Sequence record: NC_019521.1 | Strand: one strand, 5' to 3' | DNA length: 64,000 nucleotides | In this document: positions 1 to 64,000 of the stretch, in pieces | Layout: each line of letters starts with the position of its first letter | Numbering within the stretch: the stretch's first letter is position 1 | Notes under the pieces: model-generated | What the model was told of the DNA's origin: nothing | Seen by the model: only the letters and a program-made list of their open reading frames with translations | Databases searched by the model: none | Translations under genes and position numbers: made by a program

Positions 1-2
1 AT

Positions 3-488
3 TCTGAAGCTTGGGGAATCTGTGGAGGTATATTTTTCATGGGTCGTGAAGCTTTCATAAAAGTTGGAGGATTCAATGAAGAATATCGAGTTTATGGAAT
101 GGACGATGTTGACTTTACTAATAGATTTCTGTTAAACGATTATATCGTTAAGAAGTTTCCTGAAGTATTGTTTCATCACTTATTTCACCCTAGAACTTTA
201 GAAAATTCAGATGAAGCTGAATTGGAAAGATATAAACAGGAACTTACTTACTGGTATATCAATAAGAAAAACTTTGAAGAACAAATAGAAATTCCAAAAT
301 CTGATAGACTTGTAAGAAATCATATTTCTGAAAGATTCTTAGAATTAGCTAAACGTGATGAAAACTTCTTAGAACATGAAGTTAAATTTACTACAGATTT
401 AACAAAATTCGATCTAACTAGATTCCCAGAAAAATTCCAAAGACAAATAGGAATTCTTAAAGATGATCCAAATAAATTTTACGGATAA
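3..488 (+). CDS. GT2/GT7C-like glycosyltransferase, 5' truncated by window edge
   Basis: Frame is open from nt 3 (SEAWGICGGIFFMGREAF..). It carries GGFNEEYRVYGMDDVDF and LFHHLFH motifs and is a paralog of the next gene. Confidence 0.8.
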   Translation, partial: SEAWGICGGIFFMGREAFIKVGGFNEEYRVYGMDDVDFTNRFLLNDYIVKKFPEVLFHHLFHPRTLENSDEAELERYKQELTYWYINKKNFEEQIEIPKSDRLVRNHISERFLELAKRDENFLEHEVKFTTDLTKFDLTRFPEKFQRQIGILKDDPNKFYG

Positions 489-504
489 GACCAAAACGAA
501 ACAT

Positions 505-1500
505 ATGAAACATATTGCATTTACGATTCCATTTTGGAATGTAGGAAACGAAAAAGAAAGATTAGAAAACATAGGATACGTTAAACGTTCTTGTGACAAT
601 TTCGCAGACTATTTCAACAAAAACAATAAGAACGATTTCAAGATAGATGTAATCCTAGCTAATCTTGGTGAAGAAATCAATCCGTTATATCCTGAAGCTA
701 GATTCTATCAACATACTGGTTTAAAATATCGTTTCGAAAAACCAACCAGAATGAATACTTTGTTTCTAGATTTACTAGAAGAAGGATATGATTTCGTTGG
801 TATGTGTGATCCTGATATCATACTATTCGAAGAATACTTTGAGAAGCTAACTAAGAATATCGAAGATAATCTTGATTATTTCTCAATGCTTACATATTCT
901 GTAGCAAGAACAAAACCGGAATTACGAAAGGATTTAATTCTAGAAACTAGAGAATTTCAACATCTTTCAAATCATGAACTAATTATCGAATCTAATGCAC
1001 AAGCTGAAAACTGGCGAGTTTGTGGTGGTGCTTATTTCATGTCATTAGAATTCTTCCGTGATTTAGGAGGATGGAACGAAGATTACAGAGTTTATGGAAT
1101 GGACGATGACGATTATACTTTCAGATTCGAATTAACTGGTGGTAGCGTTGTAACAGATACATCGATTATTTGGCATCATCTTTGGCATCCAACAGTATTG
1201 GGTACAGCACCTGATTACGAATTAGAAAGATACGAATATGAATGCATGTATCGTAGACTTTCTAAGGATGTTTATGAAGAACAAATCAAATCGCATCTGT
1301 GTGATAGAACTAATCGATTGGAGCATCTTTCTGATAGATTCAATAAAGCATATAGTTATCCAGATTCATTCATTAAAGCTGCTAAGACTAACAATGTATT
1401 CAGTTACGAAATCGGTAAAAGGTCTATCGAAACTATGCCAATCGAAATCAAACGTAAATTGGGATTAGTTAATGATGATAAATTTTATGGTTCTTGTTAA
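505..1500 (+). CDS. GT2/GT7C-like glycosyltransferase (GT-A fold)
   Basis: DxD motif (CDPDII), CGGAYFM, GGWNEDYRVYGMDDDDY and WHHLWH. ATG 505 preferred over the track start at 463. Confidence 0.8.
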   Translation: MKHIAFTIPFWNVGNEKERLENIGYVKRSCDNFADYFNKNNKNDFKIDVILANLGEEINPLYPEARFYQHTGLKYRFEKPTRMNTLFLDLLEEGYDFVGMCDPDIILFEEYFEKLTKNIEDNLDYFSMLTYSVARTKPELRKDLILETREFQHLSNHELIIESNAQAENWRVCGGAYFMSLEFFRDLGGWNEDYRVYGMDDDDYTFRFELTGGSVVTDTSIIWHHLWHPTVLGTAPDYELERYEYECMYRRLSKDVYEEQIKSHLCDRTNRLEHLSDRFNKAYSYPDSFIKAAKTNNVFSYEIGKRSIETMPIEIKRKLGLVNDDKFYGSC

Positions 1501-1508
1501 TCAAATGA

Positions 1509-1538
1509 CCCTAGTATGTAACTTTCGATACATACTAG
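1509..1538 (+). terminator. 11-bp hairpin overlapping a promoter -35 box
   Basis: cctagtatgta-actttcga-tacatactagg right after the GT2 stop. Confidence 0.6.
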
Positions 1539-1545
1539 GTACTAT
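1517..1545 (+). promoter_or_regulatory. Phage promoter TGTAAC-N17-TACTAT
   Basis: Matches the window-wide consensus with exact 17-nt spacing. Confidence 0.65.
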
Positions 1546-1574
1546 ACATTCATAATCACATATTAATATATCAA

Positions 1575-2180
1575 ATGAAATTAGTTATCGTAGAAGGAAT
1601 AGATAGAATCGGTAAAACTACATTCATATCAAATCTGAAAACAAAACTTGAAGAAACTAATTCTGATGTAATCATTGATAATAGAGTTCCGGTATGGTGC
1701 CCAAGGATAGCTTTGAATCATCCACCATATTGTTATGAATATTACAATGCTTTCGCATGGTCTCAGTTTCTTGAAATGTTGAAACTTTTCAATCATAAGG
1801 ATTCGATTATTATCATGGACAGACATCATGGTAGTTCAGAAGCTTATGGAATCATAAAACGTAAATCCATAATAGAAGAACTTTACGAATCAGTTGACAT
1901 TTTCAAAGAACGTATTCAAGAATTTGAAATCGAAATGATGAAACTTCTTGGAGAATCGAATGTTCATTATGTACAGTTTATTGCTGACAAGATTGGTATC
2001 AAGGACGATATAACGAAACTTGAAGATTTGAAATCAGTTAACAAGTATTACGAAGAAACTTTCGATAATCGTAAAATCAAAAACAAGTATCTGATAAAAC
2101 TTGAATCAGATGAAAACTTTGAAACGAACATCATGACTCATTTGGATTGGTTAAGTAAATTAATCAATGAAACTAAGTAA
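1575..2180 (+). CDS. Deoxynucleoside monophosphate (thymidylate-kinase-like) kinase
   Basis: P-loop VIVEGIDRIGKTT and IMDR motif. Confidence 0.8.
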   Translation: MKLVIVEGIDRIGKTTFISNLKTKLEETNSDVIIDNRVPVWCPRIALNHPPYCYEYYNAFAWSQFLEMLKLFNHKDSIIIMDRHHGSSEAYGIIKRKSIIEELYESVDIFKERIQEFEIEMMKLLGESNVHYVQFIADKIGIKDDITKLEDLKSVNKYYEETFDNRKIKNKYLIKLESDENFETNIMTHLDWLSKLINETK

Positions 2181-2196
2181 ATCAGATAAGTATAAT
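2168..2196 (+). promoter_or_regulatory. Phage promoter TGAAAC-N17-TATAAT
   Basis: Consensus match upstream of the SSB gene. Confidence 0.7.
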
Positions 2197-2250
2197 ATTC
2201 TTTTAAAATACATATATTCATTAAACACTAAAAACCCTTAATTAAACGCC

Positions 2251-3300
2251 ATGAGTACAGAAATCCAAAACCCTTTCGCAATCTTTCAAACAAACATCGA
2301 AGACATCAAATCATTTGATGAGGTTGAAGGTGGAAATCGTATCGATTTTTCCAAAATCTTTTACGAACCAACACCCGATGAAGATGGTAAAAAGCCTTAC
2401 ATTGCTGCTATCAAATTCTTACCAAACATCTACAATCCACTTGACCCAGTTGTTCAGAAATCATTTTACAAACTAACACACCCTGATACGGGAAAACGTT
2501 TGTACTGGGATTCTCCTTCTTCAATCGGTGAAGCATGTATTGTAATGAACGAATTCTTCCGTTTGAGAAATGAAAAAGATGATGCACGTTCACAAAACCT
2601 TGCTAAGCAATATGCTCGTACTCGTCAAGCATGTGCTGTAATCCAAATTATTAAAGACCCTCAAAATCCAGAATTGGATGGTCAATTCCGTTTATTCCGT
2701 ATGCAATTAGATGGTGATGTTCACAAAGCTATCAAATCTAAAATCAAGCCTACGAAAGAGGAAATGGAACTTGATCCAGACTTGAAAGGATATGATGTTT
2801 TCAATCCATTTGGGTCACCAACTTATCGTTTAAAAGTTCTACAAACTGCTAACGGTCGTGATTTCTCTGGTTCTACTTGGCATGACACATTTGTTGGAAT
2901 GCAACTTCCAGAATTAGATAAAGAAGGTAACGAAGTTGTTAAAGATGGTAAGACTGTTTACAAACAAATCACTGCGGAAGATGCTACTAACACTGAGGTT
3001 CAAAACCGAATTGTTGAAGCATTGAAAGCTGATCACATCAACATTAAAGAACATTTCGCATATAAACCTGCGGATGCTAATCGTGTTGAACTTGTAAAAC
3101 GTGCTATCAAGAAAATGTCTAACGCTCCTGTTGATTTAGCTCCTTCAGCTGAAAGTGCACCAGATCAAAATGCTGCAAAACCTGAAGAAACTAAACAAGA
3201 AACTCCTACGGAAACTAAACCAACTGAAACAGCTCCTGAGGTTACTAAACCAACTTCCGATGATGCAAAATCAGATGTATTTGACGAATTAGGAATTTAA
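2251..3300 (+). CDS. T4 gp32-like single-stranded DNA-binding protein
   Basis: AIKFLP and IQIIKDPQNPELDGQFRLF resemble gp32 AVIRFLP and ILVVKDPAAPENEGKVFKY. Low-complexity linker and acidic tip SDVFDELGI. Confidence 0.8.
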   Translation: MSTEIQNPFAIFQTNIEDIKSFDEVEGGNRIDFSKIFYEPTPDEDGKKPYIAAIKFLPNIYNPLDPVVQKSFYKLTHPDTGKRLYWDSPSSIGEACIVMNEFFRLRNEKDDARSQNLAKQYARTRQACAVIQIIKDPQNPELDGQFRLFRMQLDGDVHKAIKSKIKPTKEEMELDPDLKGYDVFNPFGSPTYRLKVLQTANGRDFSGSTWHDTFVGMQLPELDKEGNEVVKDGKTVYKQITAEDATNTEVQNRIVEALKADHINIKEHFAYKPADANRVELVKRAIKKMSNAPVDLAPSAESAPDQNAAKPEETKQETPTETKPTETAPEVTKPTSDDAKSDVFDELGI

Positions 3301-3331
3301 TCGACAATCGACAATCGTTTGGATCAATTAA

Positions 3332-3366
3332 AAAGAAGGGTTGTGTAATTTACACAACCCTTCTTT
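3332..3366 (+). terminator. Rho-independent terminator
   Basis: 16-bp stem aaagaagggttgtgta/tacacaacccttcttt after the SSB gene. Confidence 0.8.
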
Positions 3367-3370
3367 CGTT

Positions 3371-3378
3371 TATACATA
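3371..3378 (+). promoter_or_regulatory. TATACATA late-type promoter motif
   Basis: Recurrent octamer upstream of starts; one mismatch from the T4 late promoter TATAAATA. Confidence 0.5.
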
Positions 3379-3403
3379 TTTTTCAAAACGTATTATGTGA
3401 CCT

Positions 3404-4903
3404 ATGGTACTAGAATTTGTATATAACTTTTCGTTACTAAGAGTAGTAAGTGCTACTAAAGAAGAACATGAGCAATTAATGCTTATCGCTACTGGACAAA
3501 ACTATAATTTTCAGACTAAATCATATTGGGAAGAATGTTTCTATAAGAATTATGAATATCTTCCTGCAGGTATGTGGAAACGTGTACTAGAACTTAATAG
3601 AGCTAAGAATCCATGGCATGTTCATATTACTAATCTTAACGATTTCGTTAGAACTGATATTACAAAAGAAAAACTTCAAGAATGGGTAGACTCCCAGAAC
3701 CTCATATATGATCCTTATTACTATCAAGCTGATGCTTTCTTTAAATTGATAAAGTTTCCACGATCTAAAGCTGAAATCGGTACAGGTGGTGGTAAGACTT
3801 TCACAGCGTGTTTATTAGCTAGATATTACTTACAGAATATACTAGAACCTGGACAGAAAGTATTAATCGTTGTACCACGTAGAGCTCTAGTTGATCAGTT
3901 CTTATCTGACTTAAAGAAATACTGTGATGATGGATATTTGATTATCGATTCTGAATATTCTGGAGGTAGAAACTATGCTAACTCAAATGTTATCGTTGGA
4001 ACCTTTCAGACATTAAGTAATTACGAAGCTTCATTCTTTGAAGATATCGGTTGTGCTATATTCGATGAAGCTCATACAGCTAAAACTCGTTCAATTAAGG
4101 AGGAGATCATACCAAAATTACCTTGGGCTAAATGTCGCTCATTTCATGGAATGACAGGTACTGAACCTGATGACGAAATTGGTAAGCTAATTTTAGAATG
4201 TTACATAGGCCCTACATTACAGTTTACACCTACTTCAGAACTTGAAGAAGCTGGTTCTATCGTTCCAACTAAAGTTTTAATGGTTGGAATAAAACATACT
4301 AGAAAAACTGCTGAATTGTATTATACTTCACCTGAAACATCTGAACCAAATCAAAAGAGAATAGCTTTCGAAAAACAAGTAGTTCTATATAATGAAGAAC
4401 GTTTAGCATTTATAGCTGAGATTTTGAACAAACTTCAGAAATCAACTTTAATGCTATTTAATACTGTAGAATATGCTAGATACATGATGGATCATCTAAA
4501 TCATAATTCTCATAAAAAGATTCGATTGATATACGGTGCTACACCTGATGCTGAACGTCAAAGAATATTCGAAGAACTTGAGAATCATGATGATATAATT
4601 TTGTTAGCAACTTTCGGAACAATGTCAACTGGTATTTCTATTGATAACATTCACAATTTAGCTACAGCTGATGGTGGTAAATCTACGATCATTATAAATC
4701 AGTCAATAGGTCGTGGTGTTCGTTTACATAAGGATAAAGAATTCTTACGTTATATAGATTTCTATGACATTATTCCAAAATATGATCCAGATTGGGGTGG
4801 TCCAAGAACTAACGTATTTCAAAGACAGTCTGATGCTAGACGTAAGATATATGATAAACGTAAAACTGAACATAAGACTAAGATTGTAGAACTTAAGTCA
4901 TAA
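3404..4903 (+). CDS. uvsW: UvsW-like SF2 DNA helicase
   Basis: Q motif PYYYQ, Walker A GTGGGKT, DEAH box, motif VI QSIGRGVR. Confidence 0.85.
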   Translation: MVLEFVYNFSLLRVVSATKEEHEQLMLIATGQNYNFQTKSYWEECFYKNYEYLPAGMWKRVLELNRAKNPWHVHITNLNDFVRTDITKEKLQEWVDSQNLIYDPYYYQADAFFKLIKFPRSKAEIGTGGGKTFTACLLARYYLQNILEPGQKVLIVVPRRALVDQFLSDLKKYCDDGYLIIDSEYSGGRNYANSNVIVGTFQTLSNYEASFFEDIGCAIFDEAHTAKTRSIKEEIIPKLPWAKCRSFHGMTGTEPDDEIGKLILECYIGPTLQFTPTSELEEAGSIVPTKVLMVGIKHTRKTAELYYTSPETSEPNQKRIAFEKQVVLYNEERLAFIAEILNKLQKSTLMLFNTVEYARYMMDHLNHNSHKKIRLIYGATPDAERQRIFEELENHDDIILLATFGTMSTGISIDNIHNLATADGGKSTIIINQSIGRGVRLHKDKEFLRYIDFYDIIPKYDPDWGGPRTNVFQRQSDARRKIYDKRKTEHKTKIVELKS

Positions 4904-4933
4904 ACTTTAGTAATATTTACTTACTCAACACTT

Positions 4934-4941
4934 TATACATA
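4934..4941 (+). promoter_or_regulatory. TATACATA late-type promoter motif
   Basis: Exact octamer upstream of the ORF at 4969. Confidence 0.5.
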
Positions 4942-4968
4942 TCATATAACATCATCTATTTATTGACT

Positions 4969-5436
4969 ATGACCGAACAATTTCCAGAACATATAATTGA
5001 ATCACAAATAAAGATTTCGCACAGTGATTTATCTATTGATATGGATTACGATACTCTAATCGATGAGTATGACAAAACAGAATTTCTTGAATATTTGAAA
5101 GAAGTATTACCAAGATTAATTAATAATCTTCCAGAAAGGAAGGGAAAGGTTCAACCTGAAATTCAGGTATGTTCTAATTTCTTTATTGAATGTAAGAAGA
5201 AATTTCCAGGAATTACGGCGATGATAATATTCGACGAACTTACGGAAGTTTTAGAAATATCACCGGAATTATTACTTGCTAATTTGGCTAAACCTATCAA
5301 AAATCAATTGATAATCGAATTGAAAAGGAAGATAAGTTTAGACAAATATAACAAGAAAGTTCAAAAGGAATTCATAGAAAGAAATGGTGCTATTCAGCCA
5401 ACATTCTCATCTAGATTTCATAATCAAACTTTTTAA
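4969..5436 (+). CDS. Hypothetical protein
   Basis: ORF track; ATG at 4969. Confidence 0.65.
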   Translation: MTEQFPEHIIESQIKISHSDLSIDMDYDTLIDEYDKTEFLEYLKEVLPRLINNLPERKGKVQPEIQVCSNFFIECKKKFPGITAMIIFDELTEVLEISPELLLANLAKPIKNQLIIELKRKISLDKYNKKVQKEFIERNGAIQPTFSSRFHNQTF

Positions 5437-6305
5437 TCTTTACGTGGTAACGGTTTTATAGTAATATGTTCAGGTATTGGATTTTCAACAGTACCGTCAT
5501 AATCTGTTCTAGTTTCGAAAGAATTGTTTTTATCTTTGATGTGATGAGACCATTTAACTTTGTTCTCACCATCTGTGATATCTTCTAAATCTGGGTCAGG
5601 AATTATACCACCGTTACCATTTCCATCATTATCTGGATCACCATCGAGACCGTTACCAAATGAACCTTCTGGAGGCATTCCAACACCTGGATATTTTCTA
5701 AACAGATTATAGCTTGGATATTGTAACTGTAATGATAATTCTGTAGTTATGATTCTATTACGTCTTTCATGATCATAAGACATAGTTAGATTCTTTTCTT
5801 CTCCCATATTGAAGTTGAAAATATAAGCTCCGCTATAAGTCTTACTTAGATATGTAAATTCGTAAACGTTATGTTTAGCTAGAATCATTGTAAGAATCTC
5901 CATATATTTAAGAGCTGATAAAATGTTATCAGTTATTAAATGTAAACCGATATTCATGGTCATTGGAATCCGTTGAACTTTTGTTCTGAATTCTCTTGTA
6001 CCTTCTGACATATTAAGTTTAAACTTAGCTGTTTGATGTGGATTCGTTATTTCATCTCTCTGGAAATCGATATTTTGAATATCTAATTCGATTCTAGGTC
6101 TTTGTTGATATAATGTTTCACGGTCTCTGTTACTATCTTTGAATCCGGAATTTTGATCCATTATGAAAGCTTCATCACCAGTATTCAAAACAAATACTGG
6201 AATCTTAACAGGACCCATCCATAAAGACAAATCGTTAATCATCCCAACTAACGCATTTTCTAAATAATCGTGTGAAAAACTATCTAAAACTTTGGTAATA
6301 TTCAT
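5433..6305 (-). CDS. T4 gp15-like tail terminator / sheath stabiliser
   Basis: RPRIELDIQNIDF..RIPMTMNIGLHLITDNILSALKYMEIL resembles gp15 LPRMS..VPYNLNFELSI..QIVEQILP. AATACATA lies on the - strand at 6372-6379 upstream. Confidence 0.65.
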   Translation of the reverse strand: MNITKVLDSFSHDYLENALVGMINDLSLWMGPVKIPVFVLNTGDEAFIMDQNSGFKDSNRDRETLYQQRPRIELDIQNIDFQRDEITNPHQTAKFKLNMSEGTREFRTKVQRIPMTMNIGLHLITDNILSALKYMEILTMILAKHNVYEFTYLSKTYSGAYIFNFNMGEEKNLTMSYDHERRNRIITTELSLQLQYPSYNLFRKYPGVGMPPEGSFGNGLDGDPDNDGNGNGGIIPDPDLEDITDGENKVKWSHHIKDKNNSFETRTDYDGTVENPIPEHITIKPLPRKD

Positions 6306-6323
6306 ATAACTAATAATTCAAAA

Positions 6324-6875
6324 ATGAAAGAACTTAGAATCAAATTAGATTGGCTAATAAGTCCATTGATATATGTATTTAATGCATTGTTTTTTCCAAT
6401 CCTGATAAAGGAACTTCAGTATAATCTGAGAATCTATAAACAATGTATCGATTTCATAAAACATAAGATTCAAAACGATGAGAACTTTATCAAATTTCTC
6501 GACAATCATGAATTTGAAGAAGCTTGGTTTGGAAGATTATACGCTCAACAAACGATTCCAGAACAATTAGCAAGAAATCTATCAGATGACGATTTACATA
6601 CAGGTGTTCTACAGAATTTGGCTGAGAAACATGAGTTCTTAGTTAATCAAGGATTTCTAGAAATATTGATAATGAAAACAAAAAGAATTGATCGTGAAAA
6701 TTACTTATTGATTTTAGAAATTGCTAACTTCCAAGCAATACTTTCGATAGTTTATCATCTAATATTTTCATTGATTCTTTGGACTTTCATAGGTAGAATC
6801 ATATATGTATTTTATCTTAACGAATTGATATCGATTCTAGAACCAATCAAAAACTTCTTTATACATATCTTTTAA
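6324..6875 (+). CDS. Hypothetical membrane protein
   Basis: Hydrophobic N- and C-terminal segments. Confidence 0.6.
   Translation: MKELRIKLDWLISPLIYVFNALFFPILIKELQYNLRIYKQCIDFIKHKIQNDENFIKFLDNHEFEEAWFGRLYAQQTIPEQLARNLSDDDLHTGVLQNLAEKHEFLVNQGFLEILIMKTKRIDRENYLLILEIANFQAILSIVYHLIFSLILWTFIGRIIYVFYLNELISILEPIKNFFIHIF
6860..6867 (+). promoter_or_regulatory. TATACATA late-type promoter motif
   Basis: Exact octamer upstream of 6905. Confidence 0.5.
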
Positions 6876-6904
6876 TACTAATATCAAATTACATAAATAA
6901 ACAA

Positions 6905-7540
6905 ATGAACAATCAAAACGTACAGACCGGAAAAATGAAAGCTTTTGAAACTTTAGCTCCACGAACAAAAGAAGAATTACTACAACTTTATAGTAATCAC
7001 ATGGACGCTTTGGAAGCTTTCGATCAAGCTACAAACAATCTTGAAAATCTTCAATTCGATAAGAAAGGTGATTTAAAAGAAGCTTACGATTATATCATGG
7101 GTCCTCTTTTAGATACTGTTGATTTACCTTACGATGTTGCTTATATCGTAGCTAAATTAGACGATAACGCTAAATCTAAATTCATTACAAGAAATGAAAT
7201 GACTTTGATTCAAACTGTTGTTACTAAATCTACCTTTAGAGGTCGTGAAGATGGTAAGAAATTATTCAAAGCTATGACAGCTTTAGGTAAACCAATGCAA
7301 GCTATTACTGAACTTCAAATGGAACAATCTAACATTGCACAAGATCATGTTAAACTTGAATCAGCTTTTAATACTAGAGTTGCACAAGTAAAAGCTAATC
7401 GTGATGAGATCGCTAAAGTTTGGGAAGAGTTGAATCAAGATCACCCAGCTGTTGTAAGATATTACGCTGAACGTGAAGCTGCTTTAGGTAAAACTGAAGA
7501 ACCTGCTAAAGTTAAAACAATTAAGAAAGCTGCAAAATAA
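6905..7540 (+). CDS. Hypothetical helical protein with Lys/Ala-rich tail
   Basis: ORF track; own promoter motif and terminator. Confidence 0.7.
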   Translation: MNNQNVQTGKMKAFETLAPRTKEELLQLYSNHMDALEAFDQATNNLENLQFDKKGDLKEAYDYIMGPLLDTVDLPYDVAYIVAKLDDNAKSKFITRNEMTLIQTVVTKSTFRGREDGKKLFKAMTALGKPMQAITELQMEQSNIAQDHVKLESAFNTRVAQVKANRDEIAKVWEELNQDHPAVVRYYAEREAALGKTEEPAKVKTIKKAAK

Positions 7541-7566
7541 TTACATTTTGACATATTAAATAAAGG

Positions 7567-7596
7567 AAACGATACTGATAATTATCAGTATCGTTT
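7567..7596 (+). terminator. Perfect 30-bp palindrome / terminator
   Basis: aaacgatactgataattatcagtatcgttt followed by a T-run. Confidence 0.75.
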
Positions 7597-7605
7597 TTTA
7601 GTTTC

Positions 7606-7634
7606 TGTAACTTTTTATCAATCTTTAGTACAAT
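7606..7634 (+). promoter_or_regulatory. Phage promoter TGTAAC-N17-TACAAT
   Basis: Consensus match heading the glycosyltransferase operon. Confidence 0.65.
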
Positions 7635-7656
7635 ATTTCTATAATTCAAAATCAAT

Positions 7657-8832
7657 ATGCGTAAACTATACATACTGAAATTCGATGAATCTTTGGATGA
7701 CGTCTCATGGTATTCTAAAGATTCAGATCATTTAACAGTTTCTGAAGTTAAGAACTTTGTAGAATTTGCTAAAGACGGATTCGAAATAAATCTAATTTCG
7801 TATATATCAGAAACTAGGAAACGTGACAATCTTACATTTCTAAACGTTTTCGATTTCATAGATACCGATATAAAGGAATCAGATGTTGTAATTTTCTGGA
7901 CTGGTTACAATTATTCGACTAGAGTTAAATGTGGTGTTTATGGAACTTTATGGTATACATGTTTCGCTTCACTACATAACAAACCAGTAACCCCTTACGT
8001 TTTATGTACTGATACTAGATGTTTCATGATGAATCCAGAATTCTTCATGGATAACAAAGTTTATAGTTCAGTTATCGGTAATACAATTGACAGTTTAGCT
8101 AAATCTGTTGATAAAGTAAAATTCAAATATCTAACACAGGCTAGAAATACTGAAGAATTTAAGAATCTTGTAAGAGCTAATCGAGACGCTAATCAAAATT
8201 TCTTAGAAACTATACATATTCCAACTCACTTACTTCCATTAGTTTCTCACAGAATGGAAAATATTACATATGAACATGACAATCAATATGTTTATTATGG
8301 TAGCGCTCCAATAGATTTTAGTAAGAAACGTGATTATCGTACTGAGAATATCTTTAATCTTTTCTATGCTAATAACTTTACAAATAAAGCTAAGGGTCGT
8401 TTAATCATAAATACTAAAGCTTGTGAAGTTCCAACTCAAATTACTAGTAATATCAAAGTATCTGATAGAATACCTTATTCAGAAATAAAGAATATGCTTA
8501 ATAAATCATTCGCTTCTGTTATTCTATCTGAAGAAGCTTATCAAAAGTGTGAGTTAATACCTAATCGTTTAATCGAAGGGTTAGCTGCTAAAACGTTATT
8601 ACTAATACATGAACAAGTATTGGGAGGTCTTATGAAAACTATTCATGATATTGGTTTTTCGTTATTACAGGTTATTGATATATCCAATGAAAGAGATTAC
8701 GAAACATCTAAACAGATCGATGAGCTAGCTTCAAATCATGAATTACGTAGAAGTATTATCATCAGTAATCAAAAACTTCTGAAAACTATTTTCAATCCAT
8801 TGAATCTTACAAATACAATAAATCGACTATAA
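7657..8832 (+). CDS. T4 beta-glucosyltransferase-like DNA glycosyltransferase (GT-B), paralog 1
   Basis: YVLCTDTRC vs BGT YYLFTDIRL. DRIPYSEIKNMLNKSFASVILSEEAY..IPNRLIEGLAAKTLLLI vs BGT GKIPMNMVSEKNSQAIAALIIGDKNY..TLRVWETMASDAVMLID (BGT sequence recalled). Confidence 0.7.
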   Translation: MRKLYILKFDESLDDVSWYSKDSDHLTVSEVKNFVEFAKDGFEINLISYISETRKRDNLTFLNVFDFIDTDIKESDVVIFWTGYNYSTRVKCGVYGTLWYTCFASLHNKPVTPYVLCTDTRCFMMNPEFFMDNKVYSSVIGNTIDSLAKSVDKVKFKYLTQARNTEEFKNLVRANRDANQNFLETIHIPTHLLPLVSHRMENITYEHDNQYVYYGSAPIDFSKKRDYRTENIFNLFYANNFTNKAKGRLIINTKACEVPTQITSNIKVSDRIPYSEIKNMLNKSFASVILSEEAYQKCELIPNRLIEGLAAKTLLLIHEQVLGGLMKTIHDIGFSLLQVIDISNERDYETSKQIDELASNHELRRSIIISNQKLLKTIFNPLNLTNTINRL

Positions 8833-8834
8833 AA

Positions 8835-9992
8835 ATGAATACAACAAAGAGACGACTATTTTTAATCAAATTCAAAGATTCGTTATCACCTGAATGTATC
8901 GATAAAGATACTATCAGATACAAAGAAATCTACAATGTTTTAAGATTCGTACCAACTAATGAATTCGAAATCAATCTAGTAAATTACGATAATCCGAAAG
9001 TTTCTGAAGAAAATAATCAACAGTATTACAAATACATTCATTATGAAGATTTCAAGAATCTGGAATTACTTGAAACGGATTTGTTAATTTTCTGGACTGG
9101 TTATATTTACGTTCCAACAGATGTCGATGTATCTAAAACTGATGCTTCTAATATTCGAGCATTTTATGAATGTTTAGAATCTACAAGAAATAAAGATAAC
9201 AAGCGATATCTGATTTGTACAGATACTAGATGTCCATTGATTAAGCCTGGTTTTTATTCAAGTAATGAAATATTCAAAGAAGAACTTAAGGATATCAATA
9301 TCGATGACATTCATTTGACATACCTAACACAAGCTATCGATCCTGAAGCATTTATCGAAATCGTTAAATCTTCAGAAATTAATAGTGTTCATAAAAATGT
9401 ATCAGCTATTCATATGAAGCTACATTTAGCTCCGTTAGTTTCACATGACATTCCAAAGATTAAGGAAAATCATAATGGTAAGTTTTTCTATTACGCTGGT
9501 GACTTACGTGATATCAGTAAACATAGATACGATAATATCATTAAGTTCTATTCAGTAGATTCTTCAGATTTATCAGTTAAACCATTGATAGCTTCAAACG
9601 TTCATCCAGATATTTACGATAAATTACCAAATGTTGAATTTATCAATAAGATACCATATTCTGAAGTTCCTGTAAGATTAAATGAAATGTTCGCTTCTGT
9701 TTGTTTCTCTGAAGCTGATTACGAAAAATGTAGACTTTTACCAAATCGTATTGCTGAAGGTATTGCTGCAAAAACACTTTTATTGATTCATCATAATATC
9801 GATCCAGAACGTAAGTTGAATTTAGAACCTTTACAGTATTTCGAAACTGTTGAAGACTTTAAGAAATCTTTGAAGTATTATTCAGAAAAACCTCATAGAC
9901 GTATTAACGCTATCAACAATCAACGTTATCAACTTTCGATAGAAGGTGATTTAGATGCTTTTCAGTTTTCAAGGGACTTTAGTACTATTTAA
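8835..9992 (+). CDS. T4 beta-glucosyltransferase-like DNA glycosyltransferase (GT-B), paralog 2
   Basis: YLICTDTRCP and NKIPYSEVPVRLNEMFASVCFSEADY..PNRIAEGIAAKTLLLIHHNID; clearly paralogous to 7657-8832. Confidence 0.7.
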   Translation: MNTTKRRLFLIKFKDSLSPECIDKDTIRYKEIYNVLRFVPTNEFEINLVNYDNPKVSEENNQQYYKYIHYEDFKNLELLETDLLIFWTGYIYVPTDVDVSKTDASNIRAFYECLESTRNKDNKRYLICTDTRCPLIKPGFYSSNEIFKEELKDINIDDIHLTYLTQAIDPEAFIEIVKSSEINSVHKNVSAIHMKLHLAPLVSHDIPKIKENHNGKFFYYAGDLRDISKHRYDNIIKFYSVDSSDLSVKPLIASNVHPDIYDKLPNVEFINKIPYSEVPVRLNEMFASVCFSEADYEKCRLLPNRIAEGIAAKTLLLIHHNIDPERKLNLEPLQYFETVEDFKKSLKYYSEKPHRRINAINNQRYQLSIEGDLDAFQFSRDFSTI

Positions 9993-9995
9993 TAT

Positions 9996-11228
9996 ATGAA
10001 TAAACCATTAATACTTAGAGAACTAATATTCCAACAATATTCTAGTTACGATAAGAACATCCAGATGTACAACATACATCTGGATGGTAACTTAAATGCT
10101 ACATTACATGCAATTTGTAACGATTTCAAAGTTATGACAAATGTAGCATTACATTTGAAACGTAATTTCCATCTAGAATATACAATCACTATTCCAAAGA
10201 ATACAAAACCTAATTCGTTAACATTGATTACTAATTTCGTAGAAGGTTTAGAAAAACTGATATCTAACGAAAACGTTTCATTATCCATCGTATTCAAAAA
10301 TATCAAATATAGAAACTCTGCTAAAGAAAATCGAGATAACGGTGAATGGATATTAGCAGATGGTATTAACGAAATCGATATTAACGAATTCGATTCTATA
10401 TCAACTAATTTCGAAAAATCTTTAGACTTAGTTAGTTCTTTCGAAGCTTTATACAATTGGAAATCTGAAGTATCTGAAGCTTTTAGAATCCTAGACATTA
10501 AGAAACGTAGATTCAGTTCTAGATTAAACGTTTCGTTACATTCTAAGGAAGATGAACGTGAATATCTTAAAGGTCTTGAGAAGAACTGTTCAACACTTTT
10601 CGCATTTTCAGATTCTGTGACATTACATAATCAAGCTCAATTAGATTACATAAAGAATTATTATGTTTCAGATACATATGATAAATTTAGACTTTTGAAT
10701 GGTAAAATAAACAAAGGTTTTAATGCTGAATTTATAGAATATCAAATGTCATTTTACAAATCTGTAAATACGATAAAGAAAAATCAATTGATTCAGTTCT
10801 TCGAAAACTATGATATAGAATACATATTTCCTTTTAGACTAACTGACCCGGATTGGGGATTTCAAAATCTTACTGATGAAGAGAAATCAAAAACTGTAGT
10901 AACTGATCCAACGAATTCGATACTATTAGTAACTGATGAAATACAAAAAGCTTTCATCGAATGTGTCAGAGGTTTGGATAAACGTACATTATTATTTACG
11001 TTATTCGATCTTATCAGAACTAAGAAAATAGATGTAAAGATTCCACTGTTTTCTAATCCTTTGAATATTTTACATCAGACAAGTATCGAAATACTTTATT
11101 TGATATACGATAATATCGATTTCAGATTCGATAAACATGATACTTTCGAAACTGACATTTACGATATGTTCTATGTAACTGGGAATACAACAAATTGGTT
11201 AAACAAAATAACAAAAACAAATGACTAA
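9996..11228 (+). CDS. Putative DNA arabinosyltransferase (Aat / RB69-type)
   Basis: Ordered motifs DGNLN, TIPKN, LHNQAQLDYI, IFPFRLTD, VTDPTNS and LHQTSIE match my recollection of the RB69-type Aat motifs DGNFQ, IPKN, LNPRQREYI, FWPFRISD, ITDPNDS and LHPGTIE. Needs a profile search. Confidence 0.55.
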   Translation: MNKPLILRELIFQQYSSYDKNIQMYNIHLDGNLNATLHAICNDFKVMTNVALHLKRNFHLEYTITIPKNTKPNSLTLITNFVEGLEKLISNENVSLSIVFKNIKYRNSAKENRDNGEWILADGINEIDINEFDSISTNFEKSLDLVSSFEALYNWKSEVSEAFRILDIKKRRFSSRLNVSLHSKEDEREYLKGLEKNCSTLFAFSDSVTLHNQAQLDYIKNYYVSDTYDKFRLLNGKINKGFNAEFIEYQMSFYKSVNTIKKNQLIQFFENYDIEYIFPFRLTDPDWGFQNLTDEEKSKTVVTDPTNSILLVTDEIQKAFIECVRGLDKRTLLFTLFDLIRTKKIDVKIPLFSNPLNILHQTSIEILYLIYDNIDFRFDKHDTFETDIYDMFYVTGNTTNWLNKITKTND

Positions 11229-11928
11229 AATACAAGATAAACAAGAATTCGATAGTTTAGATGAAGCTTATCTAACTTTACTAAAAAGTTTGATCGATTT
11301 AGAACCTAACGAATTAGGTGAACGTGAAATGTTTGGTATCGCTTTCGATATCAAAAATATTGATGAAACTGATCCTAAAACTAATTTCAGTAAAATCAAA
11401 GAACGTAATATCAATTTAGTATTTCAAAATGCTTTCGCTCGTTGGTTAATGTCAGGTTCTAATTCAGCTGATGAGCTTTTACCACTGAATAAACGAACTT
11501 CTCAGTTTAATGAAATCGAAGGTAGAAATCTTCTATATCCACCACGTATTCAGAATCAAATTTATGACATAGTTGATGAATTAACCGAAAATCCTATGTC
11601 AAGACGTGCTACATTATTGATACTTGACGAAAGGGATCAGATAGTTAGAAAAGAAAAACGTGAGAAATCTGATTGTAAGAAAGAATATCCTTGTACAATA
11701 GCATTACATTTCTTTATTCGTAATAACAGATTACATTCAAATGTTATGATGCGTTCTAATAATGCTGTTAAAACTATATGTTTCGATTTTTCTAATTTCG
11801 CTTTCGTACAAAATTGTATAGCTAGAGAATTAGATTTGAAAGCTGGAACTATGCATTATTACATATCAAATGCTCACATTTTACCTGAAGATTATGAACA
11901 TGCTTTAAAAATCTGTGAAGCTAACTAA
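11221..11928 (+). CDS. Thymidylate-synthase-family dCMP-modifying enzyme (dCMP hydroxylase/hydroxymethylase-like)
   Basis: SRRA, catalytic YPC158, MRSNN(178-181), Asp189 at the TS Asn177 specificity position, SNAHI. Short TS fold. Confidence 0.8.
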   Translation: MTKIQDKQEFDSLDEAYLTLLKSLIDLEPNELGEREMFGIAFDIKNIDETDPKTNFSKIKERNINLVFQNAFARWLMSGSNSADELLPLNKRTSQFNEIEGRNLLYPPRIQNQIYDIVDELTENPMSRRATLLILDERDQIVRKEKREKSDCKKEYPCTIALHFFIRNNRLHSNVMMRSNNAVKTICFDFSNFAFVQNCIARELDLKAGTMHYYISNAHILPEDYEHALKICEAN

Positions 11929-11956
11929 GAAACATTCGAATTGAGTTTGGTAATAT
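11928..11956 (+). promoter_or_regulatory. Phage promoter AGAAAC-N17-TAATAT
   Basis: Consensus-like; implies the next gene starts at ATG 11977, not TTG 11941. Confidence 0.55.
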
Positions 11957-11976
11957 TATACCAAACTCAATTTAAC

Positions 11977-13134
11977 ATGGCTAGAATAATAAAACTAGCA
12001 ATAATTGGTAACAGTGAGTATAACGATTTCGATCAGTTTACGAATCAGGTTACTGATGTATTGCAAAAATTAAAGAACACTACAGAAGACGTTTTGATCG
12101 AATATCATTACGTATCGATTGGTAGTAAATTAGGTGAATTGTCGAAGAGATTTCTAAATGCTAACCCAAAGCAACTCTATTCATCTCATACTATTCAATA
12201 CAAGAATCTTAATGCTAAACCTTGTACTGTAAGAATAGATAAGAACGGTGATTCTTATAACAGTTTAGCTCCTTTAGCTACACTTATAAATCTAATGAAT
12301 GTAGCAGATTATGTAATAGCTTTCTGGAATGGTACTGAAAAAGATTCTTTCATAAAAAGGGCTTTGACTAAATTCAAATCGAAATATTCTAAGAATTCTG
12401 AATATCGACAAAGATTACGAATAGTAAAATTCGAATCAGCTTGGATGCAAGCAAAAGGTGATTATGTTAAAGACATAGATCAGAATAAGGATTCATTGTT
12501 TTCAAAAGATTCTAAAGAATCGTATGTAACGATTAAAACTAAATTGAATACTATCAATCAGTCAGGATTAACACATGACGAGATAAACAAAAAGTTCAAT
12601 GATGTTGTAAAGAATCTAACAATAACTACTGAATCGCATTTACATGGTCCTAACTTTAAAATGTTACATGGTAATGGATCGTTAGAAGGTAAGCATACTA
12701 TCAGAATAAGTGGAACTCTCAGAAAGACTATGAATATCGAAAATCTTAACGATAATAACATAGCAACTGTAGCCTTTTATCTACCTGTAAATGAATTTGC
12801 AGATTTACTAAAGTTCATAATTTGGTGTCATGAAAACATAAAGATTATGGATGTTTCAGAAACTACAGAACTTCATAATAACGATGCTATAAATCCTCAA
12901 TGGTCTTACATGAATCATAAGGGTGAAAGTGTACATTTCTGTTACTATGAACAGAAACTTCCTGAAGTATCTTTCCAAATGATTAAGATGTATTCGATAG
13001 TTAACAATGTATCATACGAACAATTCGTAAATCTTTCACAATGGGGATTGTTTAACGCTAAAGGTTCTATCGTTTTCAAAGCTAGGAAATACTTGGAATG
13101 TTTACATGATTTGAAACTTATCCAAAAAGATTAG
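11977..13134 (+). CDS. SLOG (DUF2493/YspA-like) domain protein with unknown C-terminal domain
   Basis: KLAIIGNSEYNDF and ADYVIAFWNG resemble DUF2493 KLAIIGSRTFNDY and ADAVIAFWDG. Confidence 0.55.
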   Translation: MARIIKLAIIGNSEYNDFDQFTNQVTDVLQKLKNTTEDVLIEYHYVSIGSKLGELSKRFLNANPKQLYSSHTIQYKNLNAKPCTVRIDKNGDSYNSLAPLATLINLMNVADYVIAFWNGTEKDSFIKRALTKFKSKYSKNSEYRQRLRIVKFESAWMQAKGDYVKDIDQNKDSLFSKDSKESYVTIKTKLNTINQSGLTHDEINKKFNDVVKNLTITTESHLHGPNFKMLHGNGSLEGKHTIRISGTLRKTMNIENLNDNNIATVAFYLPVNEFADLLKFIIWCHENIKIMDVSETTELHNNDAINPQWSYMNHKGESVHFCYYEQKLPEVSFQMIKMYSIVNNVSYEQFVNLSQWGLFNAKGSIVFKARKYLECLHDLKLIQKD

Positions 13135-13165
13135 TACTTTATATTTAATCAAATACTTATACAAC

Positions 13166-13708
13166 ATGAAACATTTAATGACTATTTTCATGATGTTAAT
13201 AGTTTCATTAACGTCATGTAACAAAGAGGAAATCATAGAACCTGAACCACCAAAGAAAATCAAATACGAATTGTTTCTTTGGTCTCCCGCTAGAATGGAA
13301 ACTTATTTTCTGATACGAGATGATTCAGATAAGCAATATCAAAGTTTCTTAGATTACGCTGATTGGAATATGTTTGCAGGTCCTGAAGATCGTAATAAAT
13401 CTGAAATTACATTTTCAGGTGAAATGTTAGAATCTGAAACTTTAAGATTCCATTTACGTGGATTAGATTACGATTTAATGCCAATGGAATATAATTTCAA
13501 GGATTTCGTTTTAACTATAGACGATGAAATTGTTTATGTCGATAAAGGTATCAGAATACATGAAATTCAAATCATATATGAAGCTAAAACTGGTAAGGTT
13601 ACTGTAAACAAAAATACTAATTACGATAACGAATTACCACGTATTCCAGCTGACAGACTTGATAGCTATTATCGACCTAACTATACTATCAAAAGACCTA
13701 GAAATTAA
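13166..13708 (+). CDS. Lipoprotein (Bacteroidota-type signal)
   Basis: MKHLMTIFMMLIVSLTS-C lipobox followed by acidic NKEE. Confidence 0.7.
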   Translation: MKHLMTIFMMLIVSLTSCNKEEIIEPEPPKKIKYELFLWSPARMETYFLIRDDSDKQYQSFLDYADWNMFAGPEDRNKSEITFSGEMLESETLRFHLRGLDYDLMPMEYNFKDFVLTIDDEIVYVDKGIRIHEIQIIYEAKTGKVTVNKNTNYDNELPRIPADRLDSYYRPNYTIKRPRN

Positions 13709-13738
13709 AACTTACCGTTTCGCAATACCCTTCTCAAT

Positions 13739-13766
13739 GAAAACCTGATAGAAATATCAGGTTTTC
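13739..13766 (+). terminator. Terminator, 12-bp stem with GAAA loop
   Basis: gaaaacctgata-gaaa-tatcaggttttc. Confidence 0.75.
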
Positions 13767-13771
13767 TAGTT

Positions 13772-13800
13772 TGAAACTTTGTTCAAATCATTAGTACTAT
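13772..13800 (+). promoter_or_regulatory. Phage promoter TGAAAC-N17-TACTAT
   Basis: Consensus match upstream of rmlB. Confidence 0.7.
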
Positions 13801-13822
13801 TCATTTAAATCAAATAATAATT

Positions 13823-14845
13823 ATGTCAAATATTAAACGTTCAGTTCTTGTAACTGGTGCTCTTGGATTCATTGGTTCTAATTTCGTTAGAACTATGGCA
13901 AAAAGATATCCAGATTACTTATTCATTCCACTTGATAATTTCGGATATGCTGCAAACCTGGAACATATCCCAGTCTTTGAAAAACTTACAAACGTTACAA
14001 AAGTTCAAGAAATAACTTTAGGTAGTTTCGATGAAGCTGAAAACTTTATTCTAGCTTCAATTTTCAAAACTTATGACATTGATACTGTGGTACATTTTGC
14101 TGCTGAATCACATGTCGATAATTCGATTTCTAATCCTGACATATTCGTTTTAGCTAATGTCAAAGGTACTGTCGATTTATTGAATGTTGCTAAGAATTAT
14201 TGGGCTGATCGTAAAGATGTAATATTCCATCATGTTTCAACCGATGAAGTATTTGGGGCTCTTGGAATGGAAGGTTCATTTAACGATGATTCTAATTACG
14301 ACCCACATTCACCTTATTCAGCTTCAAAAGCTGCAAGTGATATGTTCGTTAAAGCTTATGCTACGACTTACAATATGTTAGTATCGATTTCTAATTGTTC
14401 AAATAACTTCGGACCATATCAACACAAGGAAAAACTGATTCCAAAAGTTTTAGACGCAATTAAGAACAAAACTGAAATACCTCTTTACGGACATGGTCAA
14501 AATGTTAGAGATTGGTTACATGTTTTAGATCATAACGACGCTATAGATATGATTATCCATCATACTTTGAAATCTAAAGAATCTCGTAGAACTTGGTTAA
14601 TCGGTGGAGGTGTTGAATTAACAAATATAGAATTAATCGATAGACTAACAGAATCTGCTAATGAACATGATAATACATTTGATTATAAGTCATTGATTAA
14701 ATTCGTATCAGATCGTGCTGGTCATGATTTACGATATTCAATAGATTCTAGCACCTTACGTAAAGAACTTGAATGGAAGCCAAAATACGACATTACTAAA
14801 TGTATACCTTACATGATCGGAGAAACTTTAGGATTTACGAAATAA
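13823..14845 (+). CDS. rmlB: dTDP-glucose 4,6-dehydratase
   Basis: GALGFIG Rossmann motif, HFAAESHVDNSI, HVSTDEVFG, YSASK, DRAGHDLRY. Confidence 0.92.
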   Translation: MSNIKRSVLVTGALGFIGSNFVRTMAKRYPDYLFIPLDNFGYAANLEHIPVFEKLTNVTKVQEITLGSFDEAENFILASIFKTYDIDTVVHFAAESHVDNSISNPDIFVLANVKGTVDLLNVAKNYWADRKDVIFHHVSTDEVFGALGMEGSFNDDSNYDPHSPYSASKAASDMFVKAYATTYNMLVSISNCSNNFGPYQHKEKLIPKVLDAIKNKTEIPLYGHGQNVRDWLHVLDHNDAIDMIIHHTLKSKESRRTWLIGGGVELTNIELIDRLTESANEHDNTFDYKSLIKFVSDRAGHDLRYSIDSSTLRKELEWKPKYDITKCIPYMIGETLGFTK

Positions 14846-15417
14846 TGAAAAACATACCAGCAGGAATTGAAGGATGTATTTTTATACAGAATTCACAATT
14901 TAAAGATGAACGTGGATCGTTCAGAGAAACTTTCAGTAAAGAACGATTATCGTTCATATGTAAACATGAATTTGTTCAGGACAATGTTTCGATATCACAT
15001 AAGAATGTATTACGTGGAATGCATATTCAAACAGGTGATTCTGTACAAGGTAAACTTGTTACATGTCTTAAAGGTAGATTAATCGATTTAGTTGTAGACA
15101 TTCGTAAAGATTCTCTTACTTACGGTAAGACTATTACAGTATTACTACATGAACCAAATATGTCGTTATTTGTACCACGTGGTTGTCTACATGGATTCAT
15201 ATCATTAGAAGACGATACAATCATGCATTACAAATGTGATAACTATTATTCGAAAGAACATGAAGTATCTTATGACCCTTTAAGTTTACCGGAAAATATA
15301 TTCATACAAATCGAACAGGGTTTTAATATCGGTATAGACGATTTGATTATCAATTCTAAAGACAGAACTGGTAAAATGATCTATACTAACGAAGGAATTT
15401 TAAGTTCATTCATTTAA
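14845..15417 (+). CDS. rmlC: dTDP-4-dehydrorhamnose 3,5-epimerase
   Basis: DERGSFRE, VQDNVS, VLRGMHIQ, QGKLV, HGF. TAATG coupling to rmlB gives start 14845. Confidence 0.9.
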   Translation: MKNIPAGIEGCIFIQNSQFKDERGSFRETFSKERLSFICKHEFVQDNVSISHKNVLRGMHIQTGDSVQGKLVTCLKGRLIDLVVDIRKDSLTYGKTITVLLHEPNMSLFVPRGCLHGFISLEDDTIMHYKCDNYYSKEHEVSYDPLSLPENIFIQIEQGFNIGIDDLIINSKDRTGKMIYTNEGILSSFI

Positions 15418-15420
15418 CAT

Positions 15421-16302
15421 ATGCTTACAAGAAATAGAAAAGGAATTATTTTAGCAGGTGGGTCTGGGACCCGCTTGCATCCATTGACTATCAGTGTTTC
15501 GAAACAGTTATTACCTGTATACGATAAACCAATGATTTACTATCCATTGACAACTCTTATCGAAGCTGGTATAAACGAAATACTTATAATATCAACACCA
15601 CAGGATAGAAATTCTTTCGAGAACTTACTAGGTAACGGTTCACAATTTGGTGTTAGAATAGAATACGCTGTTCAAGAAAAACCTAATGGTTTAGCACAAG
15701 CTTTCGTTATCGGTGAAGAATTCATAGGTAAATCTAAAGTAGCTCTGATTTTAGGTGACAACATTTTCCATGCTTCTAATATAGATAGATTACTTATGGA
15801 AGCTAATATGTCTGATAAAAATACGATATTTGCATATCGTGTAAATGATCCTCAGAGATATGGTGTAGTTGAATTCGATGAATATGATAACGCTGTTTCG
15901 ATCGAAGAAAAACCTTTGAATCCTAAATCTAATTACGCAGTACCAGGCTTATATTTCTATAATAACGATGTTATCGAAGTAGCTAAGACTATCAAACCTT
16001 CAGCTCGTGGAGAATACGAAATATCAGATATTAACGCATATTACTTAGATAAGAATCAATTATCAGTTAAAGCTTTTGACAGAAGTGGTACTACATGGTT
16101 AGATACTGGTACTATTCAGTCTTTAGCTGAAGCTTCTTTATTTGTTGAAGTCATGCAAAATCGTACCGGTAATTTAATAGGTAGCCCCGAAGAAGCTGCA
16201 TTTAGACATGATGAAATATCTAAAGACTCATTAATTGAATCTGCTAAGAAATATGATAAGTCTGGTTATGGTGAGTATCTTTTGAAACTTGTACAGAAAT
16301 GA
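15421..16302 (+). CDS. rmlA: Glucose-1-phosphate thymidylyltransferase
   Basis: GIILAGGSGTRLHP, SKQLLPVYDKPM, LGDNIF, EEKP, WLDTGT. Confidence 0.95.
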   Translation: MLTRNRKGIILAGGSGTRLHPLTISVSKQLLPVYDKPMIYYPLTTLIEAGINEILIISTPQDRNSFENLLGNGSQFGVRIEYAVQEKPNGLAQAFVIGEEFIGKSKVALILGDNIFHASNIDRLLMEANMSDKNTIFAYRVNDPQRYGVVEFDEYDNAVSIEEKPLNPKSNYAVPGLYFYNNDVIEVAKTIKPSARGEYEISDINAYYLDKNQLSVKAFDRSGTTWLDTGTIQSLAEASLFVEVMQNRTGNLIGSPEEAAFRHDEISKDSLIESAKKYDKSGYGEYLLKLVQK

Positions 16303-16312
16303 AAAACAAGAC

Positions 16313-16340
16313 TTGGAATGCTGTTTAAACAGCATTCCAA
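16313..16340 (+). terminator. Perfect 28-bp palindrome containing a -35 box
   Basis: ttggaatgctgtttaaacagcattccaa. Confidence 0.7.
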
Positions 16341-16353
16341 TCTTTAGTATAAT
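16325..16353 (+). promoter_or_regulatory. Phage promoter TTAAAC-N17-TATAAT (plus TATACATA at 16359)
   Basis: -35 variant at the palindrome centre with exact spacing. Confidence 0.6.
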
Positions 16354-16389
16354 CAATTTATACATATATCTATAAACTATTTAGAACTA

Positions 16390-17184
16390 ATGAAACACAG
16401 AAGTAAAATTCTAACGTGGGCTTATTGGTTAGCTTCCAGAGAAGCTGCAGCAGTCTTCGTTCTAATGGGTATCATTTCCCAATTCTCTCATGTTTATTTC
16501 ATAACATACGAAATCTCATCACTCGTTGGATTCTGGAAAATAGCTCAAGCTATTATCATGTCTTTGTTTTTCTCATGTGGTCTTGCATACTTCATTTTAC
16601 GTGGTGTAAATGAAGACGATGATTCTAAAGAAAACAAGAGGTCTAAGAATCTGATATTACTTTTCACTTGGATTGAAGCTCTTATTAACTTTGCTTATTG
16701 GGGTGGTCATTTGATTTATGATCCATTAATGAACAATGAACAAGTTAACTGGTTCCAATTTGGTATTTCTATTCCATTCGCGGTATTGATTCCAGTATTG
16801 TTGAAAGCTTATGGATTCTCTATCTTAGTTAATGAACCTTCTATGATTGAAGAAATCGAAGAAGAAACTTCAGATATCAGTGAAACTATGTACAATGAAT
16901 TACTTGATAAACTGAAAGAATCTGAAGAGAAATACAAAAATCTACAAGGTGCTTACAAAATGAAATTCACTGGTGAAACTGGCGGAAACAAAGTTATAGA
17001 TGTTGAATTACAACCTAAAGATTTATCAGTTATTGAAGAAACTAAATCTGAAGAATCGATTATAGAAGAACCTATAACTAACGAAATCGAAGAAACTGTA
17101 AAAGTTGAAGAACCTAAACGTTTATCAGTTACTGAAGAAATCGATTTAGAAATGCAAAAGATAAATGAGCAACAATCTACTTAA
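16390..17184 (+). CDS. Multi-pass membrane protein with acidic C-terminal tail
   Basis: About 4 hydrophobic helices followed by a Glu-rich region. Confidence 0.7.
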   Translation: MKHRSKILTWAYWLASREAAAVFVLMGIISQFSHVYFITYEISSLVGFWKIAQAIIMSLFFSCGLAYFILRGVNEDDDSKENKRSKNLILLFTWIEALINFAYWGGHLIYDPLMNNEQVNWFQFGISIPFAVLIPVLLKAYGFSILVNEPSMIEEIEEETSDISETMYNELLDKLKESEEKYKNLQGAYKMKFTGETGGNKVIDVELQPKDLSVIEETKSEESIIEEPITNEIEETVKVEEPKRLSVTEEIDLEMQKINEQQST

Positions 17185-17506
17185 ATCTATAGTCAATTTC
17201 GATATTGACAAAGCTACAAAAGATTATACCAAGTTCTTAGAAACAGAACAAGCTGAAACTGTTATGAACAGTATCTTGCTAAACTATTCTGAGAACTTAG
17301 GTAGAATCGTAGAAGTAGCACATAAGGAAATGTCAGAAGATATTCTTGAACAAATACTTCAAAGATATTCTAACAATATGCTAAAGCTTTGGAATAATCT
17401 TCAAAATCTACATAAAGAATCTTATTTCGAATTCAATTTAGATAATCCTTTTAAAGACGAATTAGCAAAAAACGACAAAGAACTTTCTAATCTATTATTT
17501 AAATGA
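17165..17506 (+). CDS. Hypothetical protein
   Basis: ORF track; operon packing. Confidence 0.65.
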   Translation: MSNNLLKSIVNFDIDKATKDYTKFLETEQAETVMNSILLNYSENLGRIVEVAHKEMSEDILEQILQRYSNNMLKLWNNLQNLHKESYFEFNLDNPFKDELAKNDKELSNLLFK

Positions 17507-18165
17507 CCAAAATAAATGATATCGGTTTCGCTAAACTGAATTTAATCACAGCTTATGATGCTGTAGTTACATGTTTCAAAGATGTTGAAAAACTATTTAG
17601 AAACGATGATCATCTACATGAACTTAAATCTGTAGAATATTACAAAGGACAAGGATTACCTTATGAATTGCTAATCGAACGTTTATATCACGAACTTTCA
17701 AGACATCCAGTTTTCAAAGTCTATACTAAACGTAAGCATGTGAATAATATCAGTTTGATTAAAGGATGGGCTGAATTACTTAGTAATGCTAATATAAAAT
17801 CGACTTATAGTTTAGAACAAGTTTTCAAATCTGTATTTCAAAATGTTAAAACTACAGTTTACGATGGTCAACGTTCAGCTATTCAAATATTCTCACATTC
17901 TTTTACGAACAAAGAAACTAATGTTAAAGTTTCTGATTTAACTGAGATTCCTGATAAAGCTATAAGGATAACTAAATCAGAAACTGTTGATTCTATGTAT
18001 CTTATCGAAGAAACAGAATCTTATTGTAGATACGCTTTCAAGGAATATGAAGACTCCAGAATATTCGATTTAAAGATTTTGAAAGCTTCACCATATCTAG
18101 AAAATCGTCATTATACAGGATATTCTATATCTGACGCAGTTGCTTACATTTTATTTTTACGATAA
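17503..18165 (+). CDS. Hypothetical protein
   Basis: ORF track; ATGA overlap. Confidence 0.65.
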   Translation: MTKINDIGFAKLNLITAYDAVVTCFKDVEKLFRNDDHLHELKSVEYYKGQGLPYELLIERLYHELSRHPVFKVYTKRKHVNNISLIKGWAELLSNANIKSTYSLEQVFKSVFQNVKTTVYDGQRSAIQIFSHSFTNKETNVKVSDLTEIPDKAIRITKSETVDSMYLIEETESYCRYAFKEYEDSRIFDLKILKASPYLENRHYTGYSISDAVAYILFLR

Positions 18166-18371
18166 TGAGTAGATGGAAATTATCAGACGGTTCTAGTGCT
18201 GTCGAGGAAGTATTCAATGAACTTGGAATCGTTAATGAAGAAAACATACAAGTTACTATAGATATTTGGAAAGATAGTTTAACTGATATCACTGATATCA
18301 CTTTATTGCAGAAAACTAAAGACGATATCGAAATTTTCAAAGACATGTTAAAACATATGAAAAATCTGTAA
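18165..18371 (+). CDS. Hypothetical protein
   Basis: TAATG coupling. Confidence 0.65.
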   Translation: MSRWKLSDGSSAVEEVFNELGIVNEENIQVTIDIWKDSLTDITDITLLQKTKDDIEIFKDMLKHMKNL

Positions 18372-18375
18372 ATAA

Positions 18376-18417
18376 AAACCCATGTAACTGAAACTTACAT
18401 GGGTTTCGTAGTATAAT
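18376..18417 (+). repeat. Hairpin-promoter cassette 1 (stem-CTGAAAC loop-stem + TAGTATAAT)
   Basis: aaacccatgtaa-ctgaaac-ttacatgggttt; TGAAAC-N17-TATAAT. Confidence 0.85.
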
Positions 18418-18480
18418 ACATTTAATTAATTAAATGCATTTCGTTACTTTGTAACATATATACAAAAAATACTTTCAATT

Positions 18481-18684
18481 ATGGCTAAAACTACATTAAC
18501 TCCACAAGAAATCGAAAAGGCTAAGGAATATTTCGGAAGAGGTGAATATCTTCATTTGGAAATCGTTTCGTGGAAAGACGAACCGTCATCATTCCCTTTC
18601 GTGACTTCATTGGAAGAGCTTATTAATGCTTTCAAACTTTGGGGTGACGCTAAAGATGTAAGACGTCTTTCGATCGAATGGTAA
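18481..18684 (+). CDS. Hypothetical early protein
   Basis: TTCAATT-ATG start after cassette. Confidence 0.7.
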   Translation: MAKTTLTPQEIEKAKEYFGRGEYLHLEIVSWKDEPSSFPFVTSLEELINAFKLWGDAKDVRRLSIEW

Positions 18685-18713
18685 TCTATTTCTAACTTTT
18701 ATTTTTTTCAATT

Positions 18714-19241
18714 ATGTACTTATCAAACATATACGAATCTTTCGTAGATTCTCAGATTTCTAATCCGTTTATCAATAACATGATTAAGAATCTTCCTTTC
18801 GAACAAATCACAGAAGGTAAATTTCCTGAACTGTTAAATACGTACCCCGAAGGTGTACGTAAAACTATCGAAGTTCTTCCAAATATTCTACACAAGCTAC
18901 ATACTTATTACAATGTTCCTGTAAAATGTGTTAAAGTAAATCACGAGTTGGAATTCGAACATGTTTCAAGTGAATGTACAACTGTTCAAGCCTTTCAATC
19001 TATTGTAAAGGCTGATCTTTGTACTAACTTTTCATTTACTGTCGATTTCGATAAGTTTACTGGTAGATTACCAATTAACAAATATCATCAAAAACGTACA
19101 CAGGACGATATTTTCATCATTGTAAGAAAACATTCAGGATTCATAAGTGTCGAAATCAGTGTATTCGATTACAAATCGTTTATCAGTAATGTAGAAATCG
19201 ATGAAATATTCGATCTTATCGTAGGTACTCCAAATTTCTAA
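18714..19241 (+). CDS. Hypothetical protein, paralog of 22858-23391
   Basis: Shared NLPFxxITxxxFP..YNVxV block. Confidence 0.7.
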   Translation: MYLSNIYESFVDSQISNPFINNMIKNLPFEQITEGKFPELLNTYPEGVRKTIEVLPNILHKLHTYYNVPVKCVKVNHELEFEHVSSECTTVQAFQSIVKADLCTNFSFTVDFDKFTGRLPINKYHQKRTQDDIFIIVRKHSGFISVEISVFDYKSFISNVEIDEIFDLIVGTPNF

Positions 19242-19244
19242 ATC

Positions 19245-19805
19245 ATGAACATATTCTTCCTAGATAACGATGAAACTATTTCAGCTTCATTATATACTGA
19301 TAAGCATATTATCAAAATGATTACAGAAACTTGTCAGATGCTTTCAACTTACGCTCATGAGAAATTCGAAAATCATCCTGTAGAGCTTTACAAACCTACA
19401 CATCGTAATCATCCATGTACTAAATGGTTATTCGAATCAACTAATAACGTTATACGTTTATGTAATATCGGTATTGCATTAGTTTCTGAATATCATTACA
19501 GATTCGGTAAACTTAACAATTTCTATAAAGCTAAACAAATACTTCATTATGTTTCGTTTAGAATTCTAGATTGCAGTTTCGAACTAGGTACCGAATTACC
19601 CTGTGTTGTAGCTGAATATGATGAGAATCTTTCAGTTTTCGAAAATTACGAAAAGTATTACATTACTCACAAGTTACAAAATGCTAAGTTTACTAACAGA
19701 CGTGAGTCAGAATTACATTGGACTAATAAAGCTGTAACATATTACGGGCAACAAAAGATTAAGGAAATTCAACAGATACTTCAAATACCAATAGAAAGAT
19801 TTTAA
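19245..19805 (+). CDS. Pyrimidine-dimer DNA glycosylase (DenV/Pyr_excise)-like protein
   Basis: MNIFFLD..DKHIIKMITETCQMLST and YKPTHRNHPCTKW. Confidence 0.7.
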   Translation: MNIFFLDNDETISASLYTDKHIIKMITETCQMLSTYAHEKFENHPVELYKPTHRNHPCTKWLFESTNNVIRLCNIGIALVSEYHYRFGKLNNFYKAKQILHYVSFRILDCSFELGTELPCVVAEYDENLSVFENYEKYYITHKLQNAKFTNRRESELHWTNKAVTYYGQQKIKEIQQILQIPIERF

Positions 19806-19806
19806 C

Positions 19807-20238
19807 ATGGCTAACGAAACAAAAACATTACCAGTTCCAAGTTTAATACCTGACTGTATAATATACGACTATGATGGTAGAAATCCAGAATTAGCTTGGA
19901 CTAGAGATTTAAACCGATCTGCACAATTTGCAACAATTACTACAGTAATGGGTGATACATCAGTACCATGGGATAGAATCGTATTAGTACATAGATTACA
20001 GGATCAATTACTTAATCTATTGAAATACAAATTAAGCCTAATGACTACTTGGAGTAGAGGAATTTCACATTCTGATATCATTGATGCTATTAACACCAAG
20101 AAAGCTTTGATACGTGACATTGGTTGGAAACTTAGATGGGATGTATTTAATCAAACGAAATCAGAAATTATTGAAATAATCGAATCGTTAGGTTCTATGA
20201 ACCTTGAACAAGCAATAGAATTTAGAAAGGACAAATAA
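19807..20238 (+). CDS. Hypothetical protein
   Basis: ORF track. Confidence 0.65.
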   Translation: MANETKTLPVPSLIPDCIIYDYDGRNPELAWTRDLNRSAQFATITTVMGDTSVPWDRIVLVHRLQDQLLNLLKYKLSLMTTWSRGISHSDIIDAINTKKALIRDIGWKLRWDVFNQTKSEIIEIIESLGSMNLEQAIEFRKDK

Positions 20239-20239
20239 C

Positions 20240-20596
20240 ATGAAAAACTTACATTGGTTACTCGCATACAAACTCGATCTTAGATGTGCTGAATCTATTC
20301 AGGAACTTGAAGATAACGTAAAGGATATTCTATCTATTCTTGATAAAGTTAAGAACGATATTAAACCTCTTGAGGATAAACTATCTGAAGACGTTTTCTG
20401 GGATTTACAAGAACAATTAGAATCTTGTATAGAATCGTTCGAAATTATTAAAGTAATGAGAGACATGGAATTCGAAGATGCTGCTGGAAATTACAATGAA
20501 GCTTTAGCTTGTTTGTATGATTTCTGTGATGAAAAACTATTTATAGACGATCAGGTTAGAAGATTCATTTGGTTAGAACTTTCACATACTATTTAA
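20240..20596 (+). CDS. Hypothetical acidic protein
   Basis: ORF track. Confidence 0.65.
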   Translation: MKNLHWLLAYKLDLRCAESIQELEDNVKDILSILDKVKNDIKPLEDKLSEDVFWDLQEQLESCIESFEIIKVMRDMEFEDAAGNYNEALACLYDFCDEKLFIDDQVRRFIWLELSHTI

Positions 20597-20597
20597 C

Positions 20598-21824
20598 ATG
20601 AATAAATTTAATCAAGTTTTCAAATCTTCGTTAATCAATACTATCGGATACGATCCTATCGAAGTCGAAAGATTACCACTATTACAGAAATACTATATTC
20701 GGTTATATTATAAGTTATTCAATTCAAGTCCTTCTGAAAGAATAAGAACTTTCGTAGAATTCGAATGTAGTGACGCTTATAAAGCACAATTACTAACCTT
20801 AGAATCTATAAACTTACCTGAAGAATATAGTTGTTCGTATTACAAGATATCGTTATATGATTTGTTCTTTTCTGATACACAAACGTCATATTTACTGTTT
20901 CTCGAATTAGCTACAACTGATGTAATATTCGACAAAGTATTTCAGGAAAGATTCCATTGGATTTTTGATAAAGCTTACATAAAGTTTCTAGTTGAAAGTA
21001 ATCAAACTATCGTAATACTTAATGATAAGATATTTGACGAACAGATTCTTACGAATTTCGAGCTTTCTAAATTGTACGTTAATCATATCAAATTCGAAGA
21101 TCATACATCAGAATTCTTACATGAAAGACTTACGAAATTATTTGATCCTGTTAAAAACTTAGCATTCATTAAATATTACCTTCTAACTGAATGTGAAGAA
21201 TGCATAAACGATTTAACAGAATGGATCATAAAATCTATAGAATACGATTACGAGGATAAATCAAAGTATAAATATCGTAAAGATTTCTTTAACGATCTTT
21301 TCAAAGTCATATGTATAGACGCTTTCTCAGGTAAGTTTATTCATAAGATTTACAAGATTCAGAATTTAATAAGTCTAGAAAACAGGGAAGCTTATGTTAG
21401 ATTAGTTGAAGAACATGTAAAGACTTTCGGTTCTTCAAGATATTCCATACTTCTACTTTTTCCAAGTTCTTTAACTTCTACTGAAATCGTTCAGAAAGCT
21501 TTGAACGATTTGTCAAATCGTTTAACAGACAATACTAGTAAATCTGAAAACGTTTATAACTGTATCGATTCAGTTTATAGGATTTTTACTAGTTACGACT
21601 TCAACAATACAAGGATTCGTGACGAAATAAAAAGTTCACCATATTTCGATTCATTAAAGCTATATACGATATTTGCTATATACGTTAAACATCATAATTT
21701 CAATTTTCTTATGCATATTCCTAGAAATTGTATGACTCACAATATTCTTATGAGATTTGCTAAAGATTATCCGTTTTACCTTGGACAATATATGAAAGAC
21801 TGTCCAGATTTATTTGAAGACTAA
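20598..21824 (+). CDS. Hypothetical protein
   Basis: 408-aa ORF. Confidence 0.7.
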   Translation: MNKFNQVFKSSLINTIGYDPIEVERLPLLQKYYIRLYYKLFNSSPSERIRTFVEFECSDAYKAQLLTLESINLPEEYSCSYYKISLYDLFFSDTQTSYLLFLELATTDVIFDKVFQERFHWIFDKAYIKFLVESNQTIVILNDKIFDEQILTNFELSKLYVNHIKFEDHTSEFLHERLTKLFDPVKNLAFIKYYLLTECEECINDLTEWIIKSIEYDYEDKSKYKYRKDFFNDLFKVICIDAFSGKFIHKIYKIQNLISLENREAYVRLVEEHVKTFGSSRYSILLLFPSSLTSTEIVQKALNDLSNRLTDNTSKSENVYNCIDSVYRIFTSYDFNNTRIRDEIKSSPYFDSLKLYTIFAIYVKHHNFNFLMHIPRNCMTHNILMRFAKDYPFYLGQYMKDCPDLFED

Positions 21825-22147
21825 TGGAAAATACAGACTTACAATACAGAGATAATTCTTATTTTAACGAAAAAGATTATTACATATTCGAATCACATGG
21901 TCAGTTAATGCTCAGACAAGTTGAGTTTTCTGGAACTAACTGGTTTGTAAAAGATGGTGTACCTTACAAAGCTACAACTGTTAGATGTGTAGTTTCCAAC
22001 GTTGGTAACTTTATCAAATCTATAGAAACTTTACTTGAAAGTATTAACAAGAAACGTAAATATGGTGAACGTACTGGATTCTTTTATGCTGACTTGGGTA
22101 CTGGTTTAACATTAAATTATGATATGAGTTTCATGAAATATACATAA
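21824..22147 (+). CDS. Hypothetical protein
   Basis: TAATG coupling. Confidence 0.65.
   Translation: MENTDLQYRDNSYFNEKDYYIFESHGQLMLRQVEFSGTNWFVKDGVPYKATTVRCVVSNVGNFIKSIETLLESINKKRKYGERTGFFYADLGTGLTLNYDMSFMKYT
22139..22146 (+). promoter_or_regulatory. TATACATA late-type promoter motif
   Basis: Exact octamer upstream of 22167. Confidence 0.5.
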
Positions 22148-22166
22148 TACATAAATCAAATAAGAC

Positions 22167-22715
22167 ATGAAATCAATATCAGAACTATACGAAGCTTTCG
22201 TAGAATTAAAACATATTAACAAAGACAAAGAATTTATAGCAGGTAAGGATGTAAAAATCGATTACAAATCTTTACCTAAGCATGCTCAAAAATTCTTTGA
22301 TGCTTTGTATTCGGGATTCGAACAATTAGGTAACAAGATAACATTCGAAGCTAATGAATCTAAATTAAACTTGAATAATGCTAGTTATAATCTTGTAAGA
22401 GTTTCAAAACCTGGATCAGACTATGGAACTATTCTTACTAGAGAAGAAGTTCTAGAACATAACGCTAAAAAGGTTGTACATTTGACTTCAGGATTTTACA
22501 TTCATTCAGCCTCAAATGATAAACCTATTTATATTACGTTATTCCTTAACATGGGTCCTAAAGGTGACGCTTCATTCAAGCTTAGCTTTAACATGGATTC
22601 AACTAAAGATTTGAAATATGCTCCAGGAATGGATGGCTTAAAATTAGCGACATCTGTAGTTAAGGCTATGATATCAAAGAACAAAGCTTATCAGAATAGT
22701 TTCTTCAATATGTAA
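22167..22715 (+). CDS. Putative internal head protein (capsid-targeting-like N-terminus)
   Basis: MKSISELYEAF N-terminus and late-type motif upstream. Confidence 0.45.
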   Translation: MKSISELYEAFVELKHINKDKEFIAGKDVKIDYKSLPKHAQKFFDALYSGFEQLGNKITFEANESKLNLNNASYNLVRVSKPGSDYGTILTREEVLEHNAKKVVHLTSGFYIHSASNDKPIYITLFLNMGPKGDASFKLSFNMDSTKDLKYAPGMDGLKLATSVVKAMISKNKAYQNSFFNM

Positions 22716-22739
22716 GAAAAATTAAGAAAAAATGTAAAA

Positions 22740-22783
22740 GAAACCCTCGGAAACTGAAACTTTCGAGGGTTTCGTAGTACTAT
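22740..22783 (+). repeat. Hairpin-promoter cassette 2
   Basis: gaaaccctcggaaactgaaactttcgagggtttcgtagtactat. Confidence 0.85.
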
Positions 22784-22857
22784 ACATTTATAAATAAATG
22801 GATTCCGTTACTTTGTAACGTATATACTAAATTAATAAATAAATATATCTTTCAATT

Positions 22858-23391
22858 ATGACAACTATCAAATCAAAACTTTGGCAAGAACATGTAACTT
22901 CAGTAACAGAAAACTTTCATGTTGTAGAATATCTTTGGAATCTTCCATTTTCAGAAATTACAAACGCTAACTTCCCAGATTTCTTCAATTATGGTTCTAT
23001 TGACAGAACTAACGAAATCGTTAAACAAATAATCTGTCACTTTCTGAAATACAATGTTGATGTTATTTTGACATACGATAACATGATTACTCAACGTATT
23101 TCAAATGTATTCGAATTAAAAGATTTAAGTAAGTTCGTAAACCTTAAACAAGTTTGTATCGTAGATTTACAGGGTCAATTCAGAAACGAGAAAGAAGAAT
23201 CTAAACGATATGGTGACGCTTTTACTATCGCTTTCGATACTCTTACCGATTTGGAGAAATCTAAACAAGATTACCGTCCTAACTTAGATGTAAGATGTTT
23301 CCGAATTATGGATATTGAAATGGAATCGTTCATCAAAGCTTCGGAAGTTGAAGAAATATCTGACCTAATTATTGACAGTCTTCAAAAATAA
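22858..23391 (+). CDS. Hypothetical protein, paralog of 18714-19241
   Basis: WNLPFSEITNANFPDFFN..KYNVDV. Confidence 0.7.
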   Translation: MTTIKSKLWQEHVTSVTENFHVVEYLWNLPFSEITNANFPDFFNYGSIDRTNEIVKQIICHFLKYNVDVILTYDNMITQRISNVFELKDLSKFVNLKQVCIVDLQGQFRNEKEESKRYGDAFTIAFDTLTDLEKSKQDYRPNLDVRCFRIMDIEMESFIKASEVEEISDLIIDSLQK

Positions 23392-23408
23392 AAAGTAAAA
23401 AATAATTA

Positions 23409-23452
23409 AAAACCTACGGAAACTGAAACTTTCGTAGGTTTTGTAGTATAAT
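23409..23452 (+). repeat. Hairpin-promoter cassette 3
   Basis: aaaacctacg-gaaactgaaacttt-cgtaggtttt then gtagtataat; compensatory stem changes. Confidence 0.85.
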
Positions 23453-23488
23453 ATACTCAAATAACAAATTTATAAATATATTTCAATT

Positions 23489-23803
23489 ATGGCTTTATTA
23501 TCAATGTCTAACGGACCAAAACAAACATTAAACGTTAACTACGCGTTAGAAACTCTTCGAAATTCTGGAATCGATGCAATGAAACATTGCTTCAAACTTA
23601 CTGTTATGACTGATAACGGTTACGAGGAAGTTAAAACCTTCACTCATAAATCCATTCAAAAATGTTATGTTGTAACTTTAGCTGGTGGAAAATCTTTCAC
23701 ATTGTCTGAATTACTTCACTTACAAAAGGAATTAAAACAAGCTCGTATTAAAAATAACGAATCTTTAAACTGCAAAAAAGTTTACAGATATGAAGCAAAA
23801 TAA
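23489..23803 (+). CDS. Hypothetical early protein
   Basis: TTCAATT-ATG start. Confidence 0.7.
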   Translation: MALLSMSNGPKQTLNVNYALETLRNSGIDAMKHCFKLTVMTDNGYEEVKTFTHKSIQKCYVVTLAGGKSFTLSELLHLQKELKQARIKNNESLNCKKVYRYEAK

Positions 23804-24113
23804 TTTCGAGATTTTGGAGATTAACGGAAGACAATTAGTCTTCTGTTCTCCATCTTATGCTGAAACTTTATATGATTCTAAGATATTAGACATATCACCA
23901 GTAGGTCAAGCTACTACTCTTTCAAAAGAAGTTTATGAAGCATTAACACCTGTTCGTCTAAATACAGTTTATTACGATTACCTTAATAGTGGTAAATATT
24001 TCTTAGACCCTCGTGACAGTTTTATGTCATTCATGGAAGCTTCAGGAATGACTAAACGTTTTCCAAAAGAACCACCTTTCATTTTCATCATTCGTCAAGA
24101 CTTTTTAAACTAA
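23790..24113 (+). CDS. Hypothetical protein
   Basis: ORF track. Confidence 0.65.
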   Translation: MKQNNFEILEINGRQLVFCSPSYAETLYDSKILDISPVGQATTLSKEVYEALTPVRLNTVYYDYLNSGKYFLDPRDSFMSFMEASGMTKRFPKEPPFIFIIRQDFLN

Positions 24114-24125
24114 ATACTTTCAATT

Positions 24126-24326
24126 ATGCAAGACCAATCAGTAATAGTCTGGAACTCTGAGACTAATCAAAACGATACTTTAGTAATCGATCAACAAGTA
24201 ATCGATTTCGCAAAGAACTACAAACAAGATCAAAAGAATTTCGACATTCTTTACCTTTCGTCAATTTCCACATTAATCGTTATAGCAATTGTAGTATCGT
24301 TAATCAAAAAATCTAGAAGAAAATAA
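24126..24326 (+). CDS. Small membrane protein
   Basis: One TM helix followed by a basic tail. Confidence 0.65.
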   Translation: MQDQSVIVWNSETNQNDTLVIDQQVIDFAKNYKQDQKNFDILYLSSISTLIVIAIVVSLIKKSRRK

Positions 24327-24328
24327 TC

Positions 24329-24919
24329 ATGAAAATAACTCCGAAAATCCACCTAAGAATCTTCATTTCTATGATTGTAATTGTAGCTCTTTGTGCTGCT
24401 ACAGGTAATCCGTATTTAGCTGTTCTTTCTCTATTTCTAGCTTTATTCGTTTTGAAAGCTTTAGTAAACGAAAGGATTCTTTCCAGAATCGAAAGTTTCA
24501 ATATTGATTTCTTTTCAGAATCTAGAAGTAAACGATTAGAACGTTCGCAACTTAAGAAATACAAAGAACTTCTTAAAGACGGTTTTACTGAAGTTGAGAA
24601 TTCACCAGAATATCTGTTACGTCAAGATAATGGTACGAATACGTACGCATTAAATCCTAAGAATTACAATACGTTATCGAAGCTTATCATAATCAAGAAT
24701 CCTATTACGAAAGGTGGTTATACATCTCGTAAGATTGATAAAGTTTACGTAGAACATAATTTAGCTACTAACGAAATCGATATGTACTGTACAGATTCTA
24801 AAGATCGTTTGTATTTGAAATCTGAGATAAGAATATTCGAAGATTTCGATATTAACGAATTGTATGTCATATTAATGAAACGTCTAACTAAATCTATCGA
24901 ACATGGAAGATATAACTAA
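24329..24919 (+). CDS. Membrane-anchored hypothetical protein
   Basis: Two N-terminal hydrophobic segments. Confidence 0.65.
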   Translation: MKITPKIHLRIFISMIVIVALCAATGNPYLAVLSLFLALFVLKALVNERILSRIESFNIDFFSESRSKRLERSQLKKYKELLKDGFTEVENSPEYLLRQDNGTNTYALNPKNYNTLSKLIIIKNPITKGGYTSRKIDKVYVEHNLATNEIDMYCTDSKDRLYLKSEIRIFEDFDINELYVILMKRLTKSIEHGRYN

Positions 24920-25151
24920 GCATGCTAATTTGATTACAAGTATAACTCTCGTATTAGCTTGGGTTATTTGTATAGTTTCTGTACTTACTATTGGTTTTAT
25001 GAACGACAAGATTTCAGGTAAAAGTCTTATTATCATAATACTAATAGGATTAATGACAGCTTTACTAATGATTGGTATCAAATATGTTTTCAATGAAATG
25101 TCAGCAATCATATTTAAATTGAATCAGGAACTAAAAGAATTTAAACAGTAA
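24903..25151 (+). CDS. Small 2-TM membrane protein
   Basis: Two hydrophobic helices. Confidence 0.65.
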   Translation: MEDITKHANLITSITLVLAWVICIVSVLTIGFMNDKISGKSLIIIILIGLMTALLMIGIKYVFNEMSAIIFKLNQELKEFKQ

Positions 25152-25152
25152 C

Positions 25153-25181
25153 TGAAACTTTTTGACAATCTGTAGTATAAT
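25153..25181 (+). promoter_or_regulatory. Phage promoter TGAAAC-N17-TATAAT
   Basis: Consensus match upstream of the ligase. Confidence 0.75.
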
Positions 25182-25215
25182 ACATCTATATATTTAAACT
25201 ATAATCATTTCAATT

Positions 25216-27090
25216 ATGCAATTCGAAAAACATTCTGTTCAATTTCTTATCGATCTTTACAACAATGCTAAAGAACAGTATTACAATACTGGAAATTCCC
25301 CACTTACCGATTCAGAATTCGATGAATTAGAGGATTATTTGCTATCTAATGAATACGTCGAGAAATATGTTGGTACTGAAGAAATCAAAGGTACTAAATC
25401 ACCTCATGTAACTCCAATGTTATCTCTTGACAAAGTTCAAGTATTTACTGATGGATTTGAAGGGCATCATTTCGATCATGTTCTTGCAGCTCTTGGTAGA
25501 TATGATCAATTTGTTACTCATAAACATGGTGATCATATGCTTCAAGCTTCATTTAAATTAGATGGTTTAGCTGCAAATATCACATATGCTGATGGAGTTC
25601 TTAAAACTATCGCAACACGTGGTAACGGTAAAATAGGTTCTGATATTACTGAAAAATGTAAACATTTAGTTCCAAACAAATTATCAACAAATTTCAGTGG
25701 TGAGGTTCGTGGTGAAATCTTTATCAAGAAATCTACATTCATTCAGAAATATTCTGAATACAAAAATCCAAGAAACTTAGCTGCCGGTATTGTTGGTCAA
25801 AACGATATCAAGGACCCAAGATTAAAAGATTTGAATATCTTCTTATTTGAAGTGAAAGGTTCGGTTAAGACTTTATTCGAAATCGTTGACTTACGTCCAT
25901 TGATAATCGATTCTATTTCGTTCTTCAATACATTCGATGAAATGTCGAAAGCTTATCATGAATTACTTGATAAACGTACAAATCTCGATTATCCAACAGA
26001 TGGTATCGTAATTAGATTATCAAGTGCTGTTGAACATCGTGATAATGGTTTAGCACCACTTTACTCAGTAGCTGTTAAATTCCCTCCAATGTTAGCAAGA
26101 ACTAAAATTGCTAAAATCTCATGGAATCTTCGTAAATCTGGAAAATTCATTCCACATGCAACATTAGAACCTGTAGAATTGGATGGAACTATCGTAACTC
26201 ATGCAGCTTTACATAACTATGGATGGGTTAATGAAAGAGGTTGTTGGGAAGGTGCTGAGGTTGTAATTGGTAAAAATGGTGACATCATTCCACAAATTCA
26301 ATCAGTAGTAACAAAATCAGAACCTTCTAATCTACCAGAAAATCATGTAATTTCTGATAACGGTCTTCATATGTTACCATCGGGTGATATGTCTGACGTT
26401 ATTAATCGCAACAAATTCGTTCAAGGTTTTTATACTTTAGGAATGTTTGGATTCGGTGGTGCTACATTCATCAAACTTTATGATTTGATGGAAGGTAAAA
26501 TCGAAAACATCTTTAACGATGATTTGTTTACTAAGAAAAATCTAGCACCAATACTAGGTTTAGGAATGACTGGTCCTAAATTCCTTAAGGAACGTCAACA
26601 TGTTTTAGTAAATATGAATCTTCCTAAGTTGCTATTAGCTATGCAATTCGATTCTTGTGGCTGGAGACATTGTTTGAAACTGTCTAAAGCGTATTCGAAA
26701 CCGGATGCTGAACTTGATACATCTGGATTAAATTCTAAAGTTGTATATTCAGTAACACAGGATCAAAACAATATCTATCGTATAACTTCAGCAATTCAAT
26801 TAGCGTTAAGAAACGGTATCGAACTTGAAGATATCGAAGAAAAAGTTATCGAAAAAGGTTCAGTTACTTTTGAAATGACTGGATCACCTAAATTAGCTGG
26901 ATTCAAATCTAAGGAAGCTTTCGTACAATATGTATCAACTTGGAATCATACGAAACTTAAGAAAGATACCACTTATCTGATAACAGATGATAAGGTTTCG
27001 AAAACTTCAAAAATGAAATTCGCGGACGCTAACAATGTAACAGTTTTAACTTACGAAGAAGCTGTAGCTAAATTTAAAGAATCTTTGTAA
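25216..27090 (+). CDS. ligA: NAD-dependent DNA ligase
   Basis: N-terminal YYNTG..SDxEFD, KLDG adenylation motif, TRGNG, RGE, DGIV, AVKF, GDIIP, C-terminal BRCT-like domain. Confidence 0.9.
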   Translation: MQFEKHSVQFLIDLYNNAKEQYYNTGNSPLTDSEFDELEDYLLSNEYVEKYVGTEEIKGTKSPHVTPMLSLDKVQVFTDGFEGHHFDHVLAALGRYDQFVTHKHGDHMLQASFKLDGLAANITYADGVLKTIATRGNGKIGSDITEKCKHLVPNKLSTNFSGEVRGEIFIKKSTFIQKYSEYKNPRNLAAGIVGQNDIKDPRLKDLNIFLFEVKGSVKTLFEIVDLRPLIIDSISFFNTFDEMSKAYHELLDKRTNLDYPTDGIVIRLSSAVEHRDNGLAPLYSVAVKFPPMLARTKIAKISWNLRKSGKFIPHATLEPVELDGTIVTHAALHNYGWVNERGCWEGAEVVIGKNGDIIPQIQSVVTKSEPSNLPENHVISDNGLHMLPSGDMSDVINRNKFVQGFYTLGMFGFGGATFIKLYDLMEGKIENIFNDDLFTKKNLAPILGLGMTGPKFLKERQHVLVNMNLPKLLLAMQFDSCGWRHCLKLSKAYSKPDAELDTSGLNSKVVYSVTQDQNNIYRITSAIQLALRNGIELEDIEEKVIEKGSVTFEMTGSPKLAGFKSKEAFVQYVSTWNHTKLKKDTTYLITDDKVSKTSKMKFADANNVTVLTYEEAVAKFKESL

Positions 27091-27506
27091 TGATAGAACT
27101 AAGTAAATATAGTTATTCTAATGTATTCGATAATACCGTAAGATTGGATTCTTACGGTAATCTTTCAATAATCCGTAAGTTTAATACTGTAGAATCTAAT
27201 ATTACTGTTAAACTTAATGTTAAGGATATCCAAAATCTTATCGATATTCAAGAGAAAATACTAGCTTTATATGGTAACGTATTTTCAGATTCTTTAACTT
27301 GGTATGTAAATTCTGAAGATTATCATATCAATGTCAATTTTCGAAGACATTTAAGAATCGATAATACTAGTTACGGTAATGTTTCAGTATTCGATAATCG
27401 TAAGAATCTTATCGTTTCATTTCCATGCTTTAATAAAGTCGATAAATCTGTAATCTATGAATTACTTCCAATAATCGACAGACTTAACAAATCAAAACAA
27501 TCTTAA
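27090..27506 (+). CDS. Hypothetical protein
   Basis: TAATG coupling. Confidence 0.65.
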   Translation: MIELSKYSYSNVFDNTVRLDSYGNLSIIRKFNTVESNITVKLNVKDIQNLIDIQEKILALYGNVFSDSLTWYVNSEDYHINVNFRRHLRIDNTSYGNVSVFDNRKNLIVSFPCFNKVDKSVIYELLPIIDRLNKSKQS

Positions 27507-27544
27507 TAATACATATTATCTATAAACTATAACTGTAACTTATC

Positions 27545-28090
27545 ATGAATACGCACGACTCACAACAGAAAATCAATATTTTAGAAAAAGCCTTGTACAA
27601 TCAACTTTATGTACATGGTACTATTCAAGCCGATACTTTAGTAAAACTTATTCCAGATCGCAATACTAACGAAACCACTGCTATCTTATTTATTGAAAGT
27701 AATAATATTACTAAACAAAACTTTTCGATAGCTTTCAGAGTAACGATAAGTAACGATTACACAACAATCATAACTTCTGATAACAGATATAATCGAAATC
27801 TGATAATACTTGATATCGATAATACTGGAACAGAAAAACGCAATACTGAAACATTGAATGTCATGTTATCGAAACTTGACAATACGTTAAGAACTTACAG
27901 AATTCAATATTCAAACACTCCGTTAATGCTTTCTGGATATAATGATTTCATTGACGAAAATGGTGAGAAATCATTGTTTCCAATGTTCTCTGAACGTAAG
28001 TTTAAATTGTATGCGTCATTGAACACAGTATTACATACTATCAAGAAAATCAATATCGAACATCCTAACCTAAAAGTTACATGGATATAA
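27545..28090 (+). CDS. Hypothetical protein
   Basis: ORF track. Confidence 0.65.
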   Translation: MNTHDSQQKINILEKALYNQLYVHGTIQADTLVKLIPDRNTNETTAILFIESNNITKQNFSIAFRVTISNDYTTIITSDNRYNRNLIILDIDNTGTEKRNTETLNVMLSKLDNTLRTYRIQYSNTPLMLSGYNDFIDENGEKSLFPMFSERKFKLYASLNTVLHTIKKINIEHPNLKVTWI

Positions 28091-28581
28091 CAGTAGTTTT
28101 CGAATCGAAAGAAGACAAAAATAGATTACAGGTATCATTGAAAGACGATACCTTATCTGTTTGGAATTCATTATTCGAGATAGAAGAAAGAGCATATAAT
28201 CCAATACATAAAGAAGTAGTTAGAACTGATTTTGTATTTGAAGGTATTGGAACTTCTATGCAATTTATTTCGGACATAATCGAATTACCAACTAACGAAT
28301 TGTTTCAAGTTGAAATACTTAGAAGAAATCTAACAGAACCATTTGTATGCTGTGTCAAACCTTCGACAACGTTCGCAATATGTGTTGAAACGACTAACGC
28401 AATATTAGCTTTCGTAAAGACTATAGAAGTTTTCATATCAAAAATGGATTCGTATAAACAATTTCAAAGTGTCTTTGGTCAATCTTGGGACGGTTCGGTG
28501 CTAAGAAATCTAAACGATTTCATCATAAAAAGTCTACTAAAAGACTGTCATTCTTATAAACAATCAATCAATCAAAAATGA
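28081..28581 (+). CDS. Hypothetical protein
   Basis: ORF track. Confidence 0.65.
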   Translation: MDITVVFESKEDKNRLQVSLKDDTLSVWNSLFEIEERAYNPIHKEVVRTDFVFEGIGTSMQFISDIIELPTNELFQVEILRRNLTEPFVCCVKPSTTFAICVETTNAILAFVKTIEVFISKMDSYKQFQSVFGQSWDGSVLRNLNDFIIKSLLKDCHSYKQSINQK

Positions 28582-29087
28582 TCTTTTTACTTATTTTACT
28601 TATTGTCGGAGCTATAGCTTCGTTAAACAGAAAATCAAATCCGTTCTATGGTAAACAGGAAGGTTTGTCAAGAATAGTTGGTGGTGCTTTTGTAGGGTTT
28701 CTATTATGGCTATTCATATTGAATCCAGTTTTAAGTATCGTTTCTAAAAATATCAAGTTTACAAAAACTAGTCAAATAGATTCGATACAAGCTATTACTG
28801 TTGATACTGATTTCGATACTTTCAAAATATCTTTAAAGGATTCTTCTTTACTAATGAATTCTAGTAGTCCAGCTTTATTCATAGTTAATGACAGTTTAAT
28901 CTTTGAAGGTGATACAATTATTAATATTTCCAAATTAGTGAAAGTTACTAGTAAGTCATCTAATAAACTACTTTATATCGATATGAACATTGTTCCAGAT
29001 TATGAAATACATCTAACTGAATCAGATTATTCGAAACTAAATCCAATGTATAGAAACGAATTCAGTCATATGTTTATCAGAAGATAA
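28578..29087 (+). CDS. Membrane-anchored hypothetical protein
   Basis: Two N-terminal hydrophobic segments. Confidence 0.65.
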   Translation: MIFLLILLIVGAIASLNRKSNPFYGKQEGLSRIVGGAFVGFLLWLFILNPVLSIVSKNIKFTKTSQIDSIQAITVDTDFDTFKISLKDSSLLMNSSSPALFIVNDSLIFEGDTIINISKLVKVTSKSSNKLLYIDMNIVPDYEIHLTESDYSKLNPMYRNEFSHMFIRR

Positions 29088-29116
29088 GGAAACGATAATA
29101 CATACTTAAGTAATAT
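29088..29116 (+). promoter_or_regulatory. Phage promoter GGAAAC-N17-TAATAT
   Basis: Consensus-like, exact spacing. Confidence 0.55.
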
Positions 29117-29151
29117 ACATCTATATTTCAATTTCAAAACATAAGAAACGT

Positions 29152-29970
29152 ATGACCCAACGATTAGATAAATTTCTCTATAACGGAGAAGTATATGACA
29201 AAAAGAATCATTTCGTATTCACAACGATAGTTGATAGAAATGGATTCGCTTTGACAAAATATCCATTCATTCAAGAATACTTTACAAGAATTCATGACTT
29301 TATCAAAAATGACACTCAAATCATTTGCGATAGATACGCATTCGATGATTCGAAACTTCATGAAATTCTAACATCAAATTTCTTCAGAGTAGTACATTCT
29401 AAGAAAATACTAGAACATTGGAAAGACCCTGAAATGGAACGTGCTAGAGTTCCGAAAACTAATCATATGTTCTTCAAAAGTTTAGCAGGTGCTTTACATT
29501 CGACTGAAGAATATTTCGATGGAATCATTTGGTTCTTTGGTAATTTCAAAATGTTTGAAACTATAGCACCAATGATAAACCGAGTTTTTATCGTAAGACT
29601 TAACTGTGATTTTGGTGAATTATGTCCAGAACTTCTAGACATTGACGGTGTTTATGACGAACATCTTTTCAGTAGTTTCAATCTTACTCATAAGAAAATC
29701 ATGGAATCTGAACAATCCATCGAATGGGTTAAAACTATGAATAAACCTGTCGAAACTCGTGTAGAGGTTGTAAGTGAACATATGAAACTTGTAACTAAAG
29801 CTGCTGATGTTCGTGAAGAACGTAAAGACATTCCAATGTTTCATGATTATCAATTCGAAGAATATGCATTAACTTCTAAATTTAAATTGTCTCGTAAGAG
29901 ACAGAAAGAAGTTGAAGCTCGTAAAGAAGCAAAATTACATGAATCCGAAGAACTTCAAGAAATCGACTAA
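29152..29970 (+). CDS. Degenerate dihydrofolate-reductase-fold protein (tentative)
   Basis: TTIVDRNG, QIICDRYAFD and IIWFFGNFKMFETIAPMINRVFIVRLNCDF..CPE echo DHFR IAAVDENG, PVIMGRKTWE and [29 protein letters not shown]..FPE. Confidence 0.4.
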   Translation: MTQRLDKFLYNGEVYDKKNHFVFTTIVDRNGFALTKYPFIQEYFTRIHDFIKNDTQIICDRYAFDDSKLHEILTSNFFRVVHSKKILEHWKDPEMERARVPKTNHMFFKSLAGALHSTEEYFDGIIWFFGNFKMFETIAPMINRVFIVRLNCDFGELCPELLDIDGVYDEHLFSSFNLTHKKIMESEQSIEWVKTMNKPVETRVEVVSEHMKLVTKAADVREERKDIPMFHDYQFEEYALTSKFKLSRKRQKEVEARKEAKLHESEELQEID

Positions 29971-30024
29971 TAGTAAAGAACTATTAGTCTTCATAAATGG
30001 TAAAATCCAAATAATCAAAAACAA

Positions 30025-30744
30025 ATGAACAAACAAACTAATCTCCTGTTTGACGACAGACAAGACTTAGCTAAATCATTGGAACATAGACTGACCAATG
30101 TGAACAACCAACTTAACCAATTTGTAGCTGAATTCCGTAAACTTGTACAAGACCCGCAAAGTAATGTATTACACATGTTCGATATGATTATCAACAAAAA
30201 TGATAGAATCGATATCGATCATACAATCTATTTATGTGGTATCGGTAAGAACATTCCATCACTTCGTAAAGCTTCAGCAACTTTTAAATCGTTAGGTCTT
30301 AAATGTGAAGTACTTGACGCAGTTGATGCTTTACATGGTGATTTAGGTTGTATCAGGGATTATGATACTGTAATATTCTTTTCGAAATCTGGTAATACTT
30401 CAGAATTGTTAAGAACTATGCAATATTTAGATTCCATAAACACTGTAATTGATGGTGAAAGTTCTGTATCGAATAAATCTATTTGTATAGATATGTTTGC
30501 AGTTTCAATGAATAGCGAATTCGATTCAGGTTTTGAAAACTTCAAAACCATCAATCATGTAGTATTACCGAAAACCGGTGAAGCTGACGAATTCAATAAA
30601 GTCCCAACCACTTCACCGATAGCCTTCCAAATCTTCTTAGACATGTTAGCTTGTGAATATGCTTCTGTTTATGATTTGACTTTAGAAGATTTCGGTGGTA
30701 ATCACCCGGGTGGTGACATTGGAAAATTCATAAACAAAAACTAA
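30025..30744 (+). CDS. KdsD/GutQ-like SIS-domain arabinose-5-phosphate isomerase (no CBS domains)
   Basis: CGIGKN..RKASATFKSLG, ALHGDLG, FSKSGNTSEL, VPTTS, NHPGG at the C-terminus. Confidence 0.8.
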   Translation: MNKQTNLLFDDRQDLAKSLEHRLTNVNNQLNQFVAEFRKLVQDPQSNVLHMFDMIINKNDRIDIDHTIYLCGIGKNIPSLRKASATFKSLGLKCEVLDAVDALHGDLGCIRDYDTVIFFSKSGNTSELLRTMQYLDSINTVIDGESSVSNKSICIDMFAVSMNSEFDSGFENFKTINHVVLPKTGEADEFNKVPTTSPIAFQIFLDMLACEYASVYDLTLEDFGGNHPGGDIGKFINKN

Positions 30745-30749
30745 ATACC

Positions 30750-30947
30750 ATGTCAACATTTTTAGAACGACTGATAACAGAACAAAAGGAATTGTCTGAA
30801 AAGATTTCTAAGCTTCATGATTATATTTCGAATAATTCACATTTCGAAACATTAACTGAAAGAAATCAAGAATTACTTGAAGATCAATACGAAACTATGA
30901 GTAATTACAATTCAATTCTTTTAGAACGAATCAAAATCAATCGTTAA
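30750..30947 (+). CDS. Small coiled-coil protein (crAss001_48-like family, tentative)
   Basis: FLERLITEQKELSEKISKL..LLEDQYETMSNYNSILLERI pattern. Confidence 0.5.
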   Translation: MSTFLERLITEQKELSEKISKLHDYISNNSHFETLTERNQELLEDQYETMSNYNSILLERIKINR

Positions 30948-30950
30948 ATC

Positions 30951-30979
30951 AAAAGTCGTATCGAATAGATACGACTTTT
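30951..30979 (+). terminator. Terminator, 12-bp stem
   Basis: aaaagtcgtatc-gaata-gatacgactttt. Confidence 0.75.
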
Positions 30980-30993
30980 TCATTCTTTCAATT

Positions 30994-31416
30994 ATGAACA
31001 AATACGATTTCAATTGGGTAAGGGATGAATCCTTAGACACTTATGATGGTTATTATCATGCTTATATCGTTACTAGAAAGTTTGGAAACGTTAAAGCTAG
31101 ACTAGGAATAAATCTAGACCCTTACATGAATTGTTATGTTTCTTTAAGTAGTGGTAGGAAACGTAAGCAATTAAGTATTTACGAAGACAAACCTGAAAAG
31201 AATTCATGTGGAATCGAAATATTGATATGGACTAAGGAGGCTATGCTAGATTTCCCTATTTGGTTTAATGACCGTCATATCAATAAACTTAATTCTATGC
31301 TAGTTACAGGTTCTGATACTAGACGTTTCAAAATATACAAGCGTTATTTGATACCTCATGGATTCTATACACAAAAACAGCATGACGGTGGAATCTATCT
31401 GTTCAAGAAACTTTAG
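30994..31416 (+). CDS. Hypothetical protein
   Basis: TTCAATT-ATG start. Confidence 0.65.
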   Translation: MNKYDFNWVRDESLDTYDGYYHAYIVTRKFGNVKARLGINLDPYMNCYVSLSSGRKRKQLSIYEDKPEKNSCGIEILIWTKEAMLDFPIWFNDRHINKLNSMLVTGSDTRRFKIYKRYLIPHGFYTQKQHDGGIYLFKKL

Positions 31417-31434
31417 TCAGTTTCTTAGTAATAT
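31406..31434 (+). promoter_or_regulatory. Phage promoter AGAAAC-N17-TAATAT
   Basis: Consensus-like, upstream of the nucleotidyltransferase-kinase gene. Confidence 0.55.
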
Positions 31435-31466
31435 TCAATTATAAAAACTTAACAAAAACAAATTTA

Positions 31467-33197
31467 ATGGAGCATGTAGTTATATTGGCTGGTGGTCTTG
31501 GTTCTAGACTTCATAAATTTACAGCTAATCTTTATCCTAAGATTTTGATTTCGATGGGTAACGAAACTATGTTAGACAAACTTGTAAATTACTATTCAGT
31601 TTACAAGGATTTGAAATCGTTTAACATTGTCGTTTCGACTGAAGAAAATCAAAGACTTATATCTAATTATCTGAATCGATATCATTCTAACGCTTTCGGA
31701 AAAAATACAAAAATCGATGTATTACTTTACAAAAAGTTAGATGGTTCTTTCAATACGATTTACAACCTATTCAAGGGTCAGGGATTGAAGAATGTAGTAT
31801 TCAATTGGTCTGATATCATTCCAACATCACATCTTCAGGTAACAAAATTATTGACTAACGAATTCAAGATAATTACTGATGTTCAAAAACGTCATAGGAT
31901 GGGTATCGAATTTAGACAAGGTACAAGAACTTATGAAGTTGTCAAATATTCGAAAGATGATATGAAGGGTAACATTCCAGGATATTTCTTTATAGGTGAT
32001 TTCGATAGTATATTCGATCATGTATTCGTTGATAACTTAAGACTATATCATAATCTGTCACCAGAAATAGATTTGATGGATGCTTTAGAAGCACAAATCG
32101 AAAAGAATAGATGTATAGTTTCAACTAATGAAATAGATTTTATCGATATCGGAGATGTTGAAAAATATGAAAAATACATGGAAACGATATCGTTAGAAAC
32201 TAGATATTTCAATAGTTTAGAAATTACTGAAAATACAGTTCGTAAGAAAGCTTTAAACGAAAAAGGTATGTCAGTAATCGATAATGAATTGAATTGGTAT
32301 TCTACAGTTGGTAGATTCTTTCCAGATACTAAAAATCGTCCAGCTATTCCAAGAATTTCTAATATTCAAAAGAATTATGATTATCCTCAAGGTGAACAGA
32401 AATTTCATTCTATTGAATTTTCAATGAATCGTATTGACGGTAAAACTGTTGACGAATATCTTTGGAACGATCCTTTAGAAATGTATAATGTATTACGTTT
32501 ATTTGATACTGAGATTTCTAAGTTTCATAATATCGAACAATCGAATAAACCTGAAAAACGTTGGAATGAACATCATATGCATGAATATTTCAAAGTTACA
32601 TATCAACGTTTAGATGAAATATTCTTCATGTTACAAGCTGATGTACATCATTTCAAAATCGGTGATAAGATTCATAGTTTCAAAGGTGATACTATTCATT
32701 TACTTGAACATACTATGAAATATCTTTATGACGCTTATTCTAAATCTGAAGCTAATGAATGGGGATTGATTCATGGTGACCCAAACACTTCTAACGTAAT
32801 GATTTCTAATGATGGTACCGAAATGTTCTTTATCGACCCAAGAGGATTATTCGGACATTCTTTGATGTTTGGTGATATTTATTACGATTGGGCTAAATTC
32901 ATATATGGACTTCAAGGTTATTCTAGATTCAATTTAGATAAGACTTTCGAATTACATTATGACGAACATAGTAAAACTATGCAAGTAGATTTCTTCAAAT
33001 ATGGAATCTATGATATCGATACAGTGTTACATACTGTAAAACAGATTAGACCTGATTTAGATATCAAGCGTTTACGTGTTATCGTTGGTTTGATTCATGT
33101 TAAATTAGCACAGTACATAAGAAACAATCCATCAAAAATGTACGCAACTTATTATTACGGTAAATACTTATTAGAAACAACCTTATCTGAAAAATAA
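31467..33197 (+). CDS. Sugar-1-phosphate nucleotidyltransferase fused to APH/choline-kinase-like sugar kinase
   Basis: N-terminal VILAGGLGSRL..PKIL, NWSD and DIGD. C-terminal LIHGDPNTSN and FFIDPRG kinase motifs. Confidence 0.8.
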   Translation: MEHVVILAGGLGSRLHKFTANLYPKILISMGNETMLDKLVNYYSVYKDLKSFNIVVSTEENQRLISNYLNRYHSNAFGKNTKIDVLLYKKLDGSFNTIYNLFKGQGLKNVVFNWSDIIPTSHLQVTKLLTNEFKIITDVQKRHRMGIEFRQGTRTYEVVKYSKDDMKGNIPGYFFIGDFDSIFDHVFVDNLRLYHNLSPEIDLMDALEAQIEKNRCIVSTNEIDFIDIGDVEKYEKYMETISLETRYFNSLEITENTVRKKALNEKGMSVIDNELNWYSTVGRFFPDTKNRPAIPRISNIQKNYDYPQGEQKFHSIEFSMNRIDGKTVDEYLWNDPLEMYNVLRLFDTEISKFHNIEQSNKPEKRWNEHHMHEYFKVTYQRLDEIFFMLQADVHHFKIGDKIHSFKGDTIHLLEHTMKYLYDAYSKSEANEWGLIHGDPNTSNVMISNDGTEMFFIDPRGLFGHSLMFGDIYYDWAKFIYGLQGYSRFNLDKTFELHYDEHSKTMQVDFFKYGIYDIDTVLHTVKQIRPDLDIKRLRVIVGLIHVKLAQYIRNNPSKMYATYYYGKYLLETTLSEK

Positions 33198-34186
33198 TGA
33201 AATTTAAAGGAACTGACCAAAAAACTTCAAGACTGATATTCACCGACTTCGATGGTATCTTCAGTCATGATATGCAATACTCATATATTGACAGAACTAG
33301 TAACGGTCCTGAGAAAAATGCAAAAACTGTAGCATTCGGTATTCGTGATGTTGTTAAGATTCTGAATTACGCTGGTTTCGAAATTCATATTGTTTCGGGT
33401 GATTCTACAGAAAAAGGTCAAGCTTTAACTAAGAAGTTTTTACATAACATTCATGTGGAATCTGTAAACTTTGTACCAACCGATCAAAAACTTGATAGAA
33501 TTCTTGAACTAGCTAATGGTAGGGATTTCATCTGGATCGGTGAGGACTTGATTGACTTACAAATCAAGGAATTCGCCATGAATTACATAACTACCGATAA
33601 CGCTCCAAACATGTTGAAGGAATTAGCTGATGCTAACTTTAGACAAGATTATTTTTGGCACGATTTGTTATCATATTTAATGAAAACTAAAATCTTCAAT
33701 GTTGTTGACGAAGATACACATTGTCTGATAAAATACGCTTTACAGAAATACATCAAACCAGATTTCTTCAAGTTAGTAAGTTACGGATTGATTGATAAAA
33801 ACTATCTAATCGAATCCTTAGAAACATATCGAGGTGTTGAAGAACTTAACGAAATCAAAGTTAACGATATTGAAGACTTCATGGATAAGATAAAAACTAC
33901 AGAAGTTCTAAAAACTGTACCAGTCTTTGGTAAACTCGATTTGATTTCATCTATGAAAGTTTTAGTCAATAACATTTGTAAACATGAACTTAAGTTTGTA
34001 TATACTAAGAACGTTCATTTGTTTTCAGACACTGTAAATATCGGTGACATATTCGAAGTTCTTTCATCATTAAGATTTACAGAATCTTCTAACAGTTTCC
34101 ACGATTACTATATCTACGGATTTACAAAAATCGTAGAAGGTAAGATTGAAAACATGTTAAACGAGAAGTTAGGAGCTAAATTCTAG
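33197..34186 (+). CDS. KdsC-like HAD phosphatase with C-terminal extension
   Basis: FTDFDG motif I, IVSGD motif II, WIGEDLIDL motif IV (KdsC YIGDDLIDW). Confidence 0.75.
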   Translation: MKFKGTDQKTSRLIFTDFDGIFSHDMQYSYIDRTSNGPEKNAKTVAFGIRDVVKILNYAGFEIHIVSGDSTEKGQALTKKFLHNIHVESVNFVPTDQKLDRILELANGRDFIWIGEDLIDLQIKEFAMNYITTDNAPNMLKELADANFRQDYFWHDLLSYLMKTKIFNVVDEDTHCLIKYALQKYIKPDFFKLVSYGLIDKNYLIESLETYRGVEELNEIKVNDIEDFMDKIKTTEVLKTVPVFGKLDLISSMKVLVNNICKHELKFVYTKNVHLFSDTVNIGDIFEVLSSLRFTESSNSFHDYYIYGFTKIVEGKIENMLNEKLGAKF

Positions 34187-34219
34187 GAAACTATTATTAC
34201 AGTGTAGGTATTATACATA
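34186..34219 (+). promoter_or_regulatory. Promoter GGAAAC-N17-TATTAT overlapping TATACATA
   Basis: Both motif classes present upstream of the glucosaminidase. Confidence 0.55.
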
Positions 34220-34287
34220 TCTACTAATAATTAATTAGGGAGACATTTGATCTTGTCTCCCTTCATGGTTTCACTAAAATAAAAATA

Positions 34288-34923
34288 ATGTTTAGTTCAA
34301 AAAATGAAAAATCAGATCAGAAACACCCAATCTTAAAATTAATCGAATCTATAAAGAAATTCTTTGATTTCGATACAGTACTGTCAATTATTATAATGGT
34401 ATTCATACTATGGTTACTATTAGCTTCTAAAGGTTCAGCAAAGGCTGAAATGCTGTCAACAGATTCTGATATTGTTGACGTAAATCTCCCAGAAAAATTC
34501 AATGAAAAATCTACTTCAAGTAAAATCAAGAACAAAGAGGATTTGTATGTTTACATGAAGAAAGCTGGAATTAAGTTTCCTGAGCTTGTATGGTCTCAAG
34601 CTATGATGGAATCTGCTTGGATGAATTCAGCAGTTTTTAATCGTTCTAATAATCTTTTTGGAATGAAGAAATCTGGAAAACGTGACCATTTACAAATACA
34701 TAAACGTAACGATTCTTATTCACATTTCGAAACAATCAAGAAGTGTGTATTAGATTACAAGTTACATCAAGAACAAGTTCTTAAAATCGAAAACATTAAA
34801 AACGAATCTCAATATATGAGAAGGTTAATCAAAACTGGTTATTGTCCTGATGAAGGATATGCTAGAAAGATATTAGCTATTCGTAAGAATACAGATTTTA
34901 ACGAATTGAAAAAATCTAGTTAG
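34288..34923 (+). CDS. Glucosaminidase (GH73-like) peptidoglycan hydrolase with N-terminal TM segment
   Basis: SQAMMESAW..NNLFGMK, YSHF and GYCPDEGYARKI. Confidence 0.75.
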   Translation: MFSSKNEKSDQKHPILKLIESIKKFFDFDTVLSIIIMVFILWLLLASKGSAKAEMLSTDSDIVDVNLPEKFNEKSTSSKIKNKEDLYVYMKKAGIKFPELVWSQAMMESAWMNSAVFNRSNNLFGMKKSGKRDHLQIHKRNDSYSHFETIKKCVLDYKLHQEQVLKIENIKNESQYMRRLIKTGYCPDEGYARKILAIRKNTDFNELKKSS

Positions 34924-34954
34924 TAATACATATTCAAATAAAAAATATACTATC

Positions 34955-35284
34955 ATGACCGAACAAGAAATTAATATTCGTATAGCTGAAGATAACAAGG
35001 TTATCAAACTTCAGGAAGAAACTGTAGAAACTCCAATCGTAAAGTATTACGAAGTTGTTAAAACTTCATGTAGTTCTGAGATTCTATTTTATGGTAATAA
35101 TCCAAAACTTAAAGAAGGTGATTTATTCGAATGTTCGAATTCTTTACAATCTAACGTGTTAGGTGTAAGTAAATGGTTACTACCGAATCATCTTGAATTT
35201 TCTGGATTGAATTCTATAGCTTTAGAATGCTGTCAAGAATTGACAGAAATGGAATACAAACAAAAATTAGCAAGACGTGATTAA
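34955..35284 (+). CDS. Hypothetical protein
   Basis: ORF track; AATACATA at 34925. Confidence 0.65.
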   Translation: MTEQEINIRIAEDNKVIKLQEETVETPIVKYYEVVKTSCSSEILFYGNNPKLKEGDLFECSNSLQSNVLGVSKWLLPNHLEFSGLNSIALECCQELTEMEYKQKLARRD

Positions 35285-35561
35285 ATCTTTTGAAGAACGT
35301 AAATCAGAATTTCTTCGAAATTTCAAAGATTTTAGATTACCTAATGAAGCTAATTACGATACTAAGATTCGATATGTTGTAGCTTACGAATTTCTAAACA
35401 ACATTATGATAAACCGTAATGTTAGTTTCGATGGTAATGTATTCAAACTATCTAACGGTATGATAGTAAACAAAATAATAGCATTACGAAGGGCTAAACC
35501 TTACGAACCTAAGAACGCTTTTCATATTACTAACGAAATTCTAAAATCTGGAAAACTATAA
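35277..35561 (+). CDS. Hypothetical protein
   Basis: ORF track. Confidence 0.6.
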   Translation: MIKSFEERKSEFLRNFKDFRLPNEANYDTKIRYVVAYEFLNNIMINRNVSFDGNVFKLSNGMIVNKIIALRRAKPYEPKNAFHITNEILKSGKL

Positions 35562-35938
35562 TGAAAACTTTAACAAAACTTTTTGAAAGTTCTATATATG
35601 TTGTTTCTTCAAAAGAAGCTTCTGAACAATATACCATGATTTCCGGTAACGAGTATGGTACGAAAAAGGGTATTGATATTTACGTAAATGACGTTTTAGT
35701 ATGTAAGACTAGAAAATATAAGATGTACATAGCTAAAGGCTACAGTCAAGTACTTAAAACTGTATCAGATACTGATTATGATCATAATAATTTAGCTAAA
35801 GCTTTGAACTCAGACGTCAATGTTGTACAAAAATACTTCAGGTCTGATTTTCATAATACTAGAGTATGGAATCCTGGTACTTATACAACAGTTAAAAATT
35901 TCAAAGAAAAGCTAGAATTCTTTTTAAAGCATAATTAG
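35561..35938 (+). CDS. Putative internal head protein (capsid-targeting-like N-terminus)
   Basis: MKTLTKLFESS N-terminus. Confidence 0.45.
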   Translation: MKTLTKLFESSIYVVSSKEASEQYTMISGNEYGTKKGIDIYVNDVLVCKTRKYKMYIAKGYSQVLKTVSDTDYDHNNLAKALNSDVNVVQKYFRSDFHNTRVWNPGTYTTVKNFKEKLEFFLKHN

Positions 35939-35943
35939 TAAAA

Positions 35944-35988
35944 CGAAACCCTCGGAAACTGAAACTTTCGAGGGTTTCGTAGTAATAT
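35944..35988 (+). repeat. Hairpin-promoter cassette 4
   Basis: 40 bp identical to cassettes 2 and 7; -10 TAATAT. Confidence 0.85.
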
Positions 35989-36016
35989 ACATTTATAACT
36001 TTATAATTTATCAACT

Positions 36017-36502
36017 ATGGGACTATCTACAAAGGTTATCATTAACCCAAAGACCAAACTATCTGAAATCATTACATTTCTGGAAACTAAATTCAAAACT
36101 AAGGTAGAATTACGTGAAGCTGCTTCAGGTATGTTCAGCTTAATGTTTACTATAAACTTAGACAAATCCGGAACAAAAGAACAAAGAGTTTTATACGTTT
36201 TCATGGATCGGACAACATGTCGATATGATTTCGAAATCGATGGAATTCTTATAAGTTTCAATTGCTGGGGGATGTTTAAATCTATAGCAGATTCACTATG
36301 TAACGAATTTGGTGGAATGGTTGACTATAACGATTGTGACGATGAAGGATTCATAACTATCTGTCCTGAAAAATTCTTTAATTCTGAAGCTCCAGAAAAC
36401 AAAGAACTTGATTCTGTATTACATGAAATCATATTAGCTTTCGGTAATGACAAAGTTAATAAGTTCATAGAATTATCTAACAAATATCAAAACGTAAAGT
36501 AA
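36017..36502 (+). CDS. Hypothetical early protein
   Basis: Directly after cassette. Confidence 0.7.
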   Translation: MGLSTKVIINPKTKLSEIITFLETKFKTKVELREAASGMFSLMFTINLDKSGTKEQRVLYVFMDRTTCRYDFEIDGILISFNCWGMFKSIADSLCNEFGGMVDYNDCDDEGFITICPEKFFNSEAPENKELDSVLHEIILAFGNDKVNKFIELSNKYQNVK

Positions 36503-37023
36503 TGAAATACGAAATGAAAACTTGGAAGTTATCTACAGAAATTGAAACTTCTAATTTATTCAAAGCTATTAGAACATTAGCTGATAGATACATGTCAGCT
36601 TCAAGATTCGACGCTCCAGGAAATTCAATAATCGAAGGTTTGACTGGTACAGAATTAACTGGAAAACAAGCTAAATATATGTTCCTGTTCAAAGAACTTG
36701 AACTATTCGGTAAGAAACAAATGGTGAACTATATGTCTTTATCTTCTCAACCGTTTTCAAGAAATCATTATTGGAAAGAAGAACCTGAAGATAAAATTCC
36801 AGCAATGGATGGAATTCTTAGATGTGAAATAAAGGATTATGGTAACGAATTACCTGACAAATCTTATCCTACTTTAATGTATTTCGAAATTGATGATAAA
36901 TTCAAATGTATCAAAGTCGAAGCTTACAGTAAAGATGGTAAAGTAATTGGTACTATGACGAATCCAACACAGAAACGTTTCGAGAAAACATTCGAACATG
37001 CTTTAGAACATTTTAAATCTTAA
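36502..37023 (+). CDS. Hypothetical protein
   Basis: TAATG coupling. Confidence 0.7.
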   Translation: MKYEMKTWKLSTEIETSNLFKAIRTLADRYMSASRFDAPGNSIIEGLTGTELTGKQAKYMFLFKELELFGKKQMVNYMSLSSQPFSRNHYWKEEPEDKIPAMDGILRCEIKDYGNELPDKSYPTLMYFEIDDKFKCIKVEAYSKDGKVIGTMTNPTQKRFEKTFEHALEHFKS

Positions 37024-37027
37024 CATC

Positions 37028-37639
37028 ATGAATTTCCATAATCCACTATCGTTTACATTCAGATGTAAGAAAACAAACTCTACGTCTGATATAGCTATTC
37101 AAGACATTGATATCGCATACAGTTTTCTAAAGATGTTAGATAACATCGAAATGACACCTGATGATATTTACAAAGTCTATAAATATCTTGAGAAGGCGTT
37201 TCCAGATCATTCATTAAAGGATAAGATATTCTGGGAGGATTTCGATATGTTAGTTTCTGTTACTAGAATGTATGATGTATCGATTTTACAAATAGAACCT
37301 ATTCAGTTATCGAGATTCAATAGTTCATTTAACGTACAGAACTTTAGACATGAAATATGTGTCAGAACATTAGCGATATTAACAGATTCTTATGACTGTG
37401 AGAAAATAGTCAACATTCTTAATGATAGTATCTTTTCATTCTTTACAAAATATTTAGATGTTTCGATCGAAACTGAAAGAAGTATTTCGTATCTAGTGAG
37501 CAATGTTGAGAATAACGAAACTATAGTTCTAAAGAATCTTGACGAAACAGATGAAATCCATTTCAAGTATTCGACTATCGAAGAAGTAAAAACAATCAAA
37601 CGTAAACTATACATCTATAAAAATGACAGTAATTCCTAA
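37028..37639 (+). CDS. Hypothetical protein
   Basis: ORF track. Confidence 0.65.
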   Translation: MNFHNPLSFTFRCKKTNSTSDIAIQDIDIAYSFLKMLDNIEMTPDDIYKVYKYLEKAFPDHSLKDKIFWEDFDMLVSVTRMYDVSILQIEPIQLSRFNSSFNVQNFRHEICVRTLAILTDSYDCEKIVNILNDSIFSFFTKYLDVSIETERSISYLVSNVENNETIVLKNLDETDEIHFKYSTIEEVKTIKRKLYIYKNDSNS

Positions 37640-38030
37640 TCAATCGAATTTAGTAGATTCTAATATCCAATCCGAACTTCAAGTTAAACAAGAAAAACCT
37701 TCGAAGTTATTGTTAGTAGATTGTATCAAACCTCATAACAATCATTCAGTATTCGAAATTAACTTGTCTGAACAAACTATTCAAGTAGCTTCATTCGTTT
37801 CTAAAGATACTATCACTTGGTGGGAAGCTTTAGATGGTTCTTACAAGAATCTTGAGATTATCCGTAAACCTAATTGCGTTTATCATACAGCTTTGAATGT
37901 TGAAAATTTGGCAAAAAGAGTCAAAAGGGATTACGACTACGATTTATCAGGATTCGAATACATTGCTGACAATTCAAATGGTGGTAGTAACCTGAAAGTT
38001 AATGTTAATGATTTAGTAAGTTCAGTTTAA
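37623..38030 (+). CDS. Hypothetical protein
   Basis: ORF track. Confidence 0.65.
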   Translation: MTVIPNQSNLVDSNIQSELQVKQEKPSKLLLVDCIKPHNNHSVFEINLSEQTIQVASFVSKDTITWWEALDGSYKNLEIIRKPNCVYHTALNVENLAKRVKRDYDYDLSGFEYIADNSNGGSNLKVNVNDLVSSV

Positions 38031-38042
38031 AGCATTATATCA

Positions 38043-38429
38043 ATGTCATACGAAAGATTGAACAAAATTATAGAACTTGAATCTGATGGATTCAGATATA
38101 AGTTAATGCAATTACGTTGGAATACTTTCATGAGTTCGAATCCACCTGAAAAGTTTCATCCAGAAAACGTATTACTGGATGACAATGAAACGATAATGAT
38201 TCTATCTGTTTATAGCTTACCATTCACTTTAGAAATCTCTAATGTTGATTTACATGCTAACAGATTAGTTTTCGAAAATTCTGGAAACAATAAAAGTAAA
38301 ATGGCTAAACGTAACAGTATTTACGAGCAAGATTATCGAATCTTTGGTTGTGAACCTGAAATGAAAAAGATTTCATATCATCCTAGCATCTGTTATAAGA
38401 TTTTAGAAAAAGTTCAAATTAATACATAA
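38043..38429 (+). CDS. Hypothetical protein
   Basis: ORF track. Confidence 0.65.
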   Translation: MSYERLNKIIELESDGFRYKLMQLRWNTFMSSNPPEKFHPENVLLDDNETIMILSVYSLPFTLEISNVDLHANRLVFENSGNNKSKMAKRNSIYEQDYRIFGCEPEMKKISYHPSICYKILEKVQINT

Positions 38430-38505
38430 TTCATGGTACCATATATCTTCACTTTCATGTGTCAAGAACAGTAATAGTTCAATTGCTGTTCTATGACTTA
38501 TTATC

Positions 38506-38754
38506 ATGAAAGAAAATAGAACAATCGCTTATCGTAGACATAAAGCTTCTACGAAACTAAACAGAAAAATCAAACTAACTTATGACATAGATTTAATACA
38601 TGAAGAAATGTCATATTCTGATTACAGTAAATCAGTATTATCAGGTAAGTTACATACTTGGATGCGTTCAATGAACACTGCATGCTCCTGTTACATGTGT
38701 TCAGGATATTACAAGTATAAACGTATCAAGTTTGATTTCGATTCAGAAATGTAA
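38506..38754 (+). CDS. Small basic protein with CSCxMC motif
   Basis: TACSCYMCSG; possibly metal binding. Confidence 0.65.
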   Translation: MKENRTIAYRRHKASTKLNRKIKLTYDIDLIHEEMSYSDYSKSVLSGKLHTWMRSMNTACSCYMCSGYYKYKRIKFDFDSEM

Positions 38755-38756
38755 AA

Positions 38757-38800
38757 GAAACCCTCAGAAACTGAAACTTCTGAGGGTTTCGTAGTATAAT
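38757..38800 (+). repeat. Hairpin-promoter cassette 5
   Basis: gaaaccctcagaa-actgaaac-ttctgagggtttc then gtagtataat. Confidence 0.85.
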
Positions 38801-38829
38801 AATCAATATAATCTATAAACTATATTCGT

Positions 38830-39381
38830 ATGTCAACTATTATCAATACTAAAGAGCTTAGAACTCGTATCGAAAGCAATCAAACTAAGTATCAAGATGT
38901 GAGATACATTCACAATCTTCTAGAATCTAAGGTTCTTGAAGAAGAGAACTTACGATACTTGCTACAATTACCATTATCGAATTTACGATCTGAATCTACA
39001 GAACATTTGAATTTCGTTTCAGAAACTCTTAACAATTTAGGATATCACGTAAAAACTGACAGTAATCATATATATGTTAAGTATGCTGATAGAGTTATGG
39101 ATTCTATATTCAAATCTAAATCTTTATATTTTCTATATTCGATTTCAGCTGATAGACTTTCCATCAAGTACAATAATGTTCAGAAAGCTAAGGAACTTTA
39201 TCATAGACTAATGAAGGTTATGGAAATCGAATTGTTCTTTAATGGTAGTCAATACGATCAAATTTTAGACAATGATCTCGTTCTTAAAGAATTAATCGTT
39301 TTGTTACAAATAAATGGTTTCAGAACTGAGAAAACTGTTATATCTGACAAGAAAGCTAACCTTAAAATTTCTTTAATATGA
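38830..39381 (+). CDS. Hypothetical early protein
   Basis: After cassette. Confidence 0.7.
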   Translation: MSTIINTKELRTRIESNQTKYQDVRYIHNLLESKVLEEENLRYLLQLPLSNLRSESTEHLNFVSETLNNLGYHVKTDSNHIYVKYADRVMDSIFKSKSLYFLYSISADRLSIKYNNVQKAKELYHRLMKVMEIELFFNGSQYDQILDNDLVLKELIVLLQINGFRTEKTVISDKKANLKISLI

Positions 39382-39854
39382 AAAGTGTAAACTGGTACGA
39401 TTTCGGTGCAATGGAAGTTAATCCTCCAGCTAATCGTAGAACTGAACATGGATTTAGATCATATGATTTTCGAGCACCTAAACGAAACGATAAGAAAAAC
39501 TGGAAAAAGTTCTTATTATGGTTTCTAACATTTCGAGAGGAAAACGTCGTACGTTTCAAAGACGTAATGAAACTTTATGGTGTAACTTTGGAAAATGTTG
39601 AACGTGAACGTAAGTCCTCTTACAACAGAATTAAACGTAATAACGTTGAAGCAAGGAGATTAAACAAAAGGATTAGAACCCCCGAAACTGCTGCGAAACT
39701 TGACATAGAATTTCAATACCATTCTTATCGCTTAGACTGGATGAAAGAAAATCCAAAGAAAAATGATAAAGCGATCAAAAAATTGAAAACTAAATGTGAA
39801 CGATTAAATTCACCTTCTAGAAGGAAACGAATTCAGAAAATCCTAGAATCATGA
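39378..39854 (+). CDS. Hypothetical basic protein
   Basis: ATGA overlap. Confidence 0.65.
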   Translation: MKSVNWYDFGAMEVNPPANRRTEHGFRSYDFRAPKRNDKKNWKKFLLWFLTFREENVVRFKDVMKLYGVTLENVERERKSSYNRIKRNNVEARRLNKRIRTPETAAKLDIEFQYHSYRLDWMKENPKKNDKAIKKLKTKCERLNSPSRRKRIQKILES

Positions 39855-40267
39855 TAATAACAGTATTCATAATATTAGCAGTAATGATTACTGCAGTATC
39901 TTTCATAACTATTAATGAAGAACCATCGAAAGTTAACAAACATGGACTGAAATATAAACTTGAAGAATTTGCTTCTACAAGTTACAATCTAGCATTTTGG
40001 GACGAATCTAAGAAAAAGTTAATTTGGATATTATACGTTGGTATCGATGTAGATAATTTCAATAGAAATCTTGTAACATATCCTCCGAAACTTGATAGAG
40101 CTTTCTTCGAAATGGGTAGAAAAATCGATTATGCGATTGACAAATTCGAAACTATCGAACAAGTTTACGAATATAACAAAGTTAGAGAATCAGAAGCTAT
40201 AAGAGCTAATGAAAGATACGAAAATAGGGTAAAACAATTCGAGGAACAAAGATCAAAATATGAATAA
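39851..40267 (+). CDS. Membrane-anchored hypothetical protein
   Basis: N-terminal TM helix. Confidence 0.65.
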   Translation: MIITVFIILAVMITAVSFITINEEPSKVNKHGLKYKLEEFASTSYNLAFWDESKKKLIWILYVGIDVDNFNRNLVTYPPKLDRAFFEMGRKIDYAIDKFETIEQVYEYNKVRESEAIRANERYENRVKQFEEQRSKYE

Positions 40268-40300
40268 TTCTATACATTCGTTATAATAAACTAAAGAAAC

Positions 40301-40915
40301 ATGAAAAATATTAAAAACGCTGACATACTAACTGACTACATATTACGTACATTCAAAGAATTAGATAACATTAGATTTACTTCTAACTATATCAAGGGTT
40401 CGATGACTAAACGTACTTTATGTGACACTGTTCAAGTAAATGACAATCTTGAAATATTTACAGCTTTATCTGGAAAACGTTTGTCACATGTGACAAAACT
40501 TGGATTAGTTTTCAAGGATGTGAATACTATTGTAAAAATCGACATTAACGAAATCAATTCAGAAAATCTTTCATTCGTTATAGCACATCTTAGTAATAGA
40601 ACTGTTAGTAAACTAATGAAAGTCATAACTAATACTAAGATGACAGAATCTACGAAATGTCGTGAAATTTCGAACCATTTCGTAAAGAAATACAAATTAC
40701 ATTTAGTAGATTCTGATGGTCATTTATGTTGGATTAAATGTTTGCATTCGAATACATATCTTAATAACTATCATTCGAAATGTCATAGTAATGACAACGT
40801 TCTTGAAAAACTAAGGAAGGAAAGAACTAGTCTAATTCTAGAACTTGATATTGTCAATGCTAAAATAGAAATGATAGAAAACAAAAATGCAATTTTAGAA
40901 AAACTAAATACTTAA
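40301..40915 (+). CDS. Hypothetical protein
   Basis: ORF track. Confidence 0.65.
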   Translation: MKNIKNADILTDYILRTFKELDNIRFTSNYIKGSMTKRTLCDTVQVNDNLEIFTALSGKRLSHVTKLGLVFKDVNTIVKIDINEINSENLSFVIAHLSNRTVSKLMKVITNTKMTESTKCREISNHFVKKYKLHLVDSDGHLCWIKCLHSNTYLNNYHSKCHSNDNVLEKLRKERTSLILELDIVNAKIEMIENKNAILEKLNT

Positions 40916-40919
40916 AATT

Positions 40920-41066
40920 ATGCAATCGATCCTATATCTACCAATGACAATTTTATTCTTCACAGCTTTATCATTCTTCACGATTTGGGGATCGTACAAG
41001 ATTGGTAAATTAATCTTTCAATTATGCTCAGAAAAACTTCGAAATCTCAGAAACGTAAGTCTTTAA
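40920..41066 (+). CDS. 48-aa membrane microprotein (not in ORF track)
   Basis: MQSILYLPMTILFFTALSFFTIWGSYKIGK.. fills the gap after 40915; overlaps the next gene by 43 nt. Confidence 0.45.
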   Translation: MQSILYLPMTILFFTALSFFTIWGSYKIGKLIFQLCSEKLRNLRNVSL

Positions 41067-41269
41067 TTCGTAAAGTTTTCATCAGTTTATATCCTGATGG
41101 AATGACTAATAACGCTCATAAATCTATGACAGAAATCATAGAATCTGGATATTGTAATAATCGAAAACGTTTGAGATGGTTTATCAAGAAAGGTTTGACA
41201 AGTTTCCAGAAATCTGGAATGGTTGCAACCCGTAAGAAAATTATCAATCGTCTTATAGCTTCAATTTAA
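41024..41269 (+). CDS. Small very basic protein
   Basis: TTCAATT-ATG start; Lys/Arg-rich. Confidence 0.6.
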   Translation: MLRKTSKSQKRKSLIRKVFISLYPDGMTNNAHKSMTEIIESGYCNNRKRLRWFIKKGLTSFQKSGMVATRKKIINRLIASI

Positions 41270-41274
41270 TCGAA

Positions 41275-41670
41275 ATGTCAGTATCAGAACAAACTATAAT
41301 AAATTCATTACATGATTTGAAACAGTTATTAGAAAGAAATCATTTAATAGACAATTTCGATTCTTTAGACAATTCAATTTTTTCAAAACATTTGAAACTT
41401 ACTAGTAGTATATACACTCACTGTCTTTATATAAATCTATTTCTTTTTGATTCTACTTGGTATAAAATCGATAATACTGTAATAGGTTTGATAAAACGAA
41501 TAGAATATGTAAAATGGTTCTTTCAGAATAGAAAGGAATCGTTTTATAGTAGTTATACTACATTGATGCGATTAAACTCAGAACTTAAATCAATTCAGAC
41601 ACGATACTGGGATAAACCTATTCAAATGTTTTTAGAATTCGACAAGCTTGCTAAATTTCCAAGAAGATGA
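41275..41670 (+). CDS. Hypothetical protein
   Basis: ORF track. Confidence 0.6.
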   Translation: MSVSEQTIINSLHDLKQLLERNHLIDNFDSLDNSIFSKHLKLTSSIYTHCLYINLFLFDSTWYKIDNTVIGLIKRIEYVKWFFQNRKESFYSSYTTLMRLNSELKSIQTRYWDKPIQMFLEFDKLAKFPRR

Positions 41671-42053
41671 AAACGTTAATATTATCAATATTCATAGCTT
41701 TGATGTTTCTTAGCTGTGAAGACAAAATCGAAATACTTTCTATCAATAAGAATTCTGTTATAGATTCTAAAGATATCGAAAAGTTCAATACTGTAACAAC
41801 TTACTATTCTGATAGTACTGTTACCTTGTATTACAACAGTCCTACAAAAACTGTTAATATTAAATCGAAAGGTTCTTATACGATACTTGATACTTTGGAA
41901 TCTGGTAGTAAGATTACAACTTACTTGGGTGATTTGAAACGTAAAACAGGTACTTTGAAATTCTCGATATCTGATAACAAATCAACAAAACTAAATTGTA
42001 CAGCCACTGATTCTATATTCGTAGCTGGTGTAAAGATAGTAAATTATAACTAA
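41667..42053 (+). CDS. Lipoprotein (Bacteroidota-type signal)
   Basis: MKTLILSIFIALMFLS-C-EDK lipobox. Confidence 0.7.
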   Translation: MKTLILSIFIALMFLSCEDKIEILSINKNSVIDSKDIEKFNTVTTYYSDSTVTLYYNSPTKTVNIKSKGSYTILDTLESGSKITTYLGDLKRKTGTLKFSISDNKSTKLNCTATDSIFVAGVKIVNYN

Positions 42054-42060
42054 ACTATTT

Positions 42061-42109
42061 ACAAAAAGTTTCATCGTAAGTGAAACTTTTTGTCGTTTCG
42101 TAGTATAAT
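42061..42109 (+). promoter_or_regulatory. 13-bp hairpin with TGAAAC in the 3' arm, then N17-TATAAT
   Basis: acaaaaagtttca-tcgtaag-tgaaactttttgt; -35 at 42081, -10 at 42104. Confidence 0.75.
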
Positions 42110-42171
42110 ATACTAAATAAATCAAATATACTTCATTTATGAAGCGCATTAGCTTCGCTAATTTTTCAACT

Positions 42172-42279
42172 ATGGAAATTCTTCAAACAATCGTTCAAAC
42201 TGTAATGACAGGATTATTCGTTACAGCTTTAGTTCTTTTCGTTACTATCGGAATCAGAAATCTTATTAAACTTTTCTAA
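42172..42279 (+). CDS. 35-aa single-TM microprotein (alternative start 42139)
   Basis: MEILQTIVQTVMTGLFVTALVLFVTIGIRNLIKLF; TTCAACT-ATG context; first gene after a promoter. Confidence 0.65.
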   Translation: MEILQTIVQTVMTGLFVTALVLFVTIGIRNLIKLF

Positions 42280-42280
42280 T

Positions 42281-42361
42281 ATGTTTAAGTTCTGTAAGAA
42301 ATGCTGTACTATGGTACTGGTTAAATCATCTAAATGTACAATCTGTAAACGTAGCATATAA
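42281..42361 (+). CDS. 26-aa CxxC-CxxC zinc-ribbon microprotein
   Basis: MFKFCKKCCTMVLVKSSKCTICKRSI; its TAA overlaps the next ATG (TAATG). Confidence 0.55.
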   Translation: MFKFCKKCCTMVLVKSSKCTICKRSI

Positions 42362-42564
42362 TGTCATCTATCAAAGAAGTAAACGCTAAGGTAAGAGCTA
42401 ACAAAATAATCGAAAAATTAGAATTTCTTAAATCTAATGGATGTGATCAAAGAATTTATGTTCCAAATACTATCGATAAATTAATTATCGAAGAATTAGA
42501 AAGTCGAAACTATGTAGTTGAAGACAACTTTCATGATTTAATCGTTTATCCTAAAATCAAATAA
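42361..42564 (+). CDS. Hypothetical protein
   Basis: ORF track. Confidence 0.65.
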   Translation: MSSIKEVNAKVRANKIIEKLEFLKSNGCDQRIYVPNTIDKLIIEELESRNYVVEDNFHDLIVYPKIK

Positions 42565-42565
42565 C

Positions 42566-42910
42566 ATGTACTTACTTCTTAAAAACAATATCTCAGATTC
42601 ATCGAACTGGGAAGCTATAGCTACTTACGAAATTATTCCTTCACCTGAAGAACTTCTAAATCTTGAATGTTTCGGAGAAGGTTCTGATGCTAAACATAAA
42701 GAAACTGGTGAATCTTTAAACGAATTACTATGTAAACAGTTATCAGAAAAACTAATTACTAGTACGTTTCAATTTTCTTCAAGTTTTAGATTCGAATATA
42801 TGCTAATAGAATTCAAACATGGTGAAGATTTGAATTTACATGATTATCTTCTAACAGGTTATACAGATATCAATCCTGGAATCGGATTCGATTTGGATAA
42901 TTTTTGTTAA
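42566..42910 (+). CDS. Hypothetical acidic protein
   Basis: ORF track. Confidence 0.65.
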   Translation: MYLLLKNNISDSSNWEAIATYEIIPSPEELLNLECFGEGSDAKHKETGESLNELLCKQLSEKLITSTFQFSSSFRFEYMLIEFKHGEDLNLHDYLLTGYTDINPGIGFDLDNFC

Positions 42911-42927
42911 CTTTATTTTTCAGCAAC

Positions 42928-42956
42928 TGAAACAATCTAAACTTTCGTAGTATAAT
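42928..42956 (+). promoter_or_regulatory. Phage promoter TGAAAC-N17-TATAAT
   Basis: Consensus match. Confidence 0.75.
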
Positions 42957-42994
42957 ATCTTCATAAATATCATAAATAAAAAACATTTTCAACT

Positions 42995-43978
42995 ATGGCT
43001 AAGGTAAAACTTACAAAAAACGAACAATCAATTCTTGATGCTATAAAAAACGGTTCAACAACTATCGAATCGATCTCAGAAAAAGCTAACGTTGCTAAAA
43101 ACGTAGCACATCTTCTTGCAGGTTCACTTGTTAAGAAATCATTAGTTCGTAAAAATCCAAACGATAAAACTTTCTCAATTGTTCCAGAAGGTGCTGATAC
43201 TTCTAAAATCGTATGTTACGGTAACTTGTTATTACCGGTTCGTTTCTATGTAAACAAACAAACTAAACAACGTTACGCTATTCGTGGAACTTGGAATCCA
43301 GTTGAGGATCATATTACTGAAGATGATATTCAATGGATCGATGATACAATTTCTCAGAAATCTAAGAAAGGTAAAACTGAATCTAAAAATCGTGATGGTT
43401 TAGCTAAACCAAGATTACGTGTAATAACACCTTCAAAATTCCAAGTTTGGTCAGAATTACCTTTAACTGATAAACAATTATCGGGTGAATACAAAGGTAA
43501 AACAGGTGATTTCAATATTGATTTCAAGGTCAAGGAATCTCGTGGTGAACAAACTCATATCGAAGCTTGTATCAATTTCAAAATCGGTAAAATTACTTGG
43601 AGCATGTACCCAGTAACTAAAACTGATGTTCTTGTTGATACTGATAAATTGGAAAAATTCATCAAAGGAAAGGGTGAATCTATCTTCACTTTGGAACAAT
43701 TCATTTGGCGAAATCCAGACCAAGTAATTCAATATCCAGTCGATATCAAAGTTAACGAAGACACATCTTTGATTGGTACAACAATTCAATTCGTTAAATG
43801 GAAAGATATTAATAATCTTTCTTGGAATGTTTTCCAAATCACTTGTGCTGCTACAAACGGTAACTGTAAATTCAAGAAAATGTCATCTGGTACTGGGTCA
43901 TTAGAGGAAGCTTTGAAATCTGTAAATGGAATGCCAGCATTTGTATCAGCTTTAGAAGCTTTCAAAATCGTAAAATAA
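42995..43978 (+). CDS. Winged-helix (MarR/TrmB-like) N-domain protein
   Basis: LTKNEQSILDAIKNGSTTIESISEKANVAKNVAHLLAGSLVKKSLVRK wHTH pattern. Confidence 0.55.
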   Translation: MAKVKLTKNEQSILDAIKNGSTTIESISEKANVAKNVAHLLAGSLVKKSLVRKNPNDKTFSIVPEGADTSKIVCYGNLLLPVRFYVNKQTKQRYAIRGTWNPVEDHITEDDIQWIDDTISQKSKKGKTESKNRDGLAKPRLRVITPSKFQVWSELPLTDKQLSGEYKGKTGDFNIDFKVKESRGEQTHIEACINFKIGKITWSMYPVTKTDVLVDTDKLEKFIKGKGESIFTLEQFIWRNPDQVIQYPVDIKVNEDTSLIGTTIQFVKWKDINNLSWNVFQITCAATNGNCKFKKMSSGTGSLEEALKSVNGMPAFVSALEAFKIVK

Positions 43979-43999
43979 TAACACACTACTAAATCCTAA

Positions 44000-44027
44000 G
44001 ATTCGGAAGATTTTTATCTTCCGAATC
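44000..44027 (+). terminator. Terminator, 12-bp stem
   Basis: gattcggaagat-tttt-atcttccgaatc then atttt. Confidence 0.7.
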
Positions 44028-44052
44028 ATTTTTAAAAGCTAAAAACGAAATA

Positions 44053-44676
44053 ATGATTAACACACCATACGAAAAACAAGTTGCGATTTTTGAAGAACTT
44101 AAAGAAGATTTTACTGACAGATTAGCACTTTTACTTGATAGTGAATTTGGACAAGACACTCAAGATTTACTTGATGTAAAATTCCTAGAAACTGGTATCA
44201 TAATCTGTGACAAAGTATTTGTCGAATACGATCAAACTGTTATAACACCAACTTTCAATATCAAACCATTATCTTCGTTTGAAGATTTCAAAATCATTAA
44301 TGCTGTACTTTCGAATAAAGATGAAATCAAAGATTTCGTTAAGAAATATCATATAACTTTGGAAACTATTAAATCGTTTTCGAACAAATCAATTTCTGAG
44401 GAAAATCCAATCATTGAAGAAATCAAAAACGAAATCCAAGCTGGAATCTTGGAAGGTGATATCACTGATAACGTTTACGAAATCAATGAAAACTTGTTCT
44501 TGAAAATCTTATCATATGGTACTTCAAGACAATTACATGTAACTGTTGGATTTTTCAGAGACATTCAATTAGAAGAAAATCCTTTCAGAATAGATCGAAT
44601 CAATAAAGATGATTTATTCGAAAGACTAACATATCTTATCAATCACGAATTAGACAATACTACTTTAGTAGACTAG
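44053..44676 (+). CDS. Hypothetical acidic protein
   Basis: ORF track. Confidence 0.7.
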   Translation: MINTPYEKQVAIFEELKEDFTDRLALLLDSEFGQDTQDLLDVKFLETGIIICDKVFVEYDQTVITPTFNIKPLSSFEDFKIINAVLSNKDEIKDFVKKYHITLETIKSFSNKSISEENPIIEEIKNEIQAGILEGDITDNVYEINENLFLKILSYGTSRQLHVTVGFFRDIQLEENPFRIDRINKDDLFERLTYLINHELDNTTLVD

Positions 44677-44711
44677 GTTGTAGTTGACCATTTTATATTT
44701 TTGTTATTTTT

Positions 44712-44743
44712 AAAGAACTGGATATTAACGTATCCAGTTCTTT
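44712..44743 (+). terminator. Terminator, 13-bp stem
   Basis: aaagaactggata-ttaacg-tatccagttcttt. Confidence 0.75.
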
Positions 44744-44770
44744 TCGATTAGATCAAATCGTTATTCAGAT

Positions 44771-44799
44771 TGAAACGATTTCATATTTGTTAGTATAAT
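44771..44799 (+). promoter_or_regulatory. Phage promoter TGAAAC-N17-TATAAT
   Basis: Consensus match upstream of the helicase. Confidence 0.75.
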
Positions 44800-44838
44800 A
44801 TATTTCAATACAAATATATTTACACTAATGTCATACAA

Positions 44839-46767
44839 ATGAACGACAAAGATTTTATCGACGACCTAGATGCGTTATTATCCCCAAAACCTGAAAATGT
44901 TTCAACGGAAACTGAAGAAACAAAAGAACTTGTAGAAAAACGTTCAAGGATTCTTGAATGTCTTGATAAAGTAATCGATAAGCTATGCGAGAATCCTGGA
45001 ATCTTACGAGAAAGAATCGAACAAACTCAGAAACCTATTATCGAAAAAGCTCTTAACGCTTATATCAAAGGTGTTAAGAATTACATTGTAGAAGCACCTA
45101 CAGGTGCTGGTAAATCAATCATTGGATTACTTATTAACGAATCAATCTATCTTTACAACAATAAAGATATTGCAGCTTATACGTTAACACCTACAAAGAT
45201 TTTACAGGATCAGTTAGATGAAGACAACAAACGTTTGAATCTTGGATGGGCTTTGTTAAAGGGTCAAGGTAATTACATGTGTCTTGAAAACAATGAAAAC
45301 TTTACGAAAAGAGCTTGCCATAAGTTAGCTATTTCTAAAGCAGCTCAATTACCTTGTGCTGAAACATGTGAATACATTCAAAAACGTAAAGCTGCTATTT
45401 TGTCACATAACGCTGTATTATCTTACGCTTATTGGTTATCTGCTATGAATTACATGTATAACATGCTTGGAGATAATTCACCATTTCAACCGAGAGAAGT
45501 TACAGTATTTGATGAATGTCATATGTTAGCTGATACAGTTCAAAGTATGTTTCAAGTTGAAATATCGAATCAAGTTCAGGATAGAATCGTTAAGCTAATT
45601 TCATTCTATGAATCTGTTGAAAAAGATGTTTACAAGCTTGAAAGAATGTTTGGACTCACTAAAGATTTCAAGAAATGTTTCGATCATCTTTTCAAGATTA
45701 CTAACGAACAATCATTGAAAGATGTTTACGATACTATGCTAATGACTACAGCATATATTCATAGGATTTCGAATATGTTCTTAGACTTCATTCAAGAATA
45801 TTTTCCTAAGAATACTAACCTTTGGTCTGTTGGTCAACAAGAATTCGATAAGAACTTTGAAAGATTCGCATCAGTTTCTTCAAACATGAAATTCTTCTTA
45901 TCAAATAACAAAGATATTGAAAACATTGTTGCAGATAAAACAGTTTTAGATGATGGTACCGTAGTTCTACTATTTAGAACTCTTAACGAATCTAGTTTAA
46001 TGGCTAGACATGTTCATAAGTATACACAATTCGCAGTATGGACTTCAGCTACATTAGGTGGACGTAAAGGTTTAGAATCTTGGGCTGAACAAAATGGTAT
46101 TACGAATTACGAATATACTATCATGGAATCTAATTTCGATTTCGAAAATTGTCCTATCAATATCTGTTCACCTACTATTTCAATGTCATTCAAAGATAAG
46201 GCGAATAACATGAATGCTTTAATGATGCGAATCATGACTTTGATCAATTGTCACGAAGATGAACGTGGTATCATTCATACTGGTAATTTCGAAATAGCTA
46301 GAAATCTTAAGACTCGTACTGAAAAAGGTAATGACAGATTCATTTTCTATAACAATTCATTTGAAAAAGCTCACGCTATCGAAGAACTTAAACGTTCTAA
46401 AAATGGTATTATCGTTGGACCTTCGTTATCAGAAGGATTGGATTTGAAAGATGATTTAGCCAGATTCGCTATTCTCGCTAAAGTACCTTATCCGTCACTA
46501 GCTGATTCATTGAACAAATTAAAACTTGAAAGAATTCCAGGATGGTATGATTGGCAAACAGTTGTAACTGTTCAACAGCAGTTAGGTAGACACGTAAGAC
46601 ATAAAACGGATTGGGGTACAACTTATATGTTAGATTCGGGATTCGAAAGAGTTATAACTAATTCTACATTCCCGAATTACATTGCTAACCGTTTTACAAA
46701 AATCAATGTCAATAAATTAGTAACAGATTTCCAAAATCAAGATTCAGATTTCGATGACTTATACTAA
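44839..46767 (+). CDS. DinG/XPD-family Fe-S DNA helicase
   Basis: EAPTGAGKS, LKGQGNYMC plus three further Cys, DECH, SATL, KVPYP, QQLGR..RH. Confidence 0.85.
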   Translation: MNDKDFIDDLDALLSPKPENVSTETEETKELVEKRSRILECLDKVIDKLCENPGILRERIEQTQKPIIEKALNAYIKGVKNYIVEAPTGAGKSIIGLLINESIYLYNNKDIAAYTLTPTKILQDQLDEDNKRLNLGWALLKGQGNYMCLENNENFTKRACHKLAISKAAQLPCAETCEYIQKRKAAILSHNAVLSYAYWLSAMNYMYNMLGDNSPFQPREVTVFDECHMLADTVQSMFQVEISNQVQDRIVKLISFYESVEKDVYKLERMFGLTKDFKKCFDHLFKITNEQSLKDVYDTMLMTTAYIHRISNMFLDFIQEYFPKNTNLWSVGQQEFDKNFERFASVSSNMKFFLSNNKDIENIVADKTVLDDGTVVLLFRTLNESSLMARHVHKYTQFAVWTSATLGGRKGLESWAEQNGITNYEYTIMESNFDFENCPINICSPTISMSFKDKANNMNALMMRIMTLINCHEDERGIIHTGNFEIARNLKTRTEKGNDRFIFYNNSFEKAHAIEELKRSKNGIIVGPSLSEGLDLKDDLARFAILAKVPYPSLADSLNKLKLERIPGWYDWQTVVTVQQQLGRHVRHKTDWGTTYMLDSGFERVITNSTFPNYIANRFTKINVNKLVTDFQNQDSDFDDLY

Positions 46768-47038
46768 AATCAAAGAACAATTCAAAGATCGATACAATCA
46801 GATTTGTATCGATCTAATGGAAATGATAATCGAGGAAGTTCTATACATAAACGTTTCTATAAACGAATCCGATCAAATGGAAAGCATTTTAGATTCTATG
46901 GAACTATCAGCTTTAAGTTCTGTAATCGATAAATACTATCAAGTTTCGATAAGTAATACTGAAATAAGTTATAAGACTTTCGAAGAGTTAGTATGTCGAA
47001 TCATTTACTTACAAGTAACACCACAGTCAAGGTTATGA
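46754..47038 (+). CDS. Acyl-carrier-protein-like protein (retains DS motif)
   Basis: LDSMELSALSSVIDKYYQVSI..KTFEELV resembles ACP LDSLDLVELIMEIEDEFGIEI..TVGDLV. Confidence 0.45.
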   Translation: MTYTKIKEQFKDRYNQICIDLMEMIIEEVLYINVSINESDQMESILDSMELSALSSVIDKYYQVSISNTEISYKTFEELVCRIIYLQVTPQSRL

Positions 47039-47295
47039 AAAAGACACATAGTGAAATCATCTCTACTATAAATTCAGATTTAGAAGATTTTATGCGATCT
47101 AATAGCATGAATACTAGATTTTCGTATAATGAATATCTTTATAGACTTTGGAGAAGAGAAGATTACGAAGCTTTCTGTGAACATGTAATACATAAGTACG
47201 ATGGATATAACATCAAACGTCAGTTTTTCATGACTATGAACACACTTATAACTAATCTAGCGAACAGGGAAATTATTAAACAACAAAATTCTTAA
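47035..47295 (+). CDS. Hypothetical protein, possibly ACP-like
   Basis: ATGA overlap gives start 47035; EDYEAFCEHVIHKYDGYNI..MTMNTLI pattern. Confidence 0.5.
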   Translation: MKKTHSEIISTINSDLEDFMRSNSMNTRFSYNEYLYRLWRREDYEAFCEHVIHKYDGYNIKRQFFMTMNTLITNLANREIIKQQNS

Positions 47296-47300
47296 AAACT

Positions 47301-47564
47301 ATGATATCAAAGAAACGTTATCAATCAAAATATGACGAAATCAGGTTAGACTTGAATTTCTTCTTAGTAACAGAATTAGATCAGTCTAAAGACTTACAGG
47401 ATTCTGATGTTCTAAACAAAGTATTAGATCATATGGAAATTGCTGATTTGAAAGACTATTTAGAATCAGAATATAACTGTAAAGTTGGAATCGATGCTAT
47501 GACTTATCATGATCTTATCGATCTTCTAACTTTAAGATACTTCGTAAATATAGATTCCGAATAG
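47301..47564 (+). CDS. ACP-like protein (Ser replaced by His)
   Basis: LDHMEIADLKDYLESEYNCKV..MTYHDLIDLL. Confidence 0.4.
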   Translation: MISKKRYQSKYDEIRLDLNFFLVTELDQSKDLQDSDVLNKVLDHMEIADLKDYLESEYNCKVGIDAMTYHDLIDLLTLRYFVNIDSE

Positions 47565-47566
47565 AC

Positions 47567-47878
47567 ATGGAAAATTTCAAAGAAGTTTGCGATTATCTAA
47601 AGTCTGAACTAAAAGAAGTATGTTCTTTAGATTACGAAATATATGCTTACGAAACTCTTTCAGACTTTATCGACGATTATGATATCTTGAATTTCATTTC
47701 AATAATCAAACATAAGAATCGAGGTTTATGTAATATCGAAGTATCGGATTACAGGAAACTGACATTAACTGATATAGCGAACAATATTCTATATAATAAA
47801 AATAGATTGGAACTTTTCGATCTATTTTCTAAAGCTAGTAAAAGAATGAGAGAATCTTGTAAAATCTTGTACACGTAA
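47567..47878 (+). CDS. ACP-like protein (Ser replaced by Asp)
   Basis: IDDYDILNFISII..CNIEVSDYRKLTLTDIANNI. Confidence 0.35.
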   Translation: MENFKEVCDYLKSELKEVCSLDYEIYAYETLSDFIDDYDILNFISIIKHKNRGLCNIEVSDYRKLTLTDIANNILYNKNRLELFDLFSKASKRMRESCKILYT

Positions 47879-47939
47879 ACATAAAATATCAAGTTTAGTA
47901 TAATACATATAATTCAATATATAAATTCAGACAAAGAAC

Positions 47940-48206
47940 ATGACAGAACCTATCATTACAGTGTTGTCTAAAAACGGTTGCGTTCCCTGCGAAACTGTTA
48001 AAGCTACACTTAAATCGAGTAACATAAAGTTTGAAGAAATCAACTTATTCGATAACGCACATATTGCTACCAAATTCAAAATTCGAAACGTACCAACTGT
48101 AATGTTTACTAATAAACCATTAACAGATGATACAGCTATAGAAGTTTCGGAAAAATTCACAGGTCCTGGAACATTGGACAAAATTCAACAATACGTTTCT
48201 AAATAA
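47940..48206 (+). CDS. nrdH: NrdH-like glutaredoxin
   Basis: CVPC, IRNVP; first gene of the nrdHIE block. Confidence 0.8.
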   Translation: MTEPIITVLSKNGCVPCETVKATLKSSNIKFEEINLFDNAHIATKFKIRNVPTVMFTNKPLTDDTAIEVSEKFTGPGTLDKIQQYVSK

Positions 48207-48577
48207 TGACTATCGTTTATGACTCAAGGACTGGGAATATTGAACGATTCATTAACAAAGTAAAAGAACAAACTGGATGGACTTTCGTTAAGATTGATAA
48301 GAATCTTGTCATCGATGAGAAAGTCCATCTTGTTACTTATACTACAGGTTTCGGACACCTCCCAAATCCTACAAAGGCTTTTCTAGCAAATCAATCTAAT
48401 GTAAACAATTTACTTTCTGTATCAGTAAGTGGTAATCGTAACTGGGGACCTAATTTCGGTAAGGCTGGTGATATCATCTCAGATGAATACAACGTTCCGT
48501 TACTATTGAAATTCGAATTATCTGGTAATCCCTCTGAAATAGAAGCATTCATTGAAAACATTCAAAAATTCTCTTAA
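48206..48577 (+). CDS. nrdI: Class Ib RNR flavodoxin NrdI
   Basis: YDSRTGNIERF, TYTTGFG, SGNRNWGPNFGKAG, KFELSG. Confidence 0.92.
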   Translation: MTIVYDSRTGNIERFINKVKEQTGWTFVKIDKNLVIDEKVHLVTYTTGFGHLPNPTKAFLANQSNVNNLLSVSVSGNRNWGPNFGKAGDIISDEYNVPLLLKFELSGNPSEIEAFIENIQKFS

Positions 48578-48583
48578 TACAAT

Positions 48584-51166
48584 ATGAACAATCCTTGGAT
48601 TTTACTTAACAACCAGCTGTTAAATCGAGCTGAAGGAACAATCGATTTAGAAAAAGACAAAGAAGCCGCGAGACAATTCTTCCTAGGATATGTAAACAAG
48701 AATATGGTTTGGTTCCATTCGTTACATGAGAAACTATGTCATTTGGTTAACGAAGGTTACTATTTCGATATGTTTCAGAATTACGAATATGAAGAAATCA
48801 AGGAGGTATTTTCATTCGTATATTCTAAGAAATTTCGTTTCCAATCGTATATGGCTGCATTCTTATTTTACAAGAACTATGCAATGCGTGATGGAGAAAC
48901 AGATCAATTCTTTGAAAGATATGAAGATCGTATAGCTACAGTAGCATTATATACTTCAATTGATCTTAAAACTGGTAAAGGTGATTTACAAAAAGCTTTA
49001 GCACAAGCTGAAATCATGATTAATCAGGAATATCAACCTGCTACCCCGACATTCTCAAACGCTGGAAAACTTAAAGGTGGTGAATTGGTATCATGTTTCT
49101 TAGATGAAATCGGTGATTCTAAAGTTGGAATATCCAAATCTATTCAAGCCGCATTGGATTTATCTTCGATGGGTGGAGGTGTATCGTTTAACGTATCTAA
49201 ATTACGTGCACGTGGTGAAGCTATTAAAGGAATCGACGGAAGAGCTTCAGGTGTTTTACCAGTAATGAAAATCCTTGAAGATGCTTTTTCATATGCTAAT
49301 CAATTAGGACAACGTCCAGGTGCTGGAGCTGCTTATATCAATATCTTCCATTCAGATGTTGAAGAATTTCTAGATTCTAAGAAAATCAACGCTGACGAAA
49401 AATCACGTCTTAAATCGCTTTCGTTAGGTGTTATCGTTCCTGACAAATTCATGGAATTAGCTGAGAAGGATGAACCATTTTATGTTTTCTATCCATATAC
49501 AGTTAAGAAAGAATACGGTAAACATCTAGATGATTTGGATATCGATACAATGTATTCCGAATTAGTTTCTAATCCTAATGTTAAGAAACGTAAGTTAAAT
49601 GCTAGACGTATGTTAACTAAGATTGCACAAGTTCAGAAAGAATCAGGTTATCCATATTTCTTCTTGAAAACTAATGCTAACGAATATCATCCTTTGAAGA
49701 ATTTGGGAGACGTTAAGTTTTCTAATTTATGTTTTACTGGTGATACTTTAGTTAACATAATTACTAGAGATGGTCAATATGTTAAACGTACTATTGAAGA
49801 TTTATCTACAAATTTCGATCATGAAAAAGAAGGATGTATAACAGTACAGGGTGCGTATTGGTCCGATGATAAAGGTCAATGGGACTATGAATGGTTTTAT
49901 GCTACAGCTTTCCAGACAGGTTGGAAAAAAGTAATAAAACTTGAACTATCTAACGGTGGTAATATAAAATGTACACCCAATCATGAAATAGCTACAATTC
50001 ATGGAAAGTATGTCAAGGCTTCAGAATCGATTGGTTCTATTTTAGCTTCAGATTCTAATAATGTATATGTAACTGATATTAAAGAATTAAACGAATGTGT
50101 TCCAGTGTACGATTTGAATGTACAAGGCCCCCATAATTTTACTATTTCTGTAAGTGATAACGAATCGGTTTTAGTTCATAACTGTACCGAAATCATGCAA
50201 TATTCAGAAGTGTCAGAATACAATGATTACGATAAGCAACATAACGATAAAATCAATTACGGTATTTCATGTAACTTAGGTTCTCTAAACATCGCAACTG
50301 TTATGAAGAATTCTAAAGATACTAATCGTTTCGAAAGGATCATAAGTACTGCAATGGATTCTTTAACTCATGTAACTGATCGAACTAACATTGCTGCTGT
50401 TCCTGCTATTGCTAGAGCTAACAAACATTTCAGGTCTGTTGGATTAGGTGCTATGAATTTACATGGTTATCTTGCACAAAATGAAATCATGTTCGAATCT
50501 GATGAAGCTTTAGATTTCGTTAATGTATTCTTCGGAATGGTAAATTACTATTCATTGAAACGTTCCATGGAAATTAGTAGAGAACGTGATTGTGACACTT
50601 TCGAAGGATTTGATGAATCTGAATATGGAAATGGTAAGTACTTTGACAGATACATAGATAACTTCAATCTAGAACCTAAATTCGATAAAACTAGTGAGTT
50701 ATTCGAAGGTATCGAAATTCCAAGTTTACAAGATTGGGTTGACTTAAAGGATGATGTAATGAATTACGGTATCTATCATGCATATCGTTTAGCTATTGCA
50801 CCTAACCAGTCAACAGCTTACATTATGTCAGCCACTCCTTCGATAATGCCAATATCTGATCAAGTTGAAGTACGTGAATATGATCATTCGACAACCTTTT
50901 ATCCTATGCCTGGAATGAACGATGATAACATGTTCTTCTATAAATCAGCATACGATATGGATCAGTTTAAGGTATTACGTTTAGTATCAGTTATTCAACG
51001 TCATATCGATCAAGGAATTTCATGTATTTTACATACAAATTCTGAAGATGATACCGCATTAATGGCAAGATATTACATCTACGCTTGGAAGATGAAACTG
51101 AAATCGTTGTATTATACACGAACTCGTAAATCCTCTATTGACGGATGTATATCCTGTTCAGCTTAA
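48584..51166 (+). CDS. nrdE: Class Ib ribonucleotide reductase alpha subunit, intein-containing
   Basis: YQPATPTF, LVSCF, GGGV, GQRPGAG, SNL-C..TE, LYYTR, C-terminal CISC; no ATP cone. Confidence 0.93.
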   Translation: MNNPWILLNNQLLNRAEGTIDLEKDKEAARQFFLGYVNKNMVWFHSLHEKLCHLVNEGYYFDMFQNYEYEEIKEVFSFVYSKKFRFQSYMAAFLFYKNYAMRDGETDQFFERYEDRIATVALYTSIDLKTGKGDLQKALAQAEIMINQEYQPATPTFSNAGKLKGGELVSCFLDEIGDSKVGISKSIQAALDLSSMGGGVSFNVSKLRARGEAIKGIDGRASGVLPVMKILEDAFSYANQLGQRPGAGAAYINIFHSDVEEFLDSKKINADEKSRLKSLSLGVIVPDKFMELAEKDEPFYVFYPYTVKKEYGKHLDDLDIDTMYSELVSNPNVKKRKLNARRMLTKIAQVQKESGYPYFFLKTNANEYHPLKNLGDVKFSNLCFTGDTLVNIITRDGQYVKRTIEDLSTNFDHEKEGCITVQGAYWSDDKGQWDYEWFYATAFQTGWKKVIKLELSNGGNIKCTPNHEIATIHGKYVKASESIGSILASDSNNVYVTDIKELNECVPVYDLNVQGPHNFTISVSDNESVLVHNCTEIMQYSEVSEYNDYDKQHNDKINYGISCNLGSLNIATVMKNSKDTNRFERIISTAMDSLTHVTDRTNIAAVPAIARANKHFRSVGLGAMNLHGYLAQNEIMFESDEALDFVNVFFGMVNYYSLKRSMEISRERDCDTFEGFDESEYGNGKYFDRYIDNFNLEPKFDKTSELFEGIEIPSLQDWVDLKDDVMNYGIYHAYRLAIAPNQSTAYIMSATPSIMPISDQVEVREYDHSTTFYPMPGMNDDNMFFYKSAYDMDQFKVLRLVSVIQRHIDQGISCILHTNSEDDTALMARYYIYAWKMKLKSLYYTRTRKSSIDGCISCSA
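49730..50182 (+). mobile_element. 151-aa mini-intein in NrdE (no homing endonuclease)
   Basis: SNL|CFTGDTLV (block A), CTPNH (block B), VYDLNVQGPHNF (block F), VLVHN|C (block G); the +1 Cys is the RNR catalytic Cys. Confidence 0.93.
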
Positions 51167-51171
51167 AAACT

Positions 51172-51213
51172 AAACCCATGTAACTGAAACTTACATGGGT
51201 TTCTTAGTAAGAT
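51172..51213 (+). repeat. Hairpin-promoter cassette 6 (TATACATA at 51213)
   Basis: 32 bp identical to cassettes 1 and 8; -10 TAAGAT. Confidence 0.85.
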
Positions 51214-51237
51214 ATACATACTATTAAAAATAACTAA

Positions 51238-51915
51238 ATGAAAACACTTACTAAGATATACGAAAGTCTTTCATAGATTAATGTCGGTGATTATGTAAAA
51301 CTTACAGGATATGATAAAGATTACAGAGAAGCTGTAAGAGATTCTATAACACAAAATTTACTTGGTTTCGAATTCAATGGTGATAGAATTGCATGGGTAG
51401 CTGCTGCTAAATACATAAACGATGCTGTAATGCAAGTTACAGGAATAGAAGATTCTAATTGGGGTGTTCGTGCTAATCTTGAATTGTCGACAGGTGTAAG
51501 TCCTGAGAAACGTAGAATGTCTATCCCTTTAACATTCTTATCACCTGCTTCAAAATCGGAAGTTAAATCATGGTATGACATGAAATTCGATGACTATATC
51601 AAAGAATATGGTACACCTAAAATTCTATCAGAAAAAGAATTTAAAGAAAGACAATCAGTACCAAGTTCTAAAATGTTCCTAGTAACAAAACCATTTACGT
51701 TTAAAGGTAAACATGGTCAACTTAAATTCAGTAAGAATGATATAGCTAAATACTGGAATCAGAGTGGTAGTTTGGGTGACTTATTTACAGTAACTAATGT
51801 TACCACTGATAAATCTGATTCTAAAATGGAAACCGGTTATTCTGATACTCAAAATACTTCTGACAATCTTAAAGAATTGACTTATAAAGATTACGTAAAG
51901 TACATAAATAAATAA
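51238..51915 (+). pseudogene. Internal-head-protein-like gene interrupted by one in-frame TAG (51274-51276)
   Basis: MKTLTKIYESLS*INVGDYVKLTG.. continues in frame into the track ORF 51430-51915. Confidence 0.7.
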
Positions 51916-51935
51916 TTGTTTTAGTATTTTTAAAA

Positions 51936-51979
51936 GAAACCCTCGGAAACTGAAACTTTCGAGGGTTTCGTAGTATAAT
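51936..51979 (+). repeat. Hairpin-promoter cassette 7
   Basis: gaaaccctcggaaactgaaactttcgagggtttcgtagtataat. Confidence 0.85.
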
Positions 51980-52007
51980 ATATACTAATAACAAATATAT
52001 TTCAACT

Positions 52008-52712
52008 ATGAATACTATTTACAATCACCCATGTACTAATGAAGAACTTTTAACTATCGCTCTAGACAGAGTTAACTCTAACATTAAAGGAAAATGGCTT
52101 CATGTTTCAAGTCAATTCAATAACTTTGACAATGATTTTGAATACTATCTAGAAAAACCTATCTATACAGAATTCAAAGACAAATACGGAAACATTAATA
52201 CTGGTTATATTACTGTAATCGAATGTGAGAAATCACTATTCATTAATAAGTGGGAATTCAGTTTATTAGTAATATCTTCAGAAGGTCATGACAAAACTGT
52301 TACAAAAACGAATTCAGGTTTTCATTATACGAAAACTGATAACATAAAAGATCATTATCTTTTCAATTCTAGAAATGCTGTTGTAAGCTGTTCTAAACGT
52401 AACACTTTAAACAAAGCTGATTGGGATTTAATCGTTAGCATAACTAAAACTTTGAAAGTTGACGATTTCTTAAATTCTGGAAATGTATCACCTGAAACTA
52501 AACGTGATATAGTTAATAACAGAATTACATCAGATGGTGGAAATGTTACCTTTCATGATCATGATGATTTGATTCTTTTCACAGAACCGGATAATAGTAA
52601 GGTTTACACTTACTTAGATGTTGAACCTTCTGAAATGTTTCCAGATGGAAAACATAAGTTTCTAGCATCTAACGAACAAATAGATATCGCTTACAATAAA
52701 ATCGTAAAATAA
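52008..52712 (+). CDS. Hypothetical early protein
   Basis: TTCAACT-ATG start; bracketed by two cassettes. Confidence 0.7.
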   Translation: MNTIYNHPCTNEELLTIALDRVNSNIKGKWLHVSSQFNNFDNDFEYYLEKPIYTEFKDKYGNINTGYITVIECEKSLFINKWEFSLLVISSEGHDKTVTKTNSGFHYTKTDNIKDHYLFNSRNAVVSCSKRNTLNKADWDLIVSITKTLKVDDFLNSGNVSPETKRDIVNNRITSDGGNVTFHDHDDLILFTEPDNSKVYTYLDVEPSEMFPDGKHKFLASNEQIDIAYNKIVK

Positions 52713-52715
52713 ATC

Positions 52716-52759
52716 AGAAACCCATGTAACTGAAACTTACATGGGTTTCTTAGTATAAT
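52716..52759 (+). repeat. Hairpin-promoter cassette 8
   Basis: agaaacccatgtaa-ctgaaac-ttacatgggtttct then tagtataat. Confidence 0.85.
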
Positions 52760-52788
52760 ATTTCTTTATCAATGGTATATTAAACATC

Positions 52789-53163
52789 ATGAAATTCGAA
52801 ACAGTTACATTAGGTATTTCAAATAAGGAAATCGAAAGTCTAAAGACTTATAATATAGACCCTCAAACAGAACTTAAACGTAGACTTCTTGAAGAATTTG
52901 CAGCAGAGTTAGCTAATACTGAATTAGATTTGACAAAGGATCATATAGTCAAACTATCAGTTGAAGAATCTGAATATGTTAACTTTCATCACTTACAAGT
53001 TGGCGAAACCTATCATGTTGTAAATGGTTGTTGGGATTTCAAAGTTCTTGAATTACATGAAAAGTCTGTTAAGATTCTTATATACGATGGTGATGACACT
53101 GAAAAGACTTGGACTAGAAATGAATTTTCTTCTAACAACGTAACATTATCATCAAATGATTAA
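52789..53163 (+). CDS. Hypothetical protein
   Basis: After cassette. Confidence 0.65.
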   Translation: MKFETVTLGISNKEIESLKTYNIDPQTELKRRLLEEFAAELANTELDLTKDHIVKLSVEESEYVNFHHLQVGETYHVVNGCWDFKVLELHEKSVKILIYDGDDTEKTWTRNEFSSNNVTLSSND

Positions 53164-53467
53164 ATTCGTAAAATCTTTATTCGAACCTAAACCGTTCACT
53201 ATCGAAACTCTTATAGCTGATTCAGACGGAACTTGGAATGTTTCTGTATCAAGATTATCAGAAAACTCTTATTCGTATAAAGCTGCTGGATATTTCTTTA
53301 GTTCACATAATAACGAAATAATAGATATTGACAAAGTTAAGAAAGTCATGAAGAAATCTAGATGGGGTTATCTAGCAATTGAACGTGACGGTAAGATGAA
53401 AACATTTACAGATTCTGATAAAATTCGAGAGTTTCTTAAATCGAATGAACATTTAATTCAAAGATAA
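53156..53467 (+). CDS. Hypothetical protein
   Basis: ORF track. Confidence 0.65.
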   Translation: MIKFVKSLFEPKPFTIETLIADSDGTWNVSVSRLSENSYSYKAAGYFFSSHNNEIIDIDKVKKVMKKSRWGYLAIERDGKMKTFTDSDKIREFLKSNEHLIQR

Positions 53468-53814
53468 TGAATACAATATACTTTAGAGGTAAAGACATTT
53501 TAACAGGATCATGGGTTTACGGTTACTACTATAAACATAATGAAGTTCATGGTATATTTACACCCGGTCGAGGTTCTGAAAGAGTAACTTTAGAAACTGT
53601 TGGTCAACTAGTTTACGAATTAGATGATACTATGGTTTTCGTTGGTGATATTATGACTAATCCGAGAGGTCAGAAATTTGAAGTCGTAATATACGACAAC
53701 TTACCTAGCCTTAAACCAATCGATAGACAACAGTATAATGCTATGTCTAACGGTTATATGCAGAACAAAACATTGATTGGAAACAAATTCGATAATCCTG
53801 AATTACTTAAATAA
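53467..53814 (+). CDS. YopX-family protein
   Basis: IYFRGK..WVYG, VFVGDI, IGNKFDNPELL. Confidence 0.75.
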   Translation: MNTIYFRGKDILTGSWVYGYYYKHNEVHGIFTPGRGSERVTLETVGQLVYELDDTMVFVGDIMTNPRGQKFEVVIYDNLPSLKPIDRQQYNAMSNGYMQNKTLIGNKFDNPELLK

Positions 53815-54047
53815 TGAAACCAGAAAATTTCGATATAGAAAAAGTAAAAGAACATTTACAAGGTACTTGCATGTCTTTAGATGAAGGCTTATCAGACTTA
53901 TATCCAGACATGGATCAGTTTGACTTAGAAATGTCAGATCATGAAGCTATAGACATGGAAATGTTTAGATGTGATGGTTGTGGATGGTGGTTTGATAACT
54001 CAGAAATGGGTGAAGAAGAATGTCAAGATTGTGAAGAAACAGAATAA
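53814..54047 (+). CDS. Small acidic zinc-finger protein
   Basis: FRCDGCGWW..ECQDC. Confidence 0.65.
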   Translation: MKPENFDIEKVKEHLQGTCMSLDEGLSDLYPDMDQFDLEMSDHEAIDMEMFRCDGCGWWFDNSEMGEEECQDCEETE

Positions 54048-54049
54048 AA

Positions 54050-54577
54050 ATGAAAAACGAATCAAAAACTATATCAGCTAAAGCTATAGCAACTGGAAAG
54101 GTTTATCATTCAGGTGAAAATAAATGCATCAGACTAAAAGATTTAACAATCGGGGAATTAGCTGACAAACTTAAAACTTCTTCAGATTTTCGAGATAATT
54201 CAGAATCGTATCATTTTCGCTTGTTCTCTGATAACGAAATTGAAATGATAAGGGATAATTATCCACATTTATTAGAAGGTCATGAAGTTATCGACATACC
54301 CTTAGAAGTAGGTTACTGTGTGATTGATAGAGAAATTGATCAGTTATACAAGATTTATAGAAATGATATAATATCCGAAGAAGATGGAGAACTTTATACA
54401 GTTGTTAGAAAGTATAACGGTTCTAATCTTAAATCGATTATGAACGGATTTTCTTCTGAATTGTATTTTGTTAAATCCTCAAAACTTGAATTCATTTCTA
54501 CCGAAGAACTTAGAAATCTTAGAAATCTTGGATATCATATGAAACATGATCGCGGTGATTCATATCTAGTTTGCTAG
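54050..54577 (+). CDS. Hypothetical protein
   Basis: ORF track. Confidence 0.65.
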   Translation: MKNESKTISAKAIATGKVYHSGENKCIRLKDLTIGELADKLKTSSDFRDNSESYHFRLFSDNEIEMIRDNYPHLLEGHEVIDIPLEVGYCVIDREIDQLYKIYRNDIISEEDGELYTVVRKYNGSNLKSIMNGFSSELYFVKSSKLEFISTEELRNLRNLGYHMKHDRGDSYLVC

Positions 54578-54579
54578 AT

Positions 54580-54587
54580 TATACATA
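54580..54587 (+). promoter_or_regulatory. TATACATA late-type promoter motif
   Basis: Exact octamer upstream of nrdF. Confidence 0.5.
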
Positions 54588-54608
54588 TTACTGATACTTA
54601 TTTTTAAC

Positions 54609-55604
54609 ATGACCGATAAAAAATATACTGCTGTAAACTGGAACAATCCAGATAACGATTATGCCCAAATGTTCTGGGATCAAAATATTAAACAATTCTG
54701 GATCGATACAGAATATGTACCTTCTAACGATATAACTTCTTGGAAGTCGTTAGAACCTGAAATGAAGAAAACATACATGAGAGCTTTAGGAGGTCTTACA
54801 TTACTTGACACTTTACAAAGTCATACAGGTATGCCTAAGATCATAGATCATATCGACTCTCTACAAAACAAAGCTGTATTATCGTATATGTGTATGATGG
54901 AAGCGATACATGCTAAATCATACTCAACGATATTTACAACAGTAGCTAATAAAGATGAAATCGATGAAATCTTTAGTTGGATAACTACAAACCCTCAGAT
55001 TCAATATAAAGCTAGTGTTATCGATTCTTACTATCAAAAGTTAGCAAATCCTGAAGTCGATCCAAAGGATTTATTCATGGGGTTAGCTGCATCAGTAATG
55101 TTAGAATCATTTCTATTTTATTCTGGATTCTTTTTACCATTATATCTTTCTGGTAACGGTAAGATGAAAGCTTCAGCTGATATCATTAAGAAAATCGTAG
55201 CTGATGAATCTATTCATGGTGTATTCGTTGGATTACTTGCACAAGAAGTTTACAACACTTTCGATGATACTACAAAGAAAGAATTAAAAGATGAACTGTT
55301 AAGAACTATTTACAGTTTATACGAAAACGAAGCTAAGTATACTGATTACATTTATACCGAAGTTGGATTATCTTCAGATGTAAAAGAATACGTTAAATAC
55401 AATGCTAATAAAGCTTTGATGAATCTTGGATTCGATCCAGAATTCACACATGGTGAAATAAATCCAATCGTATTGAATGGACTTAACACCGAAACAACTC
55501 AACATGATTTCTTTTCTATGAAATCTACTAATTACGAAATGGCTATTAATGTAAAACCAGTACATAATGAAGATTTCGAATTAGACTTAAGCTGTCCAAT
55601 CTAG
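54609..55604 (+). CDS. nrdF: Class Ib ribonucleotide reductase beta subunit
   Basis: AVNWN, GLTLLD, EAIHAKSY, ESFLFYSGF, DESIHG; all metal ligands intact. Confidence 0.93.
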   Translation: MTDKKYTAVNWNNPDNDYAQMFWDQNIKQFWIDTEYVPSNDITSWKSLEPEMKKTYMRALGGLTLLDTLQSHTGMPKIIDHIDSLQNKAVLSYMCMMEAIHAKSYSTIFTTVANKDEIDEIFSWITTNPQIQYKASVIDSYYQKLANPEVDPKDLFMGLAASVMLESFLFYSGFFLPLYLSGNGKMKASADIIKKIVADESIHGVFVGLLAQEVYNTFDDTTKKELKDELLRTIYSLYENEAKYTDYIYTEVGLSSDVKEYVKYNANKALMNLGFDPEFTHGEINPIVLNGLNTETTQHDFFSMKSTNYEMAINVKPVHNEDFELDLSCPI

Positions 55605-55648
55605 GCAAATTATCAATCGACGTTTTGGAACAACGTTCATATCCTTCG

Positions 55649-55674
55649 AACCCTTACATTAACTTGTAAGGGTT
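55649..55674 (+). terminator. Terminator, 10-bp stem
   Basis: aacccttaca-ttaact-tgtaagggtt then a T-run. Confidence 0.75.
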
Positions 55675-55682
55675 TTTCTGTT

Positions 55683-55690
55683 TATACATA
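55683..55690 (+). promoter_or_regulatory. TATACATA late-type promoter motif
   Basis: Heads the structural gene block. Confidence 0.55.
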
Positions 55691-55694
55691 ATCT

Positions 55695-56936
55695 ATGATA
55701 GGAATATTAAACGATAGTAATTTTTCTTTAGCTAGTCTTGATAACGTTCATAACTATGAACTTATGGTTAGGGCTATAGCTAATAAAACTGTAACACATC
55801 ACGTTTCAGCAATTGAAAGATTCAAATCAAGCCCTTACGTAGACGATCCATTATTTCTAGGATATCGACCACTGTTTCATTATACGGTAAATTCTGGATT
55901 ATTAGCACCAGAGGAATTCACAGATTCAGCTTTAGCTTATCTGAAAAGAATCGGTGAGGAAACTAGATATGAAGCGTTAAAACAGTTTATCAGACAATTA
56001 CAAAAAGTTAATGTCGATATGCCATACATGTTTCAAACTATCGAAGGGTTAGCAGAAGCTAAGAATAACTTCAATAAAACTATATTGAAAGAAAACAATA
56101 TAATTTCTTTTGGTATGCTTGAAACTTTAGATATGCGAATTCAAGGATTGATTCAATCTTATCAAAACATAGCATATGATTCGATAAGACATGTATGGGT
56201 TCTTCCAAGAAATCTTAGACAATTTTCTATATCTATTGTCGTATATCCTATCGGTGTTTATAATGTTGGAACTAATCTTGAAGCTGAATCAATCCCAAAC
56301 GCTAAATCGGATGGAACTGGATTCAAGAAACCTGCTGACAATATTTTAGCGTTTAATCATTTAATGTTTGAATTCGCTCAATGTGAATTCGATATTGAAA
56401 GTTCAGGGCAGACATTTATAGAAAGTGTTAATAACGCTGAGATAGAAATGGCTACAACTTCATTAGCTTTCAAATATACTAGAGTAAGACAATCCGGTGT
56501 ATTCAAATCTTTACTTGGTCAAAAAGTAATATCACCTTCCTCTTTCGCTATCATAAATGCTGTAAAAGAAAAACAATCAGGTAACAGAATTCTCAATTTT
56601 GTTAAGGATGCAGCAGCACCAGTTCTAAGAGATATAAATCAGTTAAAGGAAAGATTCAAATCGTTAGAAGATTTCAAAGCTGGTTTCGGTGAACTATTTG
56701 GATCAGCTAGAGAATATCTTGAAAGGAACGCACAAGCCTTTCTAACGAATCAAATCAATAGATTATATCTTGGAAACGTTTACGAAACTTCACCCGCTGA
56801 TATAGTAGCTATGGCTAATTCTAGAACATTTGAAAATCTATTGATAAATTCTGGAAGAGCCTTTAATAACGATTCTAGACGTGGAACTTCTGGACAAGGT
56901 ACACCACCAAACGAAAACATATATGGACAATCTTAA
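55695..56936 (+). CDS. Probable virion structural protein (tail-tube/baseplate-related, tentative)
   Basis: 413-aa ORF in the late block; family not recognised with confidence. Confidence 0.4.
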   Translation: MIGILNDSNFSLASLDNVHNYELMVRAIANKTVTHHVSAIERFKSSPYVDDPLFLGYRPLFHYTVNSGLLAPEEFTDSALAYLKRIGEETRYEALKQFIRQLQKVNVDMPYMFQTIEGLAEAKNNFNKTILKENNIISFGMLETLDMRIQGLIQSYQNIAYDSIRHVWVLPRNLRQFSISIVVYPIGVYNVGTNLEAESIPNAKSDGTGFKKPADNILAFNHLMFEFAQCEFDIESSGQTFIESVNNAEIEMATTSLAFKYTRVRQSGVFKSLLGQKVISPSSFAIINAVKEKQSGNRILNFVKDAAAPVLRDINQLKERFKSLEDFKAGFGELFGSAREYLERNAQAFLTNQINRLYLGNVYETSPADIVAMANSRTFENLLINSGRAFNNDSRRGTSGQGTPPNENIYGQS

Positions 56937-57141
56937 TAATGCTTTAAATCGTTTACAGGAAAGTACTAAACGGTTAAATGCTTCATATGAATCAATAATA
57001 AAACGATTCGATGAATTAGATGAAAGTATTTCAGAATTGAAGAATCTAAATACTGAAATATTGTTCAAATCTGTAACTAAGTTACATGAAGTCGAAACAG
57101 AATTACATAAACAAATAACAGAAATCAAACAACTAATATAA
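56923..57141 (+). CDS. Small coiled-coil protein
   Basis: Heptad pattern; ATG 56923 preferred over GTG 56881. Confidence 0.6.
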   Translation: MDNLNNALNRLQESTKRLNASYESIIKRFDELDESISELKNLNTEILFKSVTKLHEVETELHKQITEIKQLI

Positions 57142-57143
57142 AA

Positions 57144-59153
57144 ATGAAAACTCAGAAACTATTAATATCGTTAGTTCTATTTATTACGACATTAACGACA
57201 TTCGCTCAAAACGATTTGAAAGTTCGTACAAGATCAGCAGATGGATATCTTCAAACTGATTACTTTCTAAACGTTCCAAAAAGATTAACAATTCCTTCAG
57301 GTCCTACTGAAACATTAAATTCGAGTTTAATCGATACTACTAAACAAGCTTCATTATTCTTCAACACTACAACTAAGAAACTTAGAGCATTCGATCCAGT
57401 TGGAATGTCATGGGCTGATGTTGTAGCTGGAGGAAGTGACAGTCCTATTAAACTTAACAATAGCACTATTTACGATTCTAGAACTTCTAATTACTCAAAC
57501 AATAACAGTATTTTTCTAGGTGATATGGCTGGAAGAAATGCCACTAATGCTAACAATTCGATAATACTTGGTTATTATTCTGGTAATAATGCAACTAATT
57601 CTAGAAATTCTGTATTTATTGGTAACAGTACAGGTAATGGTGCTACAGCCGCAAACGAATCTGTATTTCTAGGTAGCTACGCAGGTGATGGTGCTACAGG
57701 TGCACATAGCTCAATAATGTTAGGAGAAAATGCAGGTTATAATGCAACAGGTGCTAGTATGTCTATTCTTTTAGGGAAACAGGCAGGTAAAGGTTTTACT
57801 GATAATGGTAATGTAAATACTATAGGAACTAATAATATCATCATTGGTAGAAATATATCATTACCAAACGCATTCACGAATGGTATAAATATCGGTGGTA
57901 TTCTTTTTGGTACTGGAACTAATGCTATTACAGGACTTAATCCAGTAATAACCCCAGTAATTGGTGGTAAAATTGGTATAGGTGTTATACCAACAACTAG
58001 TACTTTTGAAGTTGCTGGAACTGGTTCGTTTACTGGAACTGTTAAAGGTTCTAACGCAATAAATGCTAACGAATTCGCAACAAAAGGTCAAATGGACGCT
58101 CAATCAGTTATAGAAGGTGTTGACGTCAGTGGTAGATTAGCTTATAGATTGAGAGGTATTGGAGCGTTAGCTGGTGGTGCTGGATCAATAAATCTTTCAT
58201 CTGCTCCAGTTAGTCAAGCTGTTGGTGAAAATTCAGTAATCATAGGTGTTGGTGCTGCTGATGCAACATCGTCAATAAAAGCCAATGGGAACAATTCCGT
58301 TATCATTGGAGGTAATGCAGGACAGGGTGGTACATTAAGTACAACAGGTAACGGTATTTTATTAGGAGGTAATGTATATGCAGGTGGAAAAATATCATCA
58401 AATGGTACGACTATAAAATTAGATGCAGCTAATAGTAATGTAACAAACAATGGTACTATCATAGCATCAAGTATATCACAGGGTACGCATACATTTGAGT
58501 CAGCTACATCGATTTTTTCATCATATTTAACGTCACCTTCGTTCGAATTTAATCTTAGACCTAATATACTTTTGGGTGTTAGATTTGATAGAGGTGCTAT
58601 TAAACTAGGTAAAGGTACAAACGAAGACAGTGAATCAAATGCTACTATGATAGGTGGGTATTATCATGCTAGTATCTCAGACATGTCAACCAATATAACA
58701 TCAAATGGTAGAGGTAATGTCATCATTGGAGGTTTTGAACAAACATCATCTACTAACAAAACTATTAATAAATTTGCATACGGTAATGGTTCAGTTTTAC
58801 TTGGTGGTACTGGATTACAATCTAATACACATGCGGCTGTTACTATGGGTGTATATAACGATCCAATAATAACAACTAAACGAAACAGTTATGTTGCTAC
58901 TGATCCTATTTTCATAATAGGTAATGGTACAAGTGATGTAGCACGTAGTAATTCGTACGTGATGCATGGTAACGGTAATTCTTTACAGATTGGAACAGCT
59001 ACAGCTAAACAATTTAACGTATCTAATCTTAATGAAGCACCAACCTCAGCTACAGACACAGGTACGATAGGTGAGATAAGAATAACAGCTGATTACATTT
59101 ACATATGCGTTGGTGCTAACGAATGGAAACGTACAGCATTATCAACTTGGTAA
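57144..59153 (+). CDS. Gly/Asn/Ser-rich fibre/adhesin-like protein with signal peptide
   Basis: MKTQKLLISLVLFITTLTTFA-Q signal, beta-roll repeats, C-terminal APTSATDTGTIGEIR..YIYICVGANEWKRTALSTW module. Confidence 0.6.
   Translation: MKTQKLLISLVLFITTLTTFAQNDLKVRTRSADGYLQTDYFLNVPKRLTIPSGPTETLNSSLIDTTKQASLFFNTTTKKLRAFDPVGMSWADVVAGGSDSPIKLNNSTIYDSRTSNYSNNNSIFLGDMAGRNATNANNSIILGYYSGNNATNSRNSVFIGNSTGNGATAANESVFLGSYAGDGATGAHSSIMLGENAGYNATGASMSILLGKQAGKGFTDNGNVNTIGTNNIIIGRNISLPNAFTNGINIGGILFGTGTNAITGLNPVITPVIGGKIGIGVIPTTSTFEVAGTGSFTGTVKGSNAINANEFATKGQMDAQSVIEGVDVSGRLAYRLRGIGALAGGAGSINLSSAPVSQAVGENSVIIGVGAADATSSIKANGNNSVIIGGNAGQGGTLSTTGNGILLGGNVYAGGKISSNGTTIKLDAANSNVTNNGTIIASSISQGTHTFESATSIFSSYLTSPSFEFNLRPNILLGVRFDRGAIKLGKGTNEDSESNATMIGGYYHASISDMSTNITSNGRGNVIIGGFEQTSSTNKTINKFAYGNGSVLLGGTGLQSNTHAAVTMGVYNDPIITTKRNSYVATDPIFIIGNGTSDVARSNSYVMHGNGNSLQIGTATAKQFNVSNLNEAPTSATDTGTIGEIRITADYIYICVGANEWKRTALSTW
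57507..57812 (+). repeat. Six 17-aa coding repeats S[IV]x[LI]GxxAGxxATxAxx
   Basis: 51-nt period confirmed between S codons at 57507 and 57762. Confidence 0.8.
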
Positions 59154-59156
59154 AAA

Positions 59157-59164
59157 TATACATA
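59157..59164 (+). promoter_or_regulatory. TATACATA late-type promoter motif
   Basis: Exact octamer upstream of 59187. Confidence 0.5.
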
Positions 59165-59186
59165 TATCAATTAAACAAAATAGACC

Positions 59187-59711
59187 ATGAAAAGTTTTAT
59201 AGTTAAGCATTTAGTTTTCGATTGGAAATTCAAAACTAATGTATTCTTCATTTTTGCAAATATTTTCATATTTGCTGTTCCACATGCTTATATTACGTCA
59301 TTACGTGTTGGAAACATATTCGCATGTTCTGTAGCATTACTGTATTTGATAGCAATGATTCTAAAGAAACGTGAGAAAGCTGTAATAGTTTCTTCAGTAC
59401 CTAGACCATATCTTATCATATTTGGAGGTCTGTCTATAGTAGCTGCGATTAGTATAGCTTTAGATTTACCGACAATACCAAGTTTTATAGCAGCGTTCTT
59501 AGTATCATGGGTTATCTATTTACTTCCTTTGATTTATCAAAAGATTTTTGGTAGATTCACTTGGAATGATTTAGATGACTCTCAAAAATGGCAATTAGGT
59601 TTAGCTGAAGGTGGTGGTTACATAACTCCTGGAAAGGAAATTATGACGGAAGAAAACTGGAAAGAATGGAGGGATTTAGATCATAAATTTAAACTAGAAT
59701 TATTCGGATAA
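59187..59711 (+). CDS. 4-TM membrane protein
   Basis: Four hydrophobic segments; late block. Confidence 0.65.
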   Translation: MKSFIVKHLVFDWKFKTNVFFIFANIFIFAVPHAYITSLRVGNIFACSVALLYLIAMILKKREKAVIVSSVPRPYLIIFGGLSIVAAISIALDLPTIPSFIAAFLVSWVIYLLPLIYQKIFGRFTWNDLDDSQKWQLGLAEGGGYITPGKEIMTEENWKEWRDLDHKFKLELFG

Positions 59712-59712
59712 A

Positions 59713-60456
59713 ATGTCTCATCAAACATACGGAATTGTAGCAGATATCTCTGACCCTATGAAGAAATCTAGGGTCAGAGTTCGTGTGTTTACTAGAACAG
59801 ATGACGAGAGTAAAATCTCAACAGACCTGTTACCTTGGTACACACTTCATGGTAACACGAATTTACATTCATTACCAGCATTGAACGAAATCGTTAAAGT
59901 ACATTTATACGATGACGATATTCATGTTGGTGAATACGAAAGAATAAAATCAACTTATCTAGCTTTATCTGATGAAGATTACAAATCTGGTAGAATTCTA
60001 TTGTCAGAAAATCTTGACAACTTCGAAGATTCTGGCATAGTAGAAGTATCATATCGTAAAGAAACTGGATTAGAACTACAACTTCGTGAATCTAAAGTAA
60101 CAATTAGAAAGGACGGATCGATTTCGTTATACAATAAAGAATATGACAAGTACATACATCTTTCTAACGAATCGATTTCATTAGGATCGGATCAAAAATC
60201 TGCAGAACCTGGAACTCTTGGTCAGACTAACGTTGATATGCTAAATCAATTAAATGATACTATCAATACGTTAAGAGATGACTTATCAAGCTTTCTTAAG
60301 GATCAAGCTAAATTAGCTTTATCGAATCCTAGAACCGCACATTTAGCAAAGGGTTACATAAAATGTGATGCTACGATAACTAAACTTACATCAACTTTCA
60401 AAAAGAATAGTAGCGATTTCGAAAAGACTAAATCTAAAATAGTAACATTGGATTAA
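59713..60456 (+). CDS. gp5-like baseplate hub/spike protein (OB-fold N-terminus)
   Basis: YGIVADISDPMKKSRVRVRVF..LLPW typical of gp5/GpV N-termini. Confidence 0.65.
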   Translation: MSHQTYGIVADISDPMKKSRVRVRVFTRTDDESKISTDLLPWYTLHGNTNLHSLPALNEIVKVHLYDDDIHVGEYERIKSTYLALSDEDYKSGRILLSENLDNFEDSGIVEVSYRKETGLELQLRESKVTIRKDGSISLYNKEYDKYIHLSNESISLGSDQKSAEPGTLGQTNVDMLNQLNDTINTLRDDLSSFLKDQAKLALSNPRTAHLAKGYIKCDATITKLTSTFKKNSSDFEKTKSKIVTLD

Positions 60457-60471
60457 AATAATACATATATC

Positions 60472-61437
60472 ATGAACACAAATTATTCATTACCTACAGT
60501 TCCAGAAGTTAAATCTAATGTTACATATACATTATCTGAATCAGCTTCAAAGGGTTCTAATTTTGTATTACTAGATCGTAAACTTGACGAACGATTTGAA
60601 ATCGTTAGTGTTCAAGGTAACGTTCATATGATCGTAAGCTCCGTTAAAAGGGAAAACGGTAAAGTATATAACGAAATATATCCAGCTTTATTATCTAACG
60701 TATCTTCAGGTTATGAAATTTCATGTTTATTATATAATCGAAACAATAACAATCTGATACTATCTTCTGAGAATAATTATGATCTGATTTCAAGATTCAT
60801 GATTTTAGCTGAAGAACTTAAATCTCTGTTCAAACAGTTATCTTCAGTTACTCTTAAATTACCTGATGATGCTTATAAGATAGCAGTTCGTAACGGTTTT
60901 ACAGGAACTGAACAACAATGGTTATCTTCGTTAAAAGGTAAGGATGGTATATCTCTTGATCCAGCTTTATATGTTACTTCTATTATCTTTAATCAAACAG
61001 TTAACGATCTTAATGCTAGAATAGATGCTATCGAAATTCCAAGTATATCAATGACATTGAACACTTGGGATAATCAAAGATCATATTCTGAAAACGAATT
61101 CTGTTCTAAAATATTAACTAACGGATTTGAATTAATGTTCAAATCTAAAACTGATGATAATTTAGATAATGATCCTATTTCAGATTCAACTAATTGGGAA
61201 TGTATAAACAATTCTAAAAAGGTAATATTTGATGCTGACAATACTAAAGATGAAACTGAAATAATCGTAGATTCTGAACTAAGATTATTATTCGGTAACT
61301 ATCCTACTGTTAATACTTACGAAGATGGTATCGAACAAATGTCATGTATCGTAAGACGTGAAGTTGACGTTAACGATGATTTAGTTAAACTTATCATAGT
61401 AACAAACAAATTAAATTACAAAATCATATTATCGTAA
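60472..61437 (+). CDS. Probable structural protein
   Basis: AYKIAVRNGFTGTEQQWLSSLKG motif common in phage tail/fibre proteins; AATACATA at 60460. Confidence 0.55.
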   Translation: MNTNYSLPTVPEVKSNVTYTLSESASKGSNFVLLDRKLDERFEIVSVQGNVHMIVSSVKRENGKVYNEIYPALLSNVSSGYEISCLLYNRNNNNLILSSENNYDLISRFMILAEELKSLFKQLSSVTLKLPDDAYKIAVRNGFTGTEQQWLSSLKGKDGISLDPALYVTSIIFNQTVNDLNARIDAIEIPSISMTLNTWDNQRSYSENEFCSKILTNGFELMFKSKTDDNLDNDPISDSTNWECINNSKKVIFDADNTKDETEIIVDSELRLLFGNYPTVNTYEDGIEQMSCIVRREVDVNDDLVKLIIVTNKLNYKIILS

Positions 61438-62192
61438 TGGATTTATTAGTAATAAGAGATTTAGCTACAGATAACGAAACATTAGGTAAACTATATATCG
61501 ATGGTAAGTTTTTCTGTTATACATTGGAAGACGTTTCAAGACCTGTAAAATTGTACGGTGATACTTGTATTCCTTATGACGATAACTATAAAGTTAAGAC
61601 TACTAATTCACCTAGATTCGGTAGACCTTTACCTTTAGTTTGGAATAACTCTAAAGACGAATCCGTAACTAATAGAAATGGTGACAGATGGTCGGGTATT
61701 CGTTTCCATGGTGGTAATCATCATATGCATACTTTAGGATGTTTATTAGTAGCTAAGAATAGATACGATAATAAACCTACGAAATTCGATTACAAAGGAA
61801 AGACTTATACTTTCGATAATTGGATTCAAGGTAGTATGATTGATCCGTTAGTTGCAAAACTTGGAAAGAATACTTCGAATATGAAGATAGTTTTATCAGA
61901 TAGTTTCAAAGATTTAAGAACTATCAATACTGATAAAATCAATTTCAGTTTTAAAGTAAACGAATTAGATAATTCAGATACTTTAAAAATTAAGAACGCT
62001 TTGATTAAACATGGATATCCAATTGAAGATAGTAAGTTCGATTGGGTTATGCAAGAATACGTATACATGTTTCAGAAAGCTAATGGAATAAATCCAAACG
62101 GTATCGTTAACAAAGAAACTATGACAGCTTTAGGTCTGTTATGGGATGATTACGAATTAGTTGAACCAATCGATCATTTAAAAATCAAATAA
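61437..62192 (+). CDS. DUF5675-like putative peptidoglycan hydrolase with C-terminal PG-binding domain
   Basis: TLGKLYIDGKFFCYTLED, IRFHGGN..TLGCLLV, FQKANGINPNGIVNKET. Confidence 0.7.
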   Translation: MDLLVIRDLATDNETLGKLYIDGKFFCYTLEDVSRPVKLYGDTCIPYDDNYKVKTTNSPRFGRPLPLVWNNSKDESVTNRNGDRWSGIRFHGGNHHMHTLGCLLVAKNRYDNKPTKFDYKGKTYTFDNWIQGSMIDPLVAKLGKNTSNMKIVLSDSFKDLRTINTDKINFSFKVNELDNSDTLKIKNALIKHGYPIEDSKFDWVMQEYVYMFQKANGINPNGIVNKETMTALGLLWDDYELVEPIDHLKIK

Positions 62193-62476
62193 TGTCACTA
62201 TCTAGTAAAGTAACAGCTTTAGGAAAGGATATAGAAAAAGCTAGTAAAGAAGCTATGAAATCAGCAATGAAATCAGCTGACAAAATTTCAGTGGTTGAAG
62301 CTAATACTTCTGATGATATATCTGAAACTTATTCTGAAAGATTCGCTTCGGAATTTGGAAAATCGTTTGGTCCTAAATTAGCTGAATTGATAAAGGACTA
62401 TGTTCAGGATGCTGAAGTAAAACACGTACTAACTGCACCTAACGGTCCAGTTAAAGGAGAAATAAAATTGCTATAA
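62192..62476 (+). CDS. Hypothetical late protein
   Basis: TAATG coupling. Confidence 0.65.
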   Translation: MSLSSKVTALGKDIEKASKEAMKSAMKSADKISVVEANTSDDISETYSERFASEFGKSFGPKLAELIKDYVQDAEVKHVLTAPNGPVKGEIKLL

Positions 62477-62478
62477 AA

Positions 62479-63303
62479 ATGACAGAACCTCAAAATCCAG
62501 ATTTCGGTGGTATACAGCTAACAGAAGCTGATTACTCTTTCATGACTTTCATACAATCTGAGATTTCAGAAGACGGTCAAATACCTTTCGAATATCCATT
62601 AGAATCTATGCCAAAAGTCATAAAGAAATGTGCATTGTTTTTCTATACAGAATACGATTTAGCTGTTCAAGAAGAATGGCTAATGATAAAGTATTCTGAT
62701 ATTCGTGACACTAATCAAAATCAATCTATAAGATTACCTGATGATATTCAAAACGTTTACGAATTGAAGGTTATCAATCAAAATAGTTGTATGGCTTGTG
62801 GTAACATGGCTAAGTTCGCACCTTGGGGTATGTTATCGTATATGTCAGGACCTATGAACGGTTCATATTCTTCTATAAGTAGACAACGTTCAACTATGTT
62901 CAATAACTTATATGACAGAGAAATGGGATTTCAGGAAGGTCTTATAAGAATGTTTGAAGTTCAGCAATATGAATCTCTGTTTACAAAAGGAGTAAGATTT
63001 AATTACAATCAGAACACGCATAAACTATTGATACAAGGTGCTTATAACGGTGATTTAGTTCTTTCAGTATTTAAACGAATTCCTCCGGAAGATTTGTATA
63101 ACGATAGATTGTTCATCGAATATGTTACAGCAGCATGTCTAATGCGTGTTAAACGTATCATAAATTCTTTCGATTTCCAATATCCTGGAAATGTTAAACT
63201 GAATGTCGATGAAATCACAGCTGACGCTAAAGAACGTTTCGATAAAGTTGAAGATTATATCAAGGAAACTAGTAACGGTTCCGATTTGATACTAATGAGT
63301 TAA
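62479..63303 (+). CDS. T4 gp13-like neck protein
   Basis: YNDRLFIEYVTA..YPGNVKLN..DAKER resembles gp13 YNDRWVKDYATA..LPGGVTID..EAR. Confidence 0.7.
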   Translation: MTEPQNPDFGGIQLTEADYSFMTFIQSEISEDGQIPFEYPLESMPKVIKKCALFFYTEYDLAVQEEWLMIKYSDIRDTNQNQSIRLPDDIQNVYELKVINQNSCMACGNMAKFAPWGMLSYMSGPMNGSYSSISRQRSTMFNNLYDREMGFQEGLIRMFEVQQYESLFTKGVRFNYNQNTHKLLIQGAYNGDLVLSVFKRIPPEDLYNDRLFIEYVTAACLMRVKRIINSFDFQYPGNVKLNVDEITADAKERFDKVEDYIKETSNGSDLILMS

Positions 63304-63324
63304 AAGTTACATGATCATTAATAC

Positions 63325-63354
63325 GAAACCTGTTAGAGAAATCTAACAGGTTTC
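63325..63354 (+). terminator. Terminator, 13-bp stem with GAAA loop
   Basis: gaaacctgttaga-gaaa-tctaacaggtttc then ttt. Confidence 0.8.
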
Positions 63355-63361
63355 TTTGTTT

Positions 63362-63369
63362 TATACATA
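63362..63369 (+). promoter_or_regulatory. TATACATA late-type promoter motif
   Basis: Exact octamer upstream of 63405. Confidence 0.5.
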
Positions 63370-63404
63370 AACTATAACGCATAAAAGAATAGATATTTGA
63401 ACTT

Positions 63405-64000
63405 ATGGCTAACAATCAAACTAGGGCTGAAAACTCACTATCTGAACAACTTAGACAATTGAATCTTAATTCAAACAATATCGTTGATATTATGAATGCT
63501 ATTCAAGAAGCTATAACTTCTGATAAAGTTTCTGTACCTTTTACAATTAAACATCCTGATGGAACTGAAACAACTATTCAGTTACCTACGAATACTTCAT
63601 TGTATAACGAATTAAAAATAGTCTTATCGAATCAAAAGCAAATACTTGGTCTTAATGAATCTGGTCAAAAAGCTGTAGTATTTCAAGATGGGGTAAGACG
63701 TAGTATTGTTCTTTCGTCATATGATAGAATGTTACAGAATTGGCAAAACATAACAAGACTTGAAGACGTTAAGTTATTGAACAAGTCTATTGTTATGAAC
63801 TTTATGAATCCAGTTTCTTCAGTAGCTTTCGATTTACCTTCAAACATTCTATCGACAAATCAAGTATTCGTAAAGAAAATAACTGTATCTAAAGAATTCA
63901 TAACGAATAATACTAACGAATTCGAATATTACGATTTAATACAAGCACTTAGAAATAGTGATACAGTTTTCAAAGAATATGAAGACGTATATGACACTGA
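63405..64000 (+). CDS. Probable structural protein, 3' truncated (not in ORF track)
   Basis: MANNQTRAENSLSEQLRQLNLN.. open for 198 codons to the window end. Confidence 0.75.
   Translation, partial: MANNQTRAENSLSEQLRQLNLNSNNIVDIMNAIQEAITSDKVSVPFTIKHPDGTETTIQLPTNTSLYNELKIVLSNQKQILGLNESGQKAVVFQDGVRRSIVLSSYDRMLQNWQNITRLEDVKLLNKSIVMNFMNPVSSVAFDLPSNILSTNQVFVKKITVSKEFITNNTNEFEYYDLIQALRNSDTVFKEYEDVYDT

Follow-up and report, generated by a model that had tools for sequence, protein, structure and literature searches.

In Straboviridae phages such as RB69, DLP3, HY126 (Afh genes) and those of the Serratia LC53/CHI14 type, arabinosyl-5-hydroxycytosine is made by a thymidylate synthase (TS) homologue carrying D169N, a Tmk-like kinase, an arabinose-5-phosphate isomerase (API), a bifunctional AfhE-type enzyme, a small HAD phosphatase (phrog_1238) and an Aat-type GT-B glycosyltransferase whose gene adjoins that of the TS homologue, all encoded in one compact cluster. 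In T4, the base is altered before replication by the N177D TS homologue gp42, a dCMP hydroxymethylase, and the resulting 5-hydroxymethylcytosine (hmC) is glucosylated after replication by alpha- and beta-glucosyltransferases. Rhizobium phage RL38J1 (Pootjesviridae) carries chains of galactose and glucose on 5-hydroxycytosine (5hoC) (PMC13326640), while DNA glycosyltransferases of the GT-A and GT-B classes, with genes linked to those for C5-methyltransferase/5mYOX or ThyS, have been described from metaviromes (bioRxiv 10.1101/2023.12.21.572611). PAU does not occur in the single supplementary file of the latter study that was searched.

The DNA analysed here (the window; 64,000 nucleotides of NC_019521.1) belongs to the 219 kb jumbo phage Sphingomonas phage PAU (99.9% identity), in which the genome position equals the window position plus 124000. 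The host of PAU has been reclassified as Sphingobacterium (PMC3738902), so that the attribution to a probable Bacteroidota jumbo phage in an earlier, sequence-only reading was correct. In a constant field, PAU DNA runs 26% slower than normal DNA, and it contains 'partially modified cytosine', the chemical nature of which was left undetermined in that study (Hua et al. 2017; PMC5646251). The window is predicted to encode enzymes for the synthesis of 5hoC and its arabinosylation in DNA, together with a rhamnose pathway and additional sugar transferases; this gene set probably accounts for the reported cytosine modification. PAU would thus have a pathway of the known arabinosyl-5hoC type, here with additional transferases and rhamnose genes. 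As a whole, the best explanation is that the window carries most of the PAU cytosine hypermodification pathway (rough probability 0.65).

Predicted base synthesis and arabinose donor

The five transferases, TS-family enzyme, dNMP kinase and nucleotide-sugar modules listed in the sequence-only reading were all recovered at the positions given there; the features below lie on the + strand, with coordinates referring to the window. The TS homologue gp182 (11221..11928), a predicted dCMP 5-hydroxylase (5hodCMP synthase), matches PF00303 (2e-11), falls far under the NCBIfam TS cut-offs and has MilA (2e-16) as its best PDB match, followed by 9iqu/9iqc (1e-14). When aligned to E. coli ThyA, it retains the catalytic C146 and carries D169N and N177D, a signature shared with the homologues in the relatives, with CHI14 gp038 and with PTm1 ORF167; D169 is retained in T4 gp42 and in the canonical ThyA of PAU (gp25). 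D169N is a published diagnostic residue, all tested D169N homologues having produced 5hoC, and T4 gp42 and MilA have Asp rather than Asn at this position (PMC13326640). The predicted base is therefore 5hoC rather than hmC.

A thymidylate-kinase-like nucleotide kinase, gp172 (1575..2180; PF02223 3.5e-7, phrog_761 7.5e-26), is the candidate 5hodCMP kinase, and in both relatives its homologue is encoded near the TS homologue, either next to or one gene removed from that of the Aat-like protein. The protein encoded next to the TS homologue, gp183 (11941..13134), is 25% identical to a homologue on the relative contig L005 and is missing at the corresponding place in the other relative; it has no match in Pfam, PDB, PHROG or NCBIfam, and its AF2 model has a pLDDT of 35. 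As a member of the flavin-dependent dCMP 5-hydroxylase class, gp182 would convert dCMP to 5-hydroxy-dCMP, which gp172 and a host NDP kinase would raise to the triphosphate for incorporation as 5hoC by the phage polymerase. Outside the window, gp295 is a MazG-like pyrophosphatase which may deplete dCTP, a putative dCTPase role suggested by its PHROG name.

The arabinose donor genes lie further downstream. The SIS-domain arabinose-5-phosphate isomerase gp212 (30025..30744; phrog_5670 4.3e-79, SIS 8e-7) shares 30.5% identity with the CHI14 API (2.7e-16). The AfhE-like bifunctional nucleotidyltransferase/sugar kinase gp215 (31467..33197; phrog_4098 1.7e-158) has the AfhE layout, with an N-terminal NTP_transferase domain (residues 4-72) and a C-terminal APH/EcKL kinase domain (residues 322-479), and full-length homologues in the arabinosyl-5hoC phages CHI14 (6e-40) and PTm1 (1e-41). 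Its stop codon is overlapped by 1 nt by the start of gp216 (33197..34186), which contains a KdsC-like HAD-IIIA sugar-phosphate phosphatase domain (residues ~12-150) recognised from NCBIfam matches (KDN-9-P phosphatase 2e-4, HAD-IIIA 0.024) and from the motifs DFDG, SGD and GEDLID in its sequence; no recognised domain is given for its C-terminal half. The gp216 gene is missing from L007, the sole relative contig spanning this region. Outside the window, gp95 is an AfhF-type phosphatase of phrog_1238, the PHROG of the CHI14 HAD phosphatase. Donor synthesis would begin with the isomerisation of ribulose-5-phosphate to arabinose-5-phosphate by gp212, followed by phosphorylation to arabinose-1,5-bisphosphate by the gp215 kinase domain, removal of the 5-phosphate by gp95 and/or gp216, and formation of NDP-arabinose by the gp215 nucleotidyltransferase domain. 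The arabinose route of the RB69/LC53 type that had been proposed earlier is thus represented by gp212, gp215, gp181, gp182 and gp172, and is complete if gp95 is counted. The suggestion that such a system is new to this host group has to be softened, as the Tenacibaculum jumbo phage PTm1 has AfhE beside a D169N TS homologue.

Glycosyltransferases and the rhamnose cassette

The candidate for the first transfer onto 5hoC is gp181 (9996..11228), a GT-B glycosyltransferase with an Aat-like C-terminal domain, the gene of which overlaps that of gp182 by 8 nt. Residues 271-370 match phrog_3891 (1.9e-6), the family of CHI14 gp037 (2e-149), the gene of which adjoins the CHI14 TS homologue; a direct hhalign comparison with gp037 is weak (E 0.12). 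The AF2 model, of medium confidence (pLDDT 70.5, pTM 0.73), has as its best viral fold matches a 311-aa protein of KARL-1 (7e-11), a 308-aa protein of Muldoon (5e-8) and RB69 ORF047c (1.6e-4), and its PDB fold matches are the GT-B enzymes 4xsu, 1uqt and 6kih. ORF047c is part of the RB69 arabinosyltransferase gene (PMC13326640 Table 1). The likeness to Aat is confined to the C-terminal domain, the N-terminal domain being divergent and gp181 being ~100 aa longer than the Straboviridae enzyme. After replication, gp181 would place arabinose on the cytosine 5-hydroxyl in DNA.

Upstream of gp181, two GT-B enzymes of the T4 beta-glucosyltransferase (BGT) family are encoded, gp179 (7657..8832), orthologous to the copy of the relatives, and its more divergent paralogue gp180 (8835..9992; 34% identity to gp179). 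The former shares 41% and 38% identity with 403-aa proteins of L005 and L006, respectively. A profile built from PAU-like proteins alone reaches true T4 BGT homologues at 2e-11 among 1.84e9 proteins searched, and the iterated family profile matches PDB 1bgt at 2.4e-39. The T4 BGT positions E22, D100, R195, Y261, R269 and E272, which are catalytic and UDP-binding residues of BGT, are invariant in the family alignment. Overall, the two proteins are no more than about 16-18% identical to T4 BGT. The Pfam scan gave no direct match of either protein to PF09198, and gp180 has a weak Glyco_trans_1_2 match (0.015). The SRR25428695 relative has only one BGT-like copy, while the second copy present in L006 (362 aa) is a different one and more divergent. 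The previous assignment of two BGT-like enzymes is thus upheld.

The two GT2-like transferases likewise proved sound. The C-terminal part of gp170 (3..488; Glyco_transf_7C 6.4e-8, phrog_26327 4.6e-69) opens the window, the whole gene beginning 492 bases before it, 18 nt downstream of the promoter-like TTAGTATAATA; the full-length protein scores 2.4e-12. Its paralogue gp171 (463..1500; Glyco_transf_7C 1e-6, phrog_26327 3e-181) is a GT-A (GT2/GT7-like) enzyme predicted to be inverting, and gp169, outside the window, is the third GT-A enzyme and sixth transferase of PAU. A DxD motif (CDPD), GGxNE..YGxDDxD..R and HLxH are conserved in all six aligned family members. The family profile matches beta4GalT7 (1.5e-5), and the nearest solved relatives are beta-1,4-galactosyltransferases. 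We know of no member of this gp169-171 family that acts on DNA.

The rml cassette comprises RmlB (dTDP-glucose 4,6-dehydratase, gp185, 13823..14845; GDP_Man_Dehyd 6.7e-70), RmlC (dTDP-4-dehydrorhamnose 3,5-epimerase, gp186, 14845..15417; dTDP_sugar_isom 1.1e-47) and RmlA (glucose-1-phosphate thymidylyltransferase, gp187, 15421..16302; NTP_transferase 1.6e-72), the last sharing 61-67% identity with Bacteroidota RmlA. It forms an autonomous unit next to a lipoprotein gene, at a site that is variable, with its own stem-loop terminator and the promoter-like TAGTACTAT 31 nt upstream of rmlB. The rmlD gene sought elsewhere in the genome was found as gp271, for which all PDB matches are RmlD, and the rhamnose pathway of PAU is therefore complete. 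The PAU-specific RmlABCD may supply dTDP-L-rhamnose to a PAU-specific transferase, gp169 or gp180, while gp179/gp180 and the GT-A enzymes gp169-171 may add sugars onto the first sugar or straight onto 5hoC; the sequence of reactions, their acceptors, the donor used by each transferase and the final glycan are those that we infer from the gene content.

Gene layout and comparison with known systems

In contrast to the compact Straboviridae cluster, the PAU genes are scattered, occurring in three blocks within 34 kb, with gp95, gp271 and gp295 located 55-90 kb away, a dispersal that counts against the pathway as a whole. The relative contigs hold together two GT-A genes, one BGT-like gene and those of the Tmk-like kinase, Aat-like protein and TS homologue, and the longer also contains API and AfhE. 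The rml cassette, gp169, the gp180-type second copy and gp216 are absent from the sole long relative contig covering both modules. A promoter-like TAGTAnnAT motif occurs upstream of gp170, gp172, gp179, rmlB, gp215 and gp95, as well as the ligase, helicase and nrdH genes, and was not found upstream of the capsid, portal, sheath and terminase genes, which hints at co-regulation of the pathway with replication.

PAU further differs from the Straboviridae phages in its Bacteroidota host, in being a jumbo phage not classified in that family, in its KdsC-like phosphatase and complete RmlABCD, and in its extension transferases, which are of the T4 BGT family and GT-A type rather than predicted GT-B enzymes resembling BshA and PimA as in RB69 and DLP3; its record annotation lists no U32-type protein. 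In RL38J1, 5hoC anchors a hetero-oligosaccharide that several transferases assemble, with a nucleotide-sugar enzyme encoded by the phage (PMC13326640), and 5hoC may have a similar role in PAU. The RL38J1 sugars are, however, Galf and Glc rather than the Ara, with or without others, predicted for PAU, the transferase families differ, and RL38J1 lacks the arabinose module and rml genes. The metavirome enzymes demonstrate that DNA can be a substrate of phage GT-A proteins and that genes for BGT-like GT-B enzymes often adjoin ThyS homologues, but they act on 5hmC formed after replication and their GT-A clade is JGT/TarP-like (bioRxiv 10.1101/2023.12.21.572611).

Alternative roles for the glycosylation genes

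The core of the pathway, in which gp182, gp172, the arabinose donor enzymes and gp181 make arabinosyl-5hoC in PAU DNA, is well supported by the gene content and can be considered likely. The chances that the DNA receives one or more additional sugars are about even; a mixed glycan including rhamnose is plausible, but the presence of rhamnose among these sugars can be proposed only tentatively. The earlier combination of the arabinose route with extra transferases and a 6-deoxyhexose donor accordingly stands for the genes and the complete Rml pathway, while any action of these transferases and of dTDP-rhamnose on DNA stays conjectural. For the rml cassette, gp169, gp180 and gp216, a role in glycosylating a target other than DNA is also conceivable. 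It is possible, if rather unlikely, that the DNA carries arabinosyl-5hoC (possibly with a BGT-added hexose) and that the targets of the rml cassette and the three GT-A enzymes lie elsewhere, either in virion proteins (capsid decoration proteins, mop-like tail fibres) or in the surface polysaccharide of the host. Rhamnose-containing glycans occur on virion proteins of chloroviruses and giant viruses, and mycobacteriophage virions are glycosylated by phage-encoded GT-A enzymes. Such a division of roles would also fit the autonomy of the rml cassette at its variable site and its absence from the only relative contig covering it, the ordinary Bacteroidota-type RmlA, the beta4GalT-type relatives of the GT-A family, and a literature search that gave no report of deoxyhexose on DNA. 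However, the GT-A genes directly adjoin those of the Tmk-like kinase, SSB and UvsW helicase and are conserved with the TS/Aat-like/BGT-like block in both relatives, while rmlB, gp170 and gp172 bear the motif of the replication genes, for which the regions upstream of the main structural genes gave no match. The existence of DNA-modifying phage GT-A enzymes (bioRxiv 10.1101/2023.12.21.572611) and the 26% mobility shift, which suggests a bulky adduct, likewise argue for action on DNA.

A pathway like that of T4, with gp182 producing 5-hydroxymethyl-dCMP, the BGT-like enzymes glucosylating hmC and the arabinose genes serving another purpose, would agree with the membership of gp179/gp180 in the T4 BGT family, the founding enzyme of which has hmC as its substrate, and with the CMP hydroxymethylase MilA as the closest structure to gp182. 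It is nevertheless very improbable, given the Asn of gp182 at ThyA position 169 as in the tested 5hoC synthases, where T4 gp42 and MilA have Asp (PMC13326640), and a full API/AfhE/AfhF/Aat-like set otherwise known only in arabinosyl-5hoC phages. Two points in the study of Hua et al. count against sugars as the explanation: the cytosine is described there as only partly modified, and the mobility shift is attributed to an altered charge, with negative charge lost or positive gained (PMC5646251), whereas neutral sugars would leave the charge unaltered. A charged non-sugar adduct, such as an amine, might cause the shift through unrecognised genes, the glycosylation genes contributing little, and many PAU genes are without assignment, including gp183, gp211 and gp214 beside the pathway genes. 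The window ORFs scanned and the record annotation elsewhere revealed neither an aminotransferase nor a radical-SAM enzyme, a DNA kinase or another enzyme characteristic of the known amine-type hypermodifications. This explanation is also improbable, as the PAU genome contains a full and conserved 5hoC-glycosylation gene set.

Phage identity and the predicted cytosine base

The first 20 kb of the window share 99.9% identity with Sphingomonas phage PAU (JQ362498 / NC_019521, 219,372 bp), the host strain of which, HER1398, has since been moved to Sphingobacterium (PMC3738902). Genome coordinates are obtained by adding 124000 to those of the window. The guess of a Bacteroidota jumbo phage made in the sequence-only reading was therefore right, and each of the gene classes it named was found in the window. 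The PAU gene set is real and coherent and is encoded by a known phage, while the host phylum, the mix of transferase families and the deoxyhexose pathway are new with respect to known glycosylation of 5-hydroxycytosine (5hoC). The migration of PAU DNA in a constant field is 26% slower than that of lambda DNA, and its cytosine is partially modified, the nature of the modification having been left undetermined (Hua et al. 2017, PMC5646251). No paper tying PAU genes to 5hoC glycosylation was found in the literature searched, and Thomas et al. (2018) mention PAU only in a listing, for a homologue 24% identical to the AfhE-type protein of RB69. The G+C content of the PAU genome is 30-32% and the genes considered here are, with one exception, on the plus strand. 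The sole minus-strand gene in the span, gp176 (window 5433-6305), has a marginal PHROG match and otherwise no family; it is kept, also on the minus strand, in both of the metagenomic PAU-like contigs recovered via gp181.

The thymidylate synthase (TS) homologue gp182 scores far under the NCBIfam cut-offs for genuine thymidylate synthase. When aligned, it retains the catalytic Cys in an invariant column (YPCTIALHF versus APCHAFFQF in E. coli ThyA, C146), Asn occupies the position of ThyA Asp169 (MRSNNAV versus QRSCDVF), and the cytosine specificity residue, ThyA N177, is replaced by Asp (CFD versus PFN). Asn is likewise found at position 169 in the CHI14 and Tenacibaculum phage PTm1 homologues, with Asp in T4 gp42, MilA and PAU gp25. 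D169N is the mark of the dCMP 5-hydroxylases, and all D169N homologues tested gave 5-hydroxycytosine (Lee et al., PMC13326640). Gp182 is therefore predicted to be a dCMP 5-hydroxylase and the base to be 5hoC, hmC being rejected as its product on the strength of D169N.

The nucleotide metabolism genes of PAU further include a thymidylate-kinase-like protein (gp172) and, according to the record and scans outside the window, a canonical ThyA, a dCMP deaminase, a dUTPase and DHFR. The canonical thymidylate synthase, gp25 (genome 16974-18305; 443 aa), carries an insertion of ~150 residues after the stretch aligned to E. coli ThyA residues 100-104. As to the dCTPase sought in the rest of the genome, gp295, outside the window, is MazG-like by PHROG (1.4e-62), with no Pfam or PDB sequence match, and is a possible dCTPase for the exclusion of canonical C. 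Beside the TS homologue lies gp183 (window 11941-13134, plus strand; 397 aa), of which a 25% identical homologue occurs in one relative. Direct Pfam, NCBIfam and PDB sequence searches with gp183 gave nothing significant, a word-based homologue search returned only the protein itself, and an AlphaFold model built from two sequences reached a pLDDT of 35. By eye, its N-terminus resembles a SLOG/DUF2493-type nucleotide-binding domain (KLAIIG..., DYVIAFWNG).

Glycosyltransferases and nucleotide-sugar genes

The gp181 gene overlaps the start of the TS gene, and thus adjoins the TS homologue as in the phages with the Aat arabinosyltransferase. Residues 271-370 of gp181 match phrog_3891 (1.9e-6), which is also matched by the CHI14 protein adjoining the TS homologue of that phage (2e-149), while nothing matching the N-terminal domain was detected by sequence. 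Direct Pfam, NCBIfam and PDB sequence searches with gp181 were without significant match, as were hhalign comparisons of its family with CHI14 gp037 (E 0.12) and with the BGT-like family (E 0.71), and PAU itself was its sole entry in IMG/VR. With a pLDDT of 70.5 and a pTM of 0.73, confidence in its AlphaFold model is medium; the best PDB fold matches of the model are GT-B enzymes. The best viral fold matches are proteins of ~310 aa from Acinetobacter phage KARL-1 and Serratia phage Muldoon, and RB69 ORF047c, which forms part of the RB69 arabinosyltransferase gene (PMC13326640 Table 1).

The paralogues gp179 and gp180 (34% identity) do not match PF09198 even at E <= 10, with weak matches to Glyco_trans_1_2 only. 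Direct NCBIfam and PDB sequence searches gave no significant match for either protein, and a word-based homologue search with gp180 returned only itself. A starting profile of gp179, gp180 and three metagenomic relatives only, searched against 1.84 billion proteins, reached P0020 at 2e-11, and T4 BGT matches P0020 at 1e-34. PF09198 is matched by 17 of the 58 proteins found with the BGT-like profile, and the iterated gp179/gp180 profile aligns with the whole of PDB 1bgt (2.4e-39, residues 2-347). T4 BGT residues E22, D100, R195, Y261, R269 and E272, which we take to be catalytic and UDP-binding residues, are invariant in the alignment with seven PAU-like proteins. Judged by these profiles, gp179 and gp180 are divergent members of the T4 BGT family (PF09198, CAZy GT63), and the earlier claim of two BGT-like transferases was upheld. 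Their genes stand next to a predicted 5-hydroxylase rather than the expected hydroxymethylase, which implies that the acceptor of these BGT relatives would be new. Two BGT-family genes (ORF055 and ORF058) are also present in Chryseobacterium phage MA9V-1 (positions 12832-16221 of L002), in a region syntenic with PAU. ORF056, between them, was rejected as a TS homologue, no D169N TS homologue was found in the 31 kb of MA9V-1 examined and the only TS seen is canonical, so that no support for a particular acceptor base comes from MA9V-1.

The partial gp170 (window 3-488) and gp171 (window 463-1500), both on the plus strand and the GT2 pair of the earlier reading, are GT-A enzymes with a Glyco_transf_7C motif, and a third paralogue, gp169, lies outside the window. 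The DxD and GGxNE..YGxDDxD..R motifs are kept across six members of this family, the profile of which matches beta-1,4-galactosyltransferases in the PDB.

Among the arabinose donor genes, gp212 codes for an arabinose-5-phosphate isomerase (phrog_5670, 4.3e-79; 30.5% identity to that of CHI14), while gp215 combines an N-terminal nucleotidyltransferase and a C-terminal sugar kinase domain in one protein, the layout of AfhE. Full-length homologues of gp215 occur in 356 phage records, nearly all of T4-like phages of arabinosylating lineages. The start of gp216 overlaps the end of gp215 by 1 nt, and its product has a KdsC-like HAD-IIIA domain (motifs DFDG, SGD and GEDLID). This differs in HAD kind from gp95 (genome 67544-67984, outside the window), an AfhF-type small HAD phosphatase with a DFDGT motif, which shares phrog_1238 (1.3e-30) with the AfhF-type CHI14 gp042. 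Gp214 was rejected as the AfhF phosphatase, being dissimilar to the CHI14 HAD protein.

RmlB, RmlC and RmlA (gp185-187) are unambiguous in the window. The rmlD gene sought in the rest of the genome was found as gp271, which matches RmlD_sub_bind (2.7e-29) and for which all PDB matches are RmlD (dTDP-4-dehydrorhamnose reductases), completing the RmlABCD set. Recent acquisition of RmlA from the host was rejected in view of its identity of only 61-67% to Bacteroidota genes (63% to Sphingobacterium). The rml cassette is separated from gp183 by gp184 (window 13166-13708, plus strand), at a site which differs in the relative contig. Its small product has a signal peptide and an LTSC lipobox and is thus a predicted lipoprotein; gp184 may be a superinfection-exclusion or moron gene.

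Distribution and proposed pathway

Two GT-A genes, an SSB, a UvsW-like helicase, a BGT-like gene, the Tmk-like kinase, the Aat-like gene and the D169N TS homologue are common to both metagenomic relatives, in which the kinase gene adjoins the Aat-like gene or lies one gene off, close to the TS gene. Besides these genes, the longer contig encodes the isomerase and AfhE, and is without the rml cassette, the second BGT-like copy, gp213, gp214, gp216 and a gp169 orthologue, its GT-A pair being preceded by a gp168-like gene (64% identity). The shorter contig stops short of the rml and gp213-216 regions; among its genes is a further BGT-like one of 362 aa, more divergent than the first. Judging by the longer contig, the core would be conserved, and PAU would have gained a phosphatase, two transferases and the pathway for a sugar donor. 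The Tenacibaculum jumbo phage PTm1 (positions 18730-22927 of L003) likewise encodes AfhE together with an adjacent histidine phosphatase and D169N TS homologue, preceded by ORF163 and ORF164. PAU is therefore not the only Bacteroidota phage with the 5hoC system, and the earlier remark that this system was not known from a phage of this host group has to be qualified. The 5hoC signature is carried by PAU, its two metagenomic relatives and PTm1. In PTm1, a second Bacteroidota jumbo phage with this system, the phosphatase is non-orthologous, standing where a HAD protein is expected. The N-terminal part of gp181 is matched by PTm1 ORF163 and its C-terminal part by ORF164, and the two ORFs are possibly a split Aat-like gene.

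In the proposed pathway, gp182 would hydroxylate dCMP, gp172 and host kinases would phosphorylate the product, and it would then be built into DNA. NDP-arabinose would come from the action of gp212 and gp215 with a phosphatase (gp95 and/or gp216), and gp181 would transfer the arabinose onto 5hoC in the DNA. Further sugars would be added by the BGT-like and GT-A enzymes, with dTDP-rhamnose perhaps among the donors. The core of this pathway is well supported by the family signatures and the published modified cytosine, while we infer the sugars beyond arabinose. A hetero-oligosaccharide including L-rhamnose (RmlABCD), built on 5hoC by three unrelated families (Aat-like, T4-BGT-like and GT-A), is given a probability of about 0.3. 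One arabinose per C at ~31% G+C would increase the DNA mass by roughly 7% (own arithmetic) and a chain of four or five sugars by roughly 25-30%, mobility being no simple function of mass, so that these figures are a plausibility note only.

The main alternative, if a less likely one, is that function is split, with the DNA receiving arabinose with or without hexose, and the rml and GT-A genes glycosylating virion proteins or host surface glycans. This would fit an rml cassette that is autonomous, occupies a variable site and is lacking in the relative contig; to our knowledge, all viral rhamnose pathways known so far make protein glycans. The D169N substitution in gp182 makes a T4-like hmC scheme unlikely. 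Hua et al. favoured altered charge as the basis of the mobility shift (PMC5646251); a charged, non-sugar adduct on the DNA is unlikely, and no gene recognised here suggests one.

The proposed pathway makes a specific, testable prediction, a 5hoC base bearing arabinose and probably more, for a cultured phage, available with its host HER1398 from the Felix d'Herelle collection, whose DNA was found in 2017 to carry heavy cytosine modification of a chemistry never solved, and it widens 5hoC glycosylation from phages of Proteobacteria to Bacteroidota jumbo phages. A rhamnose-bearing glycan, if true, would be the first 6-deoxyhexose on DNA, a new sugar class in DNA chemistry, made by a DNA glycan machinery more complex than any yet described for a single phage. 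The PAU-specific rml cassette, gp169, gp180 and gp216 would then represent recent lengthening of the glycan relative to the metagenomic relatives, and new enzymes would become available for the glyco-engineering of DNA and for research into the evasion of restriction and CRISPR.

Promoter-like motif and intergenic cassettes

The promoter-like motif TAGTAnnAT occurs at 35 sites on the plus strand of the window, 23 of them <=90 nt upstream of a start codon, zones which make up 13% of the window. It is located upstream of gp172, gp173, gp179, rmlB, gp211 and gp215, as well as the ligase, helicase and nrdH genes, with variants upstream of gp170 and gp95, while none occurs before the capsid, portal, sheath and terminase genes at <=2 mismatches to GTAGTATAATA. 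These consensus matches suggest that the sugar genes may be co-expressed with those of DNA metabolism. Eight near-identical intergenic cassettes, against 0 expected by chance, are present on the plus strand (window 18383-18413, 22749-22779, 23418-23448, 35954-35984, 38766-38796, 51179-51209, 51945-51975 and 52725-52755). In each, a G+C-rich stem-loop (..GGAAACTGAAACTT..GGGTTTC) is joined to the promoter-like GTAGTATAATA, much as in the promoter-early stem-loops of T4-like phages, for which a role in gene shuffling has been proposed. Gp194 (window 19245-19805, plus strand), which is without annotation in the record, has a weak match to Pyr_excise (6e-6), the T4 DenV-like pyrimidine-dimer DNA glycosylases.

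Follow-up and report, generated by a model that had tools for sequence, protein, structure and literature searches.

A divergent relative of the base-proximal 5-hydroxycytosine glycosyltransferases in the jumbo Sphingomonas phage PAU and its probable role in DNA hypermodification

Described glycosyltransferases of phages with modified cytosine

In the arabinosyl-5-hydroxycytosine phages RB69 and DLP3, the proteins gp46:47 and gp79, respectively, have been proposed as arabinosyltransferase 1 (PMC13326640), and together with gp215 of the Rhizobium phage RL38J1 (Pootjesviridae), a predicted galactosyltransferase 1 on 5-hydroxycytosine (5hoC) (PMC13326640), they represent the base-proximal (first) 5hoC glycosyltransferases, referred to here as the GT1 family. 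No member of the family has a demonstrated activity, and DLP3 gp79 alone did not arabinosylate 5hoC DNA in vitro (PMC13326640). The DNA of RL38J1 bears galactose and then glucose, and the genome encodes a UDP-galactopyranose mutase but lacks genes for arabinose supply (PMC13326640), in contrast to PAU, the phage considered below, where arabinose genes are present. The second and third arabinosyltransferases, RB69 ORF003c (gp3) and DLP3 gp76-77, are DNA sugar transferases using UDP-arabinofuranose, with the in vitro proof obtained for DLP3 gp76+77; they share the GT-B class with the PAU protein gp181 and form a separate sequence family. The alpha- and beta-glucosyltransferases of T4 are also GT-B enzymes; they act after replication, as is proposed for gp181, glycosylating the hydroxyl of a modified cytosine in the phage DNA, and the T4 beta-gt gene adjoins the thymidylate synthase (TS)-family gene 42, as gp181 lies beside gp182, but they use UDP-glucose as donor and 5-hydroxymethylcytosine as acceptor. 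The arabinosyltransferase Aat is, according to a single passing remark in a secondary source, deletable in phage Bas46.

Sphingomonas phage PAU, whose DNA is reported to be extensively modified, was the first jumbo phage in which heavy DNA modification was noticed (PMC7824862), and no report on the chemistry of this modification was found in the searchable literature. At 219 kb it is a jumbo phage and, in contrast to RB69 and DLP3, does not belong to the Straboviridae.

The gp181 locus and its neighbours

The window analysed is a stretch of 64,000 nucleotides of the PAU record NC_019521.1, and its features around gp181 are as follows (positions within the window).

39-1500, plus strand: gp170 (C-terminal part in the window) and gp171, GT-A-type glycosyltransferase-like, Glyco_transf_7C
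1575-2180, plus strand: gp172, Tmk-like nucleotide kinase
7564-7599, plus strand: terminator-like hairpin upstream of gp179
7657-9992, plus strand: gp179 and gp180, paralogues with 34% identity, immediately preceding gp181 within one gene string
9996-11228, plus strand: gp181, predicted GT-B glycosyltransferase, divergent member of the base-proximal 'GT1' 5hoC family by homology, fold and motifs
11221-11928, plus strand: gp182, TS homologue with the 5-hydroxy-dCMP synthase signature
11941-13134, plus strand: gp183, 397 aa, directly after the TS homologue gp182
13823-16302, plus strand: gp185-gp187, RmlB (dTDP-glucose 4,6-dehydratase), RmlC (3,5-epimerase) and RmlA (glucose-1-P thymidylyltransferase)
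16313-16340, plus strand: terminator-like hairpin after RmlA

An earlier note, made from the sequence alone, had described an orphan 410-aa open reading frame that overlaps the start of a TS-family gene and carries six short motifs in the order known from the RB69-type arabinosyltransferase. The frame begins with ATG at 9996, ends with the stop codon at 11226-11228 and encodes 410 aa, and both its coordinates and the record confirm it as gp181 (133996-135228 of NC_019521.1), which is labelled there as 'gp181' only (hypothetical). The overlap was also found, with 8 nt (ATGACTAA) shared between gp181 and gp182, which suggests translational coupling, and the two hairpins possibly bracket gp179-gp187 as one transcription unit. 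The designation as an orphan is a fair one, given that the Pfam and NCBIfam searches with gp181 returned no match and that phmmer retrieved 13 representatives at E<=1e-3 among 1.84 billion proteins, four of them, gp181 itself counted, below 1e-30; the single PHROG match was weak and of unassigned function.

The protein gp182 keeps C146 (E. coli ThyA numbering) and carries E58F, W80S, L143E, D169N and N177D, in line with the 5-hydroxy-dCMP synthase signature defined in PMC13326640. The changes E58F, L143E, D169N and N177D and the loss of W80 are common to gp182, RB69 gp48 and RL38J1 gp216, the latter two being experimentally validated 5hodCMP synthases (PMC13326640). Of the 19 related loci examined, 14 (L004, L005, L007, L009-L011, L013-L016, L018, L021, L022 and RL38J1) resemble PAU in having a D169N-type TS homologue next to the GT1 homologue, and the transferase genes of RB69 and DLP3 likewise adjoin one. 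The order of the two genes differs, with the transferase preceding the synthase in PAU and following it in RB69 and DLP3, and the PAU kinase gp172 lies apart from gp181, 8 kb upstream. Its counterpart in the PAU-like contigs L004 and L005 directly adjoins the gp181 homologue on the upstream side, giving the kinase-GT1-TS triad that is known from RB69, DLP3 and RL38J1. Outside the window, PAU gp106 (84904-85407 of the record, annotated as dUTPase) matches the RB69 gp56 dCTPase at 1.8e-18 and is, by this similarity, a predicted gp56-like dCTPase, of the kind that the RB69 and DLP3 genomes encode as well.

Family membership and predicted fold

The direct phmmer matches of gp181 include the proteins P0006-P0013, and each of these, like the related open reading frames L007, L009, L010 and L011, matches gp181, RB69 gp46, RB69 gp47 and RL38J1 gp215. 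When a forward profile of gp181 and its direct matches was run on a database of 1,714 open reading frames, the T4-like GT1 members were matched at E 1e-25 to 1e-39, RL38J1 gp215 at 1e-21, RB69 gp47 at 2e-18 and RB69 gp46 at 2e-11. The reverse profile, built from the T4-like members only, missed gp181 among the PAU frames with default filters and, with the filters off, placed it at the top of the 397 PAU frames with the weak E of 0.0015, so that the link between gp181 and GT1 rests on the intermediate sequences and on structure. When the family alignment was used in a word-indexed search of proteins, five PAU-clade proteins were returned and nothing else, and Pfam, NCBIfam and the PDB sequences, searched with gp181 and with the profile of the 38-member family, yielded no match. 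The identity of gp181 to RB69 gp46:47 and DLP3 gp79 is only 15-20% (alignment A4), and the PAU-clade proteins exceed the T4-like GT1 members in length by about 100 aa, gp181 having insertions relative to RB69 gp46:47 and DLP3 gp79. RL38J1 gp215, which belongs, like the gp181 homologues of the PAU-like contigs, to a synthase-GT1-kinase triad and has 1o6c as a fold neighbour, was the sole named phage protein reached directly by tblastn, with 24% identity over 88% of gp181.

All six motifs were recovered in the order expected from the earlier note, each occurring once only in gp181 (starting residues: DGN 30, IPKN 66, NQAQLDYI 212, PFRLTD 279, TDPTNS 303 and LHQTSIE 359), and their counterparts in RB69 gp46:47 and DLP3 gp79 are DGN, P, N..Q, FPFR.SD, TDPN and H....E, the RB69-type consensus of the same blocks reading KDGN, VPFN, LNxSQKD, FFPFRISD, TDPND and FHPGLGE. 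In the alignment of 38 family sequences D30, P67, Q215, P279 and E365 are invariant (38/38), and N32, F280, R281, D284 and H360 are kept in 37 of the 38; the motifs are no chance strings, and their positions are the most conserved columns of the alignment. In the family tree the PAU clade is deep, lies outside the arabinose-associated T4-like clade and is possibly, on a long branch, nearer to the galactose-associated RL38J1 gp215; the tree does not separate donor specificities.

The AlphaFold model of gp181 built on the 38-sequence alignment reached pLDDT 91.2 and pTM 0.91, against pLDDT 36 for the single-sequence prediction, the confident model being obtained from the family alignment only. 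The modelled structure has a GT-B fold. The Foldseek search of the PDB placed MshA (3c4q) first, with E 1.6e-6, probability 1.0 and a full-length alignment, followed among the top matches by sucrose-phosphate synthase (6kih) and the UDP-GlcNAc 2-epimerases 1o6c and 1v4v, which are the same templates as listed for RB69 gp46:47, DLP3 gp79 and RL38J1 gp215 in Table 1 of PMC13326640. The TM-scores of 0.40-0.45 in the fold search are modest, as expected for two-domain GT-B proteins. The best structural matches, MshA and sucrose-phosphate synthase (GT4, retaining GT-B), are aligned over the whole length but have about 10% identity to gp181 and unrelated acceptors, and the glycosyltransferase Pfam models, including Glycos_transf_1 and Glyco_trans_4 (GT4), found no match among the 38 family sequences, even at E<=1. 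The closest viral models were a 311-aa protein of Acinetobacter phage KARL-1 (2e-13) and RB69ORF047c (3e-7, TM 0.78), the T4 glucosyltransferases were absent from the top 50 fold matches, and T4 beta-gt as a query found no match in PAU.

Thus, gp181 very probably belongs to the base-proximal 5hoC glycosyltransferase family, and the profile and structure comparison that had been set beforehand as the check on its Aat-like identity found similarity both to the RB69-type GT1 proteins and to GT-B. The attempt at refutation failed, and the identity is supported by the profile matches to the RB69-type transferases embedded in the gene cluster, by the GT-B model and by the NDP-arabinose genes of PAU.

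The predicted pathway and its sugar donor

The genes for the NDP-arabinose supply, namely an isomerase, an AfhE-like kinase/pyrophosphorylase and a HAD phosphatase, are found about 20 kb downstream of gp181.

30025-30744, plus strand: arabinose-5-phosphate isomerase homologue, SIS domain (phrog_5670, E 4e-79; RB69 gp55, 2e-14)
31467-33197, plus strand: AfhE-like bifunctional protein, N-terminal nucleotidyltransferase and C-terminal APH-type kinase
33197-34186, plus strand: KdsC-type HAD phosphatase domain, N-terminal half of a 329-aa protein (DFDG, SGDS and GEDLID motifs)

The isomerase, AfhE-like and HAD arabinose genes occur in the RB69 and DLP3 genomes as well, and such a phage-encoded supply is a mark of the arabinosyl-5hoC pathway of the RB69/DLP3/HY126 type. 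The AfhE-like protein matches phrog_4098 (2e-158), RB69 gp52 (6e-23) and RB69 gp53 (1e-9), and its homology to RB69 gp52:53 has also been stated in PMC6024577. The PAU phosphatase belongs to the KdsC type, in the fused or linked arrangement seen in metagenomic phages, and not to the RB69 gp51 type, to which it shows no match; its domain is homologous (E 1e-20 to 2e-22) to the HAD domains fused to gp181 homologues elsewhere, and a weak match to KDN-9-phosphatase was also seen. A 140-aa frame at 30994-31416, between the isomerase and the AfhE-like gene, was rejected as a phosphatase of the gp51 type and matches nothing. The RmlABC genes are an addition of PAU compared with RB69 and DLP3.

In the pathway proposed here, dCMP would be supplied by the gp56-like dCTPase gp106 and converted to 5-hydroxy-dCMP by gp182 as a flavin-type TS homologue, after which the Tmk-like gp172 and host kinases would bring it to the triphosphate for incorporation by the phage polymerase. 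The GT-B protein gp181 would then use a nucleotide sugar to glycosylate the 5-OH, forming an ether-linked O-glycoside, the sugar most probably being arabinose made through the phage isomerase, AfhE-like kinase/pyrophosphorylase and HAD phosphatase, and other PAU proteins may add further sugars. It is quite probable that gp181 glycosylates 5hoC, and the acceptor is likely 5-hydroxycytosine and not hydroxymethylcytosine, while the catalytic activity itself and the action on DNA rather than on a mononucleotide are what we infer. As a whole, the assignment of gp181 as the base-proximal glycosyltransferase of a 5hoC hypermodification pathway, with arabinosyl transfer as the best reading, appears probable on balance. 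The gene content gives arabinose itself slightly better than an even chance of being the donor sugar; the GT1 family is defined by the adjacency to the 5-hydroxy-dCMP synthase and RL38J1 gp215 is predicted to use galactose, so arabinose in gp181 is a choice that we infer.

Among the other explanations, the orthology of gp181 with RB69 ORF003c, the second-arabinose transferase, might be thought of since both proteins are GT-B and come from phages with arabinose genes, and the first published assignment of the RB69 arabinosyltransferase was to ORF003c (PMC6024577). It is refuted at the level of sequence families and has virtually no probability left: no similarity was detected by BLASTP or phmmer, hhalign gave a probability of 1.6%, and the ORF003c-type frames present among the 1,714 searched were not matched by the family profile. 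By sequence, the relatives of gp181 are RB69 gp46:47 and DLP3 gp79, the proposed first transferase; a search of 114 kb of PAU (the window directly, the rest indirectly) yielded no homologue of RB69 gp3. A GT-B protein outside DNA modification, either a glycosyltransferase of surface or virion glycans or a UDP-GlcNAc 2-epimerase-like enzyme, is very improbable too, although the epimerases 1v4v, 1o6c and 7vza are among the fold matches and the other sugar genes of PAU (Rml, GT-A-like) could serve surface glycans, since GT1 homologues keep their place beside the D169N-type TS homologue across unrelated phage lineages, gp181 overlaps gp182, and its homologues are known solely from phages with glycosylated 5hoC.

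The remaining explanations concern the acceptor and the sugar. The action of gp181 on a free nucleotide (5-hydroxy-dCMP or its di- or triphosphate) before replication would also be compatible with the close linkage of GT1 to the synthase and a nucleotide kinase, and the experiments of PMC13326640 did not distinguish the two routes and found single transferases inactive on 5hoC DNA; it is nevertheless rather improbable, as the characterised phage sugars on hydroxymethyl pyrimidines are all post-replicative (T4 alpha- and beta-glucosyltransferases; PMC13326640) and the polymerase would have to accept a bulky glycosyl-dNTP. A different first sugar on 5hoC, either an Rml-derived dTDP-6-deoxyhexose or a host UDP-hexose, with arabinose attached by another PAU transferase, is unlikely but deserves more weight. 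The Rml genes begin 2.6 kb downstream of gp181 within the same terminator-bracketed string, the family holds a predicted galactosyltransferase (RL38J1 gp215, PMC13326640), PAU stands apart from the arabinose clade of the tree, and gp170/171, gp179/180 and gp183 are other candidate transferases that could use arabinose. On the other side, RmlABC is absent from the PAU-like metagenomic contig L004/L058, which retains the gp181-like gene together with those for the TS, the isomerase and the AfhE-like protein, and in three phage contigs the GT1 homologue carries a fused HAD domain, with the isomerase and AfhE genes alongside, which physically ties the family to the arabinose pathway. RmlD was not found within the 64-kb window; by itself, the dTDP pathway that the phage encodes is therefore incomplete.

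Given arabinosyl transfer to 5hoC by gp181 as the preferred reading, this protein, together with the gp182 signature and the arabinose genes, predicts a specific base, glycosylated 5-hydroxycytosine, and offers a testable chemical account of the long-known DNA modification of PAU. The 5hoC glycosylation, so far described in Straboviridae and Pootjesviridae, would be extended to an unrelated lineage of 219-kb phages. As a firmly assigned new and divergent member of the recently described first-sugar transferase family, gp181 indicates that the family is far more divergent than its T4-like members suggest. The family is matched by 353 phage records, and among the matches listed its members are called 'hypothetical' or, in error, 'RNA polymerase binding protein', so that recognition of the family helps to predict which phages are resistant to restriction enzymes and CRISPR or sensitive to modification-dependent defences.

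The presence of RmlABC in the apparent transcription unit of gp181 makes a dTDP-6-deoxyhexose donor possible, and gp185-gp187 are a possible second source of sugar donor. It is conceivable, as a tentative and rather doubtful extension, that PAU DNA carries an undescribed mixed glycan on 5hoC, in which the arabinose placed by gp181 is followed by an RmlABC-derived 6-deoxyhexose of the rhamnose type added by other proteins. If true, PAU would provide the first case of a 6-deoxyhexose on phage DNA, and no 5hoC pathway would have been described before in a jumbo phage with a low-GC host. The extending enzymes might be gp179/gp180, gp183 (no recognisable family) or the GT-A-like gp170/gp171. The proteins gp179/gp180 are candidate further transferases, and the searches with them and with gp183 assigned no family, found nothing in the PDB and linked them by profile to neither transferase family. 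The positional counterpart of gp183 in L004 shows weak N-terminal similarity only, and the gp170/gp171 pair is conserved in the PAU-like contigs.

Family membership of gp181

In sequence the window matches Sphingomonas phage PAU (NC_019521.1) at 100% identity, with record coordinate = window coordinate + 124,000. Its plus strand carries nearly all annotated genes and, with few exceptions, the ORFs of 90 aa or more, and gp181 stands there within a segment, gp179 to gp187, bracketed by terminator-like hairpins at 7564-7599 and 16313-16340:

7657-9992: gp179 and gp180, two paralogues in tandem, 34% identical (phrog_32512, function unknown)
9996-11228, plus strand: gp181, 410 aa, annotated without function in the PAU record
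11941-13134: gp183, directly after the thymidylate synthase (TS) homologue gp182; counterpart at 11955-13145 of the PAU-like contig L004; 396-397 aa
13823-16302: RmlB, RmlC and RmlA, just after gp183-gp184

The 3' end of gp181 overlaps the start of gp182, as the earlier note had read it; the shared stretch is 8 nt, ATGACTAA. The six motifs described there as RB69-like (DGN, IPKN, N..Q..YI, PFR[LI].D, TDP..S, LH...IE) do follow in that order, each once, at residues 30, 66, 212, 279, 303 and 359. They fall on the best-conserved positions of an alignment of 38 family sequences, with D30, P67, Q215, P279 and E365 invariant and N32, F280, R281, D284 and H360 present in 37 of the 38, and the same blocks are found in the RB69-type consensus. 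The ORF, called an orphan, is indeed close to one, with no match in Pfam or NCBIfam and a weak one to a single PHROG of unknown function, but with 13 matching proteins among 1.84 billion representatives in an exhaustive HMMER search. A 13-bp-stem inverted repeat within gp181 (10058-10086), terminator-like on the minus strand, is probably due to chance.

Among annotated phage genomes other than PAU, matches were found only in Rhizobium phages RL38J1, RL2RES and P9VFCI (hypothetical proteins; 24% identity over 88% of gp181), the RL38J1 match being gp215, flanked by the TS homologue gp216 and the kinase gp214. Addition of the first sugar has been predicted for RL38J1 gp215, DLP3 gp79 and RB69 gp46:47, the last being a single gene split by a sequencing error (PMC13326640). 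ORFs of four related loci (L007, L009, L010, L011) each match gp181, RB69 gp46, RB69 gp47 and RL38J1 gp215 in pairwise phmmer comparisons, and such metagenomic and IMG/VR relatives bridge the gap between gp181 and the RB69 and RL38J1 proteins. The profile search proposed in the earlier note, run with a family profile of gp181 and its 12 direct matches against a 1,714-ORF set, recovered the T4-like members (E 1e-25 to 1e-39), RL38J1 gp215 (1e-21), RB69 gp47 (2e-18) and RB69 gp46 (2e-11). The reverse profile, of 15 T4-like members only, missed gp181 under default filters and with filters off ranked it first of 397 PAU ORFs (E 0.0015), so that the connection is carried by the intermediate sequences and the structural evidence. 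gp181 belongs to the RB69 gp46:47/DLP3 gp79/RL38J1 gp215 family, described in 2025-2026, as a divergent member with 15-20% identity to the T4-like proteins and ~100 aa more than these, the five sequences of the PAU clade forming their own deep branch of the family tree; PAU is not mentioned in PMC13326640. The suggested likeness to an RB69-type arabinosyltransferase holds for gp46:47 and fails for ORF003c, the family adding the second arabinose: ORF003c-type proteins, though present in the 1,714-ORF set, were not found by the profile, the profile-profile probability was 1.6%, and this assignment was rejected.

The family occurs in 353 phage records, and the matches listed are labelled either hypothetical or, in error, RNA polymerase binding protein; the latter label, seen on T4-like members (e.g., NC_055742.1, PQ572755.1, MK295203.1), looks like a propagated mis-annotation. 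In a distinct clade on five IMG/VR contigs of 40-50 kb (L012, L017, L019, L020, L023), the gp181-family gene has a Tmk-like kinase and an RB69 gp50-like protein as neighbours, and neither a TS homologue nor an isomerase or AfhE gene lies within 8 kb of it.

Predicted structure of gp181

AlphaFold gave a pLDDT of 36 for gp181 without alignment and of 91.2 (pTM 0.91) with the 38-sequence alignment, the latter model agreeing at TM 0.95 with BFVD's independent prediction for gp181. In the structure search proposed earlier (Foldseek, PDB), the model matched GT-B enzymes over its whole length, led by MshA 3c4q (E 1.6e-6, probability 1.0) and including sucrose-phosphate synthase 6kih, GumK, the UDP-GlcNAc 2-epimerases 1v4v/1o6c, sucrose synthase and GlgM, the modelled fold being GT-B; identical templates have been reported for RB69 gp46:47, DLP3 gp79 and RL38J1 gp215 (PMC13326640). 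The nearest viral models were proteins of Acinetobacter phage KARL-1 (2e-13) and Serratia phage Muldoon, and RB69ORF047c (3e-7, TM 0.78 on target). Within the modelled structure, the DGN motif caps helix 1 of the N-domain, FPFR follows strand 1 of the C-domain and H360...E365 starts a C-domain helix. The corresponding places in GT4 enzymes bind phosphate and ribose or sugar, and by topology these motifs are putative phosphate and ribose/sugar sites.

Probable acceptor base and the putative synthase gp182

In an alignment of gp182 with E. coli ThyA, T4 gp42, RB69 gp48 and RL38J1 gp216 (ThyA numbering), the catalytic C146 is kept, and N177D, conferring cytosine specificity, is accompanied by D169N, the published diagnostic of 5-hydroxy-dCMP synthases (PMC13326640). 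Together with E58F, loss of W80 and L143E, gp182 matches exactly both validated synthases, RB69 gp48 and RL38J1 gp216, for which 5-hydroxy-dCMP production has been shown experimentally (PMC13326640, 2026), whereas the T4 hydroxymethylase gp42 retains E58, W80 and D169. Its best PDB relatives are the CMP hydroxymethylase MilA and two 234-238-aa 'thymidylate synthase' entries, which align as RB69 gp48 does. Of the two acceptors proposed earlier, hC- or hmC-containing DNA, this signature most likely leaves 5-hydroxycytosine (5hoC), not hydroxymethylcytosine, as the base made for gp181. The TS homologues adjoining gp181-family genes in L009 (18-698) and L010 (3615-4307) carry Ser at position 169, in place of Asn in 5-hydroxy-dCMP synthases and Asp in hydroxymethylases and TS, and the published signature gives no prediction of what they make.

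In the 114 kb of PAU searched, E. coli ThyA matches gp182 alone, and no canonical thymidylate synthase was seen. Two further nucleotide-metabolism genes are:

record 84904-85407 (L059 10904-11407), outside and upstream of the window: gp106, annotated dUTPase, a gp56-like dCTPase homologous to RB69 gp56 (E 1.8e-18)
record 117107-117646: gp158, annotated, DHFR-like

Proposed sugar donor and pathway

Three arabinose-pathway genes lie ~20 kb downstream of gp181, with a small ORF among them:

30025-30744: arabinose-5-phosphate isomerase homologue
30994-31416: 140-aa ORF, without match in Pfam, PHROGs or NCBIfam or to RB69 gp51, and absent from the PAU-like contig L058
31467-33197: AfhE-like nucleotidyltransferase-kinase, a homologue of RB69 gp52:53, as noted before for PAU by Thomas et al. 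2018
33197-34186: 329-aa protein, its N-terminal half a KdsC-type HAD domain

This HAD domain is homologous (E ~1e-20) to the KdsC-type HAD phosphatase domain fused N-terminally to the gp181-family transferase in three phage contigs, L007 (8001-9650, P0006), L011 (7449-9077) and L015 (7452-9107), where the fusion gene (product ~545 aa) has the TS homologue on one side and the isomerase and AfhE-like genes on the other; the fusions tie the gp181 family directly and physically to arabinose activation. In PAU, the arabinose genes lie between a LigA-type NAD-dependent DNA ligase carrying OB and weak BRCT domains (25216-27090) and an endolysin of the glucosaminidase type (34288-34923).

In the proposed pathway, the dCTPase would yield dCMP, gp182 would convert it to 5-hydroxy-dCMP, and kinases and polymerase would bring 5hoC into DNA, on which gp181 would use NDP-arabinose to form 5-O-arabinosyl-cytosine, further sugars possibly being added afterwards. 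Family membership, fold, synthase signature and pathway genes are shown, while catalysis, the donor and DNA as acceptor are inferred. The main rival readings are transfer of a different first sugar by gp181, which is unlikely, and action of gp181 on the nucleotide, which is less probable still; the published experiments fit either DNA or nucleotide as acceptor (PMC13326640). PAU encodes RmlB, RmlC and RmlA; RmlD was not found in the window, and without a host or unrecognised reductase to finish the synthesis the phage enzymes would take it no further than dTDP-4-keto-6-deoxy-L-mannose. In the PAU-like metagenomic contig L004/L058, the kinase, gp181-like, TS homologue, gp183-like, isomerase and AfhE-like genes are present and Rml genes are absent, a gene content that points to arabinose as the conserved phage-encoded donor of the PAU clade and to the Rml genes as a PAU-specific addition; a mixed glycan of arabinose and 6-deoxyhexose on PAU DNA is a possibility. 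PAU DNA is reported to be extensively modified (PMC7824862), and arabinosylation of 5hoC in DNA is the preferred reading. Among the neighbours, PAU-like contigs have one gp179/gp180 copy followed by the kinase, which in PAU lies 8 kb upstream instead, and gp183 and its L004 counterpart, with 26% identity limited to 114 N-terminal residues, have no other detectable relative or family.

The host given in the record is Sphingomonas paucimobilis, of a genus with ~65% G+C, whereas G+C is ~30% throughout the window (1-64000). The nearest relatives of PAU are described in the literature as phages of Chryseobacterium and Tenacibaculum, and the named host may be wrong.

Follow-up and report, generated by a model that had tools for sequence, protein, structure and literature searches.

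The window analysed here is a stretch of 64,000 nucleotides covering bases 124001-188000 of Sphingomonas phage PAU (NC_019521 / JQ362498; genome 219,372 bp). Positions 8800-15000 match this phage at 100% by megablast. A jumbo myovirus infecting a Bacteroidota host, PAU has a GC content of about 30% and falls outside Straboviridae. Extensive modification of PAU DNA has been reported (PMC7824862). The genes gp179 to gp184 are closely packed in a run that begins after a terminator-like hairpin at 7564-7599. The stop of gp181 and the start of gp182 overlap by 8 nt. The following genes of the run are considered here:

7657..9992, plus strand: gp179 and gp180, tandem paralogs (PHROG 32512; Glyco_trans_1_2 at E 0.015, below the cut-off)
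9996..11228, plus strand: gp181, predicted GT-B-fold DNA glycosyltransferase (AlphaFold model, structural and profile matches)
11221..11928, plus strand: gp182, predicted thymidylate synthase (TS)-fold 5-hydroxy-dCMP (5hodCMP) synthase of 235 aa (residues, homology, clade)
11941..13134, plus strand: gp183, 397-aa protein directly downstream of gp182, function unassigned

RefSeq labels gp182 as 'thymidylate synthase'. Membership in the TS fold is borne out by the Pfam model PF00303 (Thymidylat_synt; E 2e-11, above the cut-off), by PHROG 160 'thymidylate synthase' (E 1.8e-35) and by a full-length profile match to the solved structure 9iqu. The NCBIfam ThyA models score gp182 at 17-53 bits, under their cut-offs of 108-427, which leaves it outside the ThyA equivalogs. 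Residues were mapped in a nine-sequence alignment including gp182, E. coli ThyA and T4 gp42. In this alignment, gp182 F72 corresponds to E. coli ThyA E58, Y106 to Y94, R128/R129 to R126/R127, E155 to L143, C158 to C146, T159 to H147, R178-S179-N180-N181 to R166-S167-C168-D169, T185 to G173, D189 to N177 and H219 to H207. The catalytic Cys is C158 within an EYPCT motif. A preliminary description of the locus had singled out C158, R178-S-N-N181 and D189, and all of these are present and pair with the ThyA residues as expected. It had also taken RSxD to be the usual motif of TS and gp42, in agreement with RSCD in E. coli ThyA and RSND in T4 gp42, SPO1 gp29 and PAU gp25. The replacements of L143 by E155, of the catalytic E58 by F72 and of G173 by T185 had been overlooked there.

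gp182 shares with ThyA of E. coli and with PAU gp25 the fold and the equivalents of Cys146, Arg126/127, Arg166, Ser167, Tyr94 and His207. Unlike gp182, ThyA has Asn177, Asp169, Glu58 and Leu143. We rejected gp182 as a canonical ThyA, with all four of these residues replaced and the NCBIfam scores too low. The canonical ThyA of PAU is gp25 (E 5.9e-75), with RSND, the Asn and a large insertion. PAU therefore has no need of gp182 for dTMP, because it encodes both gp25 and a DHFR. ThyX was not found in PAU.

The replacements in gp182 coincide with those of a published enzyme class. In the DNA of RB69 and of Acinetobacter phage DLP3, arabinosylated 5-hydroxycytosine takes the place of cytosine (Lee et al., NAR 2026, PMC13326640). 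Their 5-hydroxy-dCMP is made by the TS homologs RB69 gp48 and DLP3 gp80, which draw the oxygen from O2 and bind an FMN-like flavin loosely (PMC13326640). A flavin-containing crystal structure from phage HY126 is attributed to He et al. (Nat Chem Biol 2026) where that work is cited in PMC13326640. The consistent difference near C5 is Asn in place of Asp169, which was proposed as diagnostic of dCMP-hydroxylating TS homologs and goes along with N177D and L143E (PMC13326640). 5hodC was made by every one of the nine diverse D169N homologs tested, among them those of Rhizobium phage RL38J1 and Shewanella phage Thanatos (PMC13326640). gp182 bears the complete signature, with equivalents of C146, N177D, D169N and L143E. 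Phe at E58 and a non-Gly residue at G173 are also common to gp182 and the verified lineages. T4 gp42 retains Glu, Asp and Gly at these positions (E60, D171 and Gly, with RSND) and uses CH2-THF.

gp182 resembles the Straboviridae synthases (RB69 gp48, DLP3 gp80; 9iqc/9iqu/9ir2) in its length of about 235 aa, the TS fold, the EYPCT and MRS(N/Q)N motifs, the Asp at N177 and the Phe at E58. It differs from them in having RSNN rather than RSQN and YPPRI rather than YGPRI, and its identity to the verified enzymes is only 24-27% in the nine-sequence alignment. RL38J1 gp216 (Pootjesviridae) carries the same signature and falls in the same clade as gp182. RL38J1 is reported to have galactosyl/glucosyl-5hoC DNA and a UDP-galactofuranose pathway (PMC13326640). 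The gp216 relative RL2RES_096, adjoined by the gp181 homolog RL2RES_097, is 26% identical to gp182 and differs from it by an insertion after the catalytic Cys.

Across 17 aligned sequences, gp182 and relatives at 31-53% identity, no variation is seen at E155, P157, C158, R178, S179, N181, D189 and H219, and RSNN together with the Asp is kept in relatives at 52%, 49% and 39% identity. Judged by this conservation, the signature of gp182 is neither a chance occurrence nor degenerate nor private to this protein. The loss of two residues essential to classical TS chemistry could also suggest a TS-like protein without catalytic activity, retained to bind nucleotides or to form part of a dNTP-synthesis complex. 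We consider this highly improbable because the nucleophile, the phosphate-binding Arg and Ser and the replacement residues E155, N181 and D189 are invariant in distant relatives, as are the equivalents of Tyr94 and His207. Moreover, proteins with identical replacements are active (PMC13326640).

Among solved structures, the nearest to the gp182 subfamily is 9iqu/9iqc, matched at full length by the subfamily profile with E 2e-50. The same profile matches MilA at 5e-36, T4 gp42 at 2e-13 and E. coli ThyA at about 1e-10. In the printed portion of the alignment, 9iqc is near letter-for-letter a 238-aa Mosigvirus (RB69-like) TS homolog, which differs from RB69 gp48 at 2 of 238 residues. The entries 9iqc/9iqu/9ir2 represent a near-identical Mosigvirus-type relative of RB69 gp48. 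We infer that 9iqc/9iqu are the structures of He et al. 2026; a literature search for the codes 9IQC, 9IQU and 9IR2 returned nothing relevant. MilA, a CMP 5-hydroxymethylase (5jnh/5b6d), shares with gp182 the Asp at N177. It differs in its RAND motif with Asp169 kept, its length of about 330 aa, its ribonucleotide substrate and its folate dependence. The preliminary description had read the Asp at N177 as specifying a cytosine substrate, and this residue does accompany cytosine substrates in the verified 5-hydroxy-dCMP synthases as well as in T4 gp42 and MilA (PMC13326640; alignment).

An exhaustive HMMER search yielded 3173 homologs, of which the best 150 representatives were analysed. At positions 143/146/169/177, the hydroxymethylase-like combination D/C/D/D is found in 81 of the 152 proteins examined and E/C/N/D in 50. 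A FastTree phylogeny of 160 sequences places gp182 in a 66-member clade with support 98, whose sequences have a hydrophobic residue at position 58, Asp at 177 and, for the most part, Asn at 169. IQ-TREE (LG+C20+F+G4) on 92 sequences recovers a matching clade of 62 with an SH-aLRT of 100. The clade includes the verified RB69 gp48 as well as AB-Navy1_076 and RL2RES_096, which stand in the tree for the verified DLP3 gp80 (91.9% identical) and RL38J1 gp216 (97.3% identical), respectively. T4 gp42 on a long branch, SPO1 gp29, both ThyAs and all sequences with E58/D169 lie outside the clade. Since position 169 is occupied by Cys, Ser or Asp in a few members of the gp182 clade, clade placement alone does not settle the chemistry. 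A phylogeny had been proposed as a check on the preliminary description, and gp182 groups with the verified hydroxylases, apart from gp42 and canonical ThyA.

These comparisons bear on whether gp182 might be a folate-dependent dCMP hydroxymethylase like T4 gp42, which would give PAU DNA glycosylated 5-hydroxymethylcytosine. T4 gp42 has much in common with gp182, including the TS fold, the Cys nucleophile, the Asp at N177, an acidic residue at the L143 position (features that MilA also shares) and a role at the start of the route to DNA with glycosylated cytosine. Database labels of similar genes read either 'thymidylate synthase' or 'dCMP hydroxymethylase', which would fit such an assignment. 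However, T4 gp42, SPO1 gp29, ThyA and 82 hydroxymethylase-like representatives all keep Glu58 and Asp169, and gp182 has Phe and Asn instead. The profile match to T4 gp42 is also far weaker than that to 9iqu, and every D169N homolog tested gave 5hodC rather than 5hmdC (PMC13326640). With both Glu58 and Asp169 missing and gp182 parted from T4 gp42 in the tree, we regard a folate-dependent hydroxymethylase as improbable, though T4 gp42 sits on a long branch.

Further kinase, glycosyltransferase and sugar-nucleotide genes are found elsewhere in the window, with candidates for a modification pathway among them:

3..1500, plus strand: gp170 (C-terminal part, truncated by the window boundary) and gp171, glycosyltransferases of GT-A type (Glyco_transf_7C)
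1575..2180, plus strand: gp172, nucleotide kinase of the thymidylate-kinase family, candidate for the phosphorylation of 5hodCMP (family homology)
13823..16302, plus strand: gp185-gp187, RmlB/RmlC/RmlA (dTDP-glucose 4,6-dehydratase, 3,5-epimerase, glucose-1-P thymidylyltransferase; homology)
30025..30744, plus strand: gp212, arabinose-5-phosphate isomerase (SIS domain), RB69 gp55 homolog (PHROG 5670, E 4e-79)
31467..33197, plus strand: gp215, bifunctional NTP-transferase and kinase (UDP-arabinofuranose formation), homolog of DLP3 gp82 / RB69 gp52:53

The match of gp215 to the AB-Navy1 ortholog of DLP3 gp82 has a tblastn E of 6e-40. A PAU homolog of the DLP3 gp82 / RB69 gp52:53 type was already noticed by Thomas et al. 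2018 (PMC6024577). PAU gp106 is a dCTPase/dUTPase of the T4 gp56 type (31% identity, E 1e-21 to RB69 gp56). A tblastn search with the phosphatase RB69 gp51 / AB-Navy1_077 found no homolog in PAU, and PAU gp95 shows a weak resemblance to RB69 gp51 (E 3e-4). Like the published 5hodCMP synthases of Straboviridae, gp182 is thus accompanied by a nucleotide kinase (gp172), a predicted GT-B DNA glycosyltransferase (gp181), UDP-arabinose genes (gp212 and gp215) and a dCTPase (gp106). Unlike in Straboviridae, the gene cluster is split in PAU, with the synthase and glycosyltransferase genes at 7.6-13 kb of the window, the kinase and GT-A genes at 0-2 kb and the arabinose genes at 30-33 kb.

The same gene content bears on whether gp182 might apply flavin/O2 chemistry to another substrate, such as CMP as in MilA, or whether its product might be derivatised otherwise than with arabinose, for example with rhamnose. 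The CMP-specific MilA is the second-best solved relative, a dTDP-rhamnose pathway lies beside the operon, and one other phage pairs a related D169N homolog with a methyltransferase rather than with glycosyltransferases. A different substrate or fate nevertheless seems quite improbable in view of the DNA-precursor context (dCTPase, dNMP kinase, polymerase) and the UDP-arabinose module, complete as it is in RB69 and DLP3. Hydroxylation of dCMP at C5 without folate, as the preliminary description had proposed over a folate-dependent hydroxymethylase, is the reading backed by the published signature (PMC13326640), by the clade shared with verified enzymes and by the glycosylation genes, and it is thus likely by analogy with the family.

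The gene directly upstream of gp182 points in the same direction. The AlphaFold model of gp181 (pLDDT 70, pTM 0.74) was compared with known structures by VIA-align, and all 50 of the 50 matches listed are of GT-B fold (glycosyltransferases and UDP-sugar 2-epimerases), with Z of 8-10 over residues 4-405. The matches include 6kih, 8ixp and 3c4q, which Lee et al. also listed for their base-proximal transferases (PMC13326640). Foldseek with the same model gave no match at E <= 0.001. The gp181 family aligns by hhalign (96%, E 2.5e-9) with RL2RES_097, a 343-aa protein whose gene adjoins the synthase gene of a Pootjesviridae Rhizobium phage. A weak match of C-terminal motifs (FPFR-x-[ST]D, TDPxN, NP..H....E..YF) links gp181 to the DLP3 gp79 / RB69 gp46:47 type. 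The assignment of gp181 as a GT-B DNA glycosyltransferase is partly supported by the fold and profile results, which do not fix the sugar. On the modelled fold, gp181 is a candidate for the transferase of the base-proximal sugar on 5-hydroxycytosine.

The association of the two genes extends to relatives of PAU. In two PAU-like contigs from metagenomes, L006 and L019, the TS homolog is directly preceded by a gp181 homolog, and a kinase of the gp172 family lies within two genes of the TS homolog on its 5' side. The kinase, the gp181 homolog and the TS homolog are adjacent in L006; in L019, a 362-aa gene lies between the kinase and the gp181 homolog. A homolog of gp183 is kept in L006 (25% identity) and absent from L019. 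The N-terminus of gp183 gives a lead to SLOG/YAcAr-like Rossmann domains with a protein-atlas score of 0.77, below the trust level, and its predicted model has a pLDDT of 35, too poor to use. gp179 and gp180 are possibly further glycosyltransferases, judging from their domain resemblance. gp180 found no match among PDB sequences.

We conclude that gp182 is very probably a 5-hydroxy-dCMP synthase of the TS superfamily, a prediction based on residues, homology, clade and gene content. The steps established for the family are attack of the Cys at C6, flavin/O2 hydroxylation at C5, phosphorylation, incorporation into DNA and glycosylation on the DNA. We infer the cofactor, the product, the order of steps and the identity of the sugar in PAU by analogy with this family. 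In the proposed pathway, the gp106 dCTPase would provide dCMP and clear dCTP. Cys158 would attack C6 of dCMP, with the cytosine ring chosen by Asp189 and the phosphate held by Arg128/129, Arg178 and Ser179. Hydroxylation at C5 would then proceed via a loosely bound reduced flavin and O2 rather than methylene-tetrahydrofolate; the folate-chemistry residues Glu58 and Asp169 have given way to Phe72 and Asn181. gp172 and host kinases might convert 5hodCMP to the triphosphate, which the phage polymerase would use to insert 5-hydroxycytosine in DNA instead of cytosine. gp181 and further glycosyltransferases could finally put sugars on the 5-hydroxyl. The sugar would most likely be arabinofuranose, supplied as UDP-Araf via gp212 and gp215.

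The sugar decoration might be more elaborate in PAU than in the published systems. In contrast to Straboviridae, PAU is a 219-kb jumbo phage with Rml genes and with more candidate glycosyltransferases (gp170, gp171, gp179, gp180 and gp181) than RB69. The gp185-gp187 genes represent a second activated-sugar pathway beside the synthase operon, with a possible role in DNA modification, and an RmlD-like gene is located elsewhere in the PAU genome. With RmlB/C/A, the RmlD-like gene and the extra candidate glycosyltransferases, PAU may carry a glycan that is mixed or otherwise more complex. We tentatively suggest, as a minority expectation, that 5-hydroxycytosine in PAU bears an undescribed glycan, mixed or branched, built from UDP-arabinofuranose and dTDP-rhamnose (or a 6-deoxyhexose) by an unusually large group of candidate transferases, gp170, gp171, gp179, gp180 and gp181. 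If true, DNA hypermodification of a new kind would be present in this jumbo phage, whose host belongs to the Bacteroidota.

The enzyme class, the diagnostic residue and the pathway were already published in 2026 (PMC13326640), and gp182 therefore adds a distant family member and no new chemistry. A literature search, with supplements not covered, found no publication naming PAU as a 5-hydroxycytosine phage. The novelty lies in the lineage of the phage, which has a Bacteroidota host, in how very little identity gp182 shares with the characterised enzymes, and in the additional sugar genes. The assignment names a likely chemical basis for the long-reported extensive modification of PAU DNA. The identity of the modification is relevant to sequencing, restriction and defence-system work on such phages, and the current database labels of such genes deserve correction. 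A divergent protein like gp182 with the diagnostic residues intact helps to define the residues behind the switch from folate to flavin. The change of E58 to a hydrophobic residue emerges as a second, new marker beside D169N.

Further genes of note in Sphingomonas phage PAU, some near gp182, the predicted 5-hydroxy-dCMP synthase gene, and others elsewhere in the genome, are the following:

Window 7657-9992: gp179 and gp180, tandem paralogs
Window 11941-13134: gp183, 397 aa, TTG start as listed, following gp182
Window 13823-16302: RmlB, RmlC and RmlA, adjoining the synthase operon
PAU genome about 201976-202524: RmlD-like protein, ~64 kb from the other Rml genes
PAU genome 16974-18305 (L002:1498-2829; L002 being a PAU stretch outside the window): gp25, canonical ThyA, 443 aa
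PAU genome 18772-19599 (L002:3296-4123): gp27, two genes after gp25

With the RmlD-like protein included, the dTDP-L-rhamnose pathway of PAU appears complete, and the phage encodes both this predicted pathway and one for UDP-arabinose. The rhamnose may be destined for DNA, the virion or the host surface. The paralogs gp179 and gp180 fall into a single PHROG (32512) that is almost confined to this locus. Their sole family match is a sub-threshold one to Glyco_trans_1_2, and a PDB sequence search returned no match. The gene gp183 is retained in one relative, and the N-terminal ~150 residues of its product show a weak, tentative resemblance to Rossmann domains of the SLOG/YAcAr/DprA type.

The canonical ThyA gp25 is considerably longer than the E. 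coli enzyme (443 versus 264 aa) and carries an insertion of ~180 aa after the W80 region, with all catalytic residues retained. Nearby gp27 matches a MazG-like pyrophosphatase PHROG (E 1.7e-5) and may be a second enzyme cleaning the nucleotide pool alongside the gp56-like gp106.

A TS homolog with D169N and N177D (RSSN plus Asp), P0007, is also encoded on an unrelated small phage contig from a metagenome, ERR5037011_51406 (region L021:6479-8004). Its start coincides with the final base of a preceding class-I SAM methyltransferase gene. A PRA-PH/MazG-like pyrophosphatase lies upstream and a family-A DNA polymerase downstream, with no glycosyltransferase near P0007. This overlap and gene neighborhood suggest that some phages may O-methylate 5-hydroxycytosine to 5-methoxycytosine.

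In several hundred public Straboviridae records, the D169N enzyme is labeled "thymidylate synthase" or "dCMP hydroxymethylase", and the adjoining HAD phosphatase is frequently labeled "phosphoheptose isomerase". These labels are outdated.
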